Source of the DNA: Elusimicrobia bacterium UBA6262
GTDB taxonomy: Bacteria > CAYTYR01 > UBA6262
Length of the DNA: 64,000 nt
Reading direction: 5' to 3'
NCBI GenBank assembly: GCA_002441095.1
Contig: DJVG01000043.1
Coordinates: 2,254-66,253 of the forward strand
Position numbers and translations under genes: made by a program
Shown: positions 1-64,000 of the stretch, in pieces
Layout: each line of letters opens with the position of its first letter
Numbering within the stretch: the stretch's first letter is position 1
Notes under the pieces: generated by a model
Seen by the model: only the letters and a program-made list of their open reading frames with translations
What the model was told of the DNA's origin: nothing
Databases searched by the model: none

Positions 1-103
1 TCCGGGGAGGAGTCTTACATTTCAGCAGCTGGGTAAAGAGTTTATTCATTTCATAGGACAGCACACTGAAATTAGTGAACAGGTCTTCCTTAGAACTGCT
101 CAT
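1..103 (-). CDS. 5'-partial hypothetical protein (N-terminus MSSSKEDLFTNFSVLSYEMNKLFTQLLKCKTPP...; continues beyond window start)
   Basis: ATG at 101-103 (revcomp of 'cat') overlaps the TGA stop of the upstream gene (ATGA overlap, positions 100-103); open frame runs to position 1; too short for ORF track. Confidence 0.3.
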   Translation of the reverse strand, partial: MSSSKEDLFTNFSVLSYEMNKLFTQLLKCKTPPR

Positions 104-1392
104 TTTTTCTTCTCCTGCTCCGTTCCCTTTATTTCTTTCTGCATTTTCTTACCGGTAAACATTTGCTGGATCACCTCATAAGCCAAGCGCGGTTTACGCA
201 TATTAAGCCCGTTAACCAAGGCTTGGTCCTGGGCTACCAGTCCCCACCATTCTTCGTTCATGTTCAGATTATTTTCCGCTTTTATATCCTTCCAATAGGC
301 CCCGTTCGACCAGCAAGCATCAGTATCCTGCTCGCTCAAACTGCCGCCTGCGCGCTTCCACCATTCATCGCACCATTCAAAGAGAAACCCGCCCAGGGAA
401 TTGCCGAAACCCAATCCACCCATGGCATTTTCCGCAATTTCTTTCCACTGGCTCTTGATGAAATCAGCCTGGATCTGCTGGTCCTCGCGTTTTTTGTACG
501 CATCATAGGCGTCACAGCCAAATTCCAGCAGCAGCACTGGTTTTTTCCATTCCCGGTCCACTTCCCGCCAGAAATTACCGAAACTTTTGCCGCGGTAACA
601 AACCGAACCAAGCACGTCGATATGGGAATTATAGCGTGCCGCCATGGAGATCGAAGCCAGGTCCCCATTACCCAGCACCACCGGATGATCCGGATCAAGT
701 TGTTTGATCTTGCCGGCCAGTTTATTAACAAACGAATAATATATTTTAGCCTGGGCCATTTTCTTTTTATAAGGGTCTTTGATCTTTTCCAGCCCGGGGC
801 TGGTCCAGTAATTAATTTTCTGCGGCGCAAAGGAATAATTATTCTCATTACCCAGGACCCACATCAGGATCCCTGGTGTATCTTTATAAGCCTTGACCAT
901 ATCCAGGACTTCTTTAGTCACTAATTCCTGGAACCTGGGATTGGCATAATCCGCCTGCCACCAATCCAGCCAGTGGCCCATGACACTGCTGATCTCAAAG
1001 TTCTTATACAGGTCAGTGATCACTCTTTTCGTCTGGTAAATATTTTCGCCAGGCTGGTAAAAACGGACCGTATTAATGCCTGCTTCTTTCATCATCTGCC
1101 CGTCCAGCAGCCAGGGCCGGTTCGGGTCACCGCAAAAATTATAATCAGCATCGCCGCCGATCGGAACCGGGTGGTAGCAGACCCCGCGGATAAAATACAG
1201 TTGCCCGTTAACCAGCAATTGATACTGGCCCATCACATTTTTTACTATCTCCACTTTGGCCCGCGCCCAGGCCGACGCAGCGTTGAAAATGATCAGCATC
1301 GATAAACAATAAAAACAAATTATTCGTTTCACCCCGTTAGACCCTCTTTGTGCCTCGCTTCTCCCTTTGTGCCTGGTACTATTTCGTCTCAT
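100..1392 (-). CDS. secreted TIM-barrel glycoside hydrolase (GH5/GH2/GH42-like fold; family not resolvable by eye)
   Basis: 430-aa ORF; internal hydrophobic signal-like segment MLIIFNAASAWARA (true start may be the Met at ~1299); motifs GINTVRFY and VLGNENN typical of clan GH-A catalytic acid region. Confidence 0.5.
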   Translation of the reverse strand: MRRNSTRHKGRSEAQRGSNGVKRIICFYCLSMLIIFNAASAWARAKVEIVKNVMGQYQLLVNGQLYFIRGVCYHPVPIGGDADYNFCGDPNRPWLLDGQMMKEAGINTVRFYQPGENIYQTKRVITDLYKNFEISSVMGHWLDWWQADYANPRFQELVTKEVLDMVKAYKDTPGILMWVLGNENNYSFAPQKINYWTSPGLEKIKDPYKKKMAQAKIYYSFVNKLAGKIKQLDPDHPVVLGNGDLASISMAARYNSHIDVLGSVCYRGKSFGNFWREVDREWKKPVLLLEFGCDAYDAYKKREDQQIQADFIKSQWKEIAENAMGGLGFGNSLGGFLFEWCDEWWKRAGGSLSEQDTDACWSNGAYWKDIKAENNLNMNEEWWGLVAQDQALVNGLNMRKPRLAYEVIQQMFTGKKMQKEIKGTEQEKKK

Positions 1393-1415
1393 TTTACCCC
1401 CGGGAAACAGTTGAA

Positions 1416-1781
1416 TTATGATAAATATTTCTTCACTTCTGCCAGCAGGACTTCAGGCCGGAACGGTTTAATTACATAACTATTGGCCTTGGCTTTTTTA
1501 GCTTCGATCATAGCTTCCTTCTGGCTTTTCGCGCTCAATATTATTATCGGGATCTGACCGAGAGACGGATCATTTTTTATGCGGATACAAACCTGCAGAC
1601 CGTCTATTTTTGGCATCATTATATCCAGGATCAGCAAATCCGGCTTTTCCATGGCGGCCTTGGCTAAAGCTTCTTCCCCGTCAGCCGCGGTCATTACTTC
1701 ATAGCCACTGGCTTCTAAGCGCGATTTCACCAGCATTAGTAATTTTGGCTCATCATCAACCAATAATATTTTATTCCCCAC
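1416..1781 (-). CDS. single-domain response regulator (CheY-like receiver)
   Basis: ILLVDDEP...LLILDIMMP...ILSAK receiver motifs; the track ORF extends to 1904 but overlaps the upstream RR; GTG at 1779-1781 preceded by GGGAG gives a non-overlapping start (VGNKILLVDDE). Confidence 0.7.
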   Translation of the reverse strand: MGNKILLVDDEPKLLMLVKSRLEASGYEVMTAADGEEALAKAAMEKPDLLILDIMMPKIDGLQVCIRIKNDPSLGQIPIIILSAKSQKEAMIEAKKAKANSYVIKPFRPEVLLAEVKKYLS

Positions 1782-1804
1782 ACTTAACTCCCGGCTAAAT
1801 GATC

Positions 1805-2188
1805 CTATAGTTCGTTCTTCTTGCTTAGTTCTTTGACCATGCCCAGCAGTACTTCCGGTGAAAAAGGCTTCATGATCACATAATCCACCCCTAAAGACCG
1901 GCATTGTTCTTCCAGTTCCCGGACATTAGACGCAGTGAAAATAATGATCGGGATCTTGGCAAATTCAGGATCTGCTTTTAATTGTTTGGCTACTTCATAC
2001 CCATTGAGATCAGGCATGACAATATCCAACAGGATCAGGTCAGGCTTTTCCTCTTTTACCTTTTCCAGGGCCTGTACACCGCCATAAGCAGTGGCTACGC
2101 TGAAACCATTGGCTTCCAGCCTGGATTTTAAGAGGATCCGCACATGAGGTTCGTCATCCACTACCAGTATTTTTTTATTAGTGCTCAT
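1805..2188 (-). CDS. single-domain response regulator (CheY-like receiver)
   Basis: MSTNKKILVVDDEPHVR...DLILLDIVMP...FTAS...KP receiver signature; 4-nt ATGA overlap with upstream kinase gene. Confidence 0.85.
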   Translation of the reverse strand: MSTNKKILVVDDEPHVRILLKSRLEANGFSVATAYGGVQALEKVKEEKPDLILLDIVMPDLNGYEVAKQLKADPEFAKIPIIIFTASNVRELEEQCRSLGVDYVIMKPFSPEVLLGMVKELSKKNEL

Positions 2189-5100
2189 TTTGCCTCCTCT
2201 AATTTGCTCTTGGCCAACCGCAGCAGTTCTTCAGACTCATGGCCATCTTCAGGATATATGGCTATCGCCTGCGACAGGCTATCAACGGGAACTTGTTTTT
2301 TCCGGCAGTTCTCGATAATGCGCTGGCACAGGGAATTAGCTCCTGGCCGGGCAGACCTGACCAGGACGACAAGCAAGGTGCGCTCTTCAAACCGCACTAC
2401 CATGTCGTCTGCTCTCCTGACACTATATCTGGCTGCTGCTTCGACCCCATCAAGTATAGACATGGCCTGCAGAGCACCCTGGACCGGCTTGATCAAGATC
2501 AAAGCCAGGGACTCATACTCTTTCTTAGCTTTATCCAGCTGGTCCCTTAAGAGCTCATGGAAAACCGCATCAGCTGATAATTTCGGCAGGGTAAAAATAA
2601 ATTTACTGCCTTTTTCCAGTTCGCTCTCCACGCGGATAGTGCCGCCATGCATTTCCACCAGGCTCTTGCTGATCGACAAGCCCAGGCCTGTCCCGCGATA
2701 GCCCGGCCCTGCTGTCCGGTTGATCTGTTCGAACCGGTCAAATATTTTATGGAAGTTTTCAGCAGCGATCCCCCGGCCATGGTCCTCCACTGTTATTTCG
2801 ATCTCCGGGCCTTTGTCTACCAGGTAAACTTCCACTTTCCCTTTATCCTGCGAGAACTTGATAGCATTATCTATTAAATTACTGAGCACCTGTTTTATCC
2901 GGTCCTCATCAAGAAACAAAGAAAAGCCAGGCAGGCCCAGATGCATTTCCAAGGTGATCTGACGCTCCCGGCCCCTTATTTCCAGGTTGTTAACCACCGA
3001 CCTGATCACCGGTACTATATCATGTTCTGTCTTATTCAAAGTAACCTTGCCTGCCTCGATCTTGGAGACATCCAGCAGATCATTAATGATCCGGGTCAGG
3101 CGGTCAATTTCTTCCGTGGCAATATGCAGGAATTCTTTTTGGTCCGGGTTGAGCTCGCCTTTGATGCCTTCCAGGACCTGGGAAATAGATTCACGGATAC
3201 AGGTGATCGGGGTCCTCAATTCATGCGAAACAGTGGAAATAAATTCGCTTTTCAACCGTGCCGCTTCTTTCTCCCTGGTCACATCCCGGAAAGCCAGGGC
3301 CAATCCGATCATCTCATTCTCTGCCTTAAAAACAGGGGCAATATCAAAATGCAGGATCCGGCTGGGATTCTCACCTAATTTCACTTCTTTTTTGACAACC
3401 TTGCTTTTTTCCCATGATTCCACCAGGCTCAAGTCCAGCCCTACGCTAGTCAACATTTCCAGCACTTTGGCGTAATCTTTCTCATCCTTCTGGTATCCCA
3501 GCAAGTGCAGAGCCATATCATTGCTTACTGCGACCTGGCCGTTTTTATCCAGCATGATCACGCCTTCGTTCAACGATTCAACAAGAACCGAGATCTTTTC
3601 ATTCCACTCCTGGAGTTTGCCCTGCATGACTTGCATTTCCTGCCTGTTTTCCTCAAAATCTTCCAGCAAAGAAAGCATTACTTCCCTTGATTCTTTGGCT
3701 TCCTGCAACGCCTGCTCCAGATTCCTGGTTCTTTCCCGGATCTTATCTTCCAGAGTTACGCTGTAATGCTCCAGTGCATTCTTGGAATTATTAAGTTCTT
3801 CGATCATCTGCAGGTTTTCCCGCAAATCAGTCCCCACCAGGATCATGCCGTCAATTTCATTTTTCTTGTCCCGGACCATAGTGCAGGAAAGGCTGACCGG
3901 GATAGGGACCAGGGTCTTGGTGCGGTATTTCACGACCACATTACGGGTCGGATGCTTCTTAGTTTTAGCTATCAGATCAGCCAGTATCTCAACGCTATCC
4001 CCTTCCTGGAATAAAATTTCTACACTCTTATTATGGAGCTCTTCCCAGGTATAGCCAAGCAAGTTTAGCGTCACCTTGTTTACTTCCCGGATGGTCCCGT
4101 CATTATGCAATACCACTAATGAATCGCTCATACTGTTAATAATGTTCTCAAAAAATAGTTTCCGGTCAGTGATCTCCTGGTACGCAGTTTTCAGATCCGT
4201 GATCATCCAGTTAAAAGACTGGGCCAACTGTTCTATCTCATCACCAGTTTTGATATTAGACCGGACATTCAAGTCTCCGGTAGATACTTTTTGCATCGCT
4301 TTCTGCAATGAGGAAACGGAATCCACGATCCGCCGGCTGAAAAATATATTAAAAGGTATCAGGATCAGTAATAAGGCCGCAGCCAGGGCAAACTGCCGGG
4401 CGAACATCTGCCTGATCGGGGCAAAAGCTACTGCCGTTTCCTGGGATAGACAAACTATCCATTGCAGATCATTGTCCTGCAATATCTCATTTTTAACTAC
4501 GGCAACGGTAATGATTGCGCTATGATTATTAATATCCGAACCAATGATCCAGGGATTTTTACCTGAGACGATCAGCTCTTTTATATCCTGGCTGAATTTC
4601 AGGCCGGGCAGCTGCCTATGCAAATCCCTGATCAGGATATTGCCATCCTGGTCAGTCAAGACGGCAGTGCTCCCGGGGATATTGTTGAGCATTTCCATTT
4701 CTTCTAATTCATTCTTTATATTATACACTCCCTTGAGCACCCCGATAACATTATCAGCGGGCCCCACAATAGGAATGCAAAGCGGGATGGACCAGGCCTG
4801 GCTTGATTCATCAAATTCAATTTGACCTATATAAGGTTTCTCTTTGGTATAACTAATAGCTTTTTGCCACCATGTTTCATCAGCCTGGTAAAAGTCTGTT
4901 GTTTTTCCAGAGGCAGCCACCAATCCACCAAAGCGGTCGCTGATAAAAACCTCACCGATTTTTCCCATAATAGTATCATATCTTCGCAATTGGGCGGCGG
5001 CAGGAATATCTGTGTATTTTTTAACTAGCGGGGATTCCTGAGTAGCTGCCCGCCATTGCTGGTCCATGGTATCGAAATAGGCCTGCCGATCCGGGATAGT

Positions 5101-5364
5101 GCCGTACGAGGTATTAGCCTGCTGCAGCAAGGCTATAAAATTGGAGTTCTGGGCAACTTCTGTTAATATTGCTACTTCTTCCTTGATCTTCTTGGCTAGA
5201 TTACTGGCAATGACCTGTGCCCGGCCCTGTAAATTTTCAGTAATAGTTTGCTTACGGATAGTAGAAATAGAGTAATAGCTATAAAGACTGACGCCGACCA
5301 GGACCAGGCAAGTCAGAATTAAATTATTTACCAGTATTTTTTCCCTGAGACTGATCATTCTCAT
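2185..5364 (-). CDS. sensor histidine kinase with N-terminal TM + periplasmic Cache-like region, HAMP, PAS, HisKA (SHELRTPI) and HATPase_c (GTGLGLSISK) plus ~150-aa uncharacterised C-terminal domain
   Basis: 1059 aa; H-box FISTVSHELRTPITCI, N/G boxes DNAIKFS, DHGRGI, GTGLGLSI; two TM segments flanking ~280-aa extracytoplasmic region. Confidence 0.85.
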   Translation of the reverse strand: MRMISLREKILVNNLILTCLVLVGVSLYSYYSISTIRKQTITENLQGRAQVIASNLAKKIKEEVAILTEVAQNSNFIALLQQANTSYGTIPDRQAYFDTMDQQWRAATQESPLVKKYTDIPAAAQLRRYDTIMGKIGEVFISDRFGGLVAASGKTTDFYQADETWWQKAISYTKEKPYIGQIEFDESSQAWSIPLCIPIVGPADNVIGVLKGVYNIKNELEEMEMLNNIPGSTAVLTDQDGNILIRDLHRQLPGLKFSQDIKELIVSGKNPWIIGSDINNHSAIITVAVVKNEILQDNDLQWIVCLSQETAVAFAPIRQMFARQFALAAALLLILIPFNIFFSRRIVDSVSSLQKAMQKVSTGDLNVRSNIKTGDEIEQLAQSFNWMITDLKTAYQEITDRKLFFENIINSMSDSLVVLHNDGTIREVNKVTLNLLGYTWEELHNKSVEILFQEGDSVEILADLIAKTKKHPTRNVVVKYRTKTLVPIPVSLSCTMVRDKKNEIDGMILVGTDLRENLQMIEELNNSKNALEHYSVTLEDKIRERTRNLEQALQEAKESREVMLSLLEDFEENRQEMQVMQGKLQEWNEKISVLVESLNEGVIMLDKNGQVAVSNDMALHLLGYQKDEKDYAKVLEMLTSVGLDLSLVESWEKSKVVKKEVKLGENPSRILHFDIAPVFKAENEMIGLALAFRDVTREKEAARLKSEFISTVSHELRTPITCIRESISQVLEGIKGELNPDQKEFLHIATEEIDRLTRIINDLLDVSKIEAGKVTLNKTEHDIVPVIRSVVNNLEIRGRERQITLEMHLGLPGFSLFLDEDRIKQVLSNLIDNAIKFSQDKGKVEVYLVDKGPEIEITVEDHGRGIAAENFHKIFDRFEQINRTAGPGYRGTGLGLSISKSLVEMHGGTIRVESELEKGSKFIFTLPKLSADAVFHELLRDQLDKAKKEYESLALILIKPVQGALQAMSILDGVEAAARYSVRRADDMVVRFEERTLLVVLVRSARPGANSLCQRIIENCRKKQVPVDSLSQAIAIYPEDGHESEELLRLAKSKLEEAK

Positions 5365-6209
5365 ACAGTTTGGGTACCTTTGTTTTTAGCTAATTCCTCT
5401 TTCAGCTTATCAACCTGCTCTTTCAGCTCAATGACCCGTTTTTCCCGGTCCATAGTAACCCTGTGCAATAACTGCATTTCCTCTATTTTCTGGCTCAATT
5501 CTTTCCTGGACTTATCCAACTCCTCAATAATTTTCCCGGTCTTGGCAAACTCCCTGACCGCGCTGATAGTCCCGACAACCCGGCCTTTCTTGTCTTTCAC
5601 TGCCACTATATCAGCCAGCACCTGTCTTCCGGCGGGGTTGTGAAAGGATACTTCATTGATCATCCCCTGTATAAATACCTTTTCAAACTCGTGGGCAAAG
5701 ACCGGCCAGTCATCCAACGAGACGACATTCTTGATATCCTTGTGTAATATATTTTCCTGGTTTAAGCCGGTTTGCTCTAAGATCCGCTGGTTGCAAAACA
5801 AGATCTTCCCTTTAGCATCGGTCCGGATAATTCCTTCGGGTATCGTTTGCAGTAGGACATCAAGATCCTGCCTCTGTTGTTCAAGTTCATCATTAGTTGA
5901 CCGCAACTCCTCGTCTGTCGCCTGTAATTCCTGGTTAGTCGCCTGCAATTCCTGCCTGGCCGCCTCTGCTTTCAGGTGGGTGTTACGCAATTCCCGGATC
6001 AGCTCCTGATAATGCCGGGTGATCAGGCGTTGGAGAATGAGCAGTGAAATAAAAGCAACTAAAGTCACAAAAATAATAGTCACTATATGCGAAAGCCATA
6101 AATTGTCAATAACAAATACTTCAGTTTTTAAAAATTCAAAAACCACGGTTAATATAAATACAATCAGCGTATATGGCAGCACCAGCTGCCTGATCTTATT
6201 ATTGTCCAT
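5361..6209 (-). CDS. membrane-anchored PAS-domain protein with coiled-coil segments (QELQATNQELQATDEELRSTNDELE)
   Basis: 282 aa; two N-terminal TM helices, heptad-like ELQ repeats, PAS-like block, C-terminal TMDREKRVIELKEQVDKLKEEL motif shared with upstream 1300-aa protein. Confidence 0.55.
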   Translation of the reverse strand: MDNNKIRQLVLPYTLIVFILTVVFEFLKTEVFVIDNLWLSHIVTIIFVTLVAFISLLILQRLITRHYQELIRELRNTHLKAEAARQELQATNQELQATDEELRSTNDELEQQRQDLDVLLQTIPEGIIRTDAKGKILFCNQRILEQTGLNQENILHKDIKNVVSLDDWPVFAHEFEKVFIQGMINEVSFHNPAGRQVLADIVAVKDKKGRVVGTISAVREFAKTGKIIEELDKSRKELSQKIEEMQLLHRVTMDREKRVIELKEQVDKLKEELAKNKGTQTV

Positions 6210-9200
6210 GTGCGTTTTGCTCCAGGTCTTTCAGCTTTTTCTTCAGCTCGATGATCCGTTTTTCGCGTTCCATAGTCACCTTGTTGAACCGGTCCAGTTC
6301 ATTTATCCGCTTTTTTAACTCTTCCTCCGCCCGCTTGCGTTCGGTGATATCCTGGTTCACTCCATAAGTATTGACTGTTCTTCCTTGCTGGTCTTTGATA
6401 ATAAAATAACGAACGGAAATATAGCCAACCTCTCCATGAGAGTCAATTATACGGTGCTCTAGCTGGTGGCTAAAATTAGAATCAGTGGCTTCAATGGCTC
6501 GTCGGGTTTCCAAGCTGACCACTTCAGCATCTTCGGGATGAACAAAACGCTTTACATAATCAGCAGATGACATAGTATAGCCGCCAGCCTGCTCGGCAGT
6601 CGTGTGGAAGATAGCGTAAAAAGAATCCGTGAAGGTAAATACATCGTTTACCACATCATATTCCCAGGGTCCCAGGCGCGCCATATACGCAGCATTTAAT
6701 AACTGGGCTTCGCTCACCCGTAACGCTGCCTCAGCCTGTCTGCGCTCAGTAATATCTACGGCAAAGCCGACAATCCCAATGATCTCTCCCTTTTCATTTC
6801 TATAGGGTATTTTATCGGTCTGGACCCATTTCAGCCCTTCTTGCGTCTGCATTGATTCTACGATGTTTAGTCTTGGTTGTCCTGAATCCATCACTGCCTT
6901 ATCATCCTGCCAGTATTTCTCCGCCTCTTCTTTAGGATAAATATCAAACACCGACTTCCCTTCCAGCTGCTCTTTGGTCAAGCCCATACTTTTAGCCATA
7001 GCCTTGTTGACACGGATGAAATTATTATTCTTATCCTTATAAAAGATCATTGCTGGCGTAGAATCCAGGATAGTACTTAGTTCCTGCTGTTGTTGTAGCA
7101 GAGTCTCTTCGTATTTTTTTCGCTCAGTGATATCCTGATTAACGCCATAAGTTTTGATCGTCTTTCCTTGCTGGTCTTTGACAATAAAAAAACGCACCGA
7201 AATATAACCAATTTCCCCATTAGCATCAATTTTACGGTGCTCCAGCTGACGGCTAAAATTAGAATCAGTTGTTTCAATGGCTTTGCGAGTTTCTTCACCG
7301 ACCACCGCTGCATCTTCTGGATGGACAAAACGCTTTACGTAATCTGCCGCCGACATAGTATAGCCGCCGACTTGCTCGGCTGTTGTGTGAAAAACAGTGT
7401 AAAAAGAATCAGTAAAAGTAAAAATATCTTTCACCACATCATATTCCCAGGGTCCCAAGTGCGCAATATTCAAAGCATTGGATAGCTGATCTTCATTCTG
7501 CTGGAGTGCTACTTCGGCTTTTTTACGTTCGGAAATATCGTGGGAAAATACGAACATTTGATCTGAATCCCTGAGAATCGTTACGCTAATCACAATATCG
7601 ATAATAGTTCCGTCTTTGCATTTATGTTTAGTTTCAAAGCGGTCACTGCCATTTTCCATAATTTTATGAATACGGGCTTGTATCTCTGCTGGTTTCTCGT
7701 TTACTTCCAAGTCAGCGATTTTCATTTTTTGCAATTCTACCCGGCTATAACCGATCATTTTACAATAAGAATCATTTACTTCAATGATATTGCCTTGCAT
7801 ATCCGTCAGCCAGAAACCGTCTATAGAGGTCTCAATTATAGCTTTATATTTCTGTTCCTGTTTCTGGCATTCGGTAATATCAGTAACCACCCCGATCAGT
7901 CCGGCGATTGTGCCGTCAGGATTATTATAAGTGGCTTTATTAAAGATGACTAAACGACGGGTACCGTCTGCCTGTTGAATACTGGATTCATAGGCTTGGG
8001 TTCCGGGATGGCTTAGTAATTCCTCGTCTTTCTGGTGGTAGACATCAGCTAGATCCTTAGGCGCGAGTTCATAGACAGATTTACCAATGATTTTTTCCTT
8101 TGCTCTTCCCAAGAAACGCTCAAAAGCCTGGTTACACCCTTGATAGATCCCTTGCGCGTCTTTGTAGAATACCGGATTAGGAATAGCTTCAAGCAATTGC
8201 TGGATAAATGCCAATTGGTTTGTCATTGCGGTTTTGGCTTTTTCTATATCAGTGACATCTTCTACGATACCGATAAAACCGGTAGGCTGGTTTTGGGCAG
8301 AGACTATCATTTTGATCTGCGTATGCACCCAACGAGTCTCATTCTGCTTATTGAGGATCCTAAACTTCAAGGATTCTTCTTTGCCTTGGGGCAGCGGTCC
8401 GGTAATGATATTCAAGGCCTCTTCCTGCTCTTCAGGATGGATCAGCTTTCTCCAGCCTTGTCCCAGACATTCATCAAAAGTCATTCCGGAAAATGAAATA
8501 AGTTTTTTATTTACATAAACAACTTCCCCTTGCATATTTAAAAAGAAAATGCCAACTGGAGCCAGATCACTTAAATTACGGAATTTTGCTTCACTCTCGT
8601 GCAAGACATTTTCTATTTTTTTGCGCTCGGTGATATCCCGGGCAAAACTTAAAATAAATTTTTCCCCGGCAAGCTCAACTATGCTGCTATTGATCTCTAC
8701 CGGGATAAGCTGCCCTTCCTTGGTCATATGTTCTGATTCAAAAAGGGCCTTGCCTTCTTTTAAGATTTTAGCCATTCTTTCCGGTACTAAAGCCGCATTT
8801 TGAGGAGAATCTATTTTTGTTGGTCCCAAGGTTAAAAGTTCGGTGCGGGTATAATGCAGCATTTGGCAAGCGCTCTGGTTAATATCTATAAACTGGGGAT
8901 TAACAGGATCCAAAGTAAGGAGATATATGGCTTCAGATGAACCTTCGATCAGGGAGCGGGATTTCTGCTCTGACTGCACCAGCCTCTGCCGCGCTTTTTC
9001 TTCCTCTGTCACATCACGGAAAATAGCCGCGACTTTATCGCCTACCGGATAAATAACATTATGCATATACTGGTCGTGTTGCGCGTCCTGGTAATGAACC
9101 AGCGGAATGATCTTTGACTCCCCTGACTGGGAACATTCCACGATAGCTTTATAGACCTCGGTTTTTTCCATTGCCGGGAAAAACTTTTTAATATCCTGGC

Positions 9201-10101
9201 CCAGCACCTCTTGCCGTAAAAGATTGTACATTTTCTCAGCCGCCCGGTTCCAATCGGCGACGATCATTTCTTGGCCTTCATCTTTTACTTCATAGAGGGC
9301 GAACCCGTCAGTCATGGCATCAAAAACAGACCGGTATTGCTCCTCATAATCAACCAACTCCTGATTAGCTGATTTCAGGGACAGCCAGACGCCCAGGGTA
9401 CTGGCCACAGCTTCCAATATATTTTGTTCATCCGGCTGCTTAAATGGTTTGTTTTCAGTATAATACATGGTCAGTTCGCCGGCTTCATGCCCGTTGATAT
9501 ATAATGGTGCAGTCAAGCCATATTCAAGATCATCGCTATATTTATCCGTGCTGAAAGTTTCATCCTCAATAGCAATGAGCGGGACAGCCAGCTGGGGATA
9601 GGTCATGGCTGCGACCAGCGCTTCCAGGACAAAATGGATAGTATACTCTATGGAGTCGTTATCCTGCAGTTTCCTGGTGATCAGGGATAAGCTGTTCAAT
9701 TGGCGCAAATGAGCTTGCTGGAGTTGTTCCTGTTCTTTTTGGCTGGTCAGATCACGGCAGAGGATTAATATTTTAGTCTGGGTTTTATTGGCATCAGCCA
9801 ATAACATCGGGGTCAGGGCTACCGGGAAAATACTGCCATTCTTACGTACATATTCCTGCTCGATATTGGGGGCGTTATGCTGTACCAGGGCAGCTTCCTG
9901 GATAGCCTGGCTTTCTTGCTGGTGCCATTTAGCCGGCGTCAGGTCACGATGGGTCTTCTGGATTATTTCGTCCAGGGTATATCCCAGCATGGACAGAGCC
10001 GCTGGATTAGCCTGTATGATCCGGCCACGCAGGTCAAGCTCCAGCAGTCCATCATGTATGGTTTCGGAGATAAGTTTATAGATCTCTTTTTCGTCAACCA
10101 T
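6199..10101 (-). CDS. large cytoplasmic multi-PAS/PAC sensor protein (>=8 PAS-like repeats) with no recognisable output domain
   Basis: 1300 aa; repeated PAS/PAC blocks each ending ...DITERKKAE/ DVTEEEKAR/ DITERRQAE; no H-box, GGDEF, EAL or HTH visible; C-terminus coiled-coil TMEREKRIIELKKKLKDLEQ. Confidence 0.7.
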   Translation of the reverse strand: MVDEKEIYKLISETIHDGLLELDLRGRIIQANPAALSMLGYTLDEIIQKTHRDLTPAKWHQQESQAIQEAALVQHNAPNIEQEYVRKNGSIFPVALTPMLLADANKTQTKILILCRDLTSQKEQEQLQQAHLRQLNSLSLITRKLQDNDSIEYTIHFVLEALVAAMTYPQLAVPLIAIEDETFSTDKYSDDLEYGLTAPLYINGHEAGELTMYYTENKPFKQPDEQNILEAVASTLGVWLSLKSANQELVDYEEQYRSVFDAMTDGFALYEVKDEGQEMIVADWNRAAEKMYNLLRQEVLGQDIKKFFPAMEKTEVYKAIVECSQSGESKIIPLVHYQDAQHDQYMHNVIYPVGDKVAAIFRDVTEEEKARQRLVQSEQKSRSLIEGSSEAIYLLTLDPVNPQFIDINQSACQMLHYTRTELLTLGPTKIDSPQNAALVPERMAKILKEGKALFESEHMTKEGQLIPVEINSSIVELAGEKFILSFARDITERKKIENVLHESEAKFRNLSDLAPVGIFFLNMQGEVVYVNKKLISFSGMTFDECLGQGWRKLIHPEEQEEALNIITGPLPQGKEESLKFRILNKQNETRWVHTQIKMIVSAQNQPTGFIGIVEDVTDIEKAKTAMTNQLAFIQQLLEAIPNPVFYKDAQGIYQGCNQAFERFLGRAKEKIIGKSVYELAPKDLADVYHQKDEELLSHPGTQAYESSIQQADGTRRLVIFNKATYNNPDGTIAGLIGVVTDITECQKQEQKYKAIIETSIDGFWLTDMQGNIIEVNDSYCKMIGYSRVELQKMKIADLEVNEKPAEIQARIHKIMENGSDRFETKHKCKDGTIIDIVISVTILRDSDQMFVFSHDISERKKAEVALQQNEDQLSNALNIAHLGPWEYDVVKDIFTFTDSFYTVFHTTAEQVGGYTMSAADYVKRFVHPEDAAVVGEETRKAIETTDSNFSRQLEHRKIDANGEIGYISVRFFIVKDQQGKTIKTYGVNQDITERKKYEETLLQQQQELSTILDSTPAMIFYKDKNNNFIRVNKAMAKSMGLTKEQLEGKSVFDIYPKEEAEKYWQDDKAVMDSGQPRLNIVESMQTQEGLKWVQTDKIPYRNEKGEIIGIVGFAVDITERRQAEAALRVSEAQLLNAAYMARLGPWEYDVVNDVFTFTDSFYAIFHTTAEQAGGYTMSSADYVKRFVHPEDAEVVSLETRRAIEATDSNFSHQLEHRIIDSHGEVGYISVRYFIIKDQQGRTVNTYGVNQDITERKRAEEELKKRINELDRFNKVTMEREKRIIELKKKLKDLEQNAHGQ
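6330..6710. repeat. intragenic PAS-domain repeat copy A' (~85% nt identity to 7120-7490)
   Basis: protein LGPWEYDVVNDVFTFTDSFYAIFHTTAEQAGGYTMSSADYVKRFVHPEDAEVV... vs ...LGPWEYDVVKDIFTFTDSFYTVFHTTAEQVGGYTMSAADYVKRFVHPEDAAVV...; DNA aligned by eye. Confidence 0.85.
7120..7490. repeat. intragenic PAS-domain repeat copy A (partner of 6330-6710)
   Basis: see 6330-6710; ~790-bp spacing, a different PAS domain between the copies. Confidence 0.85.
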
Positions 10102-10219
10102 TAAGCACCCTACGCTAAAAGTAATTCCAAATTACAAATTTCAAATGACAAATTAAGGAATTCTGTGTGATCTCTGTTCTAATCTGTGTAATCTCTTTTT
10201 CTAATCGGTGTAATCATGT
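10102..10219. repeat. intergenic array of CTGTGTAATC / GGTGTAATC motifs (GATTACACAG family) ending in TAATCGGTGTAATCAT
   Basis: tctgtgtgatctctgttctaatctgtgtaatctctttttctaatcggtgtaatcat; identical 16-mer taatcggtgtaatcat recurs at ~20008. Confidence 0.6.
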
Positions 10220-12412
10220 TCACATCACAAAAAGCATCTCGCGATATTTCGGCAGGTCCCAATGCTCATCCGCGATCACGCCTTCCAGGTCATCGCTGTG
10301 TTTACGGATATGTTCCATCAGCGGTTTCAATTCATTAAAATATACAGCAGCTTTCTCTTTGCCTTCCAGGCTCCTGGCTTTTTCCAGTAATTTCACCAAA
10401 ATCTGGGTATTTTTCCGTAAATAATAGATCTTATTGGTGACATCAGCCAGGTGCCCTTTCAGATCCTCAAAAGCTTTCTCATCAATATTCAAGCCAATGG
10501 TATTTTTAAGGCTACTGATCTTTTCCAGGTTATTAGCCAATTGTCCCTGGTATTCCAGTCCCGCCGGGACAACTATCGAGTCAACCATTTCCCGCAGGGT
10601 GCTGGCTTCAATAGTGAGCACAATGTTATACATTTCAACCCAGATATTATATCGCGCCATTAATTCATCATGGCTTAATACGCCTTGTTTCTCGAAAATG
10701 GCAATATTTCCTTTTTCCGTGAAAGCAGCCAGGGCCTCAGCGGTAGAAGCGACATTGGCCAAACCGCGTTCTTTGGCCTCATAGAGCCATTCTGAAGAAT
10801 AATTATTACCTTCAAACCTGATATTTTTCGTTTCTTTAGCCAGCTGGGCAATTACTGCCACCACGGCAGATTCAAGATCCTTATTTCTCAGTTCTTTAGT
10901 TATCTCCTCAGCCACATAATTCAGCGAATCGGCAATGATCGTATTGATCACTGTCAATGGCCAGCTGATATTCTGCGATGAACCTACCGCCCGGAACTCA
11001 AACTTACTGCCGGTAAAGGCAAAGGGCGAAGTCCGGTTACGGTCAGTAGCGTCCTTATTCACTTTAGGCAGGCGTCCCACACCAAGGTCGATAATATCTT
11101 TTTTAGTGACTTTATGCGCAGTCCCGGCAACAATCGTGTCCAGCACCTTGGTCAGTTGTTCTCCCAGGAACACCGAAACAATCGCCGGCGGGGCCTCATT
11201 AGCTCCCAAGCGGTGTTCATTGCCGGCTGAGGCAATACTGGCCCGCAAAAGATCCGCATGCTTATGAACCGCCCGTAAAACTGCTACCAGCACAGCCAGG
11301 AATTGCAGGTTATCTTCCGGCGTCTGTCCGGGATTAAGCAGGTTATTTCCCTGGTCATCAGCCATGGACCAGTTCACATGCTTGCCACTGCCATTAATTC
11401 CGGCAAAAGGTTTCTCATGCAGCAGGCAAACCAGGTTATGGCGCAAAGCTACTTTTTTCATGATTTCCATCAGTAGCTGGTTATGATCAGCAGCAATATT
11501 GGATTCTTCAAAAATAGGAGCAAATTCAAACTGGTGCGGCGCTACTTCATTATGGCGGGTAGTGACGGGAATACCCATCTTAAAGGCTTCTACGGAAACT
11601 TCTTCCATATAATTCAGGACCCGCTCTTTGATCGAGCCAAAATACTGGTCCTCCAGCTGCTGCCCTTTCGGCGAAGAGGCCCCGATCAGCGTGCGTCCGG
11701 TCAGCATCAGGTCCTGCCGCAATTTGTAATAGTTATTATCGATCAGGAAATATTCCTGCTCCGGGCCGCAGGTAGAAACTACCTTGCTAATGTCCCGGCG
11801 GCTGAATAATTTAAGCAGTTTTTTCGCCGCTTTACTGAGCGCTTCATCAGAACGAAGCAAGGGCAGCTTTTTATCTAAAGCATACCCATGGTAGGAGACG
11901 AAAATGCTGGGAATACACAGTGTTTTCCCTAACCGGGTCTCGCTGATAAAAGCCGGGCTGGAAGGATCCCAGGCAGTATAGCCGCGCGCCTCGAATGTGC
12001 TCCTGATACCGCCGCTGGGGAAAGAACTGGCATCTGGCTCACCCAGGATCAGTTTGGATCCGGAGAACTTTTCCACGACCTTGCCGGCACTATGCAGGGA
12101 TATAAAGCTGTCATGTTTTTCGGCGGTCAGTCCGGTCATAGGCTGGAACCAGTGGGCATAATATATTGCTCCTTTTTCCACGGCCCAGTCTTTCATAGCC
12201 CCGGCAATTTCATCAGCCTCTTTCATACTGATGGTACTGCCCCCGGCTAACCAGCGCTTGAAAGAAATAAAGGTTTTTTTACCGATCCGTTTCTGCATTT
12301 CGCTGATACTGAAAGTATTAGAACCAAAGTACCCGGAAACTTTTTTTGGTTTTTCAATTTTTGTTAAAGGAACACTCTCGATCTTGTCCACCACTTTTTG
12401 CCTAACGCACAT
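10220..12412 (-). CDS. glnN: glutamine synthetase type III (GlnN)
   Basis: 730 aa (GSIII size); N-terminal SGYFGSNTF...YAHWFQPMTGLTAEKHDSF and central NGSGKHVNWS, C-terminal regions characteristic of Bacteroides-type GSIII. Confidence 0.85.
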   Translation of the reverse strand: MCVRQKVVDKIESVPLTKIEKPKKVSGYFGSNTFSISEMQKRIGKKTFISFKRWLAGGSTISMKEADEIAGAMKDWAVEKGAIYYAHWFQPMTGLTAEKHDSFISLHSAGKVVEKFSGSKLILGEPDASSFPSGGIRSTFEARGYTAWDPSSPAFISETRLGKTLCIPSIFVSYHGYALDKKLPLLRSDEALSKAAKKLLKLFSRRDISKVVSTCGPEQEYFLIDNNYYKLRQDLMLTGRTLIGASSPKGQQLEDQYFGSIKERVLNYMEEVSVEAFKMGIPVTTRHNEVAPHQFEFAPIFEESNIAADHNQLLMEIMKKVALRHNLVCLLHEKPFAGINGSGKHVNWSMADDQGNNLLNPGQTPEDNLQFLAVLVAVLRAVHKHADLLRASIASAGNEHRLGANEAPPAIVSVFLGEQLTKVLDTIVAGTAHKVTKKDIIDLGVGRLPKVNKDATDRNRTSPFAFTGSKFEFRAVGSSQNISWPLTVINTIIADSLNYVAEEITKELRNKDLESAVVAVIAQLAKETKNIRFEGNNYSSEWLYEAKERGLANVASTAEALAAFTEKGNIAIFEKQGVLSHDELMARYNIWVEMYNIVLTIEASTLREMVDSIVVPAGLEYQGQLANNLEKISSLKNTIGLNIDEKAFEDLKGHLADVTNKIYYLRKNTQILVKLLEKARSLEGKEKAAVYFNELKPLMEHIRKHSDDLEGVIADEHWDLPKYREMLFVM

Positions 12413-12590
12413 GGTTTTACCCCCATTGGTCAGAGTATCAGGATATCAGGATATCAGGCTATCAGGTTTTCCTGATAATCTGATTACCTGATACCCTGTT
12501 GTCCTGATCCATAATCTCCTGATATTCTCACCCTGATTACCTGATATTCTGATATCCTTATTTATTTTTCTATTATACTTTATTGCCTGG
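12413..12590. repeat. ATCAGG x4 / CCTGAT x8 opposed-repeat element (long imperfect palindrome) in glnN upstream region
   Basis: gtatcaggatatcaggatatcaggctatcagg...cctgataatctgattacctgataccctgttgtcctgatccataatctcctgatattctcaccctgattacctgatattctgatatcc. Confidence 0.7.
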
Positions 12591-15149
12591 TTAAATGCAA
12601 GCGTTTCCCTTTTTCTTATAGTTAACCATCTTCAGGATTTCAAACCAGAGAATACTAAAGATCCCAGCCGCCGTACAGATCACAAAATCAATGAAGTGAA
12701 GCTGCGAAAAGTGAAACAACCTTTTCAAGAACGGTACATTCAGGCTCAAGCCCAGGAATAACAAGGCTCCTGTTAAAACCAGCCAGGAAGCCGTATTAGG
12801 AGCGCGCAACGTGGTTATGATCGACTTTGACCAGGAACGGTTCGTGAAGATCAGGGCTATATTGGCTACGATCAACGTGGTAAAGGTCATGGCCCTGGCT
12901 TCCATATCACCCAATCCCCGGAATAAAGCTATGGCATAAACCGCTAAGACCACGACTAAAACAGTTATACCTTGCAGCAGGCTGATACCAATAGTACGCC
13001 GGTTGAACAGTGACTGTTTAGGATCCCGCGGCGGGCGGTTCATGATCTGTGGTTCCTCTTTTTCCGCTTCAAAGACTATCGAACACGCCGGGTCTATAAT
13101 TAGCTCCAGGAAAACAATATGTACCGGTAGTAAGACCAGGGGCCATTTAAGTAAAACCGGTATCAGGGACAGGCCGGCGATCGGCACATGAATAGCAAAA
13201 ATATAAGCCATGGCTTTTTTAATATTATCAAAGATCCTTCTGCCCAGCCTGACCGCTGAGACAATAGAAGAAAAATCATCATCCAGTAATACCAGTCCCG
13301 CAGCCTCCCTGGCGACATCGGTCCCGCGTCCGCCCATGGCAATACCAATATGGGCCGCTTTCAGCGCCGTAGCGTCATTAACCCCGTCACCGGTCATGGC
13401 GACGATCTCGCCATTGGCTTTCAACGCATTGACCAGTAATAATTTTTGTTCTGGCATGACCCGGGCAAAGATACTGGTTTTCTTGATCCGTTCACATAGT
13501 TCCGCAACACTTAATTTTTCCAGTTCCGGTCCGGTGATATAATCATCAGCTTTATGCAAACCGATCTGGCGGGCAATATTCATAGCTGTACCAGGATAAT
13601 CACCAGTGATCATTACGACGCGGATACCGGCAGTATAACATTCCTTGATGGATTCAGCCACAGTCGGGCGCACCGGATCCGTCAGTCCAACCAGCCCGAC
13701 AAATTCAAAAAAGAAATCATGTTGTTGTCCTGGTAATGACTCTTCCTGGAAATGGGCTTTGGCCACGCCAATGATCCTCAATCCCTCGTCAGCCATGGTA
13801 TTTATCTGCCCACTTAATTCAGCCGCCGCTGTCTGATCCATATGGCACAGGTCAATGACCGCTTCTGGCGAACCTTTGGCCGCAATAATATAGTCTTTCC
13901 CGTCAGGAGATTTCCAGACATGGGACATCGCCAGCAATTCCTGTGACAAGGGATATTCCTGGACCAGGGTCCAATTATAATGCAAATGTTCTGTATTGGA
14001 AAGAGTTTTGGTCCCTAGATCCCTGATGGCTTTTTCCATCGGGTCAAAAGGATCATGCTGGCTGGCCAGGATGGCAAACTCTACGATCTCATGGAATTTT
14101 TCCGGTAGCCTTCCCTTATACTCCGGATCAACGGCAAAGTACTTGCTTTGGGCACACACTTTTCCGACCGTCATCCGGTTCATGGTCAGGGTCCCGGTTT
14201 TGTCCACACAGAGCACCGTGGCTGCTCCCAAAGTTTCAATGACCGGTACCCTCCGGGTTAAAACATTTTTTTGGGAAATACGCCAGGCTCCTAACGCCAG
14301 GAAAATGGTCAGGACCACCGGGAATTCTTCCGGCAGCATGGCCATCGCCAGGGTAATGCCGGCCAGAAACCCGTGCAGGAAACTGCCGGTAGTCAAACCA
14401 TAGGCGACAATAACGATCGAACATAGTACTATACCGCTAATAGCTAAATTTTTAACTACCCTGCCGGTTTCTTTCTGCAAGGCTGTTTCTTCTTCTTCTA
14501 TGGTTTGCAGGGATTTACCGATCTTGCCGATCTCTGTATTCAGGCCTGTACCCTTTACCCGGGCGATCCCTTGACCGCGCACGACCAGTGTTGCTGAATA
14601 AACAAACGGCGTATCTTCGCCACCGGGACGGGACATTTCCTCATCAGATTTTTCGGCAGTTTTCCTAACCGGCACTGACTCACCGGTTAACAAGGATTCA
14701 TCCACAGAAAGAGCGCTGGACCAAAGCACCATGGCATCAGCCGGTATACGGTCACCTTCAGCCAGGATCAGGATATCTTCACACACCACTTCCCGGCCGG
14801 CAATACGTAATTGTTTACCATCCCTGATCACCAGTGCCCTGGGGCTGGTGATATCACGCAAAGCCTCCAAAGCCCGCTCAGTTTTGCGTTCCTGGTACAG
14901 GGTAATACCCATCACCACAAAAACAAAACCCAGCAGCATTAATGCTTCCTGTTTATCACCCAATAACCAGTAAATTACCCCGCAGGCCACCAGCAGCAGG
15001 AACATCGGTTCGCTCAATATTTCAAAAGCGATCTTCCAGACACTGCGCCGACGACTGGACGGGAGTTCATTATATCCTTCTGCCCCCAATCTGGCCTGCG
15101 CTTCTTTTTGGGACAGTCCGGTAATATTTTTTATTTCACTGTAATCCAT
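12591..15149 (-). CDS. cation-transporting P-type ATPase (P2-type, Ca2+/Mg2+-like)
   Basis: 852 aa; DKTGTLT phosphorylation motif, TGES actuator-like motif, MTGDGVNDA hinge, 8-10 TM helices. Confidence 0.85.
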   Translation of the reverse strand: MDYSEIKNITGLSQKEAQARLGAEGYNELPSSRRRSVWKIAFEILSEPMFLLLVACGVIYWLLGDKQEALMLLGFVFVVMGITLYQERKTERALEALRDITSPRALVIRDGKQLRIAGREVVCEDILILAEGDRIPADAMVLWSSALSVDESLLTGESVPVRKTAEKSDEEMSRPGGEDTPFVYSATLVVRGQGIARVKGTGLNTEIGKIGKSLQTIEEEETALQKETGRVVKNLAISGIVLCSIVIVAYGLTTGSFLHGFLAGITLAMAMLPEEFPVVLTIFLALGAWRISQKNVLTRRVPVIETLGAATVLCVDKTGTLTMNRMTVGKVCAQSKYFAVDPEYKGRLPEKFHEIVEFAILASQHDPFDPMEKAIRDLGTKTLSNTEHLHYNWTLVQEYPLSQELLAMSHVWKSPDGKDYIIAAKGSPEAVIDLCHMDQTAAAELSGQINTMADEGLRIIGVAKAHFQEESLPGQQHDFFFEFVGLVGLTDPVRPTVAESIKECYTAGIRVVMITGDYPGTAMNIARQIGLHKADDYITGPELEKLSVAELCERIKKTSIFARVMPEQKLLLVNALKANGEIVAMTGDGVNDATALKAAHIGIAMGGRGTDVAREAAGLVLLDDDFSSIVSAVRLGRRIFDNIKKAMAYIFAIHVPIAGLSLIPVLLKWPLVLLPVHIVFLELIIDPACSIVFEAEKEEPQIMNRPPRDPKQSLFNRRTIGISLLQGITVLVVVLAVYAIALFRGLGDMEARAMTFTTLIVANIALIFTNRSWSKSIITTLRAPNTASWLVLTGALLFLGLSLNVPFLKRLFHFSQLHFIDFVICTAAGIFSILWFEILKMVNYKKKGNACI

Positions 15150-15172
15150 TCCGTCATGGTCCTTTTCCTATG

Positions 15173-16000
15173 CTACTTCCTGATCTGGCGGTAAAGGAAA
15201 GAACTTATAAACAATACCAGGCTCACCAGGACAATGGTAGCCCCGCTGGGCCAGTCCAGGAAAAAGGAAAGCATAATACCTGTCCAGACTGAAACCACCG
15301 CCACTACTACCGCCACCAGCATCGTCATCCTGAATCCTTTGGCAACCTGCAGTGCAGTGACAGTAGGCAGTATTAGCAAAGCCGATACCAGCATTATGCC
15401 CACTACTTTCATGGCTAGTACTACGGTAATAGCAGTCAAAACCACCAGCATTTTATTTACGGCCTTGGTATTTATGCCTTCAGCCTGGGCGCATTCTTCA
15501 TCAAAAGTGACTGCCACCAGGTCATAATAAAAAAAAGCCACCAGAATAATAACTATCGTCGCCAAGCCGATGGACATCCATACCTCAGTCTTAGTGATAG
15601 CCAGGATATTGCCAAACAGGTAACTGAACAAGTCAATATTAAAGCCCTTGGTTATGCTCACCAGCAGGATCCCGATAGCAATACCCAGCGCTGAAACAAT
15701 GCCGATAGCCGCATCTCCGTAAAGGTACTGCGCTTCAGTCAGTTTCATGATCCCTAGAGAACTAAGGACCACCAAAGGCAAAGCTACATACACTGGAGTG
15801 ACATTAAAGAACAAACCTAAGGCTAAAGCGCCAAAAGTCACATGTGACAGGCCATCCCCGATCAGGGACAAGCGGCGCAGCACCAGGAACACACCCAGAA
15901 TAGCGCACAAAGCCGCAATGAATGAACCGGCAATGACTGCCCGCTGCATAAAGCCGTAACTTAGAAATTTAAATAAATCCATTGGGGAACCTTTTTTCAA
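15173..16000 (-). CDS. metal (Zn/Mn) ABC transporter permease, ABC-3 / ZnuB family
   Basis: 275 aa polytopic membrane protein, N-terminal FLSYGFMQRAVIAGSFIAAL... typical of ZnuB/MntB. Confidence 0.75.
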   Translation of the reverse strand: MKKGSPMDLFKFLSYGFMQRAVIAGSFIAALCAILGVFLVLRRLSLIGDGLSHVTFGALALGLFFNVTPVYVALPLVVLSSLGIMKLTEAQYLYGDAAIGIVSALGIAIGILLVSITKGFNIDLFSYLFGNILAITKTEVWMSIGLATIVIILVAFFYYDLVAVTFDEECAQAEGINTKAVNKMLVVLTAITVVLAMKVVGIMLVSALLILPTVTALQVAKGFRMTMLVAVVVAVVSVWTGIMLSFFLDWPSGATIVLVSLVLFISSFLYRQIRK

Positions 16001-16133
16001 AATAAGTTATAAACTACGGGTATCAGGTAATCAGGGGACCAGGGAGTGGATATCAGGAAATCAGGACAGCAGGTCTTACCTGATACTCTGATAACCTGAT
16101 TCCCTCTACCTGATAACCTGTTATCCTGATGTC
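16001..16133. repeat. ATCAGG / CCTGAT opposed-repeat element (same family as 12413-12590)
   Basis: ggtatcaggtaatcaggggaccagggagtggatatcaggaaatcaggacagcagg...cctgatactctgataacctgattccctctacctgataacctgttatcctgatgtcc; lies between znuC-like stop and znuB-like start. Confidence 0.7.
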
Positions 16134-16901
16134 CTAACTTTTCGGCGCATCATGCCGATGGCAGATAAGATGCTGGGCATATTCACCGAAGTACTCGGTA
16201 ATGTCCGGGGAAGCGCAAAAATTATCAAAACCGCCAAAAAAGATGATCTTTTTATCCAGGTACAGCATTTTCGCCGCGTATTTCCCGATCGTGCCAATAT
16301 CATGCGTGATCAATAAAATAGTTACTTTTCTTTTTTCATTGAATTCTTTCAGCACCGCGTAAAATCTTTCCCGGGTTTCCGGGTCAAGCGCAGTAGTCGG
16401 CTCATCAAGGATCAATAATTCCGGTTCACCGGCTAAGGCCCTGGCGGCCATGGCGCGCTGCTGTTGCCCGCCGGAGAGCTCGCTGATAAGCTTATGCTTA
16501 ATGTCCCTGATCTCCAGCAGGGCCAGTGCCTTATCGATCGCGATTTCATCGGTGCGGGATATCTGCTTGGGGAATTTTTTGCCGGCTAAAAGGCCGAATG
16601 ATACTACTTCCCTGACAGTAGCCGGGAACTGCGGATTAAAGGAAGTTAATTTTTGCGGTAAATACCCTATCCTCTGCCACTCCTTGAACTGGCTTTGCCT
16701 CGTACCCAAAATACTTATTTTTCCCTGGGTCGGCAGGAGCAGGCCCAGGATAGTCCGGACTAGGGTGGTTTTGCCAGAGCCATTGGGGCCAACAATACCG
16801 ATATAATCCCCGGCTTGCGCGGTAAAAGAGATCCCGCTCAAAACTTCATTCGCCTGGTATTTTACCGTGACCTGGTCTACGGCTAAAGAAATTACTGACA
16901 T
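16134..16901 (-). CDS. metal ABC transporter ATP-binding protein (ZnuC-like)
   Basis: Walker A GPNGSGKTT, signature LSGGQQQR, Walker B LLILDEPT. Confidence 0.85.
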   Translation of the reverse strand: MSVISLAVDQVTVKYQANEVLSGISFTAQAGDYIGIVGPNGSGKTTLVRTILGLLLPTQGKISILGTRQSQFKEWQRIGYLPQKLTSFNPQFPATVREVVSFGLLAGKKFPKQISRTDEIAIDKALALLEIRDIKHKLISELSGGQQQRAMAARALAGEPELLILDEPTTALDPETRERFYAVLKEFNEKRKVTILLITHDIGTIGKYAAKMLYLDKKIIFFGGFDNFCASPDITEYFGEYAQHLICHRHDAPKS

Positions 16902-17758
16902 GACAATCCTAGTTTTAAATTATTTAAATTAGCTTTCATAATATCAATAAAACTTATCCCCTTATCCAGTTCTTCCCTGGATACATTATGGGCAGCGGAA
17001 AGTTCCAGCAGACGTACTCCGGTCTCTTGCGCGAGGGTTTCGGCTACCCGCGGAGAGACCAGTTCTTCATAAAAAATATATTTCACTTTATTTTGCCTGA
17101 TCGTGTCAACCAGCTCAGCCAGGTTCCTGGGCGTTGGCTCCGCGTCCGGAGAGAATCCTTTATAGGCAGCTATGTATTTTAAATGGTAACGCCTGGCCAG
17201 GTAACCAAAAGCAAAATGCCCGCTCTGGATCAGCACTTTATCCCGGCAGCCGGATAATGCTCCCTGGTATTCGGTATCCAGTTCGGCCAGCTTTTTATTA
17301 TATTGCCTGGCTGCGGCCTGGTATAGATTCCGGTTGGCCGGGTCCCTGGCAGCTAAGACATCGCGAATGCGGTTAACCATGATCATAGCTTTGGTAAAAT
17401 CCAGCCAGGTATGCGGATCATTGTCTGTGAAACCGCTGCTCGCTTCCAGCACTATTAACTTCTTATTATCGATCCCGCGGATAAATTTTTCCGCCCAGGG
17501 TTCCATCTGCCTGCTGGTATAGATAAATACATCCGCCTCTGTTACCCTGACCACATCACCGGCAGACGGTTCGTAACTATGCGCTTCCACTCCGGGAGGC
17601 AGCAGCAGGATCACGGAGATATTATCCTGGCCGACATTGCGCGCAAAATCATAGAGCGGGAATAATGTTGTTATGACGGTTTGTTTTTTTTCAGCGGCGA
17701 TCAGGTTGGAATTCAAGAAGAAAACCAAGAGACACAAAAAAGAAAGTTTTTTGTACAT
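16892..17758 (-). CDS. metal ABC transporter substrate-binding lipoprotein/periplasmic protein (ZnuA/TroA family)
   Basis: 288 aa, signal peptide, TTLFPLYDFARNVG and HxH / E/D metal-ligand-containing TroA-like layout; operon with ZnuC/ZnuB-like genes. Confidence 0.7.
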   Translation of the reverse strand: MYKKLSFLCLLVFFLNSNLIAAEKKQTVITTLFPLYDFARNVGQDNISVILLLPPGVEAHSYEPSAGDVVRVTEADVFIYTSRQMEPWAEKFIRGIDNKKLIVLEASSGFTDNDPHTWLDFTKAMIMVNRIRDVLAARDPANRNLYQAAARQYNKKLAELDTEYQGALSGCRDKVLIQSGHFAFGYLARRYHLKYIAAYKGFSPDAEPTPRNLAELVDTIRQNKVKYIFYEELVSPRVAETLAQETGVRLLELSAAHNVSREELDKGISFIDIMKANLNNLKLGLSCQ

Positions 17759-17759
17759 T

Positions 17760-18842
17760 TTAATACCCTAATTCATCATACAGGGTACTTGACGAATGTA
17801 AATACTCGGACTGGCTGGTTTCAGTGATCCAATTACCTTTAACCGTGATATTATTTTGTATCCGGCAATTACCCCACCCCTGGCCCTGAAACATGGGTAT
17901 CGTTTCCCAGTCCCAGTTAATGTAAGAGATGGCTTTTACCTTTTTAGCTGCGACAAAATCAAAGAATGACTTGAACCAGTTATCCCAGGAAGTTTGCCCG
18001 GATAAGGTGCCGATACCATACGGTGTTGCTTCCGCGATCATCAGCGGCTTATTATGCTCGACGGCAATGGCGGCAATATGATCCATGTAGGCGCTCATCT
18101 CAGTTAAAAAAAACGAAACCCCTACCCAATCTACATAACTATCTCCGGGATACCAGTTTATAGCCGCGGTCGAATTATTTTGAGCCCAGGAATGCCAGAC
18201 ATAAGCCACATTAATGATACCCTGAGCGCGGAGATGGTCAACTACATGCTTATAAGCACGGACATATTTTTCGGCGGTATAATGAAAATCAGGATTGTCA
18301 AATTCATAGCCAACGCGCAAATAGACCGGCCGGTTAAGATTCTTGATCCAGTTACCTAAAGTATCAAGATTGGCGTCATAGTCACCATTATCGATCCGGT
18401 CAAGGTCATCTTCACTGCCGGTCGTTCCTGACATCCATAAGCCGATCTGCACAGCCATATCCGGATAATCCGCGAAACTTAACGGGAAATCCCATGTACC
18501 ACCTTCATTATCACCAGGCACTTTTATTAATTCCAATCGCTGGATTGATGTATAAACCATCAATCCGCCAGGATTACCGATATCAGTAATATACTCTTCC
18601 AGAGCCGGCTGGTCCTGGCCAATGATCAACAGCACTTTACCGTCTGCTGGCTCATATTTCCCTAACAAAGGAGACCTCTCAGTAGTAAATGTTGCGTTCT
18701 TGGAGTGTGCTTTTTCATCCAGTTCACCTATTTTTTTACGTACTGCTCCGGTCATACCCAAACTTATTCCGCCGGCCCATACCAGGCCCAAACTCAATTG
18801 TAATCCGGCTAATAGTAAAGATATTAGATACTGTCTTTTCAT
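17760..18842 (-). CDS. secreted hypothetical TIM-barrel glycoside-hydrolase-like protein (GH26/GH5-like)
   Basis: signal peptide; YLRVGYEFDNP, WHSWAQ aromatic-rich blocks reminiscent of clan GH-A; weak. Confidence 0.35.
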   Translation of the reverse strand: MKRQYLISLLLAGLQLSLGLVWAGGISLGMTGAVRKKIGELDEKAHSKNATFTTERSPLLGKYEPADGKVLLIIGQDQPALEEYITDIGNPGGLMVYTSIQRLELIKVPGDNEGGTWDFPLSFADYPDMAVQIGLWMSGTTGSEDDLDRIDNGDYDANLDTLGNWIKNLNRPVYLRVGYEFDNPDFHYTAEKYVRAYKHVVDHLRAQGIINVAYVWHSWAQNNSTAAINWYPGDSYVDWVGVSFFLTEMSAYMDHIAAIAVEHNKPLMIAEATPYGIGTLSGQTSWDNWFKSFFDFVAAKKVKAISYINWDWETIPMFQGQGWGNCRIQNNITVKGNWITETSQSEYLHSSSTLYDELGY

Positions 18843-18853
18843 TAGCCTGGCCC

Positions 18854-19402
18854 TTATTCCTCTTCGTATTCTTCCTCTTCTATTTCTAGCTCTTGCTTTA
18901 CTTTTCCTGTTTTGCGCCGGCTGATTTCTTGTTGACTGCCGAAATACCAGTTAAGCCCAAAATTAACAACATATTCAATACCATTAACACTGAGGGAAGA
19001 TTCTTTATCTTTTAAGATGATAAAAGCCGGCCCAAAATCAACCTGCAGGGAAAAACGGCTCAGCAAAAAGAATTCTATACCCAGATAGAGCTCTTCAGCA
19101 AAGCCATGGCCCTTGCTTTCCTCACCTTTAAAACTGACATAATCCGACTCAATGCCCATAAACAGCACGGCATTACTATCAGGATTAAAATAATAATTAC
19201 CCCGCAACCCGCCAATAACTATATCGTCAGCAAATTGTCCGCGTAACTCCAGGCTTAACCGGTTATTAAATAAATACTTGATCCCGGCGCCAGGATAATT
19301 CAATCCCACTCCCCAACGCGGCAGTGCTTCTTCACCTGCTGCCGAGGAATATGGCAGTAATAAAAAAAATAACAGCAACGCTGTATTTAAAATACGTTTC
19401 AT
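18854..19402 (-). CDS. small outer-membrane beta-barrel protein (OmpW/OmpA-like) with acidic C-terminal tail
   Basis: signal peptide MKRILNTALLLFFLLLPYSSAAG, alternating hydrophobic beta-strand pattern, C-terminal aromatic WYF; tail EIEEEEYEEE. Confidence 0.5.
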   Translation of the reverse strand: MKRILNTALLLFFLLLPYSSAAGEEALPRWGVGLNYPGAGIKYLFNNRLSLELRGQFADDIVIGGLRGNYYFNPDSNAVLFMGIESDYVSFKGEESKGHGFAEELYLGIEFFLLSRFSLQVDFGPAFIILKDKESSLSVNGIEYVVNFGLNWYFGSQQEISRRKTGKVKQELEIEEEEYEEE

Positions 19403-19455
19403 GGCAAAATATTACCCCATTTCCGTACTTAAAAGCAAGGGAAAACCATTCCCTC

Positions 19456-19923
19456 TTAGTAGACCTGCTTATCAGGTAACCGGTCCCAATCCTTTAATAG
19501 ACCCAGGCACTCTTTCCGGGCATGATCCCTGATTATTTTCACCGCACTCCCGCCAAGTTTTTTCAGCACTCTATTGCTGATAGCCAGCTCATTGAATCCT
19601 CTCTTTTTTACATCACTAATTGTTGTGCCATAATAAATTTTTACTATCTTAGCCCAGTGAATAGCGGCAAAGCACATCGGGCAGGGCTCAGTAGTAGAAT
19701 AAATCTCACAGCCGCTCAAGTCAAAGGTCCCAAGTTTTTTAGCGGCCAGCCTGATAGTATTTATTTCCGCATGGCAAGTAGCATCATTTTTTAATACTGT
19801 ATTGCGTGCAACGGCTATGACCCGGCCCCTTTTAACAATACACGCGCCAAAAGGACCGCCCTGTATATCAGTCAGGTTTTTTCTTGCTTCTTTGATCGCC
19901 CTTTGCATAAATTTCTTTTGCAT
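19456..19923 (-). CDS. tadA: zinc-dependent nucleoside/tRNA adenosine deaminase (TadA / CDA family)
   Basis: HAEINTIR ... TEPCPMC zinc-binding deaminase motifs, 155 aa. Confidence 0.75.
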   Translation of the reverse strand: MQKKFMQRAIKEARKNLTDIQGGPFGACIVKRGRVIAVARNTVLKNDATCHAEINTIRLAAKKLGTFDLSGCEIYSTTEPCPMCFAAIHWAKIVKIYYGTTISDVKKRGFNELAISNRVLKKLGGSAVKIIRDHARKECLGLLKDWDRLPDKQVY

Positions 19924-20017
19924 AAAATCCTTTTGGATTACACAGATTACGAAAAGCGATTACACAGATAGAACGAAAGCTAGTAATCAGTGTAATCTCT
20001 CTTAATAATCGGTGTAA
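19924..20017. repeat. GATTACACAG x2 ... CAGTGTAATC / CGGTGTAATC inverted motif array (same family as 10102-10219)
   Basis: ggattacacagattacgaaaagcgattacacagatagaac...gtaatcagtgtaatctctcttaataatcggtgtaatcat. Confidence 0.65.
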
Positions 20018-20326
20018 TCATTTGCTAGATTTGATCATTATGAGCATCATTTTAAATTTCTTGGTGGCTATTAAGGCATGCGGGCGACCCGCCGGCAGTT
20101 TTACCAGGTCCCCCTTGACCGCGCGTTGCGGTTTGCCAGCGATAGTTATTTCGGCTTCCCCGTCAACAAGATAAACCAGGGCATCGAAGGGAGCTGTATG
20201 CTCGCTTAATCCTTGCCCTTGATCGAATGAAAAAAGGGTCACGGTCCCGGTGTCTTTTTTAATCACGGTACGGCTGACCACCGCCCCTTTCTGGTAGGCT
20301 ATCATCTTATTTAACTGCATTTTCAT
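20018..20326 (-). CDS. cupin-domain protein
   Basis: 102 aa; GEAEITIAGKPQRAVKGDLVKLPAGRPHAL cupin beta-barrel motif. Confidence 0.55.
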   Translation of the reverse strand: MKMQLNKMIAYQKGAVVSRTVIKKDTGTVTLFSFDQGQGLSEHTAPFDALVYLVDGEAEITIAGKPQRAVKGDLVKLPAGRPHALIATKKFKMMLIMIKSSK

Positions 20327-20560
20327 CTTCCCTTTACCTGAAGTATCCTGGCTTCCCGCAGTGCCAATTGATCCTCCCTTTTTTAAGTGTGCCAGTGCTC
20401 GAGTTGCCAGTCAGAACAAGAACAGTGACCAGGTGTAAGTTTTGGAAGTAAGTTTGGTCTGAGGTCTATGGGTATTAGGCTCTAACCCACAACTTCAGAC
20501 CTACTTCCATACCTACTTCTACAACCTTCACCCTATCACTACTGATTCTCGTATTTACTG

Positions 20561-22039
20561 TTAAGCCCAGCGCAGACTGCGTTGTACTGCTTGCCGCCAC
20601 TTGTCATAGTAATCGGCACTGATTTTTTCATCTAACTGCGGTTGAAATATACGGTCTTTAGTAATAATCTTCTTAAATTCCTCTTTGCTCCAGAATTTCG
20701 CTCTGAAGCCGCTAACTCCCGCGGCGCCGAGCGCGGTAGTTTCATTCATGGTGGTACGCTCAATAGCGATCCTGGCAATATCAGCCTGGAATTGCATTAG
20801 AAAGTTATTCGCTGCCGCACCGCCATCCACCCGCGCTACGGCCAGCTTCTGCTTCATCGTCACCTGCATTTCATCTACTACTTCTCTTACCTGATAAGCC
20901 ATGGCTTCCAATGCCGCCCGGGCAATATTAGCCGTGGTTGTTTTCCTGGTCAAGCCGATGATCAGGCCGCGCGCTTGCGGATCCCAATAAGGAGCTCCTA
21001 ATCCCTGCAGCGCCGGCACAAAATATACCCCCTCATTACTTTCGAGCGCATTAGCCATGGATTCACTATCACTGGCCTGATCAATGATCTGCAATCCATC
21101 CCGCAGCCATTGCAGGGCCGCCCCGCCAATAAAAATACTGCCTTCCAAGGCATAGTTTACCTCTCCGCCTATTTTCCAGGCCACGGTTGTCACCAGCCGT
21201 TCTGAACGGCAGAGTTCTTTTAAGGTATTGGCCATGGCAAAAATCCCTGTGCCATAAGTGACTTTAGCCAGGTCTTTATCCCAACCGCACTGGGCCAGCA
21301 GGGCTGCCTGCTGGTCTCCTAAAATGCCGGTAATAGGGATTTCCCGTCCCACAAACTTCTTATCCAATAACCCGAAAATAGCATCAGAATCCCTTACCTC
21401 CGGCAATATTGCTGCTGGTATATCAAATATTTTCAATAATTCCTGGTCAAAATGCATCTGGTTAATATCAAAGAGCAGGGTGCGGGAAGCATTACTGGGA
21501 TCAGTAGCATGCGCTTTGCCACCGGTCAAGTTCCATAAGAGCCAAGTATCAGGAGTGCCAAAAATAATTTCTCCGCGATCGATCTTCTCTTTAACTCCGG
21601 GGACCTGGTTTATCAGCCAGGAAATTTTGGTAGCGGAAAAATAAGGGTCCAGGAATAAGCCGGTTTTTTGTTTAATTAGCTCCTGATGAACAGCCAGCTG
21701 CCGGCACATTTTTCCCGTGCGGCGGTCTTGCCAGACAATGGCATTATGAACCGGTTGGCCAGAGTTCTTGTCCCAGAGGATCGAAGTTTCCCGCTGATTA
21801 GTAATACCGATACACTCAATATTTTCCGGCCCAACTATGGCTGCCACATCCTGAAAAGCTTGTAAAGAGGTCTTTAGGATTGCCTGGGGCTCGTGCTCTA
21901 CCCAGCCAGCCTGCGGGAATATTTGCGGAAATTCATAGTAGGATCTAGCCGCGACAGTACCATCCCGGTTAAAAGCCATTACCCGGTTACCGGTCGTACC
22001 CAGATCAAATGCTACAATTACTTTAGGCTTCATCATCAC
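20561..22039 (-). CDS. glpK: glycerol kinase
   Basis: 492 aa FGGY kinase; AFDLGTTGNR, WVEHEP, GTGIFAM motifs typical of GlpK. Confidence 0.9.
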   Translation of the reverse strand: MMMKPKVIVAFDLGTTGNRVMAFNRDGTVAARSYYEFPQIFPQAGWVEHEPQAILKTSLQAFQDVAAIVGPENIECIGITNQRETSILWDKNSGQPVHNAIVWQDRRTGKMCRQLAVHQELIKQKTGLFLDPYFSATKISWLINQVPGVKEKIDRGEIIFGTPDTWLLWNLTGGKAHATDPSNASRTLLFDINQMHFDQELLKIFDIPAAILPEVRDSDAIFGLLDKKFVGREIPITGILGDQQAALLAQCGWDKDLAKVTYGTGIFAMANTLKELCRSERLVTTVAWKIGGEVNYALEGSIFIGGAALQWLRDGLQIIDQASDSESMANALESNEGVYFVPALQGLGAPYWDPQARGLIIGLTRKTTTANIARAALEAMAYQVREVVDEMQVTMKQKLAVARVDGGAAANNFLMQFQADIARIAIERTTMNETTALGAAGVSGFRAKFWSKEEFKKIITKDRIFQPQLDEKISADYYDKWRQAVQRSLRWA

Positions 22040-22044
22040 GCCTT

Positions 22045-22310
22045 TGGCTCAGTAAGAACGAAGAGCAGTCAGAACGAAAAGCAGTAGAAACGAGGAGCAG
22101 TCAGAACGAAAAGCAGTAAAACATAATTACAGTCATTACGAGGAACAGTTGCCAGTAAGTAAAAAAACAGTAAGCGCTAATCTTTATTAGTTACTATCAA
22201 ATGACTCTCGCTGCTTTTGTTTTTCGTTTTGACTGCCTTTCATTCTTACTGCTCTTTGCTTTGACTGCTCTTCGTCTTTACTGCTTCTTGCTTTGACTTA
22301 TTAACTCCGC
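22045..22310. repeat. tandem CAGTCAGAACGAAAAGCAGTA units (22045-22140) and inverted copies TACTGCTTTTCGTTTTGACTG (22200-22310): long imperfect inverted repeat
   Basis: gagcagtcagaacgaaaagcagtagaaacgaggagcagtcagaacgaaaagcagtaaaac ... ctgcttttgtttttcgttttgactgcc...tactgctctttgctttgactgctcttcgtctttactgcttcttgctttgac; related copy at ~20395-20430. Confidence 0.7.
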
Positions 22311-22713
22311 CAGGGAAATTCTTGGCATATTTAGCGATCCATTCCTGCGCTGCTTCCCGGCCATCAAGGATACGGCCCTCTCGTTCAGCTATTTCTTTCT
22401 TGTAGTGCTGGATATAACAAACCTGTTCCACCATCCTGGTCCGGAAGGATTCCCTGGCTTCGTCAAATTTGACTCCGATATCAAACAGGTCACCCTTTTT
22501 TTTACACCACACTACCCGGGCCTTGGTTTCAAAAGGAGGCTGGCTGACCGGGATCTTGATATCGAGCAATGTCCCTTTTTCCACATAGTGGTCAGCTTGC
22601 AAGGAAAGGCCGCCCGCGCTGATATTATTCAGCCTCTGCTCACGCGGAGAAACCAGGGCCAAGTGATGTATCTCAATGGGAATATCTGCTGGATGTCTGA
22701 TAAAATTTCTCAT
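22246..22713 (-). CDS. PilZ-domain (c-di-GMP-binding) protein
   Basis: RNFIRHP (RxxxR) and NISAGGLSL (D/NxSxGG) motifs; 3' end (KTKSSQSKEQ) is encoded by the inverted-repeat DNA. Confidence 0.6.
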   Translation of the reverse strand: MRNFIRHPADIPIEIHHLALVSPREQRLNNISAGGLSLQADHYVEKGTLLDIKIPVSQPPFETKARVVWCKKKGDLFDIGVKFDEARESFRTRMVEQVCYIQHYKKEIAEREGRILDGREAAQEWIAKYAKNFPGGVNKSKQEAVKTKSSQSKEQ

Positions 22714-22797
22714 ATATATAATAGTAATCCCTGTTACTTATCTGGTCAAGCGCAAAATATTTTTTTTACCATTTTTATTGCTATATTAATTTCCTAG

Positions 22798-23838
22798 CTA
22801 TTGCACTTTCTTCCAACCGCTCCGCCGGCGTTTACCAACGACGATCAAGACGGCGATCACGCCGAAAATGATACCTGCCTGCGAAAGAGTCAGTCCTGCT
22901 TCCCAAGCCGAGTCATTACTGACCATGATCGCACTGATCCCCAGGGAAAAAGTAATGAAATAGATGAACCTTACTGCTCCTGAAGGACTTAATCCCAGGT
23001 CCACGAGATAATGATGAAAATGATCTTTGCCGCCGTATTTCAGCCATTCTATGATGTTGGCTATTTTTTCCTCTTTGATCCTCATAATAGTGGTAAAGAT
23101 CATATCAAAGATCGGCACCCCGAGGATCAGGATGGGAATGGACAATTTAACTGCGTTATTAGCCGCCCAATCTCCGGCTAAGGCAAAACAAGCCAGCATA
23201 AATCCCAGGAAAGTACTACCGGCATCACCCAGGAATATTTTAGCTCGCTTATAATTATTATACGGCAGGAAACCGATGCAGGCAGCCATCAAGGTAATAA
23301 CCATGAGTTCCAGGGCATATTGTTTGGTACTGTTAAGGACACTCCAAAGGCAAAAAAGGTTGATTACCGCTGAACCTGTCGCCAAACCATTAAGCCCATC
23401 CAGGTAATTATAAGCATTGGTCACCCCGATTATCCAGAACAGGGTAAGTAATACTTCTATGGGATCTTTCCATAAACCTAAAGGCACAAAAGTGACCCGG
23501 ACCCCGTAATAAATGACCAGGAGTGCGGCCAGTAATTGACAGAACATGCGGACCTGAGCACTTAAACCTTTAACATCATCAATAATGCCAACTATTAAAA
23601 TAAAGCTGGCACTGACAAAGATCGGCAGATACTGGGTCAGGGATTGAAACCGGATCAAGATCCCGGCCAAAACCCCGAGGTAGATAGCTAATCCGCCTAA
23701 GAGCGGGGTAGCATGGTCATGTATTTTCCTGCCGCCAGGCAGATCCACTATGCCCAGGAGCAAAGCCAGCTTGCGCACTAGCGGAGTAATAACCGCTACC
23801 AGCAGGACAATGATACCAAATAATAAGGGGATCCGCAT
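22798..23838 (-). CDS. polyprenyl-phosphate HexNAc-1-phosphate transferase (WecA/TagO/MraY family, initiating transferase)
   Basis: 346 aa, 10-11 TM; DDVKGLS, NAYNYLDGLNGLA motifs. Confidence 0.85.
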   Translation of the reverse strand: MRIPLLFGIIVLLVAVITPLVRKLALLLGIVDLPGGRKIHDHATPLLGGLAIYLGVLAGILIRFQSLTQYLPIFVSASFILIVGIIDDVKGLSAQVRMFCQLLAALLVIYYGVRVTFVPLGLWKDPIEVLLTLFWIIGVTNAYNYLDGLNGLATGSAVINLFCLWSVLNSTKQYALELMVITLMAACIGFLPYNNYKRAKIFLGDAGSTFLGFMLACFALAGDWAANNAVKLSIPILILGVPIFDMIFTTIMRIKEEKIANIIEWLKYGGKDHFHHYLVDLGLSPSGAVRFIYFITFSLGISAIMVSNDSAWEAGLTLSQAGIIFGVIAVLIVVGKRRRSGWKKVQ

Positions 23839-23917
23839 AGTTACCCACCTATTCTCAATTTTAAGGTCCGCTGAAAAACACCGCGTCCCTTGTAATCAAG
23901 ACTCACTGCAGTGAGTC

Positions 23918-24538
23918 TTATTTTATCTCCCGCAATACCCGCAGCGCCTTAAATCCTTCGGCATATCTGACCCGTCCCTGGAAACCGCGGAAATTAGCGC
24001 ACGATTGGGCGATTTCAACTATATTAAGATTCTCTACCCGGGTTCTGTTGACCTGGGAAGTATGGGTTTTTAGTAGTTCCGCTTTTTGCTCCAGGACATC
24101 ACCGATATCAATAAAAACATCCGGCTCAAAATCCTGCGTAGTCGGTACTTCAAAAAACAGCACTTCCTTGATATACCTGGTAGCAGATATGCCGGCCTGG
24201 GCTACAGCACGGTGATCCTGGTGCACATCATTGATATTGTTCAAAAACACAATATCAGGAGACACTTTCCTGACTACTCCTTCAATCTTCAGGATCAAGT
24301 GAAGATTATCTTCCAGTTGCGTGTCTTCGAACCCGCCCCAAAAAAGTTCTTTAACCCCGATAACTTTAGCAGCAGCTTCCTGCTCTTTTTGCCGCACTTC
24401 CGGACTGCCGCCGACTTCGCCCGTGGTCAATACCAATAAATACACATTATGCCCGGCCCGGGCATATTTGATCAGGCTGCCGCCGCAGCCGATCTCAATG
24501 TCATCCGGGTGCGCACCGATCGCTAAAATATTCATCAC
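23918..24538 (-). CDS. PIG-L/LmbE family N-acetylglucosaminyl deacetylase
   Basis: AIGAHPDDIEIGCGGSL N-terminal motif, 206 aa. Confidence 0.8.
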   Translation of the reverse strand: MMNILAIGAHPDDIEIGCGGSLIKYARAGHNVYLLVLTTGEVGGSPEVRQKEQEAAAKVIGVKELFWGGFEDTQLEDNLHLILKIEGVVRKVSPDIVFLNNINDVHQDHRAVAQAGISATRYIKEVLFFEVPTTQDFEPDVFIDIGDVLEQKAELLKTHTSQVNRTRVENLNIVEIAQSCANFRGFQGRVRYAEGFKALRVLREIK

Positions 24539-24564
24539 TAGCCCCTCTTTCCAGAGTAGTTAAT

Positions 24565-25392
24565 TTAGCCTTCTAAGTCTTTGGCCACATCACGAATGAT
24601 ATCTTCCCCGATTATTGGCGTTTCTTTGCCAAATCCGGAAAATAAGGCCAGGTCGCAGATATTATTTATCCGCCGGGGGATACCGCCTGATCTTTCAAAT
24701 ATTAATTTATATGACTCGTCTGTAAAGACCGGCTCATGCCGGTTGGCAATAGCTAAACGGTGCAAAATATATTTTTTTGTATCTTCTTCATTCAAGTTCT
24801 CCAAATGGCATTTAACCGCTATCCGTTGGGAAAACTGCTTATTGCTGTCAATCAGTTCCTTTAGTTCCGGCTGACCCAGTATCAGCAGTGTCAACAGGAA
24901 CTTATTTTCTGCCTGGAAATTCAGGATCAATCTTAATTCCTCCCATACCTGGCGGTCCTGGATCACATGGGCTTCATCGATCAGCACCACGGTTTTTTTG
25001 CCGTCCCGCATATTATTCTCCAGGATCTCTCCCAGCCTCTCCAGGATGACATTGACCAAGACATCTGATTTTTTCTGGGGCAGGTCCTTGCCGCCCAGGT
25101 TATAGACAATATACATTAAAAGTTCTTCGTAATTCAAATAGGGGTTGGAAATAAACGCGGTGCGGTAAACATCATTACTCAATTCCTGGAACAAGGTCCG
25201 GCCGATCAGCGTCTTGCCGCAGCCAAAAACACCGGAGAGCAAACCGGCGCCCTTGCCTTCCCTGACCACATAAAGCAGGCGGGACAGGCTTTCTTCGTGC
25301 TGCGGCGAAAAATAAATGAACCGCGGATCAGGCGTATTTTCAAAAGGTTTTTCGGTTAATTTCCAGTATTCTTTATACATTGCAGTTCTCAC
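24565..25392 (-). CDS. ExeA/GspA-like AAA+ ATPase (secretion-ATPase-like, polysaccharide-locus subfamily)
   Basis: P-loop GVFGCGKTL, Walker B VLIDEAH; FENTPDPRFIYFSPQHEE N-terminus typical of ExeA-like proteins. Confidence 0.65.
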   Translation of the reverse strand: MRTAMYKEYWKLTEKPFENTPDPRFIYFSPQHEESLSRLLYVVREGKGAGLLSGVFGCGKTLIGRTLFQELSNDVYRTAFISNPYLNYEELLMYIVYNLGGKDLPQKKSDVLVNVILERLGEILENNMRDGKKTVVLIDEAHVIQDRQVWEELRLILNFQAENKFLLTLLILGQPELKELIDSNKQFSQRIAVKCHLENLNEEDTKKYILHRLAIANRHEPVFTDESYKLIFERSGGIPRRINNICDLALFSGFGKETPIIGEDIIRDVAKDLEG

Positions 25393-25476
25393 CTTTCAAG
25401 AAAATCGCCTGCGGCGATGACTTTTATCTCCGAACATAAGCGATTTTCGCAGTCCCAGCCGTTTTGCTTTGTATTT

Positions 25477-26178
25477 TTATACTTTCCTATGCAGTAGTAT
25501 AGACTGGCTGCGTTCTCCTTCATTAAATAGCAAGTCAACAGCCGCCATATTAGGCATAAACTCGTCTTGCGTCGCAGCATAAACCTGCTGGTACCGGGGA
25601 TGGGCAAATTGCTGATATTCCAGTCTGATACCAGCTTGGCTGAACTTTTCCTCTTCCAGGTAGTCTTTGCCGCCTGTACCTGACAGGTATGTATCAGCTT
25701 TCAGGGCCAGGCATAGTTCGATGATCCGTCCGGTGCTCAAGGATGTTGTGCCGACGCTTGATTCCATTTTGACCGGAGTAGTAATTTTAAACTGCTCCAG
25801 CAGGTACCCGGTTATCTTTATGTTCAGGTCTACCAGTTTTTCCCAGCGAGTTGTATAAACTTCTTCTAAAAACTGGTAGTGTTCTTTAAAAAAAGGAGCC
25901 CGGTTATAACATTTCTCTAAACTGGCCAGGTGTTTCTTGGCCCAATCACTGCTGTTATCTACTTCCACACTCCTGATACACTGCCGGCCCAAACCGGTAC
26001 TCTTGACCGGGACAGTCAGCCACATCCAGCCCTCTTTGGTGCGGACCCGGTTGCGGTTCTGGTACTCCCGTTCTTTATACTGCACCTGGTCCAGGTATAC
26101 AAAACAGTCACTCTGCCGGATCTTATCGAAAAAACCGAGCCAGGGCAGATATTGGGGCTGATGCACAGAAAGGATCAT
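25477..26178 (-). CDS. WbqC-family protein (LPS/polysaccharide locus protein of unknown function)
   Basis: MILSVHQPQYLPWLGFFDKI...YKNRNRV N-terminal signature of WbqC-like family. Confidence 0.65.
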   Translation of the reverse strand: MILSVHQPQYLPWLGFFDKIRQSDCFVYLDQVQYKEREYQNRNRVRTKEGWMWLTVPVKSTGLGRQCIRSVEVDNSSDWAKKHLASLEKCYNRAPFFKEHYQFLEEVYTTRWEKLVDLNIKITGYLLEQFKITTPVKMESSVGTTSLSTGRIIELCLALKADTYLSGTGGKDYLEEEKFSQAGIRLEYQQFAHPRYQQVYAATQDEFMPNMAAVDLLFNEGERSQSILLHRKV

Positions 26179-26204
26179 GGGAGTTTATTCATAATGATCA
26201 ATTT

Positions 26205-27671
26205 TTACTCGCTAAAATCAACAAATACCGGATTTGTGACCAAGACTGTTTTTTCATTACTGATCTCGAGGCGGTAATATATTTTTTTACCAGCCTCATG
26301 GATCTTATCGGTATAGTTTATCATAAAAGGGGTCTTTACTTCAAATGTTTTAATTTTCAAGCCATTCCTGACCAATTGTATTTTAACCGGGCCCGGAACT
26401 CCTCCACCGCTGATCTCCAGTTGGGGATAGCCCTGTACCCGCAGCTGCTCGCCGGCCACGCTTGCAACTTGAGTCTTGGTGTCTGTGATCTTGAACTGCT
26501 GGAGCCTTAACTTCCTGTCTCCCTCGATCACATACAGGCGCCCTTTTTTCAAGGCCTCCAGGATAGCGGCCTGACTGAGTTCAGACACCAGAGCTACTGT
26601 CTCCAGGCTCTGCAAACGGCTGTCCAAATTTCCTCCCTGGTCATAGGCTACTGCAGCGATAGACCAGATCGGGGTGCTCCTTTGCCCGGCACAATATTCC
26701 TTTAAGATCGTATCCCATAGTCCGCCGATCTTTCCTATTTTATTGAATCCATCATAAAAAATAGCAAACCCGGTATAGCGCTGCGTCCGTAATAAATTAT
26801 CAGCATCATAACCAGTCTCAATACTGATATCACTCCGCTGGCTGATATTCGTCGCTTCCGGATGAGCCCAATATGTCAAAGCTCCGTGGCGCTCAGCGTA
26901 ATCAATAAGAAATTGATATGGCTGCGTACCCTTATCCCCGTGATACTGGTCGAAAGCCAGGCGGCGATAGGGATAATTATTAACTATTCCCAGTAAACTG
27001 AAAAATATTATTGTCAATCCCAGGGTGCGCCAGAATCCTGAATAAGGCCCTAAAGCATGTCCCTGTTCATCAGAATAGTTATATTTTCTTTTTCGGATAC
27101 AGATCACCCCCAGGATCAGCAGTAAAAACGGCCATAACAATTTCAGATCTGCTGTTTCCCAAGGCTGGCGCAAGCTTTTTTTGTTAACCACTGACGGCAA
27201 GTTCTCATAATCAGCGGCTTTATCCAAACCGATGACTAAGATGTGCTTATGCCAGTTCTTAAGCTTAAAGTTTTGGGTATAGGGACTTCCTTCCCAATAG
27301 TAGAAAGGAGCTGACTCAGTCCCGGGGATAATTATTATATCATTATATTGTTGCTGTAAGGCGGCTATTCTTTCCAGGTATTTTCCCGCGCCATAGGTGG
27401 CCAGGGAAGGCATACTTTGCCGGGTCTTGATCAAATTGCGTAAGGGCCATAAACCATATTCCCATTGTAAGTAATCGCGGTCAGTGATGACCACTGCCTG
27501 GAAACCATTATTACGGGCCAGACGGACGATCTCTTCCAATGGCAGATCACCGTCGCTGATAGTCGAACTGATATGTATCGCTACCGGAGCCTGCAGGTAT
27601 TCAGCGGCGACACTGAAGACCCCCTGAAATAGAGCCAATAAAACAAGTATAATTATGTTAATTATTTTCAT
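26205..27671 (-). CDS. hypothetical bitopic membrane protein with N-terminal degenerate PHP-like domain
   Basis: signal/TM, AIHISSTISDG...LEEIVRLARNNGFQAVVITDRD resembles PHP motifs I-III but with His substitutions; central TM LLWPFLLLILGVICI. Confidence 0.3.
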   Translation of the reverse strand: MKIINIIILVLLALFQGVFSVAAEYLQAPVAIHISSTISDGDLPLEEIVRLARNNGFQAVVITDRDYLQWEYGLWPLRNLIKTRQSMPSLATYGAGKYLERIAALQQQYNDIIIIPGTESAPFYYWEGSPYTQNFKLKNWHKHILVIGLDKAADYENLPSVVNKKSLRQPWETADLKLLWPFLLLILGVICIRKRKYNYSDEQGHALGPYSGFWRTLGLTIIFFSLLGIVNNYPYRRLAFDQYHGDKGTQPYQFLIDYAERHGALTYWAHPEATNISQRSDISIETGYDADNLLRTQRYTGFAIFYDGFNKIGKIGGLWDTILKEYCAGQRSTPIWSIAAVAYDQGGNLDSRLQSLETVALVSELSQAAILEALKKGRLYVIEGDRKLRLQQFKITDTKTQVASVAGEQLRVQGYPQLEISGGGVPGPVKIQLVRNGLKIKTFEVKTPFMINYTDKIHEAGKKIYYRLEISNEKTVLVTNPVFVDFSE

Positions 27672-28857
27672 CAGGCACCAAATCCAGATATAAATTATTA
27701 ATGCTGCGTACCATTTCTCTGGCGGTAAAGCGGGTAGTTACTTTTTCCTTAGCTGCCTGGCCCAGGTGTTCCCGTTTTTCACGATCTGTTAATAATTCGA
27801 CCAGGGCCCTGGCCATACTGCCGGCATCCTGCGCCGGGACCAGCAGTCCTGTTTCCTGGTCCCTGACTATTTCCGGCACTCCCCCGACCCTGGTTGCCAC
27901 TACCGGCACGCCATAGGCCGCGGCTTCAAGAATAATTCTGCCCACTGCTTCATTCAATGAGGGCAATACCAGGATATCCAGCACCCCCAGCAATTGTTCG
28001 ACATGTTCCCGCCAACCGGCAAAAACAAAATTACCGGTTAAGTTCGCCGTGCGGCACTGCTCTTCCATTTTTTTCCTAAGCGAACCTTCACCGATGACGA
28101 GAAATATTACATCCGGACAGGCAGCCGCCACTATTTTAGCCGCTTCTACCATTAGCAAAGGCCCTTTTACCGGTTCTAACCTGCCCACCATTCCTACTAC
28201 CCGGGCTGTAGCTGGCAGGCGCCACTCTTCTTTCAGCTTTTTGATCCCTTCCTGCGAGCTCTGGTACTTTTCTATTTCCAAGCCACTCTGGACCACAACT
28301 ACCTTTTTAGCGGAGGTGACACGATAATTGATCAGGTCGCTTTTTTCCAATTCGGTTAAAGCGATAAATTTATCGGAAAACCGGTCAAAAAACCTTTCTA
28401 TGGTGATCACTAATTTACTACCCCAAAATCCGAAATAACCATAAAAGTTATGCCCGTGAGACCAATGAACGATCTTTTTAACTCCGGCCAGCCGTGCCGC
28501 TAACCGCCCCAGGATGCCGGCTTTGGCAGTATGAGTTTGTACCAGGTCGAATTTTCCCGTGTGTAAAATATTATATATCTTAATCAAGGCTGCCAGGTCT
28601 TTTAAAGGATTGATCTCCCGCTGTAGTTGCGGGATATATCTTGTCCTGTTCTTGAATTGTTCCAGAAATTGCTGGTTCGTTTGCGAAATATGAGCTGACC
28701 GCCCGATGACCAGGGTGATATCAAATTTTTCCGGGTCCAGGCCCTGGCAGAGCAACCGCACTATATCCGGCGAGCCGCCCCAATCCATTCTTGTAATTAT
28801 TTGGGCAATTCTTATTTTTTTCACATTAATACCTGTACAATTCTGTGCAACGGGCAC
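27658..28857 (-). CDS. glycosyltransferase family 4 (GT-B)
   Basis: C-terminal EAVGRIILEAAAYGVPVVATRVGGVPEIV (E-x7-E-like GT4 motif). Confidence 0.8.
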   Translation of the reverse strand: MPVAQNCTGINVKKIRIAQIITRMDWGGSPDIVRLLCQGLDPEKFDITLVIGRSAHISQTNQQFLEQFKNRTRYIPQLQREINPLKDLAALIKIYNILHTGKFDLVQTHTAKAGILGRLAARLAGVKKIVHWSHGHNFYGYFGFWGSKLVITIERFFDRFSDKFIALTELEKSDLINYRVTSAKKVVVVQSGLEIEKYQSSQEGIKKLKEEWRLPATARVVGMVGRLEPVKGPLLMVEAAKIVAAACPDVIFLVIGEGSLRKKMEEQCRTANLTGNFVFAGWREHVEQLLGVLDILVLPSLNEAVGRIILEAAAYGVPVVATRVGGVPEIVRDQETGLLVPAQDAGSMARALVELLTDREKREHLGQAAKEKVTTRFTAREMVRSINNLYLDLVPDENN

Positions 28858-29980
28858 AGACCGGGAAGAGCCGGTGCTGTTTCAGCTGCCGCCGGAATTT
28901 TATCGCCTGTGGATCATTCCATAGTTCGGTAAACTTATTGTTTTTTATATTACCGTAAGTATAGCTAAAATTCAAGCAGGGTTTTACTTGCCCGTCGGGG
29001 AAAATATACGCAACCATCCAGGGACTCAGACAGCGGGCCGCCCCGCCGGAGGGCCGGTAGTTCTTGTTAGAGTAATAATCCAGTAATTCTTCCCGGGAGA
29101 AATTGGGATAAAAATCAACGCTGAACGGATAGGTACCGGCCTTGACCTGGGCGATCTTCCGGGAAAGCAGGCCTATATCCATACCCGGCTCAAAAATAAA
29201 ACCTTCCCAGGCTAATGAATCGCAACCCAGTTCCTGATTAATTTTTTCCTGTTCCTGGATAATTGACCGGTCCAGGAAGATCAAATTATGGAAAGTCAGG
29301 GAATTAGCCTTTACCTGCCGGGCTACTTCCGTCAACTGTTCCAAGTGCTGGTAGTTATCCCGGTTGATCGTGCATTGCAAATTGATCAAAGGAATTTTAC
29401 GGTTTTTCTGTTCTTTGTAATAATTTATTTTCTGCAAACCAGCCATGATCTGGTTGAACAACCCAGGCAAACCGCGGATCCGGTCATGCTCTTCGCCTTT
29501 CCCGTCCAGGGAAAGATTTAATTCATCCAGGCCGCTGGCGACTATTTCTTCGGCTGCCTTTTCCAATAGTGACCCGTTCGTGATCATCAGGCAATGCATA
29601 CCTTTTTGTTTGATCCGGCTGATCAGGTCTGTTACCGACGGATACAGCAGGGGTTCGCCGCCAAAAAGGGTAATATTGGGTCGGAAAACTGCCAGGTCGT
29701 CGATAACTGAGTTTAACTCAACGACGGATAATTCCTCCCGGATATGCTGGGAGGTATCCTTTTTAGTTACTCCCCCCTCGCCCCATTGGCCGCACATTTT
29801 ACAGCGCAGGTTGCAACGGTGCGTCAGGAATAAAGTAACTGCCTCGGGGTAGCTGCTTTTCCCCGCGCCAAAAACATACGAGCTAAAGCTGGCCAGTCTT
29901 TTTGAAAATACTTTTAAGGCATACCCCGGCTGCTTGAGGCTTTTATTTAAAAATCTCTGCCAATTTCTTAGTGCGTTCAC
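28826..29980 (-). CDS. radical SAM/SPASM-domain protein
   Basis: CNLRCKMC (CxxxCxxC) near N-terminus; C-terminal Cys cluster CLSPWMVAYIFPDGQVKPCLNF...PVCARC. Confidence 0.7.
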   Translation of the reverse strand: MNALRNWQRFLNKSLKQPGYALKVFSKRLASFSSYVFGAGKSSYPEAVTLFLTHRCNLRCKMCGQWGEGGVTKKDTSQHIREELSVVELNSVIDDLAVFRPNITLFGGEPLLYPSVTDLISRIKQKGMHCLMITNGSLLEKAAEEIVASGLDELNLSLDGKGEEHDRIRGLPGLFNQIMAGLQKINYYKEQKNRKIPLINLQCTINRDNYQHLEQLTEVARQVKANSLTFHNLIFLDRSIIQEQEKINQELGCDSLAWEGFIFEPGMDIGLLSRKIAQVKAGTYPFSVDFYPNFSREELLDYYSNKNYRPSGGAARCLSPWMVAYIFPDGQVKPCLNFSYTYGNIKNNKFTELWNDPQAIKFRRQLKQHRLFPVCARCTELYRY

Positions 29981-31158
29981 GCTATTGACTCCCGTATTAC
30001 TTTTATTATTTTTTCCAGGTCCGCCTCTGCTACTAGCGGGTGAACCGGCAAGGTCAGCATTTTTTCGGCGAAACCAGTAGCTACAGGAAATTCTTCCTGC
30101 CCATAACCTAAAGAAAAGAGCTGCTGGATCGGTTTTAAATATAAACGCGAAGTATCGATCTTATTCTGCTCCAGCGCTTTTTCAACTTTATCTCTCCCTG
30201 CTGTATCTTTAAACACTATTGGCAGGCGCAACACAGCCGGCTCTGTGCCTGGATATATCTCCGGGGTCATGATCCCTTGGGTATTCTTAAGCCCCTCGAT
30301 CAGGGCGAGGGCATTACTCAATCTTTGTTGGCTTACTTCTACTGTTTTTCTTAACAGCGCTATACCAATCCCGGCCTGCGACGAGGAATACTGCCCAACC
30401 TGGAAATCTTGGGGTAATTTATTATCCTTGAATTTCGCTATTAATGAATATCCCAGTCCATAAATAAGCGGCTGATTAGCCAGGGAAAATGCCATGATCT
30501 TGATCGGAGTGGCAATTTTCGGTATTAGGCCCAGCGGCGACAATTGCGCTATTTTAACCGCGATTTTCGCTGCCAGTTCATCGCTCCTGGTAGCGATACA
30601 GCCGCCACCGTATGTGGGCAGGTTCTTCCCGCGGTTAAAACTAAAAAAAGAAACATCAGAAAAATTGCCCACCGGCTGGTTATTGATCTTTGTCCCCCAG
30701 GCTTGGGCGCAATCCTCAATGACATATATATCTGACCGGCTTTTTTTAAATTTTTCTATTTCCGCCACCGCCAAGCCGAACATGTGCGGCATAACAATAG
30801 CCAGAGTATCATGAGTTACTGCTGCTGGCACTAAAGACAGGTCGATATTGAAATCTTTAGCTGAAATATCGCTGAGTACCGGTTTCAGCCCGGCTTTGAT
30901 AATGGGAAGGATCAAGGAAGGCGCAGTATATGCCGGTAATATTACTTCTTTTTTAGGTGAAACTTCCCGCAGCGCCTGCAGGATCAGATAAAAAGCGGTC
31001 AGCCCGGAATTCGTCAAATAAATATTTTTAATCGTCAAGTATTCAGCCAGGGCTTTGGCAAAAGCCACTTTTTGGTCATATATCATTCCCCGGAATCCCC
31101 AACCCAAATCAATCCAATTTAATGGAGCTCCTACTTGTGATAAACGTTTGATCTTCAT
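29977..31158 (-). CDS. DegT/DnrJ/EryC1/StrS-family PLP-dependent sugar aminotransferase
   Basis: 393 aa; FSFNRGKNL (PLP lysine region) and overall AAT-fold layout. Confidence 0.8.
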   Translation of the reverse strand: MKIKRLSQVGAPLNWIDLGWGFRGMIYDQKVAFAKALAEYLTIKNIYLTNSGLTAFYLILQALREVSPKKEVILPAYTAPSLILPIIKAGLKPVLSDISAKDFNIDLSLVPAAVTHDTLAIVMPHMFGLAVAEIEKFKKSRSDIYVIEDCAQAWGTKINNQPVGNFSDVSFFSFNRGKNLPTYGGGCIATRSDELAAKIAVKIAQLSPLGLIPKIATPIKIMAFSLANQPLIYGLGYSLIAKFKDNKLPQDFQVGQYSSSQAGIGIALLRKTVEVSQQRLSNALALIEGLKNTQGIMTPEIYPGTEPAVLRLPIVFKDTAGRDKVEKALEQNKIDTSRLYLKPIQQLFSLGYGQEEFPVATGFAEKMLTLPVHPLVAEADLEKIIKVIRESIA

Positions 31159-31823
31159 ATTTTCTCTATCTCCAAGACCATGATCGGAGCTATTCCCGCT
31201 GGCGGGAAGCCGATAGGCATCTGCCTGGTTATCTTCAAGCCGGCTGCGTCCAGGAGCGGTTTCAGTTCTGCCAGCCGGTATGTCCTTAACGGTAAATCCT
31301 TTACTGTACGGTCATAATACGGAGCCAGCTTATATTTAAAATACAACAACGGGTTATTGGCATTCCGGTAATCAAGGATCACCTTGCCGCCTTTTTTACA
31401 AACCCTGGATATTTCCTGGAAAACCTTACTAACTGTAACCAATGAATCCAGGTTAAAAACAGTATTGATACATACTACTGTCTCAAAATAAGAATCCGCG
31501 AAGGGCAATTTTGCGCCATCGGCCAGGGAAAGCTTTACCGTGCCTATTTCTTTACTGGCCAGCCTTTCTTTGGCTCGCTGTAATATCTCTTCCCAATTAT
31601 CCACGCCATGAAGTTCCAGGGATTTATTAACCAGTGCCAATTCAGCCAGGAACAAGGCCTCACCGCAACCTACTTCCAGCAAGCGACCGGAAGTTGCGGC
31701 GCTGATATTCAGGGCCGCGGCTCTTACTGCCGCCTGCCAATGTCCGCCTGAATATTCTCCTTTTTCCCCGGTCTTGGAAGTTGCCTTCAGGAGATAAGCA
31801 TAAATTTTTTCCAGCAGCAGCAT
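31155..31823 (-). CDS. class I SAM-dependent methyltransferase
   Basis: LLEVGCGEALF motif I. Confidence 0.7.
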   Translation of the reverse strand: MLLLEKIYAYLLKATSKTGEKGEYSGGHWQAAVRAAALNISAATSGRLLEVGCGEALFLAELALVNKSLELHGVDNWEEILQRAKERLASKEIGTVKLSLADGAKLPFADSYFETVVCINTVFNLDSLVTVSKVFQEISRVCKKGGKVILDYRNANNPLLYFKYKLAPYYDRTVKDLPLRTYRLAELKPLLDAAGLKITRQMPIGFPPAGIAPIMVLEIEKI

Positions 31824-31967
31824 AATACCATCTCATCCCTTCAGTAATTTATTTACTTTAATCTGTGCCGTGCCCGCCGGCGCTCTTTGGCGGGTAATCC
31901 CTGTCCGCCTCTGGCGGATATCTTTGAAATCTGTGTAATCAAGTATAGGAATTCTTACATTCTTATA

Positions 31968-32702
31968 CTAGTATTTAAACCAGGTATGATCCAGTTTTGC
32001 CTTGCAATATTCCCTTAATTTGTTTATTTTGTTGGTCTGGTCGAATAAAGCCTTGTTCTCGGTCCTTTTTTTAGAGACAAAGAGAACAGAATCGACCCGC
32101 CCCTCGACAATGAATTCCGGCGAGTTCAGAACCAACTCAGATATTGCCTTGTTAACTCCAGCTAAAAAAGCCGGATTCGTCTCCGGGAAATAATCATGAA
32201 AGGCGATAATACCCCCGTCTATAACCTTGCCCTGCCACAGCAGGATGTCCTGCTTCACTGCTTCGTATTCATGATTACCGTCGATAAACAGCAGCCTGAC
32301 CGGAGAGCTAAAATCCCTTACCGCTTCCTCAGACTTTTGAAACAGCGGCACTACTTGTTTAATAATTTTCGCCCGGGTCAGGTTCCGGATAAATTGTTCG
32401 CGTATTGACAGGTCAGGTTGCGGATCAATGGCATAGACCATCTCCCGGCCTGTCATCTTGCTGCCTAAAGCCAGGCAGATGGTAGTCCGTCCCTTAAAAC
32501 TGCCTATTTCCACTATCGCGCCGCCACCCCAGCCGTTTTTAGCGCACCGATACAAAAAATTACTTTCAATAAAAGAAGTCATCTGGCCCAGCTCACCGGC
32601 TTTTAGTAAAACAAACAGCAGCTTGAAATCACGGTAAGCAGCTAAGGCAAAAAAGACCTGCAAAATCCTCCTGGCTTTTTCCTTGAAAGAGACCAGCGGC
32701 AA
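31968..32702 (-). CDS. class I SAM-dependent methyltransferase (O-methyltransferase-like)
   Basis: VEIGSFKGRTT motif I, IDGNHEYE acidic motif. Confidence 0.6.
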   Translation of the reverse strand: MPLVSFKEKARRILQVFFALAAYRDFKLLFVLLKAGELGQMTSFIESNFLYRCAKNGWGGGAIVEIGSFKGRTTICLALGSKMTGREMVYAIDPQPDLSIREQFIRNLTRAKIIKQVVPLFQKSEEAVRDFSSPVRLLFIDGNHEYEAVKQDILLWQGKVIDGGIIAFHDYFPETNPAFLAGVNKAISELVLNSPEFIVEGRVDSVLFVSKKRTENKALFDQTNKINKLREYCKAKLDHTWFKY

Positions 32703-32706
32703 TTTA

Positions 32707-34488
32707 TTACCTTCTTTCTGTTTTCTGCCACAAACCCATTACCGCGGCAACCACGTCTGTCACGGTGATAGCTTTTAAACATTTTAAAGAAGCGCATTCT
32801 TTATTATTACAAGGAGCACAATCTGTCTGCTGGTAAAGGACCACTGCCTGTCCTGAGATATTCCGCGGATCGAACCTGATGATCTCTCCCGGCCCCAGCA
32901 CAGCTACCAGTGGCGTCTCTAAAACAGCAGCCAGGTGCATGGGCCCGGTATCATTCGTGATAAATATCCGGCAACGTTCGATCAGGGCTTCCAGCTCCAG
33001 GATAGTAAGTTTCCCGGACAAGTTTATTATTTGTGACTTATCCGCCCCGGCCAGGTCTTCCGCCAGCTGGTATTCATCTCTTGAGCCAGTGAGCACAAAT
33101 TTACATTTTACCTGTTGCTTAAGTTCGGCTATGACCTGGGCGAATCTCTCCTGCGGCCAGCGCCGGGAAGGCAGCCCGCCGGGATGGATCCCGATCACTA
33201 TGTCGCTGGCGGTAATATTTTCGCGGGCCAGTATCTGGGTCGTGGTTTGCCTGGCTTGTTCATCTATCTTGAGCGTAATTTTATTATTGGTCACCACTGC
33301 TCCCAAAGCAGCAGCAGTAGCGATATCATAATCCCTTTCATATGCCTGTCCGGGATCTGTTTCCGGGATCTTAATATCCAGAAAATGTCCCCGGCCGGCA
33401 GTATCCCGGCCGGCCTTCACTTTAGGTTTGATCAAGGCCATTAAAAGCTTCATCTTTTGGGCGCTTTTGTGAGAGGCCAATGTGCGCATATTGACCGCCA
33501 GGTCAAATTCTTGCTGCCGTAAAGAATTTACCGTGCCTATATCCCTGGCTATTTTCCCTCCTGGTATCGTACCGCCAAATTCCAGGTAAAATTTATAGAC
33601 CCGGTCAGCGACAGCCAAACTCCGGGCAAAATCATAATTCCGGGCTGAGACGAGCAAAGAGAGCTCACTGCCGGCATAGTGCCGGCGCAAAGCCTGCAAG
33701 GCCGGCAGTGATAATAAAATATCTCCCAGGCCGCCCAGGTTTATGATCAATATTTTACTTTTAGCTTTGGTCAGTTTTTTCGCCGCCATAATATAATTTG
33801 CTTTTAAATGCCGGCCAAAAGGCAACACTCCCAGCAACAGGTCAAATCTTTTCCATAACGCCAGCAAGAGCGGCACCCGGTCGAACAACTGCCAGGCTGG
33901 AACACGCATAACCCCAGGAATAAATCTTTCAACTATGAATCCCTGGGATTGCAGCATGGTTTTCATTTCCCGGGGAGTATATTCACGAAAATGAGGATCT
34001 ATATCTTTCCCCGGAGCGACTGCATAAACCGCCCGGCGCAGGATTTTCTTCAGCACAGCCGGGATACCTTTACCGACCAAAGTAATATAGTTATATTTAG
34101 AGGGCGTCGTTACGATCAGCATCCCGTTATTCTTGAGCACACGCCGCGCCTCGGAAAAGTAAACCAGCGGCTGGGGAGTATGTTCAATGACCTCAGATGA
34201 AATAGCGACATCAAAAGAACTATCCTTAAAAGGGATGGCTTCTCCCTTGGCTTGCACCAGGCAGCAACCCGTCCGGCCAGCTAACCTGGCTTTAGCTTCA
34301 GCCAGGGATAAAGCGGAATTATCCAAGCCATAAATCATGTCTCCCCGTCCGCTAAGCGCGATACGTTCCAGGTCAGCACCGCTGCCGCAACCAATATCCA
34401 GGATCTTGCCCGGACTATTTTCCAGAACCAGGTCAAACAGTTTATCTTTGAATCCCATGTTAAACTTAAGCACCCGAGAGATCGCCAT
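32707..34488 (-). CDS. bifunctional SAM methyltransferase (N-term) / glycosyltransferase family 9 heptosyltransferase-like (C-term) fusion
   Basis: ILDIGCGSGADL + SSEVIEHT in first 200 aa; KILIINLGGLGDILLSLPALQALRRHY GT9 signature from ~aa 240. Confidence 0.7.
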   Translation of the reverse strand: MAISRVLKFNMGFKDKLFDLVLENSPGKILDIGCGSGADLERIALSGRGDMIYGLDNSALSLAEAKARLAGRTGCCLVQAKGEAIPFKDSSFDVAISSEVIEHTPQPLVYFSEARRVLKNNGMLIVTTPSKYNYITLVGKGIPAVLKKILRRAVYAVAPGKDIDPHFREYTPREMKTMLQSQGFIVERFIPGVMRVPAWQLFDRVPLLLALWKRFDLLLGVLPFGRHLKANYIMAAKKLTKAKSKILIINLGGLGDILLSLPALQALRRHYAGSELSLLVSARNYDFARSLAVADRVYKFYLEFGGTIPGGKIARDIGTVNSLRQQEFDLAVNMRTLASHKSAQKMKLLMALIKPKVKAGRDTAGRGHFLDIKIPETDPGQAYERDYDIATAAALGAVVTNNKITLKIDEQARQTTTQILARENITASDIVIGIHPGGLPSRRWPQERFAQVIAELKQQVKCKFVLTGSRDEYQLAEDLAGADKSQIINLSGKLTILELEALIERCRIFITNDTGPMHLAAVLETPLVAVLGPGEIIRFDPRNISGQAVVLYQQTDCAPCNNKECASLKCLKAITVTDVVAAVMGLWQKTERR

Positions 34489-34492
34489 AACG

Positions 34493-35329
34493 CTATGCTC
34501 TGCCCTTCTGTTTTAATACTTTGTACTTGGCCAGTCCATAACCATATCCCAGGGAATAATAAATTTTTGCTGAAACCAGTAAAATTTTCCCTTGGCTAAT
34601 GGCTTTAAAGCCGGTCTGGAAAAACCTCATTGCTCTTTCCGGCCTGGTCTTAGGCGCTGAATAATGGATTATGCCGGCGGGATGGATATCTGAATTCAAA
34701 TGTGGATACCAGGCATCCACAAAAGCTACGCCTGCCCCATTGCGCAGATTAGTCCTGGCCAGTTGCCAATAATTATCCGGGCTCGGATGAAAACACCACG
34801 TTTTTGGCGCCAGCACAGTACGGTATCCGGCTTTTCTGATCCTCTCGGTCAGTTCAGAATCCTCCCCCCTGATCATCAACTCATTAAAACCGCCGAGTTT
34901 AGTAAACAGTTCTGCCCGCATGGCAAAGCAAGCTGACGGGACAACATAAACATCTGTCATAACATCAACGACTGGTGTTTCACTATGAGCAATTTCCCGG
35001 GCATAGCGCTTTTGAAAGGCTGAAGTTTGCGGCGGTAATCGTAAAGAAGCGCAGACCGCGCCCGGGGCCGGGGCAGCAACCAGGGCTGTGACCAAATTCT
35101 CCAGGTAAAGATCATTCCCCAGCCGGATATCACCGTCCAGGAAAGCCAGTATTTCTCCATTGGCTTTTTTAGCGCCTTCATTCCTGGCTTTGCCGGGAGG
35201 AGATACATCTGTGATCGTGATCACTTCTGTTTTAAGTGATGTATTTTGGCTATTAATATCCTGCAATAACCCGGTCAGGGCATCTTTTCTGCGACTGATA
35301 ATGATCACTGATACGACTTTATTACTCAT
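34493..35329 (-). CDS. glycosyltransferase family 2
   Basis: VSVIIISRRKD...FLDGD GT-A DxD layout. Confidence 0.7.
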   Translation of the reverse strand: MSNKVVSVIIISRRKDALTGLLQDINSQNTSLKTEVITITDVSPPGKARNEGAKKANGEILAFLDGDIRLGNDLYLENLVTALVAAPAPGAVCASLRLPPQTSAFQKRYAREIAHSETPVVDVMTDVYVVPSACFAMRAELFTKLGGFNELMIRGEDSELTERIRKAGYRTVLAPKTWCFHPSPDNYWQLARTNLRNGAGVAFVDAWYPHLNSDIHPAGIIHYSAPKTRPERAMRFFQTGFKAISQGKILLVSAKIYYSLGYGYGLAKYKVLKQKGRA

Positions 35330-36771
35330 GAAGCGGCAACCGCCTTTTTTGCTATCCGGTATAACAGGTTATTGAAGAATTTATGCCGTAAAACAATATT
35401 TTGTACAAAATTGCGCGTATAAAGATAGGCCAGTATTTTACCCAGCCAGCCCAGCTTTGCCAGCCTCCTGGACCAGGAACGTTGTGTAGTCAGGCTCATG
35501 ATGCGAAAGGCCCGCCGTAACGCTTTCTTTCTTTGCTGGTACGGCATTTCTTTAGTTTCAAAAAGCGGCTGGGCCTCATAGACCGGGTAAGTATTCAGGT
35601 ACTCTGCGGGATCTGCCAGTAGTTTGCCGTTCTGTCCGATCCAGTCAAACAGTTCAGTATGCGGAAAAGGAATAATATTATAAAAATATACGCAATTTAC
35701 CGGTGACTCCATAGCTATCTTGAAAGAATCTTCCAGGTCAGCCATGGTTTCTCCCGGCGAACCGACCAGGAAAAACAGGTCCACTTCATAACCCAGTTCA
35801 GCAGCTTCCTGTATCCGTGCTTTGATCGTAACTATGCTTTCCCTTTTTTTCAACATTTTCAGGACTTTATCGTTACCTGCTTCCACGCCCAGAGCGATCC
35901 GGTAGAAACCAGCTTCTTTCATCAGGCACAGTAAATCACGGTCAACCCGGTCCGCCCTGATCCCATTATCACAGCTCAGCTTCAAGCCGGTAAGGTTACT
36001 GGCTTTGACCAGCTCACAGAAACGCTGCACCCGCTCCCTGATCAAGGTAAAATTATCATCCCCAAAACTGAACCTGCGCCAGCCGCGCTCGTACCAGTAA
36101 GACAATTCAGTCATAATGCTTTCCGGACTGCGGGTGCGGAAATTCTCGCCAATGGAGCATTTCACCGGGCAGTAGATACAATCAAAAGGGCAGCCGCGCG
36201 AAGAGATGAGCGGCAAAGCATTCACTTCCCGGTTCAGTGAACGTTCCAATTCAAATGCCGCATACCGGGGGAAGGGAACCTGGTCCAGGTCCTTGATAAA
36301 AGGCCGGTCCCCGTTATAAATCACTCGCCCCTGGGCCCTGAAGATCAATCCTTTGATCCCAGCCGGGGGTTTCCCCTGGCAAAGTTCTGCCATGGTCTCT
36401 TCCCCTTCCAGTACGATGCCATAATCAAGCCCGTCGCAAGCCTGCAAAACTTCTTCCCGGAAGAGGGAAATATGAGGACCGCCGGCCGCGATCGGTATAT
36501 TAGGAAAATCTTTTTTTATTTTTCTGACCAGCCGGTAGGTTTCCTGGTAATGATAGGTCATAATGGAAAAGGCGATCAGGTCCGGGGCATCAGACAGGAC
36601 CTTCTTTCTCAGGTCCCTATAACTATACCCCAGGCTCATATCCAAAACAGTGATCGCCACGCCTGCCTGCGTAAGATATTCAGCTATATATCCTAACCCG
36701 GCGGAAAATACCACCCGCACCCGGTTACCGGAATAAGGAGGGTTGACTAATAATACTCTTTTAAAGTTCAC
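35326..36771 (-). CDS. B12-binding-domain radical SAM protein (class B radical SAM, likely C-methyltransferase/modifying enzyme)
   Basis: N-terminal Rossmann-like B12-binding region; SRGCPFDCIYC (CxxxCxxC). Confidence 0.8.
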   Translation of the reverse strand: MNFKRVLLVNPPYSGNRVRVVFSAGLGYIAEYLTQAGVAITVLDMSLGYSYRDLRKKVLSDAPDLIAFSIMTYHYQETYRLVRKIKKDFPNIPIAAGGPHISLFREEVLQACDGLDYGIVLEGEETMAELCQGKPPAGIKGLIFRAQGRVIYNGDRPFIKDLDQVPFPRYAAFELERSLNREVNALPLISSRGCPFDCIYCPVKCSIGENFRTRSPESIMTELSYWYERGWRRFSFGDDNFTLIRERVQRFCELVKASNLTGLKLSCDNGIRADRVDRDLLCLMKEAGFYRIALGVEAGNDKVLKMLKKRESIVTIKARIQEAAELGYEVDLFFLVGSPGETMADLEDSFKIAMESPVNCVYFYNIIPFPHTELFDWIGQNGKLLADPAEYLNTYPVYEAQPLFETKEMPYQQRKKALRRAFRIMSLTTQRSWSRRLAKLGWLGKILAYLYTRNFVQNIVLRHKFFNNLLYRIAKKAVAAS

Positions 36772-38009
36772 AACAGGCCTTCCAATAATTTTATCTCTTC
36801 ATTCATCCGTTGTTCCCAGGTCCATAATTTTTCCCGGGCGGTCTTTTTAACATTGGTTTGATATTTTCGCAGGGCCTGCTCATCAGCCAAGAGACGGTTC
36901 AATACTTCCGGCAGATGGTTTAAATCTTCTGCTTTGAGCAGGAACCCGTTTTCCCCGGAGATGATCAGTTCTTTGATCGCCTCATTCTCCATAGCCACTA
37001 TAGCTTTCCCGGCTGCCATAGCTTCAAACAATGAGTTATTGCAGTTGCTATACCGTCCAATATTGATATATACATCACTGGCCTGGACCAATTCCCGCAC
37101 ATATGATTTTTCCACAGTGCCGGTGAAGATGACCCGGTCAGCTATTTTTTGGCGGCACACATAATCCTGCAGTTTCTCCTGGTCTGGCCCGCTATGGGCG
37201 ATGATACAGGCGCACCGGGAATTCAGCCGTAATAATTCCGACAACTGGTAAATTAAAGTATCAGTGTTGTAAAAATAGTAGAGCCGCGAGGTGGAGATAA
37301 TAATTTTCCAATCCTGTTGCAATCCAAGCTTGGCCCGGATTTTGTTTTTTATTTCCGGGTCCGGCTGGTCAAAACCGAAATCCACGCCGTTACGCCAATG
37401 ATGGATCTTTTCTTCCTTTACTCCCAATTGCCTGGCCAGGATATCTGCTTTGGTCCCGTCCTTGGTGATGATCAGTTGATCAGCGGGAAGTTTAAACGCT
37501 ATAAAATCCCGGACTTCTTTTAGCCTGCTCCAAAAATGCTGATAACGCCAATACAGGTCCCTTGTACCATAAACCCGCAGGATAAACTTAGCCGCATAGA
37601 TGCGGCTGAGCAGCCAGGCGGCTGGCGCCGGGGACAGGTCATGGCAATAAATAAGCTGGGGTTTGGACTTACGCGCTATTTTTATGGCCCAGCCCAAACC
37701 ATAGGCCAGGAAAAACAGCCAGGTTAAATTATAAAGCAGTGTAGCCTGTATCCGGTTAAAAAACCGGTCAGTGCGGATATATCCGGCGAATAATTTAGCG
37801 CTGACATTGAACGGCAGGCGAATCCGATACAGGTGAATACCCTGGTAGGTACTGATCTCGGTTTGCTCTTTCCTGGACGGGCAGATAAAATGGACTTCAT
37901 GCCCGCGGTCCGCCAGGGCTTTTTGCGAGGCATAGATCGAAGGGATACCCTTGCCTTCGCCCGCCGGCCAAAGATCCAAATAGGAAAGACTGATGATCCG
38001 CATTAACAT
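36768..38009 (-). CDS. glycosyltransferase family 4 (GT-B)
   Basis: C-terminal NNSLFEAMAAGKAIVAMENEAIKELI motif. Confidence 0.75.
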   Translation of the reverse strand: MLMRIISLSYLDLWPAGEGKGIPSIYASQKALADRGHEVHFICPSRKEQTEISTYQGIHLYRIRLPFNVSAKLFAGYIRTDRFFNRIQATLLYNLTWLFFLAYGLGWAIKIARKSKPQLIYCHDLSPAPAAWLLSRIYAAKFILRVYGTRDLYWRYQHFWSRLKEVRDFIAFKLPADQLIITKDGTKADILARQLGVKEEKIHHWRNGVDFGFDQPDPEIKNKIRAKLGLQQDWKIIISTSRLYYFYNTDTLIYQLSELLRLNSRCACIIAHSGPDQEKLQDYVCRQKIADRVIFTGTVEKSYVRELVQASDVYINIGRYSNCNNSLFEAMAAGKAIVAMENEAIKELIISGENGFLLKAEDLNHLPEVLNRLLADEQALRKYQTNVKKTAREKLWTWEQRMNEEIKLLEGLL

Positions 38010-38018
38010 TAATTCCTT

Positions 38019-38831
38019 TTAAACAGGTTTAGTAAATTCGGCTATAAACGAATATCCCTGCCGGTTTCCTGAAAGATACCAGTCCAGCCTGACTGCTATC
38101 CAAAAAAGAATGAACCGCAAAGTCCACAAACCTTTTACTCCGTAGGTAATATCCGTAGCCAGGGCCCCGTATTTTTGTAAAAAATACCTATACCCGGCTA
38201 ATTGCAGAAATGGCTTGGCTTTTTCTTCCAATCCCTGCACATCATATTGATGATAGATATTATAACATTTACTGATCGTTTCATTATCAGCCTCATACCA
38301 TTTGATATTCCCTTTAAAATAAACCCGGTACATGAACCTGGGGATGAGCTTTTTTATCCTGGTTTGTGCCTTGAACAGGATTGACGAACAGGTATAGCGC
38401 CAGGGAGTAGTGATCACTAACCGGCCCCCGGGCTTAAGCACCCGGGCAATTTCAGCTAAAGCCTCCCGGTCACGCTCGATCTGCGGTAAAGCATCCATAC
38501 ATACTACCAGGTCGAAAGTCCCTTCGGCAAAGGGCATTTTCAGGATATCTCCCAAGGTGAAATCGATCCTGTCCTTGAATTTACTGCGGCTCTTTTTATC
38601 CTCTGCCAGCAGGAGATCATTACTGGAAATATCCAAGCCGACGACCTTACGGCATCTTGCGGCTAATTTGACCGAGACATACCCTTCTCCGCAAGCCAGG
38701 TCCAATACTACCGCGGCTTTGGGAATAACCGCCCATTTAAAAAAAATATAATACCGCGGCAGCCAGCTGGTGAATGGAAAAATATTTTCCCGGATGTATC
38801 TTTTAAAATTGTTCAGCAAATTAGCCCTCAA
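38019..38831 (-). CDS. class I SAM-dependent methyltransferase
   Basis: VLDLACGEGYVS motif I; LKPGGRLVITT motif. Confidence 0.7.
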   Translation of the reverse strand: MRANLLNNFKRYIRENIFPFTSWLPRYYIFFKWAVIPKAAVVLDLACGEGYVSVKLAARCRKVVGLDISSNDLLLAEDKKSRSKFKDRIDFTLGDILKMPFAEGTFDLVVCMDALPQIERDREALAEIARVLKPGGRLVITTPWRYTCSSILFKAQTRIKKLIPRFMYRVYFKGNIKWYEADNETISKCYNIYHQYDVQGLEEKAKPFLQLAGYRYFLQKYGALATDITYGVKGLWTLRFILFWIAVRLDWYLSGNRQGYSFIAEFTKPV

Positions 38832-39496
38832 GGAACTATTTTATACAAAATGTATTTTGTCCCGACCACTTCTATGCGCTCGGTGACCTTTAATACTGTG
38901 CAATTATATTTAGCAAATGTCTGTTCATTGAATAAATACCGGTGCTCGCCTTTCCAATACAATCTTGGGTCAGTGAATTTTTCACCGTAAGGGGTGCTGA
39001 TATATACCGCCCGGGTAACTGCTTTGAGGCACTTGTCAATGATCGGGAACGGGTCATCAAAATGCTCCAGGATATGGATCAGGGAAATGTAGTCATATTT
39101 TTGGGGAATATCCTGTTTATTCAGGTCAAAAGTAAAATATTCTATATCCTGGCTCTTTGACCGCGCTTTTTCAATACCCACCTGGCTCAGGTCAGCGCCA
39201 GAGATATCTGCCAGTGGAAAATGTTTTTTCAGCAGCCGGCAACCATCGCCTAAGGCGCAGCCAATATCCAAAAGAGTGAATTTTTCTTTTTTCGGCAATT
39301 CTTCCAGCAAGAACTGGTACGGGAAATCCCGCCAAAAATCACCGCGGGCATGCAGGTATTTATCCCAATAGTGTTTGGTATTGACATTGGTGATCTTCCT
39401 GGCCAGGTTGCCTACTTTGTAGTTGGTCAGCCGGTCAAGATATTTAACTGCATCTACTACCGCCCTGTATATTCGGCCCAAATATCCCTGCCCCAT
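38828..39496 (-). CDS. class I SAM-dependent methyltransferase
   Basis: LLDIGCALGDG motif I. Confidence 0.65.
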   Translation of the reverse strand: MGQGYLGRIYRAVVDAVKYLDRLTNYKVGNLARKITNVNTKHYWDKYLHARGDFWRDFPYQFLLEELPKKEKFTLLDIGCALGDGCRLLKKHFPLADISGADLSQVGIEKARSKSQDIEYFTFDLNKQDIPQKYDYISLIHILEHFDDPFPIIDKCLKAVTRAVYISTPYGEKFTDPRLYWKGEHRYLFNEQTFAKYNCTVLKVTERIEVVGTKYILYKIVP

Positions 39497-39497
39497 T

Positions 39498-40967
39498 TTA
39501 TTCCCCTCTCCGGGTAAGCTTATGTATTAATTCGGTTATTTCCCTGTAAGTTTGCCGGTTAAAAATGAATAAGCTATAAGCGTAAAAACCCGCCCCGGCT
39601 ACTATTGACTGGAGAACGAACCAGAGATTGGGCAGGGTAATAATATTTGCCTGGACCCAGATCAAGACCGCTATCCCACCCGCCATCGCCAGGGAAGCAA
39701 TCACCGCAGGCACTAAAGCTTTAAGATACTTGCGCAAGCCCAGATGGATCACTTTTTTCACCATGATCTGCCCGATAATATTCATCACGACCGCGTATAC
39801 AGCCAGAGCAGAAGTAACTCCAACCAGGCCATATTTTTTACCGGAAAAGATCGCTATAATTACGCCACCCAGGCTGATCAGGCAATATTTCAGCGAATAA
39901 TCAGGCCGGCCTACCGCTTCAAATACCGTGCCAATGAATGTAGTTAAGGAAAAACAAATACCAGACACGCATAATATACGTAAAGGAGTAACTATGGGCA
40001 GCCATTTATCAGAATATACCAGCGTAATGAACTGCGGGGCCAAAAGCATCAAGCCGATCAGGATCGGGAAATTGATCACTGCGGCACAACGGATAATTTT
40101 CAGGTATCCCTGGCGTACTTCTTCCAGGTCGTCCTGCATCCGGGAAAAAGCCGGGAAAGCAATATTAGAAATTATCAAAGATAGCTTTTGCCTGGGAAAA
40201 TTAGCCAATAAACTAGACAGTGAATAAAAACCCAGGGTAGCGGTGCCTAAATATTTTCCTATCAGGACCACATCCAGGTTACCGGTAAAATAATTAATGA
40301 CCTTGAAGCCAAGGATATTCCGGCCATACTGGAACAAGTCCAAAAAACCTTCTTTATCGATAGTGAACCGCGGGCGGAAAGAGCTCCTGCCCCACAACTG
40401 CGTGACCCGGACTACGCTGGAGGCGAGGTATCCCCACCCTACCGCCACTATGCCAAACCCGGAAATTACCAGGGTCAGGGTTACCGTACTATATACCAGG
40501 TTGGACCAGATATCAATAATGGCCAGTTTACGGAAAGCCAATGCTCTCTTGAGCGTCGCTTCATGGACGATACCAAAAGAGTCCACAAAGTATTTACCGG
40601 CAATGATTATCACCAGGGCAGTGATCGTCTGGTTTTTAAAATACAGGGCAATAAGAGGCGAAGCAGAAACAGCCGCGAGCACGAACAAAACACCGATGCA
40701 AATACAGATCCAAAAAGGAGCGTTAAGATGCCGCGGCTCCAGTTCCTTTCTTTGGACAATAGCCGAACTCATGCCTAATTCATTAAAAACTATCGCCAGG
40801 TTGGCAAAAACCATGGCTACGCTCAAGGCCCCAAAACTGGTCGGCGGCAATAACCTGGCCAAGATGGCCCAAACCACGAACTGGAACAGGTAATTCAGTC
40901 CCTGGCCGGCAGTGACCCACTTTAACCCTTGGGTTACATTTTTTTTAATTTCCTGCTGGTCGCTCAT
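39498..40967 (-). CDS. wzx: polysaccharide flippase Wzx (MOP superfamily)
   Basis: 489 aa, ~12-14 TM helices, typical Wzx topology. Confidence 0.75.
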   Translation of the reverse strand: MSDQQEIKKNVTQGLKWVTAGQGLNYLFQFVVWAILARLLPPTSFGALSVAMVFANLAIVFNELGMSSAIVQRKELEPRHLNAPFWICICIGVLFVLAAVSASPLIALYFKNQTITALVIIIAGKYFVDSFGIVHEATLKRALAFRKLAIIDIWSNLVYSTVTLTLVISGFGIVAVGWGYLASSVVRVTQLWGRSSFRPRFTIDKEGFLDLFQYGRNILGFKVINYFTGNLDVVLIGKYLGTATLGFYSLSSLLANFPRQKLSLIISNIAFPAFSRMQDDLEEVRQGYLKIIRCAAVINFPILIGLMLLAPQFITLVYSDKWLPIVTPLRILCVSGICFSLTTFIGTVFEAVGRPDYSLKYCLISLGGVIIAIFSGKKYGLVGVTSALAVYAVVMNIIGQIMVKKVIHLGLRKYLKALVPAVIASLAMAGGIAVLIWVQANIITLPNLWFVLQSIVAGAGFYAYSLFIFNRQTYREITELIHKLTRRGE

Positions 40968-41968
40968 TTCATCCCTGCTCCTGAAACATTATAGGCAAAC
41001 TCAGCGATACTAAAATCCAGAGCCGCTATCCTCTTTAATTGGAAAATATCATCTACTGCTGTATTCAAACCGGCCGCGCGTCCAAAACTGCACAGGCCGC
41101 CGCTTTTTTTAATTTTTTCCAGCACTTTGCCGTCACCCGAGCTGAAAGGCAAAGCAAAAGCGATCTCCTGCTGGCTGGTTAAATTCCTGATGAAAGCTAT
41201 TGACTCGGTTATTTCCTGATCCACCTGCTGTTCACTTAGTTCTGTCATATCGCTGTGGGAAACGGTATGCGCCCCCAGCTCAATACCAGCGCCGGCTAAT
41301 AATTTCAGATCTTCAGCTGTAAGGTAAAACTCTCCGGATACCAGTTGTTTGCTGACCCCTAAAGTTTTACTGATCGCCCCAACTGCTCCCAGGCGTTCAG
41401 CGGCAGGCAACTTACGGATCGCCTCAAGTAAGCCAATGATCGACTGGTATTTCTCTTCATCCCCACTTAAATCCAGGGGCACAGTTTTATTGCCGACACT
41501 AATCAATGCTTTTTTCCCGCCTGCTTCATCCAAGATATAATACAACTGGTGCTGCCAATGGACCGCTTCTAAAAAACTTTTTGGGAAAAATATCGTGACC
41601 GGTACTTCATATTTTTTTATGACCGGCCAGGCCAGGATCAAAAAATCCTTGTATCCATCATCAAACGTTACTACGGCACAGTTAGCCAGGCTCTCTCCTG
41701 ACTTTTTCCGCCGAACGCATTCTGCCAGGCTGACCAGGCGATATTTTCTTTTTAAATACTTTATTTGTTTTTCAAAGTTGCTGACGCTTACCGTCAATCC
41801 TCTCAACCGGAAAGAAGAACTGACCCGGGGCAGGACAGAGTCGTCTACCACCCGGTGATATACCAGTATCGGGAATCTTCCCTGCCAGCTCTGCCACCGG
41901 CGGACTAATTCAAAAATACCGGCATAATATCCGGCGGCCAGGATCATACTCTTAACTACTCTCCCCAC
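40964..41968 (-). CDS. polysaccharide deacetylase (NodB homology, CE4)
   Basis: AVVTFDDGYKDF motif 1, HTVSHSD motif. Confidence 0.75.
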   Translation of the reverse strand: MGRVVKSMILAAGYYAGIFELVRRWQSWQGRFPILVYHRVVDDSVLPRVSSSFRLRGLTVSVSNFEKQIKYLKRKYRLVSLAECVRRKKSGESLANCAVVTFDDGYKDFLILAWPVIKKYEVPVTIFFPKSFLEAVHWQHQLYYILDEAGGKKALISVGNKTVPLDLSGDEEKYQSIIGLLEAIRKLPAAERLGAVGAISKTLGVSKQLVSGEFYLTAEDLKLLAGAGIELGAHTVSHSDMTELSEQQVDQEITESIAFIRNLTSQQEIAFALPFSSGDGKVLEKIKKSGGLCSFGRAAGLNTAVDDIFQLKRIAALDFSIAEFAYNVSGAGMK

Positions 41969-41980
41969 TTTTTGCCTCTC

Positions 41981-43144
41981 TTACTGCCGTAATTTATTCC
42001 AGATAATTCCGGCTATGATCCCGGAAACATTTTTATCCCGGTTGATAAAAATATTATTAAACATGTTTTTCCGTTGTTCGCGGAAATTATCCCGCCCTTT
42101 TACCGCCTTATCTATTTCTTCGAGCATCTCTGGGACAGTCTCTACTACTTCTCCCAAAACCCAGCTTAAATAATACCGGTTATTACGCCAAACAACTTTT
42201 TTGGTATTGAAGAACAGGACCGGCTTATCAAAATACAGCCATTCAAAAACACTGCTGCTGACATCAGTAATATAAATATCCGCCGCGGCCATATAATCCA
42301 GGTTGGTCTTTGACCGTTCAGCAATGACGATATCTGGCAGGTTGCCCAACTTCGCCAACAGCGGCTGTATTCTCCTGGCCAGATCAGGATGAGGCATAAA
42401 GATTATATTATATTTCCTGCCGGCACTTAAAGCTTCAAGTAATTCCCTGCCCTGGTCAAAAAAGGAAGTTACCTGCGGGTCGAAATGAGGATTATACATT
42501 ACCACCGGCTTAGTCTCCCGGAACAGGGCTGACGCGCCGGCCTGGTGATAGCGCAAATAATCCAGTTTGGCATACCCGGCGATAACTGCGTTACTAAGAG
42601 GGCCTACTCTTTCTGCCAATTCCTGCTTTTCCTTTTCTCCCGGTAATAGCAGCAGGTCATAATCATGCAAATGCGGGTCATCGCCGAATTTGCGGTTGAC
42701 AAAGCCATGCGGCAAATATATCCAAAAAGTCTTAACTCCTAACTGCCGGAAAACATTATCAAAAAAATCAGTGACCACTACTGCTTTGGGCAGGTGCATG
42801 CGCAAACGGCACAAAAAAACAAACCAGTTAACATTAAAATCTATGCGGTTATAACCTGGATGGCGTATTTTAATAAATTTAACGCGGTTGGGAATGGCCG
42901 CCAGTTCCGCTGCGATGATCTTACTGGCCTCCGCGCTGGTGCTCAGCACCACTACTTCATTTTCAGATTGCAGATTGGAGAGCTCAATAGCGACAAAGAG
43001 CGAATGATAGATATGATGGATAGACTGGTTATAGCAAAAATAGATCCGCGGCGGTAGCGGCCGGATTTTCCGGTAAAGGTTGAGGCTGCCGGTTAAAAGA
43101 ATAGCTATAATTCTTATTACTATTTTTTTTACGCTTTTATGCAT
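41981..43144 (-). CDS. CDP-glycerol glycerophosphotransferase (TagB/TagF family)
   Basis: LPHGF, YNPHFDP, DIYITDVSSSVFEWLYFDKPVLFF blocks characteristic of Glyphos_transf. Confidence 0.7.
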   Translation of the reverse strand: MHKSVKKIVIRIIAILLTGSLNLYRKIRPLPPRIYFCYNQSIHHIYHSLFVAIELSNLQSENEVVVLSTSAEASKIIAAELAAIPNRVKFIKIRHPGYNRIDFNVNWFVFLCRLRMHLPKAVVVTDFFDNVFRQLGVKTFWIYLPHGFVNRKFGDDPHLHDYDLLLLPGEKEKQELAERVGPLSNAVIAGYAKLDYLRYHQAGASALFRETKPVVMYNPHFDPQVTSFFDQGRELLEALSAGRKYNIIFMPHPDLARRIQPLLAKLGNLPDIVIAERSKTNLDYMAAADIYITDVSSSVFEWLYFDKPVLFFNTKKVVWRNNRYYLSWVLGEVVETVPEMLEEIDKAVKGRDNFREQRKNMFNNIFINRDKNVSGIIAGIIWNKLRQ

Positions 43145-44534
43145 GGGCTCCTTCAGGACTCTCTGCCATAAGTTTAGGCAAAGCTATTACCATGGCAGCC
43201 ATGAACCAAAAAGGTTCCATGATGCGGATCAGGATGAATGATTCCGCGGAAAAAGCATGGAATAATAAACCGACGAACCCGGCGATAAAGCCCAGACTTA
43301 AGCCCTGGGCAAAGTTATCCCCTTTGGTTAAGATAAAAGTTTGCTTGCCAGCCCGGTAGATACGGAACATCAGCCAAAGATAAATAGCAAAGCCGATCGT
43401 GCCTACTTCCCTGATGACCCGGGCATACTGGTTATCAACGACAGAACCAGCCGGGACACCGTATCCCAAAAACGGCCGTTTGACCCATTTATTAAAAGCG
43501 TAGGTCCAGCTCTCCACCCGGCTCACTGCTGACTGGTCCAGCGTGAATTTTTTCCCCAGGACAGCATATTGCTGCGACCCGGGCACATCCTTAATAAAAG
43601 TCTGGGCAATGCGCTCTTGGACTTGCCGGGGGAACAGGACCGGCATCAGCAAGAACAGCGAAAGCAAAGCCAGCAGGAGCATCCCTTTTTTTCTCCTGGT
43701 CAATAAAACCAGGGTCAAGCACATCGGGAAAAAAGCGATCCAGGCACCGCGGGAAAGAGTAAATAAAAAAGGAGGAATGATACAGCTGATCACACCCAGC
43801 AGCAGGAGTTGTCGTTTCCAGGCAGTTTCATACAAGAATAATCCCAAAGCCAGGCTCATCATCAGCAGCAGGTATCCGCCTAGCGTATTAGCCTCCCCGG
43901 TCTTTCCTTCAAACGGAGCAGAGACCCGCGCCAAATGCTGGACATTGAGCCAGGCATAGAGGCAAACCGCTACGCAGGTAAGTAACAGGAAAAACACAAA
44001 TATTTTGGATTGCTTGACGGAGCGCAGGTTGTTGGTCACCATAAAGAACAGAATATAATATTCTACATACTTTAAGAGATAAAAAAAGCTTTGCTGGAGT
44101 TTAACATTCCCTTCCAGCGCCCCCAGCAGGGAAGCTACGACACTAACAGTAAAATATAAAATGATCGGGGTATTTAAAGACGTAGGTTGTAATAGTCCTG
44201 TTTCCTTATTAATGGCTATCCTGGCCAGCCAGCCGAAAAAAATAACAAATATCAACGCGTCATCAAACCTGAAGGTCACACTGCGGCCGGTGATCGCCCC
44301 GAGATAAAACTCAGGCGATAACAGCATGGCCAGGATCAGGATGATCAACGCCAGGTCAGGCTTGAGTAAAGCGACCAGGAATAAGCTGAGAGATATTATT
44401 ATGAGTACGGGAAGATAAGGAGGAAGTTTGTAGACCATTACGCCGATAATCAGGAAAATGACCAATAATAATATATATATTATGCCGCTGAGGCGCGTTT
44501 GTCCGCTATTGGAGGCCATGTCATTGTCACGCAT
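43137..44534 (-). CDS. O-antigen polymerase/ligase-like membrane protein (Wzy_C family)
   Basis: 465 aa, ~11 TM with large loop; position between TagF-like and Wzc-like. Confidence 0.6.
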   Translation of the reverse strand: MRDNDMASNSGQTRLSGIIYILLLVIFLIIGVMVYKLPPYLPVLIIISLSLFLVALLKPDLALIILILAMLLSPEFYLGAITGRSVTFRFDDALIFVIFFGWLARIAINKETGLLQPTSLNTPIILYFTVSVVASLLGALEGNVKLQQSFFYLLKYVEYYILFFMVTNNLRSVKQSKIFVFFLLLTCVAVCLYAWLNVQHLARVSAPFEGKTGEANTLGGYLLLMMSLALGLFLYETAWKRQLLLLGVISCIIPPFLFTLSRGAWIAFFPMCLTLVLLTRRKKGMLLLALLSLFLLMPVLFPRQVQERIAQTFIKDVPGSQQYAVLGKKFTLDQSAVSRVESWTYAFNKWVKRPFLGYGVPAGSVVDNQYARVIREVGTIGFAIYLWLMFRIYRAGKQTFILTKGDNFAQGLSLGFIAGFVGLLFHAFSAESFILIRIMEPFWFMAAMVIALPKLMAESPEGAHA

Positions 44535-46477
44535 TAGTTTGTTTTCAACTGCTTATCCGGATTTTTATCAGCTTTGGATTCATTATATTTATATTTATAA
44601 TAATAGGGATAATTGGCCACGATCTCGGTGCCTGGTTTAATATGATTTAAAACTATACCGATGATCTTCCCGCCAGCAGATTCGATCTGCGATTTTGTCC
44701 GGAGCAGGGCGCTGCGGGCGGTTTTGCCCGCTTCGTATACCAGGAGTACCCCGTCTACTTTGTCGGCCAGCAGCATCGCGTCAGCGATCGGCAGGACCGG
44801 AGGAGAATCAAAGAGCACAAAATCAAACTTTCTTCTCAATTCAGCCATTAATTTTATCATATCCTGGGAATTGAGCAGTTCTGCCGGCCGCGCCGGTATG
44901 TGCCCCGCTCCTAATATAAATATGTTTTCAATACCTGGCGTTTTCAGGATATCCTCCATGCTCATGCTGCCCAGCATAATATCAGAAATCGTGCTTACCA
45001 CTTTACCCAAATCCATAACTTTGGTTAGGACTTCATTTAATCCCGGCTCCTCATTCAAGCCAAAGCTCTTAGCCACGGTCGGCCGCCTCAAGTCAGAAGA
45101 GACCAGCAGGACCTTGGCCCCGGTTTGGGCGATAGTCAATCCCAAATTAGTGATCAAGGTGCTTTTACCTTCGCGCGGACCGGCGCTTGTCACCATCAGG
45201 GTCTTCAGAGCGGGACTTAATTTGAGGTTAGTGCGGACCGACCGGTAGGCCTCTGCTAAAATAGAATTAGGCTCATAATGGACAATGAGGCGCATATAGT
45301 ATTCGCTGAGATGCCTTTTCCGGGAGGGGAAAAATGATAATAAAGGCCGTTTATAAAAAGGTCCGTCGTCATCCCCCCATTTGCTTTTCATTGAAGGGAC
45401 GACCCCAACCACCGGCAGTTTGGCAAAATTTTCGACATCTTCAATGGTCCCGATCGAGGTATCCAGGTTCTCTACAATAAAAGCGAAGATCAATCCCAGG
45501 ATCAATCCGATCAATCCCCCTAACAGCAGCCCGGTCCTCCGGTCAGTCCCCATGATCGTGATCGGATGGACAGCCGGGTCAACGATAGTGACATCACCGA
45601 CTTTTTGGGCCTCGGTGATCCTGGCTTCTTCCAGTTTTTCTTTCAGCATGGAATAGAGTTTCTGGTTTACTTCCACTTCCCGGCTCAGCCGGGCATATTC
45701 CAGCTCTTTTTGCGAAAAACCTTTCAGCTGGTACTCTAACTCCCTGATCTGTTCCTTTAGCTGCTGTACCTGCGGATGTTTTTCCGTGTACCTTTGCAGC
45801 AGGGAAATAAGCTCTACCTGCAGATCCACCAGTTTTTGCTGGATCGGGGAATTCATTTTAATATTCCCGGTTTGATTCTGGAATTTACTTAACTTTTCTT
45901 CTGCCTCCAGTAAACGGCTTTCCAAAGCCCCCAATTGTTCTTCAATGAACTGGCGGGTAGCCTGAGCCTGTTTTTTCTTTTGGAACAGGTTTTCCTCGAC
46001 ATATGCCTGCGCCACCATATTGGCCAGCTCCATCGCCCCTGCAGGGTCAGCGGCTTTCGTCGTGATCTGGATAATATTAGTAGCCCGGATGGTTTCAGCA
46101 AATACATTATTCTGTAGTTCCGTGATCACGGAATTTATTTTCTCCAGCGGGCTGTCAGCGGTGATCATTCCCAGGCGCAGGGCCGCCTTTTTGATCACCG
46201 GGAATCCTTTTATATCCTTGGCGGCTGATTCCATGACATCGGCTGGGTTTACTTCCACCCATTCAGTCAGCAATCCAGCCAGGGTCTTTCGTTCTTCTAT
46301 TTTAATAGTAGCTTTAGCTTGATAAGAGGGCACTTGACGGGAAACATAAAGCCAGGCGAATACTATAGCAGCTAAAGTGGTGAGAAAAATGATCAATCTT
46401 CTTTTGCGGAGAATACGTATGTAATCGCTGAGGCTCAATGGGTACTGTGGCAAAGATATCTCCTGGTATAATTTCAT
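44534..46477 (-). CDS. polysaccharide co-polymerase / BY-kinase (Wzc-like: Wzz domain + P-loop tyrosine kinase domain)
   Basis: N-terminal TM + Wzz region + coiled coil + second TM; C-terminal Walker A SAGPREGKST, Walker A' LLVSSD, Walker B FVLFDSPPV. Confidence 0.8.
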   Translation of the reverse strand: MKLYQEISLPQYPLSLSDYIRILRKRRLIIFLTTLAAIVFAWLYVSRQVPSYQAKATIKIEERKTLAGLLTEWVEVNPADVMESAAKDIKGFPVIKKAALRLGMITADSPLEKINSVITELQNNVFAETIRATNIIQITTKAADPAGAMELANMVAQAYVEENLFQKKKQAQATRQFIEEQLGALESRLLEAEEKLSKFQNQTGNIKMNSPIQQKLVDLQVELISLLQRYTEKHPQVQQLKEQIRELEYQLKGFSQKELEYARLSREVEVNQKLYSMLKEKLEEARITEAQKVGDVTIVDPAVHPITIMGTDRRTGLLLGGLIGLILGLIFAFIVENLDTSIGTIEDVENFAKLPVVGVVPSMKSKWGDDDGPFYKRPLLSFFPSRKRHLSEYYMRLIVHYEPNSILAEAYRSVRTNLKLSPALKTLMVTSAGPREGKSTLITNLGLTIAQTGAKVLLVSSDLRRPTVAKSFGLNEEPGLNEVLTKVMDLGKVVSTISDIMLGSMSMEDILKTPGIENIFILGAGHIPARPAELLNSQDMIKLMAELRRKFDFVLFDSPPVLPIADAMLLADKVDGVLLVYEAGKTARSALLRTKSQIESAGGKIIGIVLNHIKPGTEIVANYPYYYKYKYNESKADKNPDKQLKTN

Positions 46478-46493
46478 TATACGTACAGGATGT

Positions 46494-47447
46494 CTACCAA
46501 TTATGAATGGTCTGCGTCGTATACAATCCCTGGGCTATCGGACTCAATATCTGCGTCATGACATAGCTGACATTGGAAATGAAGGTTCTGGGTATATAGA
46601 CAATATCTTCCGGCTCCAGGAGCATGTTCTGGCTCAGGTCGCCCTTCTTCATGGCCTTTACCAGGTCGAGACGGTAACCGACCGGCTTTTGCAAACCACC
46701 CCTGATCAAAACTACGCTGGACATGACCGCGTCCTTCGTATAACCATTGGCCAGGGCGACCAGTTCCAGGACGCTGCTTTTACCGGTTACCGCATAAACT
46801 CCCGGTTTATTCACTTCGCCCAGCAAAATAACTTTCTTGCCGCCGATCTTCCTGATAGTGACCGATACTTCGGGATACTTAATATAATCTTTTAATTTTT
46901 CCGTGATCAACTGGTCCAGCTGGCTCACGCTTAAACCCTCTGCCTGCACATCACCGATCAGCAGGACCGCTATTTTACCGTCTTGGCGCACGGCTGCTTC
47001 CTGGTCCAGGTCCTTATTCTGCCACACCGAAATAAAGAGTATATCATCTACCCCGATTATATACTCAGCACGGGCACTGGCAGCAGCCGGTGCTGACGAT
47101 ATGGCGACGGTATTATTTTGCGGTAGCGGGCCATCGGCCTGGGCTAAGGCCAGATCTTCCTTATCTTTGATCTTCATTTCTGCTTTTTTTATAAAATCCT
47201 GGGCATAAGCAGTATAGATCAGCTTAAAATTCCGCTCTAGTTCGATCACCTGGCTAAAGTTTACTATCGCTGAAGAATAACTGCCTTTTTGCATATTCTC
47301 TTTGCCAGCCTGGTAATAGGCTTCAATTTGCGATAATTTTTCCTGCTCCCCCACATTCATTCCCTGGGCTGGGCTTGAAAAGGAACAATTTACCCAAATT
47401 GCCAGCAGTAATAAACACTGCCACGGGTGAACTTTACGGTTCATCAA
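46494..47447 (-). CDS. polysaccharide export protein (Wza/EpsE-like, SLBB domains)
   Basis: signal peptide; YIIGVDDILFISVW...KIAVLLIGDVQAEGLSVSQL polysaccharide-export-protein motifs. Confidence 0.7.
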   Translation of the reverse strand: MMNRKVHPWQCLLLLAIWVNCSFSSPAQGMNVGEQEKLSQIEAYYQAGKENMQKGSYSSAIVNFSQVIELERNFKLIYTAYAQDFIKKAEMKIKDKEDLALAQADGPLPQNNTVAISSAPAAASARAEYIIGVDDILFISVWQNKDLDQEAAVRQDGKIAVLLIGDVQAEGLSVSQLDQLITEKLKDYIKYPEVSVTIRKIGGKKVILLGEVNKPGVYAVTGKSSVLELVALANGYTKDAVMSSVVLIRGGLQKPVGYRLDLVKAMKKGDLSQNMLLEPEDIVYIPRTFISNVSYVMTQILSPIAQGLYTTQTIHNW

Positions 47448-47542
47448 TACATTCCTTTTAGCGAGATACTTTCATGTTAATATACCACTATTACAAAAGC
47501 TTTGTCAAATAATCTTTATTGTGCTATATTTACTAACAAACC

Positions 47543-48373
47543 ATGACTAAAAATATACTGGAAACTTCCCATCTTATTAAAGATTTTCGCCCTGCAGCTT
47601 CCTTTTCCGAGTGGGCCAAATTTAATTTTACCCCACCGGCTCCGACCAGGGCAATGAACGATCTATCTTTTTCCCTGGAAAGAGGGAAGATCCTGGGGAT
47701 CCTCGGCCCTAATGGCGCGGGGAAAACCACCCTGTTAAAGACCATCGCTACCCTTATTCTCCCCACTTCCGGCACCTTGTCATTTTTTAATGCTGGCCCC
47801 ACGGCTATAACCTGGACCAGCCAGGGCCTCACCAACGAACAGACCGAATGGCAATTAAAGTCCAGTATCGGCTTGACGATAGATGAAGAAAGAAGCTTTT
47901 ACTGGAGATTATCAGGACATCAAAACCTGGAGTTTTTTTCCGCTCTCTATGGGCTCGATGCAGCGGCAACTAGCAAACGCATTAACGAATTATTTTCCCT
48001 TTTTGGGATCGACTATGGGGCTAAAAGATTTGATTCTTACTCCTCCGGCATGAAAAAATGTTTTTCCCTGATCCGGGCCTTGCTCCACAACCCGTCATTG
48101 CTGCTCTTGGACGAACCTACTAAAAGCCTGGATTATGCCACTGCTGCCAGGCTCAAAGAATTTATCAAAACAAAACTCGTGCAGGCTGACGGGAAAACAG
48201 TCATTTTTACTACCCATAACCTGAATGAAAATCTCGATTTTTGCGATCTATTCATGATCCTGCGCCAGGGACAGGTCGCTGCTTTTGGCTCGTTGGCTCA
48301 TTTAAGGCAACAAATAAGCAATCCAGCCGCGACTATAGCGGATATATTCCTGCATTTTACCAGGGAGGCCTGA
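47543..48373 (+). CDS. ABC transporter ATP-binding protein
   Basis: GILGPNGAGKTT, YSSGMKK, LLLDEPT. Confidence 0.85.
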   Translation: MTKNILETSHLIKDFRPAASFSEWAKFNFTPPAPTRAMNDLSFSLERGKILGILGPNGAGKTTLLKTIATLILPTSGTLSFFNAGPTAITWTSQGLTNEQTEWQLKSSIGLTIDEERSFYWRLSGHQNLEFFSALYGLDAAATSKRINELFSLFGIDYGAKRFDSYSSGMKKCFSLIRALLHNPSLLLLDEPTKSLDYATAARLKEFIKTKLVQADGKTVIFTTHNLNENLDFCDLFMILRQGQVAAFGSLAHLRQQISNPAATIADIFLHFTREA

Positions 48374-48374
48374 G

Positions 48375-49181
48375 ATGTGGCATAAACCCTGGGCTTTTAT
48401 CAAAAAAGACTTCCAAAATGTGGCCAGTTACAAACTGGCGCTCTGCCTGAACTTTTTTAGCATTTTTATTGGGATCCTCAGTTACTTTTTTATTGATAAA
48501 TTATTCGGCCAGAAAATTGTGCCGCACTTAGCAGAATTTGGCGTTAACTATTTTGCTTATATTCTGCTCAGCATGGCTTTTTACGGCTATATAGGCGTAG
48601 GCATGGGTTCATTTACCAACCAGATCAGGAATGAGCAATTATTAGGCACCTTGGAAGCTACCCTGCTTACTCCCACCAAGGTCAGCACTATTCTCTTTTC
48701 TATGGCCCTCTGGAACCTGATCTTAGCCAGCCTTGATGTAATGGTGTATATCCTTTTAGGAGTTTTCCTTTTTAAACTGAACTTTTCGAATGTAAATATT
48801 TTGTCCTCATTAGTGATCTTATTCCTGACTATTATTTCTTTCAGCGGCTTGGGCATACTGGCGGCTTGTTTTATCATGATCTTTAAAAGGGGAAATCCGA
48901 TCGGCGGGGTCATTACCGGCATTGAGGGATTAATCAGTGGAGTTTATTTCCCGGTGAGCATCCTGCCTGGCTGGTTGCAGACAGTAGCGATGTTTTTCCC
49001 GATCACTTATGCGATCCGGGCCATTGAATTGGCAGTCTGGCAAGGATATGCGGTAAGCCAGCTATACCGGGAGATCCTGGCTTTAGTTCTTTTTTCCCTG
49101 CTCTTGCTGCCATTGAGTTTGGTACTATTCAGGTACAGCCTCAGAAAAGCCCGGCAAGACGGCAGTCTCGCTCAATTTTAA
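48375..49181 (+). CDS. ABC-2 family transporter permease
   Basis: 268 aa, 6 TM; TGA/ATG coupled to upstream ATPase. Confidence 0.75.
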   Translation: MWHKPWAFIKKDFQNVASYKLALCLNFFSIFIGILSYFFIDKLFGQKIVPHLAEFGVNYFAYILLSMAFYGYIGVGMGSFTNQIRNEQLLGTLEATLLTPTKVSTILFSMALWNLILASLDVMVYILLGVFLFKLNFSNVNILSSLVILFLTIISFSGLGILAACFIMIFKRGNPIGGVITGIEGLISGVYFPVSILPGWLQTVAMFFPITYAIRAIELAVWQGYAVSQLYREILALVLFSLLLLPLSLVLFRYSLRKARQDGSLAQF

Positions 49182-49212
49182 AGGACTGCTGAAAAAGAGA
49201 GATTACACAGAT

Positions 49213-51354
49213 TCAATCAAAAATACGGCAGGAATAGTGCAGGTATATCTCGTCAGCAGACCGCTGATATGGCGCAGGAGATACGCGGAACCCGGCTTGT
49301 TGATACAAATTCAAGGCCGGGATAGCTTTTTTGTTAACAAACAAACCAACTTCCCTGGCTCCGGCTGCAGTCGCCCTCACAATCGCTTCCTGTACCAGTT
49401 TCCTGGCTATGCCCAAACCACGGAACATTGGTTTTGTTTCCAGACCGAATATCAGCCAAAGTTTTTCGTCTTTTTCGTATTTGAAAATAGTCAAAGCACC
49501 AGTTATCGTCTTGTTCTTAAGCGCTATTAGACAATATCCTTCTTTTTTGAGGTCAATGATCAATTGCTCTATCTCCTGGACAATCATAGTAGCATATACG
49601 CTGCGCAGGGATTTCTTATCGGCTAATTCAGCTGCCCGGATAATTATATCTTTCCCCGCTATTTTTCCCATTAAACGCCGATAACTCCTCATTTTTTGAA
49701 AAGCGGAAAGGAGATTTATCCGGCGCGCCGCAATTTTATTAATAAATAAAATAAACCTATAGCTTTTTTCTCCCAATGCCCGCCGCGCATAATCAGCAAA
49801 ACCAACTTTAGAAACTTCTTGTTGGCTGATCAAAGCCATTTCTTGTTTATTAGGGAAAATAGCCTGCCAAATAAATTCCAGCCGTTTTCCCCACTTTTCG
49901 TTCATCCCCATGGTTACTAATCCCAGATTAACCTGCCGGCCATAAAAACCATGCTTAATAAATCCTTTCAGGAACCGTCGTTCAAAGATACTTAGTTTTT
50001 TTGGCTTTAACTTCACCAAGCATTCCTGGGGCACCGGCACACCGAAAACCTCATACACCAGTTCCAAGCCAAAATATACATACCTGTCCAGCCCAAGGCT
50101 AAAGGATTCTCTTGCCAGAAAATCCCAATCCAGGCTGCTGCCCTTCAATTGCAGGAACTTAAAGAGATCATATAAAAGCATTCCCGGAGTATACGCATGC
50201 TGAAAAGCATGCAGGCATAAATAAATGACCTGATGCGTATCAGCTAAAGTCAGGGCTGGGACTTCATCCACATAAACGGTCGTGGCCGACTGCCAGATAT
50301 TCTTCATTGTAAATTTTCCCAGGACTTCCTGCTCAAAAGGGAAGAGATTTAATAGATGCCAATAAAGATGAACAAACCGGGGTGTTCCTTGCGGATCAGT
50401 GTACATTAAGCTATTGCGATAGGGATTTGCTTGCAGCGAGGAAAAGTCTTTAATAGCAAAAGGCGCGGTGTAATTTAATTCCTGCAGTATCCTGTCAGCC
50501 GCAGGCAGGTCTTCCCGGGCAACTAAAATATCTACATCTGTTATGGGGCGCAAACCAATGTCCGGATACAGCAATTCTGCCAGGACCGGCCCCTTAAAAA
50601 CAAGGATCTTGATCCCCTGCCGGCGGAAAGCTGCCAATATCTCCCCGGTCTTTTTAAAAATTAAAACATTATTGGTAAGAGTTTGGTAATAACTGCTCCT
50701 GAATCGCTCTAATACCACTGCCGGGATATTCAGTCGTGCTGTCCCCCAAGCTTCTAAGGACTTGTATATCAGCGGCGCTACTTTTTCCTCTATGGCTCGC
50801 TGTAAAAAATATTCCCATTTAAATCCCGGAGCAGACAATTTTTCTATCAGCGGACCATTTTCTTCCCGCTCACTGGGAATATTAACCAGCAGTTTTTCGT
50901 ATATATCATCAGCGTCACCCAGCTTCTTAAATATTGCTGCCAGGGGATAAAAATAAGGCCCTAACTGGGCCAGCCTAAACCAGAAATAGTTAGCGCTACC
51001 GTCTATATTCCTGTGCTTACCGTTCCGTTCAATAGCAATGACTTTACCCAATACATCTTTTGCCTCTACTAGCGGATCCGGATGAATATAGGCATCGCCC
51101 TTGGTCACCAGGACAGTCTGCTCGCCTTGATCTAGCTTTTTTATTACCCGGTGAACATATAATTTACCGGCACTGGTTTTACAAAAAACAATATCCCCTG
51201 AATTGATCATAGCTATTTCAACCGGCTCTACTACTATGGTATCACCAGTGCGCATAAATGGGCGCATACTGCCGCCGGCGACCTGGAATTTTAACCTGTT
51301 TTGGTCCGTCAGTATCTCCTGGCATATCCTGGAGAACTCTATCTGCGGATTCAT
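49213..51354 (-). CDS. tri-domain protein: N-terminal S24/S26 (LexA/signal-peptidase-like) Ser-Lys peptidase domain, central PF14907-type nucleotidyltransferase, C-terminal GNAT acetyltransferase
   Basis: GGSMRPFMRTGDTIVVEP (S24/S26 nucleophile motif); KGPVLAELLYPDIGLRPITDVDILV (NTP_transf_5-like); GLGIARKLVQEAIVRATAAGAREVGLFVNKKAIPALNLYQQAGF (GNAT motif A). Confidence 0.6.
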   Translation of the reverse strand: MNPQIEFSRICQEILTDQNRLKFQVAGGSMRPFMRTGDTIVVEPVEIAMINSGDIVFCKTSAGKLYVHRVIKKLDQGEQTVLVTKGDAYIHPDPLVEAKDVLGKVIAIERNGKHRNIDGSANYFWFRLAQLGPYFYPLAAIFKKLGDADDIYEKLLVNIPSEREENGPLIEKLSAPGFKWEYFLQRAIEEKVAPLIYKSLEAWGTARLNIPAVVLERFRSSYYQTLTNNVLIFKKTGEILAAFRRQGIKILVFKGPVLAELLYPDIGLRPITDVDILVAREDLPAADRILQELNYTAPFAIKDFSSLQANPYRNSLMYTDPQGTPRFVHLYWHLLNLFPFEQEVLGKFTMKNIWQSATTVYVDEVPALTLADTHQVIYLCLHAFQHAYTPGMLLYDLFKFLQLKGSSLDWDFLARESFSLGLDRYVYFGLELVYEVFGVPVPQECLVKLKPKKLSIFERRFLKGFIKHGFYGRQVNLGLVTMGMNEKWGKRLEFIWQAIFPNKQEMALISQQEVSKVGFADYARRALGEKSYRFILFINKIAARRINLLSAFQKMRSYRRLMGKIAGKDIIIRAAELADKKSLRSVYATMIVQEIEQLIIDLKKEGYCLIALKNKTITGALTIFKYEKDEKLWLIFGLETKPMFRGLGIARKLVQEAIVRATAAGAREVGLFVNKKAIPALNLYQQAGFRVSPAPYQRSADEIYLHYSCRIFD

Positions 51355-52211
51355 TAAAACTGGCTCCTGACGAAATCTACTATATTTTTATCCGGTACAA
51401 ATCCTATTTCCCAAGCCGGGATTTTTCTGGCAATTTCTACGCAAAAAGATAAGGCGAATTCGATCCCCTTTTTATCCCAAAATGGCAGGAAAGCAGTAGC
51501 CGCGATCCGGGCTGCGGTCTCTGCCGGAGAAAGAGCTTTCAAGCAGTTTTTGTTCGCTTTTTTAAGAAAATAAATTCCCTTTAATGGCGCTCTATCCGCG
51601 CAACACACCTGGCTTTTGCCATACCAGGGGGTACCGAAAATATATGGGGTCCCCTGCCACTGCCTGACCAACACCCGGTCATCATTAAGGATGGTGACTC
51701 CCTTTTCTTTTTCCCATAATTTTGCCATGGTACTCTTCCCGGCGCCGGAAGCTCCGAGAAAAAGCAACCCCCGTCCCTGGTCATTAATGCCACAGCTATG
51801 GGTTAATATACCTACCCCTAGAGAAAAAAGATGAATGAAATAAATTTCATCAAAAGGATATTGGAAAGGATAAATATTTAATTTCTTGGCTTGAGGATTT
51901 AAATAAATATCACCGGAGGAAAAGTTTTTCTTTAATACAACGGTTTGATAGGGATGGGAGCCGAAATCCAGGTTATAAAAATGCAGGATATTCTTGCCCC
52001 AGGCAGTCCCGAAACACCAGGTAGCGCCAGAGTCAAAATTTATTTTTCCCATCTTGATCAACGGGAAGCTGCCTTGATGAATACGCAGTACTGCCTGACA
52101 ATTACCAGCTGTTTGGAAAGGCCTATATCTTGCCTTAATATTAATCTCTTGATCATCAGCTGAGACCAGAGCAATAGTAACGCCGCCAATTGTCACCTTG
52201 AAATTTGGCAA
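51354..52211 (-). CDS. HPr-kinase-related P-loop kinase (HprK C-terminal-domain-like; candidate peptide kinase)
   Basis: LFLGASGAGKST P-loop followed by NDDRVLV as in HprK/P C-domain. Confidence 0.6.
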   Translation of the reverse strand: MPNFKVTIGGVTIALVSADDQEINIKARYRPFQTAGNCQAVLRIHQGSFPLIKMGKINFDSGATWCFGTAWGKNILHFYNLDFGSHPYQTVVLKKNFSSGDIYLNPQAKKLNIYPFQYPFDEIYFIHLFSLGVGILTHSCGINDQGRGLLFLGASGAGKSTMAKLWEKEKGVTILNDDRVLVRQWQGTPYIFGTPWYGKSQVCCADRAPLKGIYFLKKANKNCLKALSPAETAARIAATAFLPFWDKKGIEFALSFCVEIARKIPAWEIGFVPDKNIVDFVRSQF

Positions 52212-52232
52212 TTTTATCCACCATACTTAAAT

Positions 52233-52391
52233 TTAAGAGCCGCTTGCTTTATTAACACATGAGTCAGGCCCTTTACAGCCAAATTGCGCTTTTAGGTCCC
52301 CGGTGGCGGCCTTGCAAGCCGTTAAAACTGCTTCTTCAGGAGACAACTTGACTTCTTTTATTTGCGGTGTTTGATACTCTTTTTTGTCCAT
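52233..52391 (-). CDS. candidate RiPP precursor peptide (52 aa: MDKKEYQTPQIKEVKLSPEEAVLTACKAATGDLKAQFGCKGPDSCVNKASGS)
   Basis: ATG at 52389-52391 preceded 5 nt upstream by GGAGGAGG; 3 Cys in C-terminal half, C-terminal Ser; directly downstream of PqqD+rSAM/SPASM; overlaps rSAM 3' end by 56 nt. Confidence 0.5.
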   Translation of the reverse strand: MDKKEYQTPQIKEVKLSPEEAVLTACKAATGDLKAQFGCKGPDSCVNKASGS

Positions 52392-53463
52392 TTTTTCCTC
52401 CTCCGAATTCTTTAGCCCTGAGCTGGGCAATTTGGCACACAAAATCAACGATAAACTCATCCTCGCCGCCTTCCAGGCTGGACCAGGCTGGGCAGAGATT
52501 GCAAAAAGCACTTTGCTGACACTGTCCGCAGGGTGAGTCCTTTTTCTGGCGCGTCAGCGAAGATATCTTAGCAAAACATTCATCCCATCCTTCACGGAAA
52601 GAACCAGCCAGTAAATCAAAGCTGGGTGAGCGCAACATATCGCACAGCCGTAATTGGCCATAAGAGTCTACGGCAAAAGAGCTTTTTCCCGCATTACAGG
52701 TAAAAAGTTTCTCCGAATACGCGGCCTGGCCATATTGGCCATTGAATTCCTGCCAGCCCCGGGAGCGCTTCTGGTCCTCAATATCAAGTTGAACGACCTC
52801 GGCCGGAGAAAGCCGGCAGAAAATATTATCTTTCTGTCCGTTTATCCTGGGCCAGATCATAGCGTCGAACCGGAAATCTATTTTTAATTCTTGTTCCACA
52901 TAATTTTTGATCGGCCAGAGTTCCGGCCGGTTCTGGGTAGTAACCATGGTTTTTAATTTCAATGGAATTTCTCTGTCCAGCAACAACCTGATCCCGCGCT
53001 GGCAGAGATCCAGTGCTTCCCCGTTGCCAGTCATGGCTTTATAAGTTTCCCTGGATATGCCATATAAACTGATCTCTACTAAAAAAGGCGGATAATCCCG
53101 CAGGACATCGGCTATCTCCGGAGTCAATAATGTGCCATTAGTAAAAAGAGTGACAATAAGCCCTTTCTTTTTAGCATATAAATAAAGCTCAATAAAATCT
53201 TCCCTGAGCAAGGGTTCGCCGCCAGTGATCAACAGGTATAAGCACCCGGCTGCTGACAGTTTATCCAAGATCGTTTTAACCTGGCTGGTGTTTAATTCGG
53301 TTTTCCCTGGATCAGTTGTCTCATAACAGTGGACACAATGCAAATTGCAGCGCTGGGTTAAAGTGAATGTACCGCACAAGGGGGTTCTGGCAAGGATCGC
53401 TTTATCGTGCAGAGCAGCGGAAAATTCCGCATAACTGAGTTCCTGGACTTGCGAACACGGCAT
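52336..53463 (-). CDS. radical SAM/SPASM-domain peptide-modifying enzyme
   Basis: CNLHCVHC (CxxxCxxC); C-terminal SPASM Cys cluster CGQCQQSAFCNLCPAW. Confidence 0.8.
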   Translation of the reverse strand: MPCSQVQELSYAEFSAALHDKAILARTPLCGTFTLTQRCNLHCVHCYETTDPGKTELNTSQVKTILDKLSAAGCLYLLITGGEPLLREDFIELYLYAKKKGLIVTLFTNGTLLTPEIADVLRDYPPFLVEISLYGISRETYKAMTGNGEALDLCQRGIRLLLDREIPLKLKTMVTTQNRPELWPIKNYVEQELKIDFRFDAMIWPRINGQKDNIFCRLSPAEVVQLDIEDQKRSRGWQEFNGQYGQAAYSEKLFTCNAGKSSFAVDSYGQLRLCDMLRSPSFDLLAGSFREGWDECFAKISSLTRQKKDSPCGQCQQSAFCNLCPAWSSLEGGEDEFIVDFVCQIAQLRAKEFGGGKNGQKRVSNTANKRSQVVS

Positions 53464-53762
53464 TATAATGCCCTGATTTCTTCAATTAATTTTTTAGTCT
53501 CCAACTGCCCGATGAAAGTGCTTACCTCTTTCCTGGCAGTCTCAGGATTAACAGAAAAAGAACTAACCAAGGCGTCAATAATATGAGCCAGGCTTCTCTT
53601 GCCGTTAATATTGCTCCAGACAAAAGCACCCACTTCATTTAAGGTATAAATACACTTAAGGTCAGCCACTTTGTCCCGGACCGGCACGAGAATTACTTCA
53701 CCGGCGACCTGGCGAAAAACTATATTCTCATTTTTAGCAAATATTTTAGCTAAATCGTTCAT
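53463..53762 (-). CDS. PqqD-family protein (RiPP precursor recognition element)
   Basis: 99 aa; IVFRQVAGEVILV...IYTLNEVGAFVWSNINGKRSLAHIIDAL...FIGQLETKKLIEEI matches PqqD family consensus layout. Confidence 0.75.
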   Translation of the reverse strand: MNDLAKIFAKNENIVFRQVAGEVILVPVRDKVADLKCIYTLNEVGAFVWSNINGKRSLAHIIDALVSSFSVNPETARKEVSTFIGQLETKKLIEEIRAL

Positions 53763-53782
53763 GGCCCCTCCGGCAGGATTTC

Positions 53783-54910
53783 TTATTCCTTATCTAAATG
53801 CCTTATCCAAATAGCCGGCTCCGTAGCCAGGTTTACGCGTTTTTCCTCGGTGCACTCTTCGCCATTGCAAGTAGTGATTATTTTTACTACTGGACGAAGA
53901 ATATTATTACTATTCAGGGCGACCACCCTGGCTAATTCCTTGGTGTTCAACTCCACCAGGCTGCCGATCGGGAAAATACCGATCTTGTTTATCAGCACCT
54001 TGATCAATTTAGGATCATAAGCGCTTTTATTTTTCAGTATCTCCTGGATCGTTTCCCGGGCCTGGAATTCGGTGCGGTAGGTTCTCCGGTGCATCATGGC
54101 TTCATATATATCCAGGATACCGACTATAGAACTATATTCATGTATCTGGCTGCCCTTCAAGCCATCGGGATAACCGGAGCCGTCCAGATGTTCATGGTGT
54201 TGCCGCGCCACTTCAAAAACTACATCATCCAGGCCTTTGATACTGGATAACATCTTGGCCGCAAACAAGGTATGGTTTTTTGTCCTCTCAAAATCTTCTT
54301 TGCTTAATTTATTGGCCTGGCTTATTATTTCCAGGTAATGAGCCATCCCCACATCATGCAATAAAGAGGCGGTCCCGAGTTCTTTTAACCGGTATGGTTC
54401 GTATCCTAATTCCAGGCCGATCATTATGGATAAAATACAGACATTGGTTACATGACAAAATATATATGTGGTTTGCGAAGAAACATCCGGATTTAACGCC
54501 AGTTCGGTCATTTTCTCCGGATGCGCCCTGGCTAGATCGATTATCTTGTCTACGATCGCGGAGATCCGGTGAATATCAATAAGCTCATAGATCGCATCTT
54601 CTTTCATTATTTCTTGCATTAAGGCCAGCGCATCATTATAGGCTTTTTCACATTCAGTGAAAGCAGCGACATCTATATTTTGTCTTATAGGCTGCGGGCT
54701 GGGCGTAATTATTTCTGCTTCTGCCGGTGCGGGAGCAGGTTGAAAAACAGTTTCATGATGAGCAACTATGGGAGTGTCTAGTGGAGGAGCGGCGGAGACA
54801 GGTAATGGCTGGATACCCTTATCTGTTTTTTTTCTTTCCTCGATCTTTTTGAATATATCCGACATTTTAACCATGATAGTATTATATATACCATAAAATG
54901 TTCTTGTCAA
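53783..54910 (-). CDS. HD-GYP domain c-di-GMP phosphodiesterase
   Basis: HDVGMAHYLE ... HHEHLDGSGYPDGL. Confidence 0.85.
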   Translation of the reverse strand: MTRTFYGIYNTIMVKMSDIFKKIEERKKTDKGIQPLPVSAAPPLDTPIVAHHETVFQPAPAPAEAEIITPSPQPIRQNIDVAAFTECEKAYNDALALMQEIMKEDAIYELIDIHRISAIVDKIIDLARAHPEKMTELALNPDVSSQTTYIFCHVTNVCILSIMIGLELGYEPYRLKELGTASLLHDVGMAHYLEIISQANKLSKEDFERTKNHTLFAAKMLSSIKGLDDVVFEVARQHHEHLDGSGYPDGLKGSQIHEYSSIVGILDIYEAMMHRRTYRTEFQARETIQEILKNKSAYDPKLIKVLINKIGIFPIGSLVELNTKELARVVALNSNNILRPVVKIITTCNGEECTEEKRVNLATEPAIWIRHLDKE

Positions 54911-55001
54911 GCAAGCAAGTAAAAAGGGAATTAGTTTTTACCCGATATTCTGGTATCCTGATAACCTCTTCCTGATCTCCTGATTCCCTGATATCCTCAA
55001 T
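54911..55001. repeat. CCTGAT x5 repeat element (same family as 12413-12590, one arm only)
   Basis: atattctggtatcctgataacctcttcctgatctcctgattccctgatatcctc. Confidence 0.6.
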
Positions 55002-56447
55002 TTACATCTTTGGCAGGTTCGTCTTTCCCATCAGGTATTTATCTATATTATAAGCCGCGGTACGGCCTTCGGATATGGCCCAGACTATCAGGGACTGGCC
55101 CCGGTGCATGTCCCCGGCAGTAAAAATCTTCTGAACTGAGGTTTGGTGGTTCTCCCCGGCCTTGACATTGCCCCTCTGGTCCAGTTCTACTTTCAGCTTT
55201 TCCAACAATCCTTTTGGTTCCGGGTGCAGGAACCCAAGCGCTAACAGTACCAGGTCTGCCTGGATATTGAACTCACTGCCGGCTATGTCCTTAGGTGATA
55301 CGCAACCCTTGGCATCTTTACCTGACCAATCGATACGGACGCATTCCAAATGCTTGACCTGTCCTTTTTCCCCGCTGAATTTCCTGGTCTGGATGGCCCA
55401 CTCCCTTTCCCCGCCTTCCTCATGGCTGGAAGAAGTCTTCAACAGCGGCGGATATTTGGGCCAGGGGAATTGCCCGGTCCGGCATTCCGGCGCTGGCGGC
55501 AGCAATTCGATCTGCACTACACAGCTGGCTCCCTGGCGATGGGCAGTGCCCACACAGTCTGCACCAGTATCACCGCCGCCGATCACTACCACTTTTTTGC
55601 CTTTAGTATCGATCAATTGGCTGGCTGGTATTTTTTCCCCGCTCACTTTTTTATTGGATTGGATCAGGTAATCCATGGCAAAATAAATTCCTGCCAATTC
55701 CCGGCCCGCGATTTTAAAGTCACGCGGCTGACGTGAGCCACCCGCGAGGCAGACAGCGTCAAATTCCTTCAACAGTTTAGCCACAGGATAATCAATTCCC
55801 GCATTTACATTGGTGCGGAATTCGATCCCTTCTTTTTCATAGATCTCCAGCCGGCGGTCCAGGATACTCTTTTCCAGCTTGAAGTCAGGAATACCGTAAC
55901 GCAAAATACCGCCTGGTTTGGCGTCTTTTTCAAAAACCGTCACCTTATGCCCGGCTTTGTTCAACTGGTCAGCCGCAGCCAGCCCGGCTGGTCCGGACCC
56001 GATCACTGCTACTTTCTTGCCGGTACGTTTCAGCGGCGGTTCAGGTTTGATCAGTCCCATTTTGAAAGCATATTCAATAATAGCCAGCTCATTCTCGCGG
56101 ATCGTGACCGGGTCATCATTAATACCCAGCACGCAGGCAAACTCACACAGAGCCGGGCACAAACGACCGGTAATTTCCGGCAGGTTGTTGCAGGCGTGCA
56201 GGAGTTCAATGGCCCGTTCCCAATGGGAGCGGTAAACCAGGTCGTTCCAGTCAGGAATATAATTACCGATCGGACAACCCCAATGGCAGAACGGCGTCCC
56301 GCAATCCATGCACCGCGAAGCCTGCTCCTGCGTTACTTCTTCTTTCCGCGGTACAACCACGTCACGGTAGTCTTTGGTCCGTACGCACACCGGCCGGTAT
56401 TTTGTTTTTAGCCGTTTTACTTTTAAGAAACCCTTTGGATCACCCAT
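55002..56447 (-). CDS. gltD: glutamate synthase (NADPH) small subunit
   Basis: VAVIGSGPAGLAAADQL dinucleotide-binding motif, N-terminal Cys cluster, 481 aa. Confidence 0.85.
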   Translation of the reverse strand: MGDPKGFLKVKRLKTKYRPVCVRTKDYRDVVVPRKEEVTQEQASRCMDCGTPFCHWGCPIGNYIPDWNDLVYRSHWERAIELLHACNNLPEITGRLCPALCEFACVLGINDDPVTIRENELAIIEYAFKMGLIKPEPPLKRTGKKVAVIGSGPAGLAAADQLNKAGHKVTVFEKDAKPGGILRYGIPDFKLEKSILDRRLEIYEKEGIEFRTNVNAGIDYPVAKLLKEFDAVCLAGGSRQPRDFKIAGRELAGIYFAMDYLIQSNKKVSGEKIPASQLIDTKGKKVVVIGGGDTGADCVGTAHRQGASCVVQIELLPPAPECRTGQFPWPKYPPLLKTSSSHEEGGEREWAIQTRKFSGEKGQVKHLECVRIDWSGKDAKGCVSPKDIAGSEFNIQADLVLLALGFLHPEPKGLLEKLKVELDQRGNVKAGENHQTSVQKIFTAGDMHRGQSLIVWAISEGRTAAYNIDKYLMGKTNLPKM

Positions 56448-56501
56448 TCTTATACCTCGTTTTTCGGTTTACGGTTACGATGCCCGTTTACAAACTTCGG
56501 T
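56448..56501. repeat. tandem ~27-bp CGGTTTACGG-TTACGATGCCCGTTTA units flanking the four-helix-bundle gene
   Basis: cggtttacggttacgatgcccgtttacaaacttcggtttacgggtgcggtttcgatgcccgtttaa. Confidence 0.6.
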
Positions 56502-56912
56502 TTACGGGTGCGGTTTCGATGCCCGTTTAAAACTGTTCCAAACATTTCCGAGTTTATATAACTGTCGCGCTGATTTATCATATGAATCTATCAATTTATT
56601 ACATAATAAAACATCTGTTTGTTCTGGATAAATATCCTTAGTCTGATTCAAGCTGACAATTATTTCATTACACTCAGCCATTGCGTCATCAATATACTTT
56701 TGGAAGCCAGCTTTTTGATGTCGTTTCGCGTACCCCTCAGCTATTAATCTTGGCACTGACTTACATGCTCTACTTAGCTGATCTTTCAAATCATATCTTT
56801 CAACATCTGGTAATTTTGGTAAGACCTCTTTCATTACTACAAGCATCGCTTTATAAGTATTGTTATATACTTCCAAATCCGTAAAACTAACAATCTTCTT
56901 TTTATTTTCCAA
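56502..56912 (-). CDS. four-helix-bundle protein (family frequently encoded in 23S rRNA intervening sequences)
   Basis: 136 aa; LEVYNNTYKAML...RACKSVPRLIAEGYAKR...ECNEIIVSL pattern of the four-helix-bundle (TIGR02436-like) family. Confidence 0.65.
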   Translation of the reverse strand: MENKKKIVSFTDLEVYNNTYKAMLVVMKEVLPKLPDVERYDLKDQLSRACKSVPRLIAEGYAKRHQKAGFQKYIDDAMAECNEIIVSLNQTKDIYPEQTDVLLCNKLIDSYDKSARQLYKLGNVWNSFKRASKPHP

Positions 56913-57038
56913 TTCTTTTCCTTTCGCTCTCCGAAACCGTATATCGATTCCTAGCTTCTATTCGGGCCTCGTATCCGTTTACCGTATACCAAGCTTCTAT
57001 TCGGGCTTCGTTACCGTACACCGTATACCGAGCTTTTA
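56913..57038. repeat. tandem ~44-bp AGCTTCTATTCGGGCYTCGT-TCCGTTTACCGTATACC units flanking the four-helix-bundle gene
   Basis: agcttctattcgggcctcgtatccgtttaccgtataccaagcttctattcgggcttcgttaccgtacaccgtataccgagctt. Confidence 0.6.
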
Positions 57039-60000
57039 TTATCCGTCATAAGACTGTTCTAAGTCCAGCTTATCTGCTTTTTTCTTGGATTCCAGTATCT
57101 TCTTGTATTCCAGCGGCATGACCTTGATGAATTTCCCGCGCTGGCCCTCAAAATCAGCCAGTACTTTTTGCGCGTATTCACTGCCAGTGTATTTTTTGTG
57201 GTTTTCCAGCAGGTTTTTTATTATGCCCGCATCATCTTCATTAACAATATCCAATTCCACCATATCCTGGTTGCACCTGGCTGGGAAATTACCGTCTTCA
57301 TCAAGTATATAGGCTACGCCGCCGCTCATGCCAGCCGCGAAATTGCGCCCGGTACTGCCCAGGACCACGATCCTGCCACCGGTCATGTATTCACAACCAT
57401 GGTCGCCTACACCTTCCACTACCGCGTTTAATCCGGAATTCCTGATACAGAATCTTTCCCCAGCCCGGCCGCAAATATAAGCTTCCCCGGTGATGGCTCC
57501 GTAAAAAGTAGTATTTCCGATTATAATATTCTCTTCCGGCCGGTAATCTGATTTCCGGTCAGGATAAATTATTATCTTCCCGCCGGAGATGCCTTTACCG
57601 ACATAGTCATTAGCCAGTCCTTCCAGCTCGAAAGTCACGCCTCTGGCCAGCCACGCACCGAAACTCTGCCCAGCCATGCCCTTGAATTTAAAATTAATAG
57701 AATCTTCCGGCAAGCCAGCTTCGCCATATTTTTTACAAACTTCGCCGCTCAACATGGCGCCGGTCGTGCGATTGGTATTTTTGATTGTGAGCTCTACTTT
57801 GATCGGTTCCTTTTTTTCCAGCGCTGGTTTGGCCAGGACGATCAATTGCCGGTCCAGCACCTTATCTATATTATGGTTTTGTTTAATGATCTGGTGTGTT
57901 TCAATATTTATATTGGCCTTCGGCTGGTATAACATCCGGGAATAATCCAGACCTTTGGTTTTCCAGTCTAGCATATCCTTGTTCAGCTCCAGCAGGTCTG
58001 TCCGGCCGACCATATCTTCCAAGGTAGGAGTGCCTAATCCTGCCATGATCTCCCGCAGTTCTTCGGCTACTAAACGGAAATAATTCACCAGGTATTCTGG
58101 TTTACCGCGGAACCGTTTGCGCAACTCTTCATCCTGGGTGCAAACCCCGACCGAGCAATTATTCAAATGGCAATGCCTCAGCATCACGCAGCCTAATACA
58201 ACCAGGGCAGCAGTGCCGAACCCGAATTCTTCGGCTCCGAGCATTGCGGCTATGGCCAGGTCCCGTCCGGTGCGCATTTGTCCGTCAGCCTGCAGGCGGA
58301 CCCGGCTCCTCAGGTCATTGAGCACCAGGGTCTGGTGCGTTTCTGATAATCCCAGCTCCCAGGGCAGGCCGGCATGCTTGACCGAGCTCAACGGTGACGC
58401 TCCGGTGCCGCCATCCCCGCCGGAGATCAGGATCATGTCAGCATGGCCCTTGGCCACGCCCGCGGCTACGGTCCCTACGCCGATCTCTGATACCAGCTTG
58501 ACGCTGACGCGCGCTGTAGGATTAGTATTTTTCAGGTCGAAGATCAACTGGGCCAGGTCTTCGATAGAATAAATGTCATGATGCGGCGGCGGTGAGATCA
58601 GCGTTACGCCCGGAGTAGTGTAACGGGTTTTGGCGATCGTCACGCTTACCTTATGACCGGGTAACTGTCCGCCTTCACCTGGTTTCGCGCCTTGGGATAT
58701 CTTTATCTGCAATTCATCGGCATTGACCAGGTAATTGGTAGTTACACCGAAACGGCCGGATGCGACTTGTTTAATAGCGCTGCGCACCGAATCCCCGTTC
58801 GGTAATGGCGCGAACCTGGCTGGATCCTCTCCACCCTCTCCGGTATTGGACTTACCGCCTAAACGGTTCATGGCCATAGCCATGGTTTCATGAGTTTCCT
58901 TACTGATCGAGCCGAAGCTCATAGCTCCGGTCACAAAATGTTTGACCAGGTTTTCTATTGGTTCTACTTTATCCAAAGAAATCGGCTTGGCCTTTTTTAA
59001 TTTCAGCAAACTGCGCAAAGTGGTCGGATGTCCCGATTGGTCATTGATCAGACCGGCGAATTCTTTATACTTCCCGTAATCCCCGTTGCGCGTAGCATCC
59101 TGCAGAGCGGCAATGCTTTCAGGATTCCACAAATGGTATTCCCCGTCCCTTTTCCACTGGTATAACCCGCCGGTGATCAAATACGGGGTCTTGAATTCAT
59201 CGCGCAAAGGATAGGCCTGCTGATGGCGCAAAATGGTTTCCCGGGCCAGGATTTTCATATCCGCTCCGCCGATGCGGGAAACAGTGCCGGCAAAACATCT
59301 CTCGATCACGTCGTCAGCCAAACCAAGAGCTTCATAGATCTGGGCGCCGCGGTAGCTTTGCAAAGTGGAAATACCCATTTTCGAAAGCACTTTTTTAATG
59401 CCCTTGTTAATAGCTTTAATATAATTATCGACTGCCTTGTCCAGTCGGAGATGCACTTCCCCTTCCAGGATCAGGTGCTCGATAGCTTCATACGCCAGGT
59501 AAGGATTAACAACTCCCGCGCCAAAAGCCAGCAAGAGAGTGAAGTGATTCACTTCCCTGGGTTCCGCGCTTTCTACAATTATGGCGATCTGCGCGCGCAA
59601 TCCTTTTTTTACCAGGTATTGGTGGACTGCCCCGGTAGCCAGCAGGGCTGGCAACGCGGCTTGTTTCCGGCTGGTGCCCCGGTCGCTCAAAATAATAAAA
59701 GTAAACCCTTCGCTGATCGCTTCCCGCGCATCGGCGCAGATACGGTCGAGAGCTTTCAGGAATTCTTTTTCATCTTCTGCTTCGTTCCCATTGACCGGGA
59801 ACAGGATCGAGATCCGCTTGGCGCGGAATCCGGGCTCTTTAATAGAATGTATCCGGGTCAGCTCATCGTTAGTAATGACTGGCAGCGGTACCCTGAGCTT
59901 GCGGCAATTTTGCGGTACTTCTTCCATTAAATTCTTTCGCGGGCCCATAAAGCTTTCCAGGCTCATGACCAGTTCTTCCCGGATCGGGTCGATCGGCGGA

Positions 60001-61592
60001 TTGGTCACCTGGGCGAACAGCATACGGAAATAAGTATAAGGTAATTGCGGTTTTTTGCTTAATACCGCGTGCGGCGTGTCATTGCCCATGGAACCGACTG
60101 GTTCCTGGCCATTCTCCACCATCGGCTTGATAATAGTTTTCAGGTCTTCCCGGCTATAGCCGAACGCCTTCATATCAGTCAGTATATCTGTTGATCTTAA
60201 ATAAGCACTCTTGTCCAAAGGCATCATCACTGCTTCCGGCAAGCTGTCCAGTTCCAGCATATTATCTTTGATCCATTCGCCGTACGGGTTGCGGCTGGAC
60301 ATCTGCTCTTTCAATTCCCGGTCGTCGATGATCCTCCCCGCTTCGGTATCGATAAAGAACATCTTCCCTGGTTCAAGTCTTCCTGAATACAAAATATCCT
60401 GCGGCGGGATATCCAATACTCCCACTTCAGAGGCCATGACCACCAGGTCTTTCTTGGTCACCAGATACCGCGCCGGCCGCAAGCCATTGCGGTCCAGCAC
60501 CGCGCCGATCTGCCTGCCGTCGGTGAAAGCAATAGCTGCCGGTCCGTCCCAGGGCTCCATCAGGCAGGTATGGTACATGTAGAAATCTTTTAACTGCTGG
60601 TCCATCAGGTCATTGTGTTCCCAGACCGACGGGATCAGCATGGTCATAGAATGGGCTAAAGACCGGCCCGCCAAAACCATTAATTCGAAAACATTATCAA
60701 TAGACGCGGAATCACTGCCATCAGGTACGATAGTAGGCATGATCTTTTTCAGGTCCTCACCGAATAATTTGCTTTTCAGCAACCCTTCCTTGGCCCGCAT
60801 CCAGTTGATATTGCCCCGCAGGGTATTGATCTCGCCATTATGCGCCAGGAAACGGAACGGCTGCGCCAGGTCCCAGGCCGGGAAAGTATTTGTACTGTAG
60901 CGTGAATGCACCAGGCTGATCGCGCTGTGCAAAGCCGGATCTTTCAGGTCAACAAAATATTCTGCGACCTGTTCCGGCATCAGGAGACCTTTATAGGAAA
61001 AAGTCCGGTTGGACAAATTAGTAATATAGAAAAAAGATTTCTGTTGCAGGGGAGACTCACGGATAGCATTTTCAACCAGTTTGCGGATAATATAGAGTTT
61101 TCTTTCGAGATAAAGACTGTCTTGTCCGGCTTTAGCGCTGGCAGTGCCGACAAATACTTGTTCGATCATTGGCTCAGTTTCTCGGGCAGTCTTGCCAATG
61201 ACCGAGTTATCTACCGGTACCGGACGCCAGCCCAGTATTTCGCATTTTTCATTTTTGACGATCGCGGCGAATTTCTTTTTGCAGTATTCCCTCTCTTTAG
61301 CATCTGTTGGCAAAAACACCAGGCCAGTGCCATACTTCCCGGCAGCAGGCAAATTGAAGCCGGCTGTGCGGCAAACCTGGCTGAAAAACTCATGCGGTAT
61401 CTGGATCAATATGCCGGCTCCGTCACCGGTCTTGGGGTCAGATCCCGTAGCACCGCGGTGAGCCAGCCGGTTAAGAACTTCTAATCCTTGCCTGACTATT
61501 TCATTGGAGCGCTGGCCCTTGATATTACAGACAAAGCCAACTCCGCAGGAATCATGTTCATATCGCGGATCGTACAACCCTTGAGGTTTCAT
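57039..61592 (-). CDS. gltB: glutamate synthase large subunit
   Basis: 1517 aa; N-terminal ...EHDSCGVGFV amidotransferase Cys, FMN and 3Fe-4S regions. Confidence 0.9.
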   Translation of the reverse strand: MKPQGLYDPRYEHDSCGVGFVCNIKGQRSNEIVRQGLEVLNRLAHRGATGSDPKTGDGAGILIQIPHEFFSQVCRTAGFNLPAAGKYGTGLVFLPTDAKEREYCKKKFAAIVKNEKCEILGWRPVPVDNSVIGKTARETEPMIEQVFVGTASAKAGQDSLYLERKLYIIRKLVENAIRESPLQQKSFFYITNLSNRTFSYKGLLMPEQVAEYFVDLKDPALHSAISLVHSRYSTNTFPAWDLAQPFRFLAHNGEINTLRGNINWMRAKEGLLKSKLFGEDLKKIMPTIVPDGSDSASIDNVFELMVLAGRSLAHSMTMLIPSVWEHNDLMDQQLKDFYMYHTCLMEPWDGPAAIAFTDGRQIGAVLDRNGLRPARYLVTKKDLVVMASEVGVLDIPPQDILYSGRLEPGKMFFIDTEAGRIIDDRELKEQMSSRNPYGEWIKDNMLELDSLPEAVMMPLDKSAYLRSTDILTDMKAFGYSREDLKTIIKPMVENGQEPVGSMGNDTPHAVLSKKPQLPYTYFRMLFAQVTNPPIDPIREELVMSLESFMGPRKNLMEEVPQNCRKLRVPLPVITNDELTRIHSIKEPGFRAKRISILFPVNGNEAEDEKEFLKALDRICADAREAISEGFTFIILSDRGTSRKQAALPALLATGAVHQYLVKKGLRAQIAIIVESAEPREVNHFTLLLAFGAGVVNPYLAYEAIEHLILEGEVHLRLDKAVDNYIKAINKGIKKVLSKMGISTLQSYRGAQIYEALGLADDVIERCFAGTVSRIGGADMKILARETILRHQQAYPLRDEFKTPYLITGGLYQWKRDGEYHLWNPESIAALQDATRNGDYGKYKEFAGLINDQSGHPTTLRSLLKLKKAKPISLDKVEPIENLVKHFVTGAMSFGSISKETHETMAMAMNRLGGKSNTGEGGEDPARFAPLPNGDSVRSAIKQVASGRFGVTTNYLVNADELQIKISQGAKPGEGGQLPGHKVSVTIAKTRYTTPGVTLISPPPHHDIYSIEDLAQLIFDLKNTNPTARVSVKLVSEIGVGTVAAGVAKGHADMILISGGDGGTGASPLSSVKHAGLPWELGLSETHQTLVLNDLRSRVRLQADGQMRTGRDLAIAAMLGAEEFGFGTAALVVLGCVMLRHCHLNNCSVGVCTQDEELRKRFRGKPEYLVNYFRLVAEELREIMAGLGTPTLEDMVGRTDLLELNKDMLDWKTKGLDYSRMLYQPKANINIETHQIIKQNHNIDKVLDRQLIVLAKPALEKKEPIKVELTIKNTNRTTGAMLSGEVCKKYGEAGLPEDSINFKFKGMAGQSFGAWLARGVTFELEGLANDYVGKGISGGKIIIYPDRKSDYRPEENIIIGNTTFYGAITGEAYICGRAGERFCIRNSGLNAVVEGVGDHGCEYMTGGRIVVLGSTGRNFAAGMSGGVAYILDEDGNFPARCNQDMVELDIVNEDDAGIIKNLLENHKKYTGSEYAQKVLADFEGQRGKFIKVMPLEYKKILESKKKADKLDLEQSYDG

Positions 61593-61752
61593 TTACGTTA
61601 CCTCTTTTATCCAAGAACCGAGATTTGATTATGGAATTCGATAAAAATTCTCTTCATATTTTTTTCTAAAAAGATGCTTACATACCCGTGCGAGTATGCG
61701 CGCTTCTTTTTAGAAAAAAATATTTTGAGCTTTTTCATCTCGGTTCTCATAA
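61593..61752. promoter_or_regulatory. gltB upstream region with nested inverted repeats (GAACCGAGAT...ATCTCGGTTC outer; TTTCTAAAAAG...CTTTTTAGAAA inner)
   Basis: ccaagaaccgagatttg...tttttctaaaaagatgcttacatacccgtgcgagtatgcgcgcttctttttagaaaaaaata...ttcatctcggttctcat. Confidence 0.4.
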
Positions 61753-62073
61753 CTAATCTCGGCTCTCGGATTTCCATCTCGTGATGTCAATGCCCAGTTT
61801 CTTGATCTTGGTACGGAGAGTATTCCTATTTATACCTAATATCCTGGCAGTTTTCAACTGGTTTCCTGCGGTTTGTTCCAAAACAAAATCAATCAGCTGT
61901 TTTTCAACCTTGGCCATGACCGTCTTGTAGAGGATCCCGCTTTTTTCTTCTACCACACCATATCCTTCGGCCTTGAGCATCTGGCTGACTATTTTCTGGA
62001 TCTTTTTTTCGTTTTCCGCGATCAAGACAGTGATCATAGAACAATCCTTTTCCAGGCACAGCCTTTTGTGCAT
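61753..62073 (-). CDS. small Fis-type HTH (HTH_8) DNA-binding protein
   Basis: 106 aa; QLIDFVLEQTAGNQLKTARILGINRNTLRTKIKKLGI = NtrC/Fis C-terminal HTH. Confidence 0.6.
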   Translation of the reverse strand: MHKRLCLEKDCSMITVLIAENEKKIQKIVSQMLKAEGYGVVEEKSGILYKTVMAKVEKQLIDFVLEQTAGNQLKTARILGINRNTLRTKIKKLGIDITRWKSESRD

Positions 62074-62111
62074 TTTTTGCCTATACTTTAATCACTTCCG
62101 GCTAAAAAAAA

Positions 62112-62804
62112 TTAGGCCTTCAGTAAAATTGAAAAATTATCACATAGCTTTTTTATTTGCGTTGCCAAGAGGTCCTTCCGTTGATACGCGCCCATCAGCA
62201 GTTCTACTGAGTTAGGAAGGCTTTCATCTGCCTTAACCCAGGACCAGATCATATCTGTAGTAATTTCTATATGAAATTGCAGGCCATAGGCATTCTGCCC
62301 ATAGCGGAAAGCCTGGTTCTTACATGTCTCTGCCGTCGCCAGCAATACACCGCCTTCGGGAATTACAAAAGTGTCTTCATGCCACTGGAAAACTTCCAAA
62401 GGCCCGTCTATCTCCTGCAGTAATGGATCATGCGCAGCTTCCAGGGTCAGGGCTACATTAAACCAGCCAATCTCCTTTTGCGGCGCTTTGATCACTGCCG
62501 CGCCGCAGGCTTTGGCCAACAACTGTGAACCCAGGCAAATACCGAGATAAGGGATCTCTTTTCCTACGACTGTTTTTATGAACGCATTTTCCTCTTTTAG
62601 AAAAGGATATTTATCCTCTTCATAGACATTCATCGGGCCGCCCATTACCACTACTGCCGCCACTTCATCCAGGTCTGCCGGCAACGAATCGCCACGGAAT
62701 AATTCCACAGTACGAAGTTCCCAGGCAGTATTGCGGAAAAAATCCCCAATACTGCCCGGTCCTTCATTTTCAACATGTTTTATGATCAATATCTTCTTTT
62801 TCAT
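62112..62804 (-). CDS. class I glutamine amidotransferase-like protein (GATase1)
   Basis: LGICLGSQLL (Cys nucleophile elbow), FQWHEDTF (His region), 230 aa. Confidence 0.75.
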   Translation of the reverse strand: MKKKILIIKHVENEGPGSIGDFFRNTAWELRTVELFRGDSLPADLDEVAAVVVMGGPMNVYEEDKYPFLKEENAFIKTVVGKEIPYLGICLGSQLLAKACGAAVIKAPQKEIGWFNVALTLEAAHDPLLQEIDGPLEVFQWHEDTFVIPEGGVLLATAETCKNQAFRYGQNAYGLQFHIEITTDMIWSWVKADESLPNSVELLMGAYQRKDLLATQIKKLCDNFSILLKA

Positions 62805-62814
62805 AGATCCTTAT

Positions 62815-64000
62815 TTACATCACGAAGAGCATTTCGCGGTATTTCGGCAAGTCCCAATGCTCGTCTGAGATCACGGTCTCCAGGTCATCGCAATGCCGGC
62901 GGATATGTTCCATCAGGGGTTTCAGCTCGTTGAAATACGTTTCCGCTTTTTCCGGCCCTTCTTCTCCAGCCGCTTTTTCCAGCAGTTTGGCCATGGCCAA
63001 GGTATGCTTCCGGACATAGTAGATCTTGTAGGTGACTTCTGATAAATGCTCTTTCAAATCAGCATAGGCTGCTTCATCCACATTTAAGCCGGCGCTGGCC
63101 TTGAGCTGAGTCAATTCAGAAACGATTTTTGCCAGCTGGCTCTGGTAATCCAGTCCAGAGGGCACAACATTGGCATTGACCATTTCTTTCAGAGTATTGG
63201 CTTCGATGGTGAGCATTGTATTGTACATTTCGATCCAGATATGGTAACGGGATACCAGTTCATCTTTAGTCAGGACGCCCTGCTTTTCGAAAATAGCAAT
63301 ATTTTCTTTTTTACTAATGGCTTTCAAGGCCTTATAAGTAGCGGCGATATTGGGCAGGCCTCTCTTCTCTGCTTCTATGACCCATTCGGCTGCATAGTTA
63401 TTGCCCTCAAAACATATCTTTTTGGTTTCTTTTACCAAAGAAGTAACCACAGCCATGACCGCGCTCTCGAGATCTTTGGTTTTAGCCTGCTTCTCGATCT
63501 GCTCCGCCACATAGGTCAGTGAGTCGGCGATGATCGTGTTCAGGATCATGATCGGAGTGGAAATATTCTGTGAAGACCCCAAAGCCCGGAACTCGAACTT
63601 AGCCCCGGTAAAGGCAAAGGGCGATGTGCGGTTGCGGTCAGTGGCATCTTTGTTAATCGTCGGCAGTTTGCCTACTCCCAGATTGATGATATCCTGTTTG
63701 CTGACTTTTTGTTTGGCGCCTTTTTCGATAGTGTCTAGGATCGCGGTCAATTGTTCTCCTAAAAACACGGAGACAATGGCCGGCGGGGCTTCATTGGCTC
63801 CCAAGCGATGCTCATTGCCGGCGAAAGCAATACTGGCTCTCAGCAGATCAGAGTGATTGTACACAGCGCGCAGGATCGCGGTCAGCACTGCCAGGAACTG
63901 CAGGTTCTCCTGCGGCGACTTACCCGGATTCAGCAGGTTATTGCCCTGGTCATCAGCCATGGACCAGTTTAAATGTTTCCCACTGCCATTAATGCCGGCA
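62815..64000 (-). CDS. second glutamine synthetase type III paralog, 5'-truncated by window end
   Basis: aligns residue-for-residue with aa ~340-730 of the 10220-12412 GlnN (MADDQGNNLLNPG...NEHRLGANEAPPAIVSVFLGEQL...HWDLPKYREMLFVM); frame stays open upstream to 64000 (…GINGSGKHLNWSMADD). Confidence 0.8.
   Translation of the reverse strand, partial: AGINGSGKHLNWSMADDQGNNLLNPGKSPQENLQFLAVLTAILRAVYNHSDLLRASIAFAGNEHRLGANEAPPAIVSVFLGEQLTAILDTIEKGAKQKVSKQDIINLGVGKLPTINKDATDRNRTSPFAFTGAKFEFRALGSSQNISTPIMILNTIIADSLTYVAEQIEKQAKTKDLESAVMAVVTSLVKETKKICFEGNNYAAEWVIEAEKRGLPNIAATYKALKAISKKENIAIFEKQGVLTKDELVSRYHIWIEMYNTMLTIEANTLKEMVNANVVPSGLDYQSQLAKIVSELTQLKASAGLNVDEAAYADLKEHLSEVTYKIYYVRKHTLAMAKLLEKAAGEEGPEKAETYFNELKPLMEHIRRHCDDLETVISDEHWDLPKYREMLFVM

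What the first reader, a model, noticed from the sequence alone, without database searches (positions are those of the whole stretch)
27658..47447. Heavily methylating glycan locus with two radical SAM enzymes (one B12-dependent) and a TagF-like transferase
Within about 20 kb the locus encodes five SAM MTases and a B12-binding radical SAM (35326-36771). It also encodes a radical SAM/SPASM enzyme (28826-29980), a DegT aminotransferase, a CE4 deacetylase, and GT2, GT4 x3, GT9, TagF-like and Wzx/Wzy/Wzc/Wza-type functions. B12-radical-SAM enzymes in glycan loci typically carry out C-methylation or other unactivated-carbon chemistry. This suggests a highly modified surface polymer, a methylated and possibly glycerol-phosphate-decorated amino-sugar polysaccharide. 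No exosortase or obvious NDP-sugar synthase genes are present in the window.
Basis: partly seen in the sequence, partly recalled or inferred. Interest (0 to 1): 0.5.

Follow-up and report, generated by a model that had tools for sequence, protein, structure and literature searches.

The report
Surface-sugar gene cluster with radical enzymes
This is a real gene cluster of about 25 kb for building and exporting a heavily modified cell-surface polysaccharide in an uncultured bacterium; it includes two uncharacterised radical-SAM enzyme families that sit in sugar-building loci in many other uncultured microbes.

Summary
Corrections: there are two GT4 genes, not three; the "SPASM" enzyme has a truncated, four-cysteine (twitch-type) domain; and the cluster runs downstream to 22798.

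All 22 genes from 47447 to 22798 lie on the minus strand. They encode a Wzx/Wzy/Wzc/Wza-type polysaccharide pathway.

The B12 radical-SAM enzyme lies in the variable, GT- and MT-rich half. Its uncharacterised clade sits next to glycosyltransferases in many phyla.

Neither radical-SAM enzyme is a HemN-type or cofactor-maturation enzyme. The product chemistry (C-methylation, glycerol phosphate) remains untested.

A RiPP-like cassette with a third radical-SAM enzyme adjoins the cluster.

Verdict: a new variant of a known kind, of moderate interest.

The parts
46494..47447 (-). Wza-type outer-membrane polysaccharide export protein (Poly_export + SLBB), with an N-terminal signal-like segment
   Evidence: Pfam Poly_export 76 bits and SLBB_2 51 bits. 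The XrtA-type export model scores 117 bits against a cutoff of 180. Sequence.
44534..46477 (-). Wzc-type chain-length regulator and tyrosine autokinase
   Evidence: Pfam Wzz, GNVR and AAA_31. TIGR01007 tyrosine autokinase scores 164 bits against a cutoff of 108. Two transmembrane segments, Walker A GPREGKST and a C-terminal tyrosine cluster.
43137..44534 (-). Wzy_C-domain membrane protein; a polymerase is most likely, but a ligase cannot be excluded
   Evidence: Pfam Wzy_C 44 bits against a cutoff of 31.7. Conserved in the syntenic loci L002-L006 and L014.
41981..43144 (-). TagF-like polyol-phosphate transferase (accessory gene)
   Evidence: Pfam Glyphos_transf 62 bits, C-terminal half only. 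Weak match to the TagF-like capsule polymerase Cps3D. A homologue is present only in L002 and L003.
40964..41968 (-). CE4 polysaccharide de-N-acetylase
   Evidence: Pfam Polysacc_deac_1 65 bits. PgaB- and IcaB-like, below their cutoffs.
39498..40967 (-). Wzx (MOP) flippase
   Evidence: Pfam Polysacc_synt_3 260 bits. NF007773 MOP flippase 286 bits against a cutoff of 273.
38828..39496 (-). SAM methyltransferase (222 aa)
   Evidence: Pfam Methyltransf_23 and Methyltransf_12. Conserved next to Wzx in L002-L006 and L014.
38019..38831 (-). SAM methyltransferase (Methyltransf_11, 270 aa)
   Evidence: Pfam 87 bits.
36768..38009 (-). GT4 glycosyltransferase (b)
   Evidence: Pfam Glycos_transf_1 83 bits. 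Lies upstream of the B12 radical-SAM gene in all six syntenic loci, directly or with one gene between.
35326..36771 (-). B12-binding radical-SAM enzyme of an uncharacterised clade; a candidate C-methylase of the glycan
   Evidence: Pfam B12-binding 72 bits and Radical_SAM 81 bits. Invariant C194-x3-C198-x2-C201. The best NCBIfam match is HpnJ, 149 bits against a cutoff of 577. Profile against the PDB: AprD4, QCMT, CysS, OxsB, TokK. 561 relatives in GTDB species genomes.
34493..35329 (-). GT2-like glycosyltransferase
   Evidence: Pfam Glyco_tranf_2_3 48 bits. Directly downstream of the B12 radical-SAM gene in L003-L006 and L014.
32707..34488 (-). Methyltransferase-GT9 (heptosyltransferase-family) fusion protein
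   Evidence: Pfam Methyltransf_11 77 bits (residues 30-126) and Glyco_transf_9 105 bits (residues 321-568).
31968..32702 (-). SAM methyltransferase (Methyltransf_24)
   Evidence: Pfam 82 bits.
31155..31823 (-). SAM methyltransferase (222 aa), first gene of the conserved MT-DegT-rSAM trio
   Evidence: Pfam Methyltransf_31 and Methyltransf_11. Found upstream of DegT in 31 of 45 metagenome loci that have room for it.
29977..31158 (-). DegT-family PLP sugar aminotransferase; the catalytic lysine is retained
   Evidence: Pfam 187 bits. SFNRGK aligns with the SFxxGK lysine of solved aminotransferases. Directly upstream of the radical-SAM gene in 44 of 54 loci.
28826..29980 (-). Twitch-type (truncated SPASM) radical-SAM enzyme; proposed sugar oxidant that feeds DegT
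   Evidence: C56-x3-C60-x2-C63 plus C317, C335, C375 and C378 are invariant in 20 homologues. AF2 model pLDDT 81. Foldseek ranks BlsE, SkfB and DesII first. Sequence hits to BlsE, SkfB and SpeY.
27658..28857 (-). GT4 glycosyltransferase (a), BshA/MshA-like
   Evidence: Pfam Glycos_transf_1 134 bits. NCBIfam stp2 191 bits, BshA 126 bits and MshA 112 bits, all below their cutoffs. Downstream of the radical-SAM gene in 43 of 56 loci.
26205..27671 (-). Conserved 488-aa protein with a remote PHP/CehA-type metallohydrolase signature; role unknown
   Evidence: PHP 23 bits against a cutoff of 26. CehA_McbA 54 bits against a cutoff of 80. Present in 22 of 42 loci.
25477..26178 (-). WbqC-family protein with a BshC-like / class I aminoacyl-tRNA-synthetase-like fold; proposed amino-acid:amino-sugar ligase
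24565..25392 (-). AAA_22 ATPase resembling the XrtA/PEP-CTERM-associated ATPase
   Evidence: TIGR03015 209 bits against a cutoff of 324. Present in 6 of 25 loci.
23918..24538 (-). PIG-L/LmbE-family de-N-acetylase, BshB1-like
   Evidence: Pfam PIG-L 98 bits. BshB1 127 bits against a cutoff of 182. Present in 16 of 25 loci.
22798..23838 (-). WecA/MraY-family polyprenyl-phosphate HexNAc-1-phosphate transferase (initiating enzyme)
   Evidence: Pfam Glycos_transf_4 130 bits. WecA 123 bits against a cutoff of 326. Present in 14 of 21 loci.
22246..22713 (-). PilZ-domain protein, last same-strand gene; possible c-di-GMP input (membership uncertain)
   Evidence: Pfam PilZ 50 bits. Not found in related loci.
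47479..47530 (.). Divergent pair of sigma-70-like promoter matches between the Wza gene and the ABC transporter genes
   Evidence: Minus strand TTGACA-18-TATATT, 11 of 12, with TG. Plus strand 10 of 12, with TG. These are consensus matches only; the total count is not above the shuffled controls.
47543..53762 (.). Adjacent RiPP-like cassette, recurrently linked to this glycan module. It holds an ABC-2 exporter (47543-49181, +), an S24 peptidase + NTP_transf_5 + GNAT fusion (49213-51354, -), a HprK/ScmC-like kinase (51354-52211, -), a 52-aa precursor (52233-52391, -), a radical-SAM enzyme with a full SPASM domain (52336-53463, -) and PqqD (53463-53762, -).
   Evidence: The precursor gene was also called by the source annotation. 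The same cassette sits inside or beside the module in L082/L092, L105, L107 and L110.

Best explanation
Window 22798-47447 (perhaps from 22246) is one minus-strand operon of about 25 kb for a Wzx/Wzy-dependent, heavily modified surface polysaccharide. It has three parts.

(1) A widely conserved primer module, 31823 to 22798. A WecA-type transferase puts HexNAc-1-phosphate on the polyprenyl carrier. A BshA/MshA-like GT4 adds a HexNAc. A PIG-L/LmbE deacetylase frees its amine. WbqC, which has a BshC / class I aaRS-like nucleotide-binding fold, re-acylates that amine, probably with an amino acid through an adenylate. Next to these, the trio of methyltransferase, DegT and twitch radical-SAM enzyme makes a (methyl)amino sugar without an NAD-dependent dehydratase: the radical-SAM enzyme oxidises a sugar C-OH to a ketone (BtrN/DesII/SpeY logic), DegT transaminates it, and the methyltransferase methylates it.

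(2) A variable decorating region, 39496 to 31968. It holds GT4, GT2, an MT-GT9 fusion, further methyltransferases and the B12 radical-SAM enzyme. The B12 enzyme most likely methylates an unactivated carbon of the growing repeat unit.

(3) The assembly and export genes, 47447 to 39498: Wzx, Wzy, Wzc and Wza, plus a CE4 deacetylase and an accessory TagF-like transferase.

Shown: domain content, motifs, gene order and its conservation, and fold similarity. Inferred: every substrate and every reaction.
For: Operon structure: all genes are on one strand, with overlapping or nearly abutting ends.

Whole-locus synteny appears in L002 (90% identity) and in L003-L006 and L014 (56-62% identity), from Omnitrophota, PVC, Planctomycetia and Firestonebacteria bins.

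The primer module recurs in 80 metagenome loci. Among loci with enough flanking sequence:
- DegT adjacent to the radical-SAM gene: 44 of 54.
- GT4: 43 of 56.
- WbqC: 29 of 36.
- PIG-L: 16 of 25.
- WecA: 14 of 21.

A minimal GT4-WbqC-PIG-L-WecA unit stands alone in a complete Nitrospiraceae genome. A GT4-WbqC-lmbE triad is drawn next to ProRSx, tRNA-ProX and murG in other bacteria (PMC10404621).

No SDR or 4,6-dehydratase lies in the window locus or in the annotated loci L082-L084. Only 1 of 47 unassigned ORFs inside the module, across the 80 loci, is such an enzyme.

The twitch radical-SAM enzyme has no RRE-like N-terminus (two helices only), and its top structural neighbours include the nucleotide-sugar enzymes BlsE and DesII.

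B12 radical-SAM enzyme: a strong B12-binding domain. Its closest full-length solved relative is the Csp3-methylase QCMT. In 74 distant loci, GT-like genes are enriched in the adjacent kilobase, at 0.25 per flank against about 0.1 further away.
Against: - No gene except Wzx and the kinase domain of Wzc reaches a curated family cutoff, so all specific functions are extrapolated from superfamilies.
- The WbqC-BshC link is fold-level only: 9% identity and no sequence hit even with a profile. To my knowledge the ligase chemistry of BshC itself has not been reconstituted in vitro.
- The structural matches of the twitch enzyme are weak (TM about 0.55, 15-19% identity). They include peptide maturases (SkfB, SuiB, PqqE) at similar scores.
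- The best core match of the B12 enzyme is AprD4, which does not bind cobalamin and is a dehydratase (PMC12931638).
- Keto-sugar or NDP-sugar genes could lie elsewhere in the genome. About 30 kb of the source contig, and the rest of the genome, were not examined.
- The source organism is unclassified, so an anaerobic lifestyle is assumed and not shown.
Confidence: 0.6

Rival explanations
1. The glycan is not a free capsule or exopolysaccharide. It is ligated to lipid A-core (as an O-antigen-like chain) or to proteins. In this reading the Wzy_C protein is a WaaL- or PglL-type ligase, and the GT9 enzymes act as in LPS core assembly or protein heptosylation.
For: The Wzy_C domain is shared by polymerases, WaaL ligases and PglL oligosaccharyltransferases (Pfam name 'O-antigen ligase'). 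The best NCBIfam hit is a 'putative O-glycosylation ligase', 43 bits against a cutoff of 188. Wzx also matches an O-glycosylation flippase model, 206 bits against 720. GT9 is the heptosyltransferase family. Giant genes of 7685 and 6964 aa follow the module in L082 and L083.
Against: A complete Wzc tyrosine autokinase and a Wza-type export protein head the operon and are syntenic in related loci. Those are the hallmark of capsule or EPS export. There is no giant gene next to the locus in the window, and only one Wzy_C gene is present.
Confidence: 0.15
2. The twitch radical-SAM enzyme does not make the keto substrate for DegT. Instead it acts after DegT as a DesII-type deaminase/deoxygenase, or as a BlsE-type decarboxylase or an epimerase.
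For: BlsE (a decarboxylase) is the top hit by sequence and by structure, and DesII is third. In the desosamine pathway an aminotransferase (DesI) precedes DesII, and an N,N-dimethyltransferase finishes the sugar. That matches the conserved methyltransferase-DegT-rSAM trio here (established pathway knowledge).
Against: DesI needs an NDP-4-keto-6-deoxy sugar from a 4,6-dehydratase, which is absent from the module. There is only one aminotransferase, whereas the desosamine route needs two. Identities to DesII and BlsE are only 15-19%.
Confidence: 0.25
3. The B12 radical-SAM enzyme is not a C-methyltransferase of the glycan. It may catalyse other radical chemistry, such as dehydration as in AprD4 or ring contraction as in OxsB/HpnJ, or it may act on a non-sugar substrate such as the lipid carrier.
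For: The best core match is AprD4, a diol dehydratase. The best NCBIfam match is HpnJ (149 bits), with BchE and lipid-modifying B12 radical-SAM enzymes close behind. The superfamily is chemically diverse (PMC12931638).
Against: C-methylation is the commonest known activity of this class (PMC12931638). The N-terminal B12-binding domain is well conserved (72 bits), unlike the cobalamin-free AprD4. The closest full-length solved relative is the Csp3-methylase QCMT. The locus is otherwise methylation-rich.
Confidence: 0.3
4. The two radical-SAM genes are passengers: generic cofactor-maturation or peptide-maturation enzymes that have nothing to do with the glycan.
For: The highest NCBIfam scores of the twitch enzyme are to the tungsten-cofactor maturase and the NirJ/AhbC/AhbD families. 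A true peptide-maturase cassette lies nearby.
Against: All those scores are far below their cutoffs: 123 against 380, and 99-108 against 500-650. HemW scores 34 bits against 205 for the B12 enzyme. The twitch enzyme is flanked by DegT and GT4 in most of the 80 independent loci. It has no RRE and no adjacent precursor gene. The B12 enzyme keeps its place between glycosyltransferases in six syntenic loci.
Confidence: 0.03

Closest known systems
Wzx/Wzy-dependent capsule and EPS loci (E. coli group 1 capsule and colanic acid type; XrtA/PEP-CTERM-associated EPS loci)
   Same: An initiating polyprenyl-phosphate sugar-phosphate transferase, a MOP flippase, a Wzy_C protein, a Wzc tyrosine autokinase, a Wza-type exporter and an ExeA-like ATPase, all in one operon.
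   Different: No exosortase is present, and all XrtA-specific models score below their cutoffs. No NDP-sugar genes are present. It has two radical-SAM enzymes, five methyltransferase domains and a WbqC/PIG-L pair.
Bacillithiol and mycothiol biosynthesis (BshA-BshB-BshC; MshA-MshB-MshC)
   Same: The same three-step logic is suggested: a GT4 transfers GlcNAc, an LmbE/PIG-L enzyme removes the acetyl group, and a class I aaRS-like enzyme acylates the amine. GT4_a and PIG-L have BshA/MshA and BshB1 among their best named hits. WbqC's best structural match is BshC.
   Different: All three score below the family cutoffs. WbqC is only the 233-aa core of the 540-aa BshC and shows no detectable sequence similarity to it. 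Here the unit is coupled to a membrane WecA-type transferase and to Wzx/Wzy export, so the acceptor would be a lipid-linked glycan and not malate or inositol.
Radical-SAM sugar enzymes of antibiotic pathways (BtrN, DesII, SpeY, BlsE) with their DegT-family partners (BtrS, DesI/DesV) and the N-methylase DesVI
   Same: A twitch or truncated-SPASM radical-SAM enzyme sits next to a DegT aminotransferase and a small SAM methyltransferase. The top solved matches are BlsE, DesII and SpeY.
   Different: Identity is 15-19% only, and the context is a primary surface-glycan operon rather than a secondary-metabolite cluster. The substrate is unknown and the partner dehydratase is absent.
Cobalamin-dependent (class B) radical-SAM enzymes: GenK, Fom3, TokK, QCMT (methylases); OxsB; and the B12-free relative AprD4
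   Same: An N-terminal Rossmann B12-binding domain plus a CX3CX2C radical-SAM core. The profile matches QCMT, CysS, OxsB, TokK and TsrM.
   Different: It belongs to none of the curated subfamilies. Its clade is uncharacterised and spread over more than 15 bacterial and archaeal phyla, often as arrays of paralogues next to glycosyltransferases.
GT4-WbqC-LmbE operons with ProRSx and tRNA-ProX (PMC10404621)
   Same: The same GT4/WbqC/LmbE triad next to a lipid-linked-glycan enzyme: murG there, a WecA-type transferase here.
   Different: No aaRS paralogue or tRNA gene was seen among the called ORFs of the locus. I did not run a tRNA scan.
Hypervariable ~25-kb 'polysaccharide cassette' reported in Omnitrophota genomes (bioRxiv 10.64898/2026.06.07.730766)
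   Same: Similar size. A conserved-plus-variable architecture is inferred here from the comparison of related loci.
   Different: That paper gives no gene-level description, so identity with this locus is not established. The source organism of the window is unclassified.

Membership tests
Wzx/Wzy-dependent polysaccharide assembly and export system | Initiating polyprenyl-phosphate sugar-1-phosphate transferase | tested here: met
   22798-23838: Pfam Glycos_transf_4 130 bits against a cutoff of 27. The WecA equivalog scores only 123 bits against 326, so the sugar specificity is not assigned.
Wzx/Wzy-dependent polysaccharide assembly and export system | MOP-family Wzx flippase | tested here: met
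   39498-40967: NF007773 286 bits against a cutoff of 273.
Wzx/Wzy-dependent polysaccharide assembly and export system | Wzy polymerase, as distinct from a WaaL or PglL ligase | tested here: inconclusive
   The Wzy_C domain is present (44 bits against 31.7), but the domain does not separate polymerases from ligases.
Wzx/Wzy-dependent polysaccharide assembly and export system | PCP-2a tyrosine autokinase (Walker A, A' and B motifs, C-terminal tyrosine cluster) and an OPX exporter | tested here: met
   TIGR01007 164 bits against a cutoff of 108. Motifs and the YPYYYKYKY tail. Poly_export + SLBB.
XrtA/PEP-CTERM exosortase-associated EPS system | Exosortase gene, and family-specific models (TIGR03015, 03027, 03007, 03088) above their cutoffs | tested here: not met
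   No exosortase in the window or within 10 kb of either end. Scores against cutoffs: 209/324, 117/180, 149/279, 191/409.
Cobalamin-dependent (class B) radical-SAM methyltransferases | N-terminal B12-binding Rossmann domain plus a CX3CX2C radical-SAM core | tested here: met
   PF02310 72 bits against 32. PF04055 81 bits. C194, C198 and C201 are invariant in 27 homologues.
Cobalamin-dependent (class B) radical-SAM methyltransferases | Membership of a characterised methylase subfamily (GenK/Fom3/TokK/QCMT/PhpK and similar) | tested here: not met
   All NCBIfam models are far below their cutoffs (for example QCMT/TIGR04014 92 against 360, PhpK 100 against 600). The PDB profile hit to QCMT is only 83 bits.
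Cobalamin-dependent (class B) radical-SAM methyltransferases | Cobalamin binding and methyl transfer | not testable with these tools
   Needs biochemistry.
Twitch/SPASM radical-SAM enzymes acting on sugars (BtrN, DesII, SpeY, BlsE) | CX3CX2C motif plus a truncated SPASM domain with one four-cysteine auxiliary-cluster site | tested here: met
   C56, C60 and C63. C317-x12-G-x4-C335 ... C375-x2-C378, then the protein ends. All are invariant. The Pfam SPASM model matches at 51 bits. The twitch model NF033640 scores 91 bits against 170.
Twitch/SPASM radical-SAM enzymes acting on sugars (BtrN, DesII, SpeY, BlsE) | Specific homology to one of the characterised sugar enzymes, and a sugar substrate | tested here: inconclusive
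   BlsE, DesII and SpeY are among the best hits, but at 15-29% identity and TM about 0.55, with peptide maturases at similar scores. The substrate cannot be tested here.
Bacillithiol-type GT4 / LmbE / BshC pathway | BshA, BshB and BshC equivalog models above their cutoffs | tested here: not met
TagF-like polyol-phosphate transferases | Glyphos_transf domain | tested here: met
   62 bits against a cutoff of 22, but only profile positions 191-366 are matched.
TagF-like polyol-phosphate transferases | A linked supply of CDP-glycerol or CDP-ribitol (TagD/TarI-type cytidylyltransferase) | tested here: not met
   No such domain appears among the window ORFs scanned. GlpK at 20561-22039 is not conserved with the locus (0 of 80).
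   HemW 34 against 205. Coproporphyrinogen oxidase 26 against 653. Tungsten-cofactor maturase 123 against 380. NirJ and Ahb 99-108 against 500-650.

The most novel reading that the evidence does not exclude
The conserved module is a previously undescribed, NAD-independent (anaerobic) route to decorated amino sugars in primary surface glycans. A twitch radical-SAM enzyme oxidises a lipid- or nucleotide-linked sugar for DegT transamination and N-methylation. A bacillithiol-like triad (GT4, LmbE-type deacetylase and WbqC as a minimal BshC-like ligase) installs an N-aminoacyl-glucosamine. The B12 radical-SAM clade would then be the first cobalamin-dependent C-methylases of bacterial and archaeal surface polysaccharides. 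The recurrently linked RiPP cassette (HprK-like kinase, PF14907 nucleotidyltransferase, precursors ending in Ser) may yield a phospho-glycosylated peptide that draws on the same sugar pool.
Probability: 0.2. Interest if true: 0.75.

Novelty: new variant of a known kind. Interest (0 to 1): 0.5.

Why it matters
Radical-SAM chemistry on sugars is known almost only from antibiotic pathways. This locus shows two uncharacterised radical-SAM families embedded in surface-polysaccharide loci. One is a 384-aa twitch enzyme with hundreds of relatives at about 45-60% identity. The other is a B12-binding clade with more than 560 relatives in GTDB species genomes.

These loci come from many uncultured, mostly anoxic-habitat lineages, including Omnitrophota, Nitrospirota, Elusimicrobiota and DPANN archaea.

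If the proposed roles hold, they would explain how such organisms make amino sugars and methylated sugars without the usual NAD-dependent dehydratases. They would also give the orphan WbqC family (PF08889) a testable function as a BshC-like ligase, and supply new C-H-functionalising glycan enzymes.

The conserved-plus-variable architecture also fits reports of strain-variable polysaccharide cassettes in these lineages.

Tried and rejected
1. An apparent DegT-radical-SAM fusion protein in L003 (15845-17899, 684 aa) looked like Rosetta-stone evidence. It is an artefact of a 100-N scaffold gap at 16604-16703.
2. I tried to assign specific functions with NCBIfam equivalog models. Nothing in the locus reaches its cutoff except Wzx and the kinase domain of Wzc.
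3. I looked for a sequence-level link between WbqC and any solved structure, with a single sequence and with a 25-sequence profile. There was none. The afdb50 fold library was unavailable.
4. The PHP-like 488-aa protein has no informative PDB sequence hit.
5. I considered GlpK (20561-22039) as the source of glycerol phosphate for the TagF-like enzyme. It is not conserved with the locus in any of 80 related loci and is separated from it by the PilZ gene, so I dropped the idea.
6. I searched for an exosortase and for NDP-sugar genes in the whole window and 10 kb beyond each end. None were found.
7. Promoter and terminator scans gave promoter counts not above the shuffled controls: 28 against 21.7±4.2, and 35 against 30.1±5.8. 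Only the divergent pair at 47479-47530 is worth noting. Terminator-like sites lie mostly inside genes.
8. Taxonomy: protein clusters at 90% identity or more are labelled only 'MAG ... [bacterium]'. The 90%-identical bin L002 is labelled 'uncultured Clostridia bacterium', which I could not verify. The organism remains unassigned.
9. Literature searches for this module, for B12 radical-SAM enzymes in capsule loci and for a BshC-WbqC link found nothing specific.
10. The RiPP precursor peptides have no NCBIfam match.

Full report
**Observation**

All ORFs between 22246 and 47447 lie on the minus strand with overlapping or nearly abutting ends.
- B12-binding + Radical_SAM at 35326-36771.
- Radical_SAM + SPASM at 28826-29980.
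- DegT at 29977-31158.
- CE4 at 40964-41968.
- GT2 at 34493-35329.
- A methyltransferase-GT9 fusion at 32707-34488.
- A TagF-like Glyphos_transf domain at 41981-43144.
- Wzx at 39498-40967, the only biosynthetic gene that passes a curated cutoff (286 bits against 273).
- Wzy_C at 43137-44534.
- A Wzc-type tyrosine autokinase at 44534-46477, with Walker motifs and a YPYYYKYKY tail.
- A Wza-type exporter at 46494-47447.
- Five SAM methyltransferase domains.

Three corrections are needed. First, there are two GT4 genes in the range, not three. Second, the SPASM domain is truncated after CX12GX4C...CX2C, which leaves four invariant cysteines; that is a twitch-type domain with a single auxiliary cluster. 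Third, the locus does not end at 27658.

**True extent**

Downstream on the same strand are six more genes:
- a 488-aa protein with a remote PHP/CehA signature (26205-27671);
- WbqC (25477-26178);
- an AAA_22 ATPase resembling the XrtA-associated ATPase (24565-25392);
- a PIG-L/LmbE deacetylase (23918-24538);
- the initiating WecA/MraY-family transferase (22798-23838);
- a PilZ protein (22246-22713).

The rest of the window contains no exosortase and no NDP-sugar synthesis gene. It holds sensor kinases, glutamine and glutamate synthases, a zinc ABC system and glpK. The 10 kb beyond each end of the window on the 113,659-bp source contig has none either. The organism is unclassified: proteins at 90% identity or more are labelled only 'MAG ... 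[bacterium]'.

**The B12 radical-SAM enzyme**

It has a strong B12-binding domain (72 bits) and an invariant C194-x3-C198-x2-C201 motif. No curated subfamily is reached: HpnJ scores 149 against 577, BchE 141 against 481 and QCMT 92 against 360.

A 27-sequence profile finds AprD4 (radical-SAM core only), then the Csp3-methylase QCMT across both domains, then CysS, OxsB, TokK and TsrM. PDB entry 9CCB is identified as QCMT in PMC12931638.

Homologues are abundant and unnamed. In one-genome-per-species GTDB contigs, 561 relatives were found.

Six loci reproduce the whole window locus: L002 at 90% identity, and L003-L006 and L014 at 56-62%. They come from Omnitrophota, PVC, Planctomycetia and Firestonebacteria bins. 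The shared order is Wzc-Wzy-(TagF)-(CE4)-Wzx-MT-(MT)-GT4-[B12 rSAM]-GT2-(MT-)GT9-MT-DegT-(rSAM)-GT4-PHP-like-WbqC-ATPase.

In 74 more distant loci (33-48% identity, more than 15 phyla including DPANN and Methanosarcinales archaea), GT-like genes are enriched in the adjacent kilobase, at 0.25 per flank against about 0.1 further out. In 27 of those loci there are extra B12 radical-SAM paralogues within 10 kb. The enzyme is therefore a component of glycan loci, in their variable part. Its reaction is not shown.

**The twitch radical-SAM enzyme**

Its homologues are remarkably uniform: about 384 aa and 57-63% identical across more than 120 clusters. Eighty metagenome loci show a near-invariant module: (GT9s)-MT-DegT-rSAM-GT4-(PHP-like)-WbqC-(ATPase)-PIG-L-WecA. 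Among loci with enough flanking sequence:

| Neighbour | Loci with it |
|---|---|
| DegT adjacent | 44 of 54 |
| Methyltransferase | 31 of 45 |
| GT4 | 43 of 56 |
| WbqC | 29 of 36 |
| PIG-L | 16 of 25 |
| WecA | 14 of 21 |

Annotated examples are L082-L084.

The AF2 model (pLDDT 81) has only two N-terminal helices and no RRE. Foldseek ranks BlsE, SkfB and DesII first. Sequence search finds BlsE, SkfB and the 'twitch radical SAM dehydrogenase SpeY'. These matches are weak (TM about 0.55).

DegT keeps its PLP lysine, and its nearest solved relatives include QdtB and the scyllo-inositol and 2-deoxy-scyllo-inosose aminotransferases.

The module contains no SDR-type dehydratase or oxidoreductase that could supply a keto sugar. 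There is none in the window or in L082-L084. Only 1 of 47 otherwise unassigned ORFs inside the module, across 80 loci, is a GDP-mannose-dehydratase-type enzyme.

From the established BtrN/BtrS, DesII and SpeY precedents, I infer that the radical-SAM enzyme generates the ketone, DegT aminates it, and the adjacent methyltransferase methylates the product.

**WbqC and the bacillithiol-like triad**

The neighbouring GT4 has BshA and MshA among its best named hits. The best named hit of the PIG-L enzyme is BshB1.

The unit GT4-WbqC-PIG-L-WecA stands alone in a complete Nitrospiraceae genome. A GT4-WbqC-lmbE triad is drawn beside a ProRS paralogue, a tRNA and murG in other bacteria (PMC10404621).

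I therefore propose three steps on a lipid-linked acceptor: HexNAc transfer, de-N-acetylation, and ATP- or aminoacyl-tRNA-dependent N-acylation. This is analogy, not membership, because all three proteins fail the Bsh family cutoffs. No paper in the searchable library mentions BshC and WbqC together.

**Model**

- Primer module (31823 to 22798): builds a decorated amino-sugar primer.
- Variable region (39496 to 31968): extends it and methylates it. This region holds the B12 enzyme, most plausibly as a C-methylase.
- 47447 to 39498: encodes flipping, polymerisation, chain-length control, export, de-N-acetylation and an accessory TagF-like step.

Glycerol-phosphate decoration is unsupported beyond the domain hit. 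The TagF-like gene occurs in only 2 of 80 related loci, no cytidylyltransferase was seen, and glpK is not conserved with the locus.

**Rivals**

- The glycan is ligated to LPS or to protein. The Wzc/Wza pair argues against this.
- The twitch enzyme has DesII-like or BlsE-like chemistry.
- The B12 enzyme is not a methylase.
- The radical-SAM genes are unrelated passengers. Synteny effectively excludes this.

**Side finding**

Upstream, and divergently transcribed from the Wza gene, lie:
- an ABC-2 exporter (47543-49181);
- on the minus strand, an S24 peptidase + NTP_transf_5 + GNAT fusion, a HprK/ScmC-like kinase, a 52-aa precursor (52233-52391, also called by the source annotation), a radical-SAM enzyme with a full seven-cysteine SPASM domain, and PqqD.

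The same cassette lies inside or beside the glycan module in L082/L092, L105, L107 and L110. The precursors share the leader KPxIxxVxLxPE(E/Q)AVL and all end in Ser.

[quoted passage not shown] This suggests a phospho-glycosylated, radical-SAM-crosslinked peptide here.

**Verdict**

The locus is a new variant of a known kind of system. Its value lies in two widespread, uncharacterised radical-SAM families and in a testable function for WbqC.

Noticed in passing
window 47543-53762: RiPP-like cassette: an ABC-2 exporter, an S24 peptidase + NTP_transf_5 + GNAT fusion, a HprK/ScmC-like kinase, a 52-aa Cys-containing precursor ending in Ser (52233-52391, minus strand), a radical-SAM enzyme with a full SPASM domain, and PqqD. 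Homologous cassettes and precursors (leader KPxIxxVxLxPEEAVL, C-terminal Ser) recur inside or beside the same glycan module in L082/L092, L105, L107 and L110. The precursor has no NCBIfam family.
   Followed up: partly
window 22246-22713 and 53783-54910: A PilZ protein and an HD-GYP-type phosphodiesterase flank the region, which suggests c-di-GMP control. HD-GYP-like genes also sit at the locus edge in L105, L127 and L133. A perfect TTGACA-18-TATAAT match lies at 54910-54881 on the minus strand, over the nominal TTG start of the HD gene.
   Followed up: no
L003 15845-17899: An apparent 684-aa DegT-radical-SAM fusion is an artefact of a 100-N scaffold gap (16604-16703). ORF tools read through such gaps.
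   Followed up: yes
L082 17894-21152; L083 18225-21158: Giant genes (7685 and 6964 aa products), preceded by an IS200-type Y1 transposase, lie just downstream of the WecA gene of the module in two genomes. There is no equivalent in the window.
   Followed up: no
L007 1841-18653 (Woesearchaeota), also L012, L013, L020: Arrays of up to four B12-binding radical-SAM paralogues within 20 kb, interleaved with methyltransferase- and GT-like genes. 27 of 74 distant loci have at least one extra paralogue within 10 kb.
   Followed up: partly
L004 8968-10011; L152, L155, L157, L159, L164 just upstream of the radical-SAM gene: Lineage-specific insertions: a PGA_cap (CapA-like) gene directly upstream of the B12 radical-SAM gene, and a NodU/CmcH-type carbamoyltransferase between DegT and the twitch radical-SAM gene in a subclade at 44-45% identity.
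   Followed up: partly
L168 8249-12391 (Nitrospiraceae CP070788.1): A minimal GT4-WbqC-PIG-L-WecA unit among housekeeping genes, preceded by a 119-aa SPASM-only fragment that looks like the remnant of a twitch radical-SAM gene.
   Followed up: no
window 2185-10101: A 1300-aa protein made almost entirely of PAS domains, followed by a PAS protein and a 1059-aa dCache-HAMP-PAS histidine kinase with a weak C-terminal GGDEF match.
   Followed up: no
window 10220-12412 and 55002-63960: Nitrogen-assimilation genes flank the region: type III glutamine synthetase, glutamate synthase large and small subunits, a GATase, and a second GSIII gene. That second gene is cut by the window end, and the source contig shows it is 729 aa (L165).
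   Followed up: partly

What the first reader, a model, noticed from the sequence alone, without database searches (positions are those of the whole stretch)
49213..51354. Unusual tri-domain fusion: S24/S26-type Ser-Lys peptidase + nucleotidyltransferase + GNAT
One 713-aa polypeptide carries three domain signatures. The first is a LexA/signal-peptidase-type motif, GGSMRPFMRTGDTIVVEP. The second is a central PF14907-like nucleotidyltransferase block, LLYPDIGLRPITDVDILV. The third is a C-terminal GNAT motif A, GLGIARKLV…AGF. I do not recall this architecture as a described family. Sitting beside a radical SAM/PqqD pair, it could combine leader removal with two tailoring reactions, nucleotidylation and acetylation. 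Such a fusion would fix the stoichiometry of the steps.
Basis: partly seen in the sequence, partly recalled or inferred. Interest (0 to 1): 0.75.

Follow-up and report, generated by a model that had tools for sequence, protein, structure and literature searches.

The report
Three-enzyme fusion for maturing a small peptide
A real 713-residue protein fuses a cytoplasmic signal-peptidase-like protease, a nucleotidyltransferase and an acetyltransferase, and it most likely finishes a small cysteine-containing ribosomal peptide encoded three genes away, in an uncharacterised but widespread gene cassette that always sits inside polysaccharide-export loci.

Summary
The ORF is real (minus strand, 49213-51354), and Pfam, NCBIfam, a structure model and conserved catalytic motifs confirm all three domains.

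- The protease is not a Ser-Lys enzyme. It has the Ser29-His68-Asp87(-Asp93) set of Sec11/SipW/archaeal (S26B) signal peptidases. These residues are invariant in 79 relatives and the lysines are not. It lacks a membrane anchor.
- The domain combination is not unique. At least 17 protein clusters carry the same three domains in the order protease-GNAT-NTase. About 54 carry protease-NTase and 5 carry protease-GNAT, and fully split versions exist. Only this protein and one 67%-identical homologue have the order protease-NTase-GNAT.

Context supports a peptide-maturation role. The operon is HD-GYP-like protein, PqqD, radical SAM/SPASM, a 52-aa precursor, a ScmC/HprK-like P-loop protein, then the fusion. 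The precursor belongs to a new family of at least 144 members: 118/120 have a YxxP leader motif, 104/120 have three Cys and 107/120 end in Ser.

The kinase-like protein, PF14907 NTase and C-terminal Ser parallel the lasso-peptide PsmK/PsmN tailoring pair. All 11 loci examined lie in Wza/Wzc/Wzy polysaccharide clusters.

Verdict: a new variant of a known kind. All chemistry is inferred.

The parts
49213..51354 (-). Tri-domain gene (713 aa): Sec11-like protease, PF14907 nucleotidyltransferase, GNAT
   Evidence: ORF and translation; Pfam and NCBIfam; the same order in the homologue P0002.
50995..51354 (-). Protease domain, aa 1-120; proposed catalytic residues S29, H68, D87 and D93; no N-terminal membrane anchor
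50845..50994 (-). Linker, aa 121-170, with two weakly hydrophobic helices modelled at low confidence
   Evidence: Model helices at aa 120-144 with pLDDT 51-58. Stand-alone relatives carry a similar amphipathic or hydrophobic helix after the catalytic domain.
49765..50844 (-). NTP_transf_5 (PF14907) nucleotidyltransferase domain, aa 171-530; K254-G255, R269, D273-x-D275, H382, H386 and D396 conserved
49216..49764 (-). GNAT module, aa 531-713: a helical extension plus the acetyltransferase core; motif A R645-G-x-G648 and Y684 conserved
   Evidence: Pfam Acetyltransf_1, _7 and _10. The best NCBIfam match is RimI, E=6e-5, far below its cut-off. Conservation across 24 modules. The module aligns to residues ~140-315 of the permuted relatives.
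51354..52211 (-). ScmC/HprK-related P-loop protein (285 aa), the putative peptide kinase
   Evidence: Partial NCBIfam matches to HprK_rel_B (E=5e-8) and ScmC (E=1e-4), and Pfam Hpr_kinase_C (E=0.002). Orthologues carry precomputed PF27840 ScmC and PF07475 hits. Conserved H138, Walker A G153-K159-[ST] and D177-D178.
52233..52391 (-). Precursor peptide gene (52 aa): MDKKEYQTPQIKEVKLSPEEAVLTACKAATGDLKAQFGCKGPDSCVNKASGS
   Evidence: GGAGGAGG lies 5 nt upstream of the ATG. Homologous small ORFs sit at the same position in 9 loci. The profile finds 144 family members.
52336..53463 (-). Radical SAM/SPASM-type peptide maturase (375 aa); its 3' end overlaps the precursor gene
   Evidence: Pfam Radical_SAM; NCBIfam similarity to MftC, AlbA, PqqE, ScmE/F and GeoRSP maturases, all below cut-off.
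53463..53762 (-). PqqD-family leader-binding protein (99 aa)
   Evidence: Pfam PqqD E=3.5e-16; the closest NCBIfam model is the lasso PqqD chaperone.
53783..54910 (-). HD_5 (HD-GYP-like) protein, first gene of the operon; the true start is probably downstream of 54910
   Evidence: Pfam HD_5 E=2.9e-26. The gene is conserved directly upstream of PqqD in L001 and L010, in the same neighbourhood a few genes further upstream in L007, and at the locus edge about 6.4 kb upstream of the cassette in L012.
54881..54910 (-). Perfect sigma-70 consensus (TTGACA, 18 nt, TATAAT) at the head of the operon
   Evidence: 12/12 match. This is a consensus match only.
47543..49181 (+). ABC-2 type transporter (ATPase 47543-48373, permease 48375-49181), convergent with the fusion gene
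   Evidence: Pfam ABC_tran and ABC2_membrane. An ABC-2 transporter (at least its ATPase gene) is called adjacent to the cassette in L001, L002-4, L007, L008 and L012/L013, and two un-annotated ORFs occupy the corresponding position in L006.
43137..47447 (-). Wza-like exporter (46494-47447), Wzc-like co-polymerase/tyrosine kinase (44534-46477) and a Wzy_C-domain protein (43137-44534)
   Evidence: Pfam and NCBIfam. The same genes flank the cassette in every locus with enough sequence.
22798..43144 (-). Rest of the polysaccharide biosynthesis locus: WecA-like, PIG-L, EpsA-like ATPase, WbqC, glycosyltransferases, methyltransferases, DegT, two further radical SAM genes, flippase, deacetylase
   Evidence: Pfam and NCBIfam. 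Much of the same gene set is present in L008.

Best explanation
The protein is a multifunctional late-stage maturation enzyme of a ribosomal-peptide (RiPP-type) pathway. One minus-strand operon encodes an HD-GYP-like protein, a PqqD leader-binding protein, a radical SAM/SPASM enzyme, a 52-aa precursor, a ScmC/HprK-related P-loop protein and the fusion.

Proposed sequence of events; every step is inferred unless marked otherwise:
1. PqqD binds the conserved YxxPxI leader motif and presents the peptide to the radical SAM enzyme, which cross-links the three-cysteine core.
2. The HprK-like protein phosphorylates the conserved C-terminal serine.
3. The PF14907 domain decorates that phospho-serine, by analogy with PsmN, which is required for adding hexose to the phospho-serine of pseudomycoidin.
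4. The cytoplasmic Sec11-like Ser-His-Asp protease domain removes the leader, probably just before the first cysteine in the conserved (E/D)AVL(T/S)xC segment.
5. The GNAT domain acetylates the product, most simply the newly exposed N-terminus.
6. The adjacent ABC-2 transporter exports it.

Shown here: the domains exist, their catalytic motifs are conserved, the parts recur fused, permuted or as separate neighbouring genes, and the precursor family exists with its invariant features. Fusion keeps the parts at 1:1 stoichiometry and may channel the peptide between them.
For: Domain identities and conserved catalytic residues.

Operon structure: 1-nt overlaps between PqqD and rSAM and between ScmC and the fusion, plus a strong ribosome-binding site before the precursor.

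Precursor family: of 120 listed members, 118 have [YFW]xxP near the N-terminus, 104 have exactly 3 Cys, 104 have the xVL[ST]xC junction, and 107 end in Ser. The leader is conserved and the core is hypervariable.

Rosetta-stone logic:
- The same parts occur as protease-GNAT-NTase, protease-NTase and protease-GNAT fusions, as protease-GNAT followed by a separate NTase gene, and as entirely separate genes. Every one of these arrangements whose locus was examined lies beside ScmC, PqqD, rSAM and a precursor.
- A PqqD-NTase fusion also exists (P0006).

Literature precedent:
- HprK homologues phosphorylate the C-terminal Ser of lasso precursors.
- PsmN, described as belonging to a family of uncharacterised nucleotidyltransferases and needing its DxD motif, is required for hexose addition on that phosphate.
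- Such NTases are sometimes fused to the lasso leader protease B2 (PMC8498205; PMC6993621).

The ScmC-like protein keeps the His, Walker A and DD motifs. The protease-GNAT junction is the commonest fusion partner order. RimI is the best NCBIfam match for the GNAT.
Against: - No biochemical data exist for any member.
- The ScmC-like protein matches HprK only weakly (NCBIfam and Pfam E-values of 5e-8 to 2e-3 over about 60 residues; PDB HprK E about 1).
- I could not verify by sequence that PsmN belongs to PF14907; only the descriptive name matches.
- The nearest structural relatives of the NTase domain (MenT toxins, ANT(2''), LnuA) transfer nucleotides, not sugars, so the chemistry at step 3 is open.
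- The putative cleavage site does not look like a classical Ala-X-Ala signal-peptidase site.
- The GNAT is poorly modelled, and its acceptor could be a lysine or an amino sugar.
- The strict placement inside polysaccharide loci is not explained by a simple secreted-peptide model.
- One locus (L011) has protease-GNAT but no NTase within the 2.4 kb of contig that follows.
Confidence: 0.55

Rival explanations
1. Peptide-polysaccharide coupling. The matured peptide is not a free product. It is joined through its C-terminal (phospho)serine to the polysaccharide made by the surrounding locus, as a primer, cap or anchor. The NTase domain would create the phosphodiester-linked first sugar or an activated nucleotidyl intermediate. 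The Wzy_C-family protein or the ABC-2/Wza machinery would then handle the conjugate.
For: - All 11 loci examined put the cassette inside or directly beside Wza/Wzc/Wzy/flippase/glycosyltransferase clusters, across relatives down to about 30% identity.
- The C-terminal Ser is near-invariant.
- PsmN-dependent chemistry yields Ser-O-phospho-hexose.
- FKRP, a phospho-alcohol transferase acting on glycans, is among the fold matches.
- The Wzy_C protein's best NCBIfam match is a putative O-glycosylation ligase family.
Against: - It rests on co-localisation only; there is no fusion or chemistry linking peptide to glycan.
- The one apparent protease-NTase-Wza fusion (P0060) looks like a read-through artefact. 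It has an internal lipoprotein-like signal, and the neighbouring rSAM gene is fragmented.
- Co-localisation could equally reflect co-regulation in biofilm formation.
Confidence: 0.12
2. The NTase and GNAT domains act on the polysaccharide or its sugar precursors, for example N-acetylating an amino sugar made by the DegT aminotransferase or nucleotidylating a sugar phosphate. Only the protease domain, if any, deals with the peptide.
For: The locus encodes DegT, PIG-L and WbqC amino-sugar enzymes and many glycosyltransferases. GNATs commonly acetylate amino sugars; weak NCBIfam matches include a dTDP-4-amino-sugar acyltransferase.
Against: - The NTase and GNAT are fused to the protease, or lie next to it, and to ScmC/PqqD/rSAM/precursor in every locus. 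They travel with the peptide cassette rather than with the sugar genes, whose content differs between loci.
- A PqqD-NTase fusion ties the NTase to leader-peptide recognition.
- PF14907 enzymes are tied to peptide tailoring in lasso clusters.
Confidence: 0.13
3. The protease domain is not a leader peptidase. It works like LexA, UmuD or lambda cI as a self-cleaving or regulatory module, or like the catalytically inactive SipA as a chaperone, releasing or controlling the attached enzymes.
Against: - The catalytic set is Ser-His-Asp as in Sec11, not the Ser-Lys of self-cleaving S24 proteins, and it is invariant, which argues against an inactive chaperone.
- No conserved Ala-Gly or Cys-Gly self-cleavage loop was noticed.
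- Stand-alone 130-215-aa versions, with nothing attached to release, occur in the same cassettes.
Confidence: 0.08
4. The fusion is an annotation or assembly artefact, arising from two or three adjacent genes joined by a sequencing error.
For: Split versions exist in other genomes, and one other fusion in the family (P0060) looks artefactual.
Against: An independent genome at 67% identity has the same uninterrupted 721-aa ORF with the same domain order. The ORF is continuous with no frame change.
Confidence: 0.02

Closest known systems
Lasso-peptide tailoring pair: HPr-kinase homologue (PadeK/PsmK) plus 'uncharacterised nucleotidyltransferase' PsmN, including NTase-B2 protease fusions (paeninodin and pseudomycoidin clusters)
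   Same: Both have a PqqD-type leader-binding protein, an HprK-related P-loop protein, an NTase with an essential DxD motif, a precursor ending in Ser, and an ABC exporter. In both, the NTase is sometimes fused to the leader protease (PMC8498205; PMC6993621).
   Different: There is no lasso cyclase (asparagine-synthetase-like C protein) and no transglutaminase-type B2 protease among the neighbours. The core is a three-cysteine peptide paired with a radical SAM/SPASM enzyme. The protease has a Sec11-like serine protease fold, and a GNAT is added. The cluster sits in a polysaccharide locus of uncultured anaerobes.
SynChlorMet (Scm) cassette of NCBIfam/TIGRFAMs: ScmC (TIGR04249), ScmD (PqqD-like, TIGR04248), ScmE and ScmF (radical SAM/SPASM, TIGR04250 and TIGR04251)
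   Same: Both contain a ScmC-type P-loop protein, a PqqD homologue and a radical SAM/SPASM enzyme. Homologues of the window's protein carry the Pfam ScmC family PF27840. Locus L014 has a PqqD, two adjacent rSAM genes and a ScmC arrangement next to a stand-alone protease and NTase.
   Different: All window proteins score far below the curated cut-offs: ScmC 21.8 against 125, ScmD 32.8 against 100, ScmE/F 63-65 against 400. Only one rSAM gene is adjacent. As far as I recall (not checked here), the Scm family descriptions name no precursor, protease, NTase or GNAT.
Signal peptidase I of the ER/archaeal/SipW type (MEROPS S26B; Sec11, SEC11A/C, SipW)
   Same: The Ser (SMxP), His (HR) and Asp (GD ... 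D) boxes align, the score exceeds the TIGR02228 cut-off, and the core fold is the same.
   Different: There is no N-terminal transmembrane anchor in the fusion or in any of 120 stand-alone relatives. It is fused to enzymes that need cytoplasmic co-substrates (NTP and acetyl-CoA). It is encoded in a peptide-maturation operon rather than acting as a housekeeping secretion enzyme.
GNAT N-acetyltransferases that finish RiPPs or proteins (RimI; microviridin MdnD and albusnodin AlbT from the literature)
   Same: It has a GNAT core with motif A and a conserved Tyr. RimI is the best NCBIfam match. Literature precedent exists for a GNAT encoded in a RiPP gene cluster, the albusnodin lysine acetyltransferase AlbT.
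   Different: The score is far below the RimI cut-off (23 against 86 bits). The module carries a roughly 60-residue helical extension and is fused to the protease or NTase. The acceptor is unknown.

Membership tests
Peptidase S26B (Sec11/SipW/archaeal signal peptidase I) | Catalytic Ser in the SMxP box, His in the HR box, Asp in the GD box | tested here: met
   S29, H68, R69 and D87 are invariant and D93 is acidic in 67/79. They align to SEC11A S56, H96, D116 and D122 (the SEC11A numbering is from my own count of the sequence).
Peptidase S26B (Sec11/SipW/archaeal signal peptidase I) | Score above the curated NCBIfam cut-off for TIGR02228 | tested here: met
   64.9 bits against a cut-off of 51.85.
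Peptidase S26B (Sec11/SipW/archaeal signal peptidase I) | N-terminal transmembrane anchor placing the catalytic domain outside the cytoplasm | tested here: not met
   No 19-residue hydropathy window reaches 1.6 in the fusion. None of 120 stand-alone relatives has a hydrophobic segment before the catalytic Ser.
Peptidase S26B (Sec11/SipW/archaeal signal peptidase I) | Cleaves secretory signal peptides after small residues at positions -1 and -3 | not testable with these tools
   No activity data. The conserved (E/D)AVL(T/S)xC junction of the precursors is only loosely compatible with this rule.
Ser-Lys dyad peptidases (S24 LexA/UmuD; S26A bacterial signal peptidase) | Conserved Lys general base | tested here: not met
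   K72 and K73 vary (K/R/G/I) across 79 relatives, and an invariant His sits in the box where S26A enzymes carry the Lys.
PF14907 NTP_transf_5 (Pol-beta-fold nucleotidyltransferase) | Pfam score above gathering threshold and the G[SG] ... DxD metal-binding motif | tested here: met
PF14907 NTP_transf_5 (Pol-beta-fold nucleotidyltransferase) | Same family and activity as PsmN (hexose addition to phospho-Ser) | not tested
The only link is its published description as a member of a family of uncharacterised nucleotidyltransferases, echoing Pfam's name for PF14907.
GNAT acetyltransferase superfamily | Pfam score above threshold, motif A (R/Q-x-x-G-x-G/A) and a conserved Tyr | tested here: met
   Acetyltransf_1 at 49 bits against 20.7. 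R645 is conserved in 24/24, G646 in 21/24, G648 in 22/24 and Y684 in 24/24.
SynChlorMet (Scm) cassette | ScmC, ScmD, ScmE and ScmF each above their NCBIfam cut-offs, with two radical SAM/SPASM genes | tested here: not met
   Scores of 21.8/125, 32.8/100, 62.6/400 and 64.6/400, with one adjacent rSAM gene. The system is related to the Scm cassette but is not a member of it.
Lasso peptide biosynthetic cluster | Asparagine-synthetase-like cyclase (C) and transglutaminase-like protease (B/B2) | tested here: not met
   Neither domain is present among the ten neighbouring proteins scanned.
Radical SAM/SPASM RiPP (sactipeptide/ranthipeptide-like) | Cys-containing precursor next to a PqqD/RRE protein and an rSAM/SPASM maturase | tested here: met
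   SPASM is detected by Pfam in the orthologues.
Radical SAM/SPASM RiPP (sactipeptide/ranthipeptide-like) | Thioether (or other) cross-links actually formed | not testable with these tools
   Requires mass spectrometry or NMR of the product.

The most novel reading that the evidence does not exclude
The cassette makes a small radical-SAM-cross-linked peptide whose conserved C-terminal serine is phosphorylated. The PF14907 domain then links it by phosphodiester to the first sugar of the locus's polysaccharide. This would be a ribosomally made peptide serving as covalent primer, cap or anchor of an exopolysaccharide. A cytoplasmic descendant of the Sec11 signal peptidase would act as its leader peptidase, and the GNAT would cap its N-terminus.
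Probability: 0.1. Interest if true: 0.9.

Novelty: new variant of a known kind. Interest (0 to 1): 0.6.

Why it matters
If the model holds, four things follow:
- It adds a new fold class of RiPP leader peptidase: a soluble, cytoplasmic Ser-His-Asp relative of the eukaryotic/archaeal signal peptidase. PGAP-style annotation currently labels these proteins 'signal peptidase I'.
- It supplies a candidate precursor family (at least 144 members) for cassettes related to the SynChlorMet (Scm) cassette, which as far as I recall (not checked here) is described without a known precursor.
- It extends the kinase-plus-PF14907 tailoring of a C-terminal serine from lasso peptides to radical-SAM peptides.
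- It reveals a strict, unexplained association between a peptide-maturation cassette and Wza/Wzc/Wzy polysaccharide loci in Omnitrophota, Desulfobacterota-like and Nitrospirota MAGs. This hints at a peptide role in biofilm or capsule biology.

The fused, permuted and split versions form a natural Rosetta-stone series that tells experimenters which proteins to co-express.

Tried and rejected
- The search for related loci with broad family alignments failed because no stretch was conserved enough. A narrow alignment found only two genome loci, so the organism of the window remains unidentified.
- The afdb50 fold library was unavailable.
A PDB sequence search gave only P-loop-level matches.
- Literature searches for PF14907, NTP_transf_5, SynChlorMet, ScmC, and the combination of PqqD, radical SAM, exopolysaccharide, nucleotidyltransferase and HPr kinase returned nothing relevant. 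A search for S26 or signal-peptidase-type RiPP leader peptidases returned only incidental matches.
- The precursors match no NCBIfam model.
- I rejected P0060 (protease-NTase-Wza fusion) as Rosetta-stone evidence. It has an internal lipoprotein-like signal sequence, and the rSAM gene in that contig is broken, which suggests assembly errors.
- I rejected the Ser-Lys dyad.
- I rejected a lasso-peptide assignment because there is no cyclase or B2 protease.
Full report
**1. The observation**

The window has an uninterrupted ORF at 49213..51354. It has an ATG start and encodes 713 aa. All three quoted motifs are present.

Pfam finds three domains:
- Peptidase_S24, aa 17-88, 25.0 bits, just above the gathering score of 23.3.
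- NTP_transf_5/PF14907, aa 177-438, E=1.4e-46.
- GNAT families, aa 592-695, Acetyltransf_1 E=8.6e-13.

NCBIfam is more specific for the N-terminus. Residues 23-108 score 64.9 bits against TIGR02228, the archaeal/ER-type signal peptidase I, above its cut-off of 51.85.

A 67%-identical 721-aa protein from another metagenome-assembled genome has the same domains in the same order and the same neighbours (P0002; loci L001 and L005). The fusion is therefore not an assembly accident.

**2. The protease domain is Sec11-like, not Ser-Lys**

I aligned 79 relatives of the N-terminal domain.
- S29 is present in 72. Five of the rest are N-terminal truncations and two have Cys.
- M30, H68, R69 and D87 are invariant.
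- P32 is present in 76 and D93 is acidic in 67.

A profile of the family hits human SEC11C and SEC11A at E=6e-9 and 1.7e-8. It aligns S29, H68 and D87 (and D93) onto the Ser, His and Asp residues of the signal peptidase complex.

Unlike true signal peptidases, the protein has no transmembrane anchor. A profile search also finds 141 stand-alone relatives of 102-215 aa, several annotated 'signal peptidase I' by their sources. In the 120 of these that were listed, the catalytic Ser sits at a median position of 32 and no hydrophobic segment precedes it.

This is a soluble, presumably cytoplasmic clade of the S26B fold. That placement fits its fusion to enzymes that need NTP and acetyl-CoA.

**3. 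The other two domains**

NTase domain:
- K254-G255, R269, D273-x-D275, H382, H386 and D396 are invariant or nearly so.
- The model is confident, with block-mean pLDDT mostly above 90 for aa ~170-520 (two blocks at 85-88, one at 75).
- No solved structure is related at the sequence level.

GNAT module (aa 531-713):
- It includes a roughly 60-residue helical extension.
- Motif A (R645-G-x-G648) and Y684 are conserved in 24 homologous modules.
- The best NCBIfam match is the N-terminal acetyltransferase RimI, far below its cut-off.
- The GNAT part of the model is of low confidence because only one homologue aligned there.

**4. How unusual is the architecture?**

An exhaustive HMMER search of 1.84 billion representative proteins gave 210 hits below 1e-30. 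I classified the best 150 plus the word-search hits (157 sequences, of which 154 are relatives of the fusion) by domain order, and spot-checked the result with Pfam:

| Architecture | Count |
|---|---|
| NTase alone | 73 |
| Protease-NTase | about 54 |
| Protease-GNAT-NTase | 17 |
| Protease-GNAT | 5 |
| Protease-NTase-GNAT | 2 (the window protein and P0002) |

In an Omnitrophota genome (L006) the same parts are two adjacent genes, protease-GNAT (309 aa) followed by NTase (378 aa). In L014 and L015 the protease and NTase are separate genes.

The three-domain combination is therefore recurrent. What is rare is the permuted order.

**5. Genomic context**

On the minus strand the gene is the last of an operon:
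- HD_5 (HD-GYP-like) protein, 53783-54910.
- PqqD, 53463-53762.
- Radical SAM/SPASM enzyme, 52336-53463.
- A 52-aa ORF, 52233-52391.
- ScmC/HprK-related P-loop protein, 51354-52211.
- The fusion.

PqqD/rSAM and ScmC/fusion each overlap by one base. The small ORF has a GGAGGAGG ribosome-binding site 5 nt before its ATG. A perfect TTGACA-18-TATAAT match sits at the head of the operon, which is a consensus match only.

An ABC-2 transporter (47543-49181, plus strand) converges on the fusion gene. Downstream on the minus strand lies a polysaccharide locus of about 25 kb. It runs from a Wza-like gene at 46494-47447, through Wzc-like, Wzy_C, flippase, glycosyltransferase, methyltransferase, DegT, WbqC, PIG-L and EpsA-like ATPase genes, to a WecA-like gene at 22798-23838. 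Several of these resemble XrtA/PEP-CTERM-associated families but score below their cut-offs.

**6. The precursor family**

Homologous small ORFs occupy the same position in every related locus.

A profile of nine of them finds 144 proteins at E<=1e-3. The names attached are all 'hypothetical protein', and the named MAGs are Omnitrophota, Deltaproteobacteria, Thermodesulfovibrionia and Nitrospirae.

Among the 120 listed:
- 118 have a [YFW]xxP motif near the N-terminus, the type of motif bound by PqqD-like domains in lasso leaders.
- 104 have the junction xVL[ST]xC.
- 104 have exactly three Cys.
- 107 end in Ser (GS in 58) and 4 end in Thr.

The N-terminal half is conserved and the Cys-containing half is hypervariable. 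This is the usual leader/core pattern of ribosomal natural products. No NCBIfam model matches these peptides.

**7. Conservation of the whole system**

I examined eleven loci: the window, L001/L005, L002-4, L006, L007, L008, L010, L011, L012/13, L014 and L015. All put the protease and/or NTase beside ScmC, PqqD and rSAM. A precursor ORF was found in the nine of these loci that were scanned for one; L014 and L015 were not scanned. All lie within or next to Wza/Wzc/Wzy/flippase/glycosyltransferase genes.

Two gene orders occur:
- PqqD, rSAM, precursor, ScmC, fusion, with a divergent ABC transporter. This is the window's order.
- ScmC, PqqD, rSAM, precursor, protease-NTase, ABC.

The system is related to the NCBIfam 'SynChlorMet' (Scm) cassette, but the window proteins are far below those models' cut-offs.

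**8. Mechanism**

The closest studied analogy is in lasso peptides.
- HPr-kinase homologues (PadeK, PsmK) phosphorylate the C-terminal Ser of the precursor.
- PsmN, an 'uncharacterised nucleotidyltransferase' needing its DxD motif, is required for adding one or two hexoses to that phosphate.
- Such NTases are sometimes fused to the B2 leader protease (PMC8498205; PMC6993621).

Here the ScmC-like protein keeps a His, a Walker A motif and a DD motif in HprK-like order. The NTase keeps its DxD motif and the precursors end in Ser. A PqqD-NTase fusion (P0006) ties the NTase to leader recognition.

I therefore propose these steps:
1. Cross-linking by the rSAM enzyme.
2. Phosphorylation of the terminal Ser.
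3. NTase-dependent decoration of the phosphate.
4. Leader removal by the Sec11-like domain.
5. Acetylation by the GNAT, most simply of the new N-terminus, since protease-GNAT is the commonest junction.
6. Export.

All chemical steps are inferred. The nature of the NTase adduct, the cleavage site and the acetyl acceptor are open.

**9. What is unexplained**

The strict embedding in polysaccharide loci does not follow from a free secreted peptide. Co-regulation in biofilm formation is the conservative reading; the operon includes an HD-GYP-like gene and a PilZ-like gene lies at 22246-22713. A covalent peptide-polysaccharide link through the phospho-serine is the adventurous reading, and I give it about 10%.

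**10. Verdict**

The fusion is a rare permuted member of an uncharacterised, fairly widespread family. That family belongs to a RiPP-like cassette with a new type of putative leader peptidase and a newly recognised precursor family. I rate it a new variant of a known kind, with interest 0.6.

Noticed in passing
Its first 56 nt overlap the 3' end of the radical SAM ORF in another frame. It founds a family of at least 144 small 'hypothetical' proteins with a YxxP leader motif, three Cys and a C-terminal Ser.
   Followed up: yes
window 28826-29980 (-) and 26205-27671 (-); L008 14006-16589: A second radical SAM/SPASM gene lies inside the sugar part of the locus, near a 488-aa CehA/McbA-like metallohydrolase. 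A 476-aa protein with no Pfam hit and an adjacent rSAM/SPASM gene occupy the corresponding position in L008. It may be a second peptide maturase, as in the two-rSAM Scm cassette, or a sugar-modifying enzyme.
   Followed up: partly
window 35326-36771 (-); L012 19063-20523: A B12-binding radical SAM gene lies within the polysaccharide locus, and a similar gene is present in a distant related locus.
   Followed up: no
window 54881-54910 (-) and 47479-47530 (both strands): A perfect sigma-70 consensus (12/12) overlaps the first possible start codon of the HD_5 gene, so that gene probably starts further in. Back-to-back 11/12 and 10/12 promoter-like sites lie between the Wza-like gene and the ABC transporter.
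   Followed up: partly
P0158-P0277 (stand-alone relatives); L014 8001-8540; L015 8001-8558: Stand-alone, anchor-less Sec11-like proteins of 102-215 aa are named 'signal peptidase I' by several sources. The window domain itself passes the TIGR02228 cut-off. This naming is probably misleading, since the two looked up sit in Scm-like peptide cassettes.
   Followed up: partly
L010 10001-12670 (P0060): An 889-aa protease-NTase-Wza (Poly_export/SLBB) 'fusion'. It has an internal lipoprotein-like signal, and the radical SAM gene in the same contig is fragmented. It is probably a read-through from assembly error rather than a true fusion.
   Followed up: partly
L002-L004 1-5319; L012 3621-7676: In the second cassette type, a giant secreted protein with Peptidase_C25 (gingipain-like), fn3 and Laminin_G domains lies directly upstream of ScmC.
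   Followed up: no
P0006 (492 aa): A PqqD-NTP_transf_5 fusion protein. It links the NTase family directly to leader-peptide recognition.
   Followed up: no
window 22246-22713 (-) and 53783-54910 (-): A PilZ-like gene (TIGR02266-related) lies at one end of the locus and an HD-GYP-like gene at the other. This suggests control of the locus by cyclic di-GMP.
   Followed up: no
window 56502-56912 (-): A four-helix-bundle '23S rRNA intervening sequence protein' gene lies between the glutamate synthase large-subunit (57039-61592) and small-subunit (55002-56447) genes.
   Followed up: no
L005 (CAYTYR010000018.1): The record is titled 'uncultured Clostridia bacterium'. The locus encodes a Wza-type outer-membrane polysaccharide exporter and is syntenic with loci from Omnitrophota and deltaproteobacterial MAGs, so the taxonomic label is doubtful.
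   Followed up: no

What the first reader, a model, noticed from the sequence alone, without database searches (positions are those of the whole stretch)
51354..52211. HprK-related P-loop kinase as candidate peptide kinase
The sequence has a GASGAGKST Walker A motif followed by the NDDRVLV block typical of the HPr kinase/phosphorylase C-domain. It sits directly downstream of the precursor, and its stop overlaps the start of the tri-domain gene. In characterised lasso-peptide systems such as the paeninodin type, HprK homologues phosphorylate the C-terminal Ser of the peptide. The precursor here ends in Ser.
Basis: partly seen in the sequence, partly recalled or inferred. Interest (0 to 1): 0.6.

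Follow-up and report, generated by a model that had tools for sequence, protein, structure and literature searches.

The report
HprK-like kinase of a radical-SAM peptide cassette
This gene encodes an HPr-kinase-like ATP-binding enzyme that always sits right after a small peptide gene whose product always ends in serine or threonine, so it most likely phosphorylates that peptide in a very widespread, still uncharacterised peptide-modification pathway.

Summary
Window 51354-52211 (minus strand) encodes a 285-aa protein with Walker A GASGAGKST and NDDRVLV. It starts 21 nt after a 52-aa precursor gene, and its stop overlaps the start of the tri-domain gene (TAATG).

It is not a true HprK/P. It belongs to the uncharacterised Pfam family ScmC (PF27840). 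Its confident model has a PEPCK/HprK-type fold, and the catalytic His-Lys-Asp-Asp of HprK/P and of the lasso-peptide kinases is conserved.

The system is not a lasso cluster; the window has no cyclase. The conserved cassette is PqqD, radical-SAM/SPASM enzyme, precursor, ScmC-like kinase and S26-type peptidase. About 45% of loci add NTP_transf_5, and some add GNAT and ABC export genes.

Among 193 distinct precursors:
- all carry a lasso-type YxxPx(L/I/V) leader motif;
- 187 have three Cys;
- all end in Ser (185) or Thr (8), usually Gly-Ser.

That terminal residue is the only conserved hydroxyl in the core. [quoted passage not shown] This is inferred, not shown.

I rate it a new variant of a known kind: a lasso-type tailoring kinase recruited to a large radical-SAM peptide family found in at least 588 species genomes. 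About a quarter of loci lie beside exopolysaccharide genes.

The parts
51354..52211 (-). ScmC-family HprK/PEPCK-fold P-loop kinase-like protein (285 aa); the finding itself
51729..51755 (-). Walker A / P-loop G153-A-S-G-A-G-K159-S-T161
   Evidence: Read from the sequence. G153, G156, G158, K159 and T161 are invariant in 45 homologues. Aligns to the GDSGVGKS P-loop of L. casei HprK/P.
51666..51686 (-). N176-D177-D178-R179-V-L-V182: Asp-Asp(-Arg) catalytic/metal-binding block
   Evidence: D177 and R179 are invariant and D178 is at least 90% conserved. Aligns to ADDRVDV of HprK/P. The equivalent Asp pair is essential in PsmK (PMC6993621).
51798..51800 (-). His138 codon (catalytic His of the His-Lys-Asp-Asp set)
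   Evidence: Invariant in 45 homologues. Aligns with the His of 'MHGVLV' in HprK/P.
52233..52391 (-). Precursor peptide gene (52 aa): leader with Y6-x-x-P9-x-I11, then C26-K27, C39, C45 and C-terminal G51-S52
   Evidence: A homologous small ORF lies immediately upstream of the kinase gene in 84 of 86 related loci. Motif statistics come from 193 distinct sequences. No NCBIfam or Pfam family matches.
52336..53463 (-). Radical-SAM/SPASM peptide maturase (375 aa; CNLHCVHC cluster motif; Cys-rich C-terminus); its 3' end overlaps the precursor gene by 56 nt
   Evidence: Pfam Radical_SAM 80.8 bits. Near full-length NCBIfam alignments to the mycofactocin maturase, AlbA and PapB, all below cut-off. Present upstream of the kinase gene in 82 of 87 loci.
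53463..53762 (-). PqqD-family RiPP recognition element (99 aa)
   Evidence: Pfam PqqD 59.7 bits. Best NCBIfam hit is lasso_PqqD_Bac, 41 bits, below cut-off. Present in 72 of 87 loci.
51031..51306 (-). S26/S24 signal-peptidase-I-like domain (aa 17-108 of the tri-domain protein 49213-51354); candidate leader peptidase
   Evidence: TIGR02228 sigpep_I_arch scores 64.9 bits, above its 51.85 cut-off. A homologous domain is detected in 73 of 87 loci, in most of them just downstream of the kinase gene.
50041..50826 (-). NTP_transf_5 (PF14907) nucleotidyltransferase-like domain (aa 177-438 of the tri-domain protein), with a D-x-D motif (TDVDIL)
   Evidence: Pfam 159.6 bits. Present in 39 of 87 loci, either fused or as a separate gene.
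49270..49581 (-). GNAT acetyltransferase domain (aa 592-695 of the tri-domain protein)
   Evidence: Pfam Acetyltransf_1 49 bits. Present in 11 of 87 loci.
47543..49181 (+). Convergent ABC exporter pair (DrrA-like ATPase 47543-48373; ABC-2 permease 48375-49181); candidate peptide export
   Evidence: Homologues lie within 7 kb in 14-20 of 87 loci.
53783..54910 (-). HD_5 (HD-GYP-like) protein directly upstream of the cassette; possibly associated
   Evidence: Pfam HD_5 92.7 bits. A homologue lies nearby in 18 of 87 loci.

Best explanation
The gene encodes an ATP-dependent peptide Ser/Thr kinase of the HprK/PEPCK P-loop superfamily (Pfam family ScmC). It belongs to a conserved RiPP cassette: PqqD recognition element, radical-SAM/SPASM maturase, precursor peptide, this kinase, and an S26-type peptidase. 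Proposed mechanism: the PqqD protein binds the YxxPx(L/I/V) leader motif and presents the linear precursor. The kinase holds the peptide tail in the cleft between its N-terminal beta domain and its P-loop domain. It then transfers the gamma-phosphate of ATP to the side-chain hydroxyl of the invariant C-terminal Ser (Ser52 here), using His138, Lys159, Asp177 and Asp178. The radical-SAM enzyme presumably cross-links the three conserved Cys, and the S26-like domain presumably removes the leader. Where present, the NTP_transf_5 domain may decorate the phosphate, as PsmN does in pseudomycoidin, and the GNAT domain may acetylate. Shown here: the fold, the conserved catalytic residues, the gene linkage, and the invariance of the C-terminal Ser/Thr. 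Inferred: kinase activity, the substrate, the site, the order of steps and RRE dependence.
Against: There is no biochemical evidence for any ScmC-family protein. I found no paper on them in the searchable library. Sequence similarity to HprK-type models is weak: 32 bits to HprK_rel_B, 18 bits to Pfam Hpr_kinase_C, all below cut-offs. I could not compare directly with PadeK, ThcoK, PsmK or BsfK because no sequences were available. HprK-type RiPP kinases do not always target the C-terminus; BsfK phosphorylates Ser3. The invariant C-terminal Gly-Ser could instead be required by the radical-SAM enzyme or the peptidase. HprK/P itself is also a phosphorylase, so the physiological direction or chemistry could differ. 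A co-fold of kinase and precursor could not be run.
Confidence: 0.6

Rival explanations
1. The protein is a peptide kinase, but phosphorylation is a transient activation step rather than the final modification. One option is that phospho-Ser is eliminated to dehydroalanine for Cys addition, as in class III/IV lanthipeptide synthetases. Another is that it serves only as the acceptor for a nucleotidyl or glycosyl group, or that another residue is the target.
For: NTP_transf_5 co-occurs in 39 of 87 loci, and PsmN adds hexose to the phosphate made by PsmK. The core has three conserved Cys. BsfK shows that site choice varies among HprK-type RiPP kinases.
Against: No lyase domain lies in the cassette. 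More than half of the loci lack NTP_transf_5 yet keep both the kinase and the C-terminal Ser/Thr. No internal Ser/Thr of the core is conserved.
Confidence: 0.17
2. It is an ATP-binding but non-kinase accessory protein of the radical-SAM maturase, acting as a scaffold, a chaperone, or an ATP-driven loader or releaser of the peptide.
For: It is strictly co-located with PqqD, the radical-SAM enzyme and the precursor. No activity has been shown for the family. The N-terminal beta domain has no assigned function.
Against: Beyond the nucleotide-binding P-loop, the phosphotransfer residues His138 and Asp177-Asp178-Arg179 are invariant or nearly so across phyla. A mere ATP-binding scaffold would not be expected to keep them.
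Confidence: 0.1
3. It phosphorylates a non-peptide substrate of the neighbouring exopolysaccharide pathway, such as a sugar, a lipid carrier or a glycan, in the way PEPCK-fold enzymes act on small molecules.
Against: Only about a quarter of loci have EPS neighbours, whereas about 98% have the precursor directly upstream. The PEPCK substrate-binding motifs were not examined. The nearest sequence relatives are HprK-type protein or peptide kinases.
Confidence: 0.07
4. It is a bona fide HPr kinase/phosphorylase that regulates carbon catabolite control.
For: Only the shared P-loop and Asp-Asp core.
Against: TIGR00679 scores 17.3 bits against a cut-off of 240, and no HprK N-terminal domain hit was found. 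Full-length HprK/P structures align over only 120-132 residues. No ptsH or PTS genes were found among the window ORFs of at least 150 aa that I scanned. Gene context is fixed to a RiPP cassette in 80+ genomes.
Confidence: 0.01

Closest known systems
Lasso-peptide precursor kinases (PadeK, ThcoK, SyanK, PsmK, BsfK)
   Same: HprK-related P-loop proteins encoded right after the precursor gene. They share the conserved His-Lys-Asp-Asp set. They act on a leader-bearing linear precursor whose leader has YxxPxL bound by a PqqD-type RRE. The precursor has a conserved (mostly C-terminal) Ser. They often co-occur with an uncharacterised NTP-transferase and an ABC exporter.
   Different: No lasso cyclase (Asn-synthetase homologue) or B2 transglutaminase-type protease is present. 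The class-defining enzyme is a radical-SAM/SPASM protein and the protease is S26-like. Direct sequence relatedness to the lasso kinases was not tested. Activity is unproven.
HPr kinase/phosphorylase (HprK/P; TIGR00679, PF07475 plus the N-terminal domain)
   Different: Scores lie far below the family cut-offs (17 against 240 bits; 18 against 33 bits). The N-terminal domain is different, the context is unrelated to PTS, and the presumed substrate is a peptide rather than HPr.
Haft's in-silico HprK-like families: ScmC (TIGR04249 / Pfam PF27840), HprK-related kinase B (TIGR04355) and A (TIGR04352)
   Same: The identical protein P0001 and all homologues carry the precomputed Pfam hit PF27840 'ScmC'. 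As in the SynChlorMet cassette, partners are a PqqD homologue and radical-SAM/SPASM protein(s). From memory: the TIGRFAM text says no precursor had been identified for that cassette.
   Different: All three NCBIfam equivalog models are missed by a wide margin: 21.8 against 125, 32.4 against 200 and 16.8 against 200 bits. This cassette has one radical-SAM gene, not two. It has a clearly identifiable precursor family and an S26-like peptidase.
ATP-dependent PEP carboxykinase (fold only)
   Different: Only 13% identity, about half the size, and no metabolic context. I treat it as a structural relative, not a functional assignment.

Membership tests
Bona fide HprK/P (TIGR00679 / PF07475 plus the HprK N-terminal domain) | Scores above the curated cut-off of the family models | tested here: not met
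   TIGR00679 scores 17.3 bits against 240. PF07475 scores 18.1 bits against 33.3.
Bona fide HprK/P | HprK/P-type N-terminal domain and PTS/ptsH genomic context | tested here: not met
   No N-terminal domain family hit. Full-length HprK/P structures align over only 120-132 residues, whereas PEPCK aligns over 223. No PTS genes appear among the window ORFs of at least 150 aa that I scanned.
HprK/PEPCK P-loop kinase superfamily (fold level) | PEPCK/HprK-type P-loop domain with Walker A plus His and Asp-Asp catalytic residues | tested here: met
Pfam ScmC (PF27840) | Significant match to the family HMM | tested here: inconclusive
   The model is not in the local Pfam copy. However, the 100%-identical P0001 and nearly all homologues carry the precomputed PF27840.1 hit, which names ScmC. 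Membership is very likely but was not rescored here.
NCBIfam ScmC equivalog (TIGR04249, SynChlorMet cassette) | Score of at least 125 bits; cassette with two radical-SAM/SPASM genes (ScmE, ScmF) plus ScmD | tested here: not met
   21.8 bits. Only one radical-SAM gene lies in the cassette, and it scores 62-65 bits against 400 for ScmE/ScmF.
HprK-related kinase B (TIGR04355) and A (TIGR04352) | Score of at least 200 bits | tested here: not met
   32.4 and 16.8 bits.
Lasso-peptide tailoring kinases (PadeK/ThcoK/PsmK/BsfK type) | Conserved His-Lys-Asp-Asp catalytic motif | tested here: met
   H138, K159, D177 and D178 are invariant or at least 90% conserved. The motif is described in PMC9266682.
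Lasso-peptide tailoring kinases | Cognate precursor with a conserved phospho-acceptor Ser (usually C-terminal) and a YxxPxL leader recognised by a PqqD-type RRE | tested here: met
   193 of 193 precursors end in Ser/Thr. 193 of 193 have YxxP, with L/I/V at +5 in 190. A PqqD gene is present.
Lasso-peptide tailoring kinases | Encoded in a lasso cluster (Asn-synthetase-like cyclase C and B2 protease) | tested here: not met
   No Asn_synthase or transglutaminase-like protease appears among the window ORFs of at least 150 aa that I scanned or in the homologous loci examined.
Lasso-peptide tailoring kinases | Closer sequence relationship to PadeK/ThcoK/PsmK than to other HprK-like clades | not tested
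   No lasso-kinase sequence could be obtained.
Lasso-peptide tailoring kinases | ATP-dependent phosphorylation of the precursor | not testable with these tools
   Requires biochemistry.

The most novel reading that the evidence does not exclude
The cassette defines a very large, uncharacterised RiPP class with a YxxPxL leader and a CK...C...C...G-S core, with thousands of precursor clusters across Acidobacteriota, Omnitrophota, Chloroflexota, Desulfobacterota and others. In this reading the C-terminal phosphoserine made by the ScmC-type kinase is a handle for phospho-linked glycosyl or nucleotidyl decoration by NTP_transf_5. The modified peptide would then act together with the adjacent Wza/Wzz/Wzy exopolysaccharide machinery, for example as a primer, an anchor or a signal for matrix production, rather than as an antibiotic.
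Probability: 0.12. Interest if true: 0.8.

Novelty: new variant of a known kind. Interest (0 to 1): 0.6.

Why it matters
HprK-type peptide kinases have so far been characterised only in lasso-peptide clusters. This work shows that a related kinase comes with a lasso-type leader motif, a PqqD recognition element and often an NTP-transferase. All of these are wired to a radical-SAM/SPASM maturase in a family present in at least 588 species genomes and about 3,300 precursor clusters. This gives a concrete, cheap-to-test prediction, O-phosphorylation of an invariant C-terminal Ser/Thr, for a Pfam family (ScmC) that has no known function. It also identifies the precursor peptides for cassettes of this type. 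It suggests that RiPP leader-recognition and tailoring modules are swapped between classes. The enrichment next to exopolysaccharide loci hints at a physiological role beyond antibiosis.

Tried and rejected
1. Co-folding the kinase with its precursor. Docking of Ser52 into the active site is therefore untested.

2. A fold search against afdb50 to pick up annotated lasso kinases. The library was not installed.

3. Reading Zhu et al. 2016 (PMC4919450) and Haft & Basu 2011 (PMC3133131). Neither is held.

4. Literature searches for SynChlorMet, ScmC, HprK plus radical SAM, PF14907, and phosphorylated radical-SAM RiPPs. None found a characterisation. I could not confirm that PsmN belongs to PF14907, so that remains a recollection.

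5. A single-sequence search against PDB sequences. It gave only insignificant P-loop hits. The family profile was needed to reach HprK/P.

6. True HprK/P and CoaE/UDK-type kinases. Rejected on scores, fold ranking and context.

7. A lasso system. Rejected because there is no cyclase or B2 protease.

8. An EPS-pathway kinase. Kept only as a minor rival, because only 10 of 42 long loci have EPS neighbours whereas about 98% have the precursor.
Full report
**1. What is in the sequence**

The coordinates 51354-52211 are an ORF on the minus strand. It encodes 285 aa from a TTG at 52211, preceded by GGTGGA five bases upstream. An identical protein in the public collection, P0001, was called from a GTG five codons further in (280 aa).

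The translation contains GASGAGKST at residues 153-161 (window 51729-51755). It contains NDDRVLV at residues 176-182 (51666-51686).

The gene begins 21 nt after the stop of a 52-aa ORF (52233-52391): MDKKEYQTPQIKEVKLSPEEAVLTACKAATGDLKAQFGCKGPDSCVNKASGS. That ORF has its own GAGGA ribosome-binding site. The kinase-like gene's TAA overlaps the ATG of the next gene, 49213-51354, as TAATG.

**2. The operon**

On the minus strand the order is as follows:
- an HD_5 protein (53783-54910);
- PqqD (53463-53762; Pfam PqqD 59.7 bits; best NCBIfam hit is the lasso-type PqqD chaperone, below cut-off);
- a radical-SAM/SPASM enzyme (52336-53463; CNLHCVHC motif; near full-length sub-threshold alignments to the mycofactocin maturase, AlbA and PapB);
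- the precursor;
- the kinase-like gene;
- a 713-aa tri-domain protein.

The tri-domain protein has three parts. The N-terminus is signal-peptidase-I-like (TIGR02228, 64.9 bits, above its 51.85 cut-off). The middle is NTP_transf_5 (PF14907, 159.6 bits). The C-terminus is a GNAT acetyltransferase.

A DrrA-like ABC ATPase and an ABC-2 permease converge on the operon from the plus strand (47543-49181).

The window ORFs of at least 150 aa that I scanned include no asparagine-synthetase-like lasso cyclase and no transglutaminase-type B2 protease. This is a radical-SAM RiPP-type cassette, not a lasso cluster.

**3. What the protein is**

Curated models give only weak, sub-threshold hits, and all are to HprK-like families:
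- HprK-related kinase B: 32.4 bits, cut-off 200, E 5e-8;
- ScmC TIGR04249: 21.8 against 125;
- HprK/P TIGR00679: 17.3 against 240;
- HprK-related kinase A: 16.8 against 200.

Pfam Hpr_kinase_C scores 18.1 against 33.3.

The identical database protein, and nearly all of 220 homologues, carry a precomputed hit to a newer Pfam family, PF27840. The context tool names this family ScmC. It derives from Haft's in-silico "SynChlorMet cassette". I found no paper on it.

- then a gap: the best other P-loop kinase scores 5.6, and cytidylate and adenylate kinases score about 4.7-4.8.

A profile of the family aligns to L. casei HprK/P (1jb1/2qmh, E 8.8e-5 against all PDB sequences). The family's "vHacgv..GrGllflGeSGAGKST...iLsDDRiivr" pairs with "MHGVLV..GLGVLITGDSGVGKSE...LIADDRVDVY" in HprK/P.

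In the 45-sequence alignment (31-74% identity), H138, G153, G156, G158, K159, T161, D177 and R179 are invariant. So is a family-specific GTPWxG motif. D178 is at least 90% conserved.

This His-Lys-Asp-Asp set was shown by mutagenesis to be needed in lasso-peptide kinases (review PMC9266682). The Asp pair is essential in PsmK (D158A/D159A; PMC6993621).

The protein is neither a true HprK/P nor a CoaE/UDK-type kinase.

**4. Evidence from relatives**

Most are MAGs of Acidobacteriota, Omnitrophota, Chloroflexota, Desulfobacterota, Nitrospirota, WOR-3 and others. The closest, at 74% identity, is an uncultured Clostridia MAG with the same synteny.

An exhaustive profile search of 1.84 billion cluster representatives found 2,631 proteins at E<=1e-30 and 11,904 at E<=1e-10.

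I examined 87 loci, counting the window. Component counts:

| Component | Loci (of 87) |
|---|---|
| Radical-SAM homologue | 82 |
| PqqD | 72 |
| S26-like peptidase domain | 73 |
| NTP_transf_5 | 39 |
| GNAT | 11 |

The radical-SAM and PqqD genes lie upstream of the kinase gene on the same strand in most of these loci. The S26-like domain usually lies just downstream of it.

A profile built from four precursors finds a homologous small ORF directly upstream of the kinase gene in 84 of 86 related loci. The conserved core is therefore PqqD, radical-SAM enzyme, precursor, kinase and peptidase. NTP_transf_5, GNAT and ABC genes are frequent accessories. In some relatives a giant CLIPPER/Peptidase_C25 protein follows the kinase gene instead.

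**5. The precursor family**

A profile search with 39 precursors found 3,269 protein clusters. All are "hypothetical" and none has a Pfam family. Pooling these with the loci gives 193 distinct sequences:
- 193 of 193 contain YxxP;
- 190 of 193 have L/I/V at position Y+5;
- the distance from that Tyr to an invariant Cys-Lys is exactly 20 residues in 192 of 193;
- 187 of 193 have exactly three Cys from that point on;
- the last residue is Ser in 185 and Thr in 8, and never anything else;
- Gly is the usual penultimate residue (GS 57 and GT 6 of 78; GS 110 and GT 2 of 120).

In the 39-sequence alignment the only invariant positions are M1, Y6, P9, C26, K27, C39 and C45, with G51 nearly invariant. 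The terminal residue is always Ser or Thr, and no internal Ser or Thr of the core is conserved.

**6. Most likely mechanism**

In characterised systems, HprK-type kinases phosphorylate the linear, leader-bearing lasso precursor on a conserved Ser. In PadeK, ThcoK, SyanK and PsmK this is the C-terminal residue. BsfK needs the leader and is strongly stimulated by the PqqD-type B1 protein. It accepts Ser-to-Thr but not Ser-to-Tyr. In the psm cluster the kinase gene follows the precursor gene, and an uncharacterised NTP-transferase, PsmN, adds hexose(s) to the phosphate.

The cassette here repeats that logic. It has a PqqD protein, a YxxPx(L/I/V) leader, a kinase gene directly after the precursor gene, an invariant terminal Ser/Thr, a frequent NTP_transf_5 domain and an ABC exporter. 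The difference is that a radical-SAM/SPASM enzyme and an S26-like peptidase replace the lasso cyclase and the B2 protease.

I therefore propose three steps. PqqD presents the precursor. The kinase binds the peptide tail in the cleft between its PEPCK-like N-terminal domain and its P-loop domain. It then transfers phosphate from ATP to the side chain of Ser52.

Shown here: fold, catalytic residues, linkage and precursor conservation. Inferred: activity, site, order of steps, RRE dependence, and any follow-on decoration by NTP_transf_5 or GNAT. My confidence is about 0.6.

**7. Rivals**

- The phosphate may be transient, serving elimination or as an acceptor for further groups, or it may sit elsewhere. 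BsfK phosphorylates Ser3. Against this, there is no lyase, most loci lack NTP_transf_5, and no other core hydroxyl is conserved.
- The protein may be an ATP-binding scaffold. This is unlikely given the invariant His and Asp-Asp-Arg.
- It may be an EPS-pathway kinase. PEPCK is the top fold hit, and the cassette heads a roughly 25-kb polysaccharide locus. However, only 10 of 42 long loci have such neighbours, against about 98% with the precursor.
- It may be a true HprK/P. This is effectively excluded.
- The terminal Gly-Ser may instead be dictated by the radical-SAM enzyme or the peptidase. I cannot exclude this.

**8. Comparison with the known, and novelty**

The protein works like the lasso-peptide tailoring kinases, but it fails the membership criterion of sitting in a lasso cluster. 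I could not test direct sequence relatedness to them.

It is very likely a member of Pfam ScmC. It is not a member of the NCBIfam equivalogs TIGR04249, TIGR04355 or TIGR04352.

No publication in the searchable library describes an HprK-like kinase in a radical-SAM RiPP pathway, or describes this precursor family.

I rate it a new variant of a known kind. It is a known type of RiPP tailoring enzyme, recruited together with its leader-recognition logic to a different and very widespread RiPP scaffold.

**9. What failed or could not be done**

- The afdb50 library was unavailable.
- Two key papers were not held.
- Whether PsmN belongs to PF14907 could not be verified.

Noticed in passing
window 22798-47447 (minus strand): The cassette sits at the head of a roughly 25-kb exopolysaccharide locus. 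Genes include a WecA-like GT4, PIG-L, an AAA_22 ATPase (best hit XrtA/PEP-CTERM-associated ATPase, 209 bits, below cut-off), WbqC, DegT, several GTs and methyltransferases, a flippase, a deacetylase, Wzy, a Wzz/tyrosine kinase and Wza. No exosortase gene was found in the window. A 40%-identical kinase homologue (L003) has the same neighbours. Ten of 42 long related loci have at least two EPS export-type genes within 7 kb.
   Followed up: partly
window 28826-29980 and 35326-36771 (minus strand): Two more radical-SAM genes lie inside the polysaccharide locus. One is a SPASM-domain protein next to DegT and a GT1. The other is a B12-binding radical-SAM protein. Neither has an obvious peptide substrate gene, so they may be sugar-modifying.
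   Followed up: no
window 53783-54910 (minus strand): An HD_5 (HD-GYP-like, possible c-di-GMP phosphodiesterase) gene lies directly upstream of PqqD. A homologue is near the cassette in 18 of 87 loci, and L003 has two in tandem. A PilZ-domain gene lies at 22246-22713 at the far end of the EPS locus.
   Followed up: partly
window 52336-52391: The radical-SAM ORF runs 56 nt into the precursor gene, giving a 375-aa protein. In the 74%-identical relative L001 the overlap is only 8 nt and the protein has 359 aa. The extra C-terminal tail (…GGGKNGQKRVSNTANKRSQVVS) is probably not conserved protein.
   Followed up: no
L005/L006 8908-16698: In some relatives (about 31% identity in the kinase) the gene after the kinase is a giant protein of up to 2,596 aa. 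It has an N-terminal S24/S26-like segment, many CLIPPER repeats and a Peptidase_C25 domain, in place of the NTP_transf_5/GNAT fusion.
   Followed up: no
window 56502-57040: A 23S-rRNA-intervening-sequence-protein (PF05635) gene is inserted between the glutamate synthase small and large subunit genes. It is followed by a 39-nt tandem repeat of 2.7 copies at 56935-57040.
   Followed up: partly
window 2185-10101 (minus strand): Very large PAS-rich sensor proteins: a 1,300-aa protein with at least seven PAS domains, a 282-aa PAS protein, and a 1,059-aa dCache-HAMP-PAS histidine kinase, followed by a response regulator at 1416-1904.
   Followed up: no
window 10220-12412, 55002-63960: Nitrogen-assimilation genes flank the region: a type III glutamine synthetase, gltD/gltB-like glutamate synthase subunits, a second Gln-synt_C-ter protein and a class-I GATase. 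The same gltB-gltD-HD_5-cassette synteny is kept in L001/L007.
   Followed up: no
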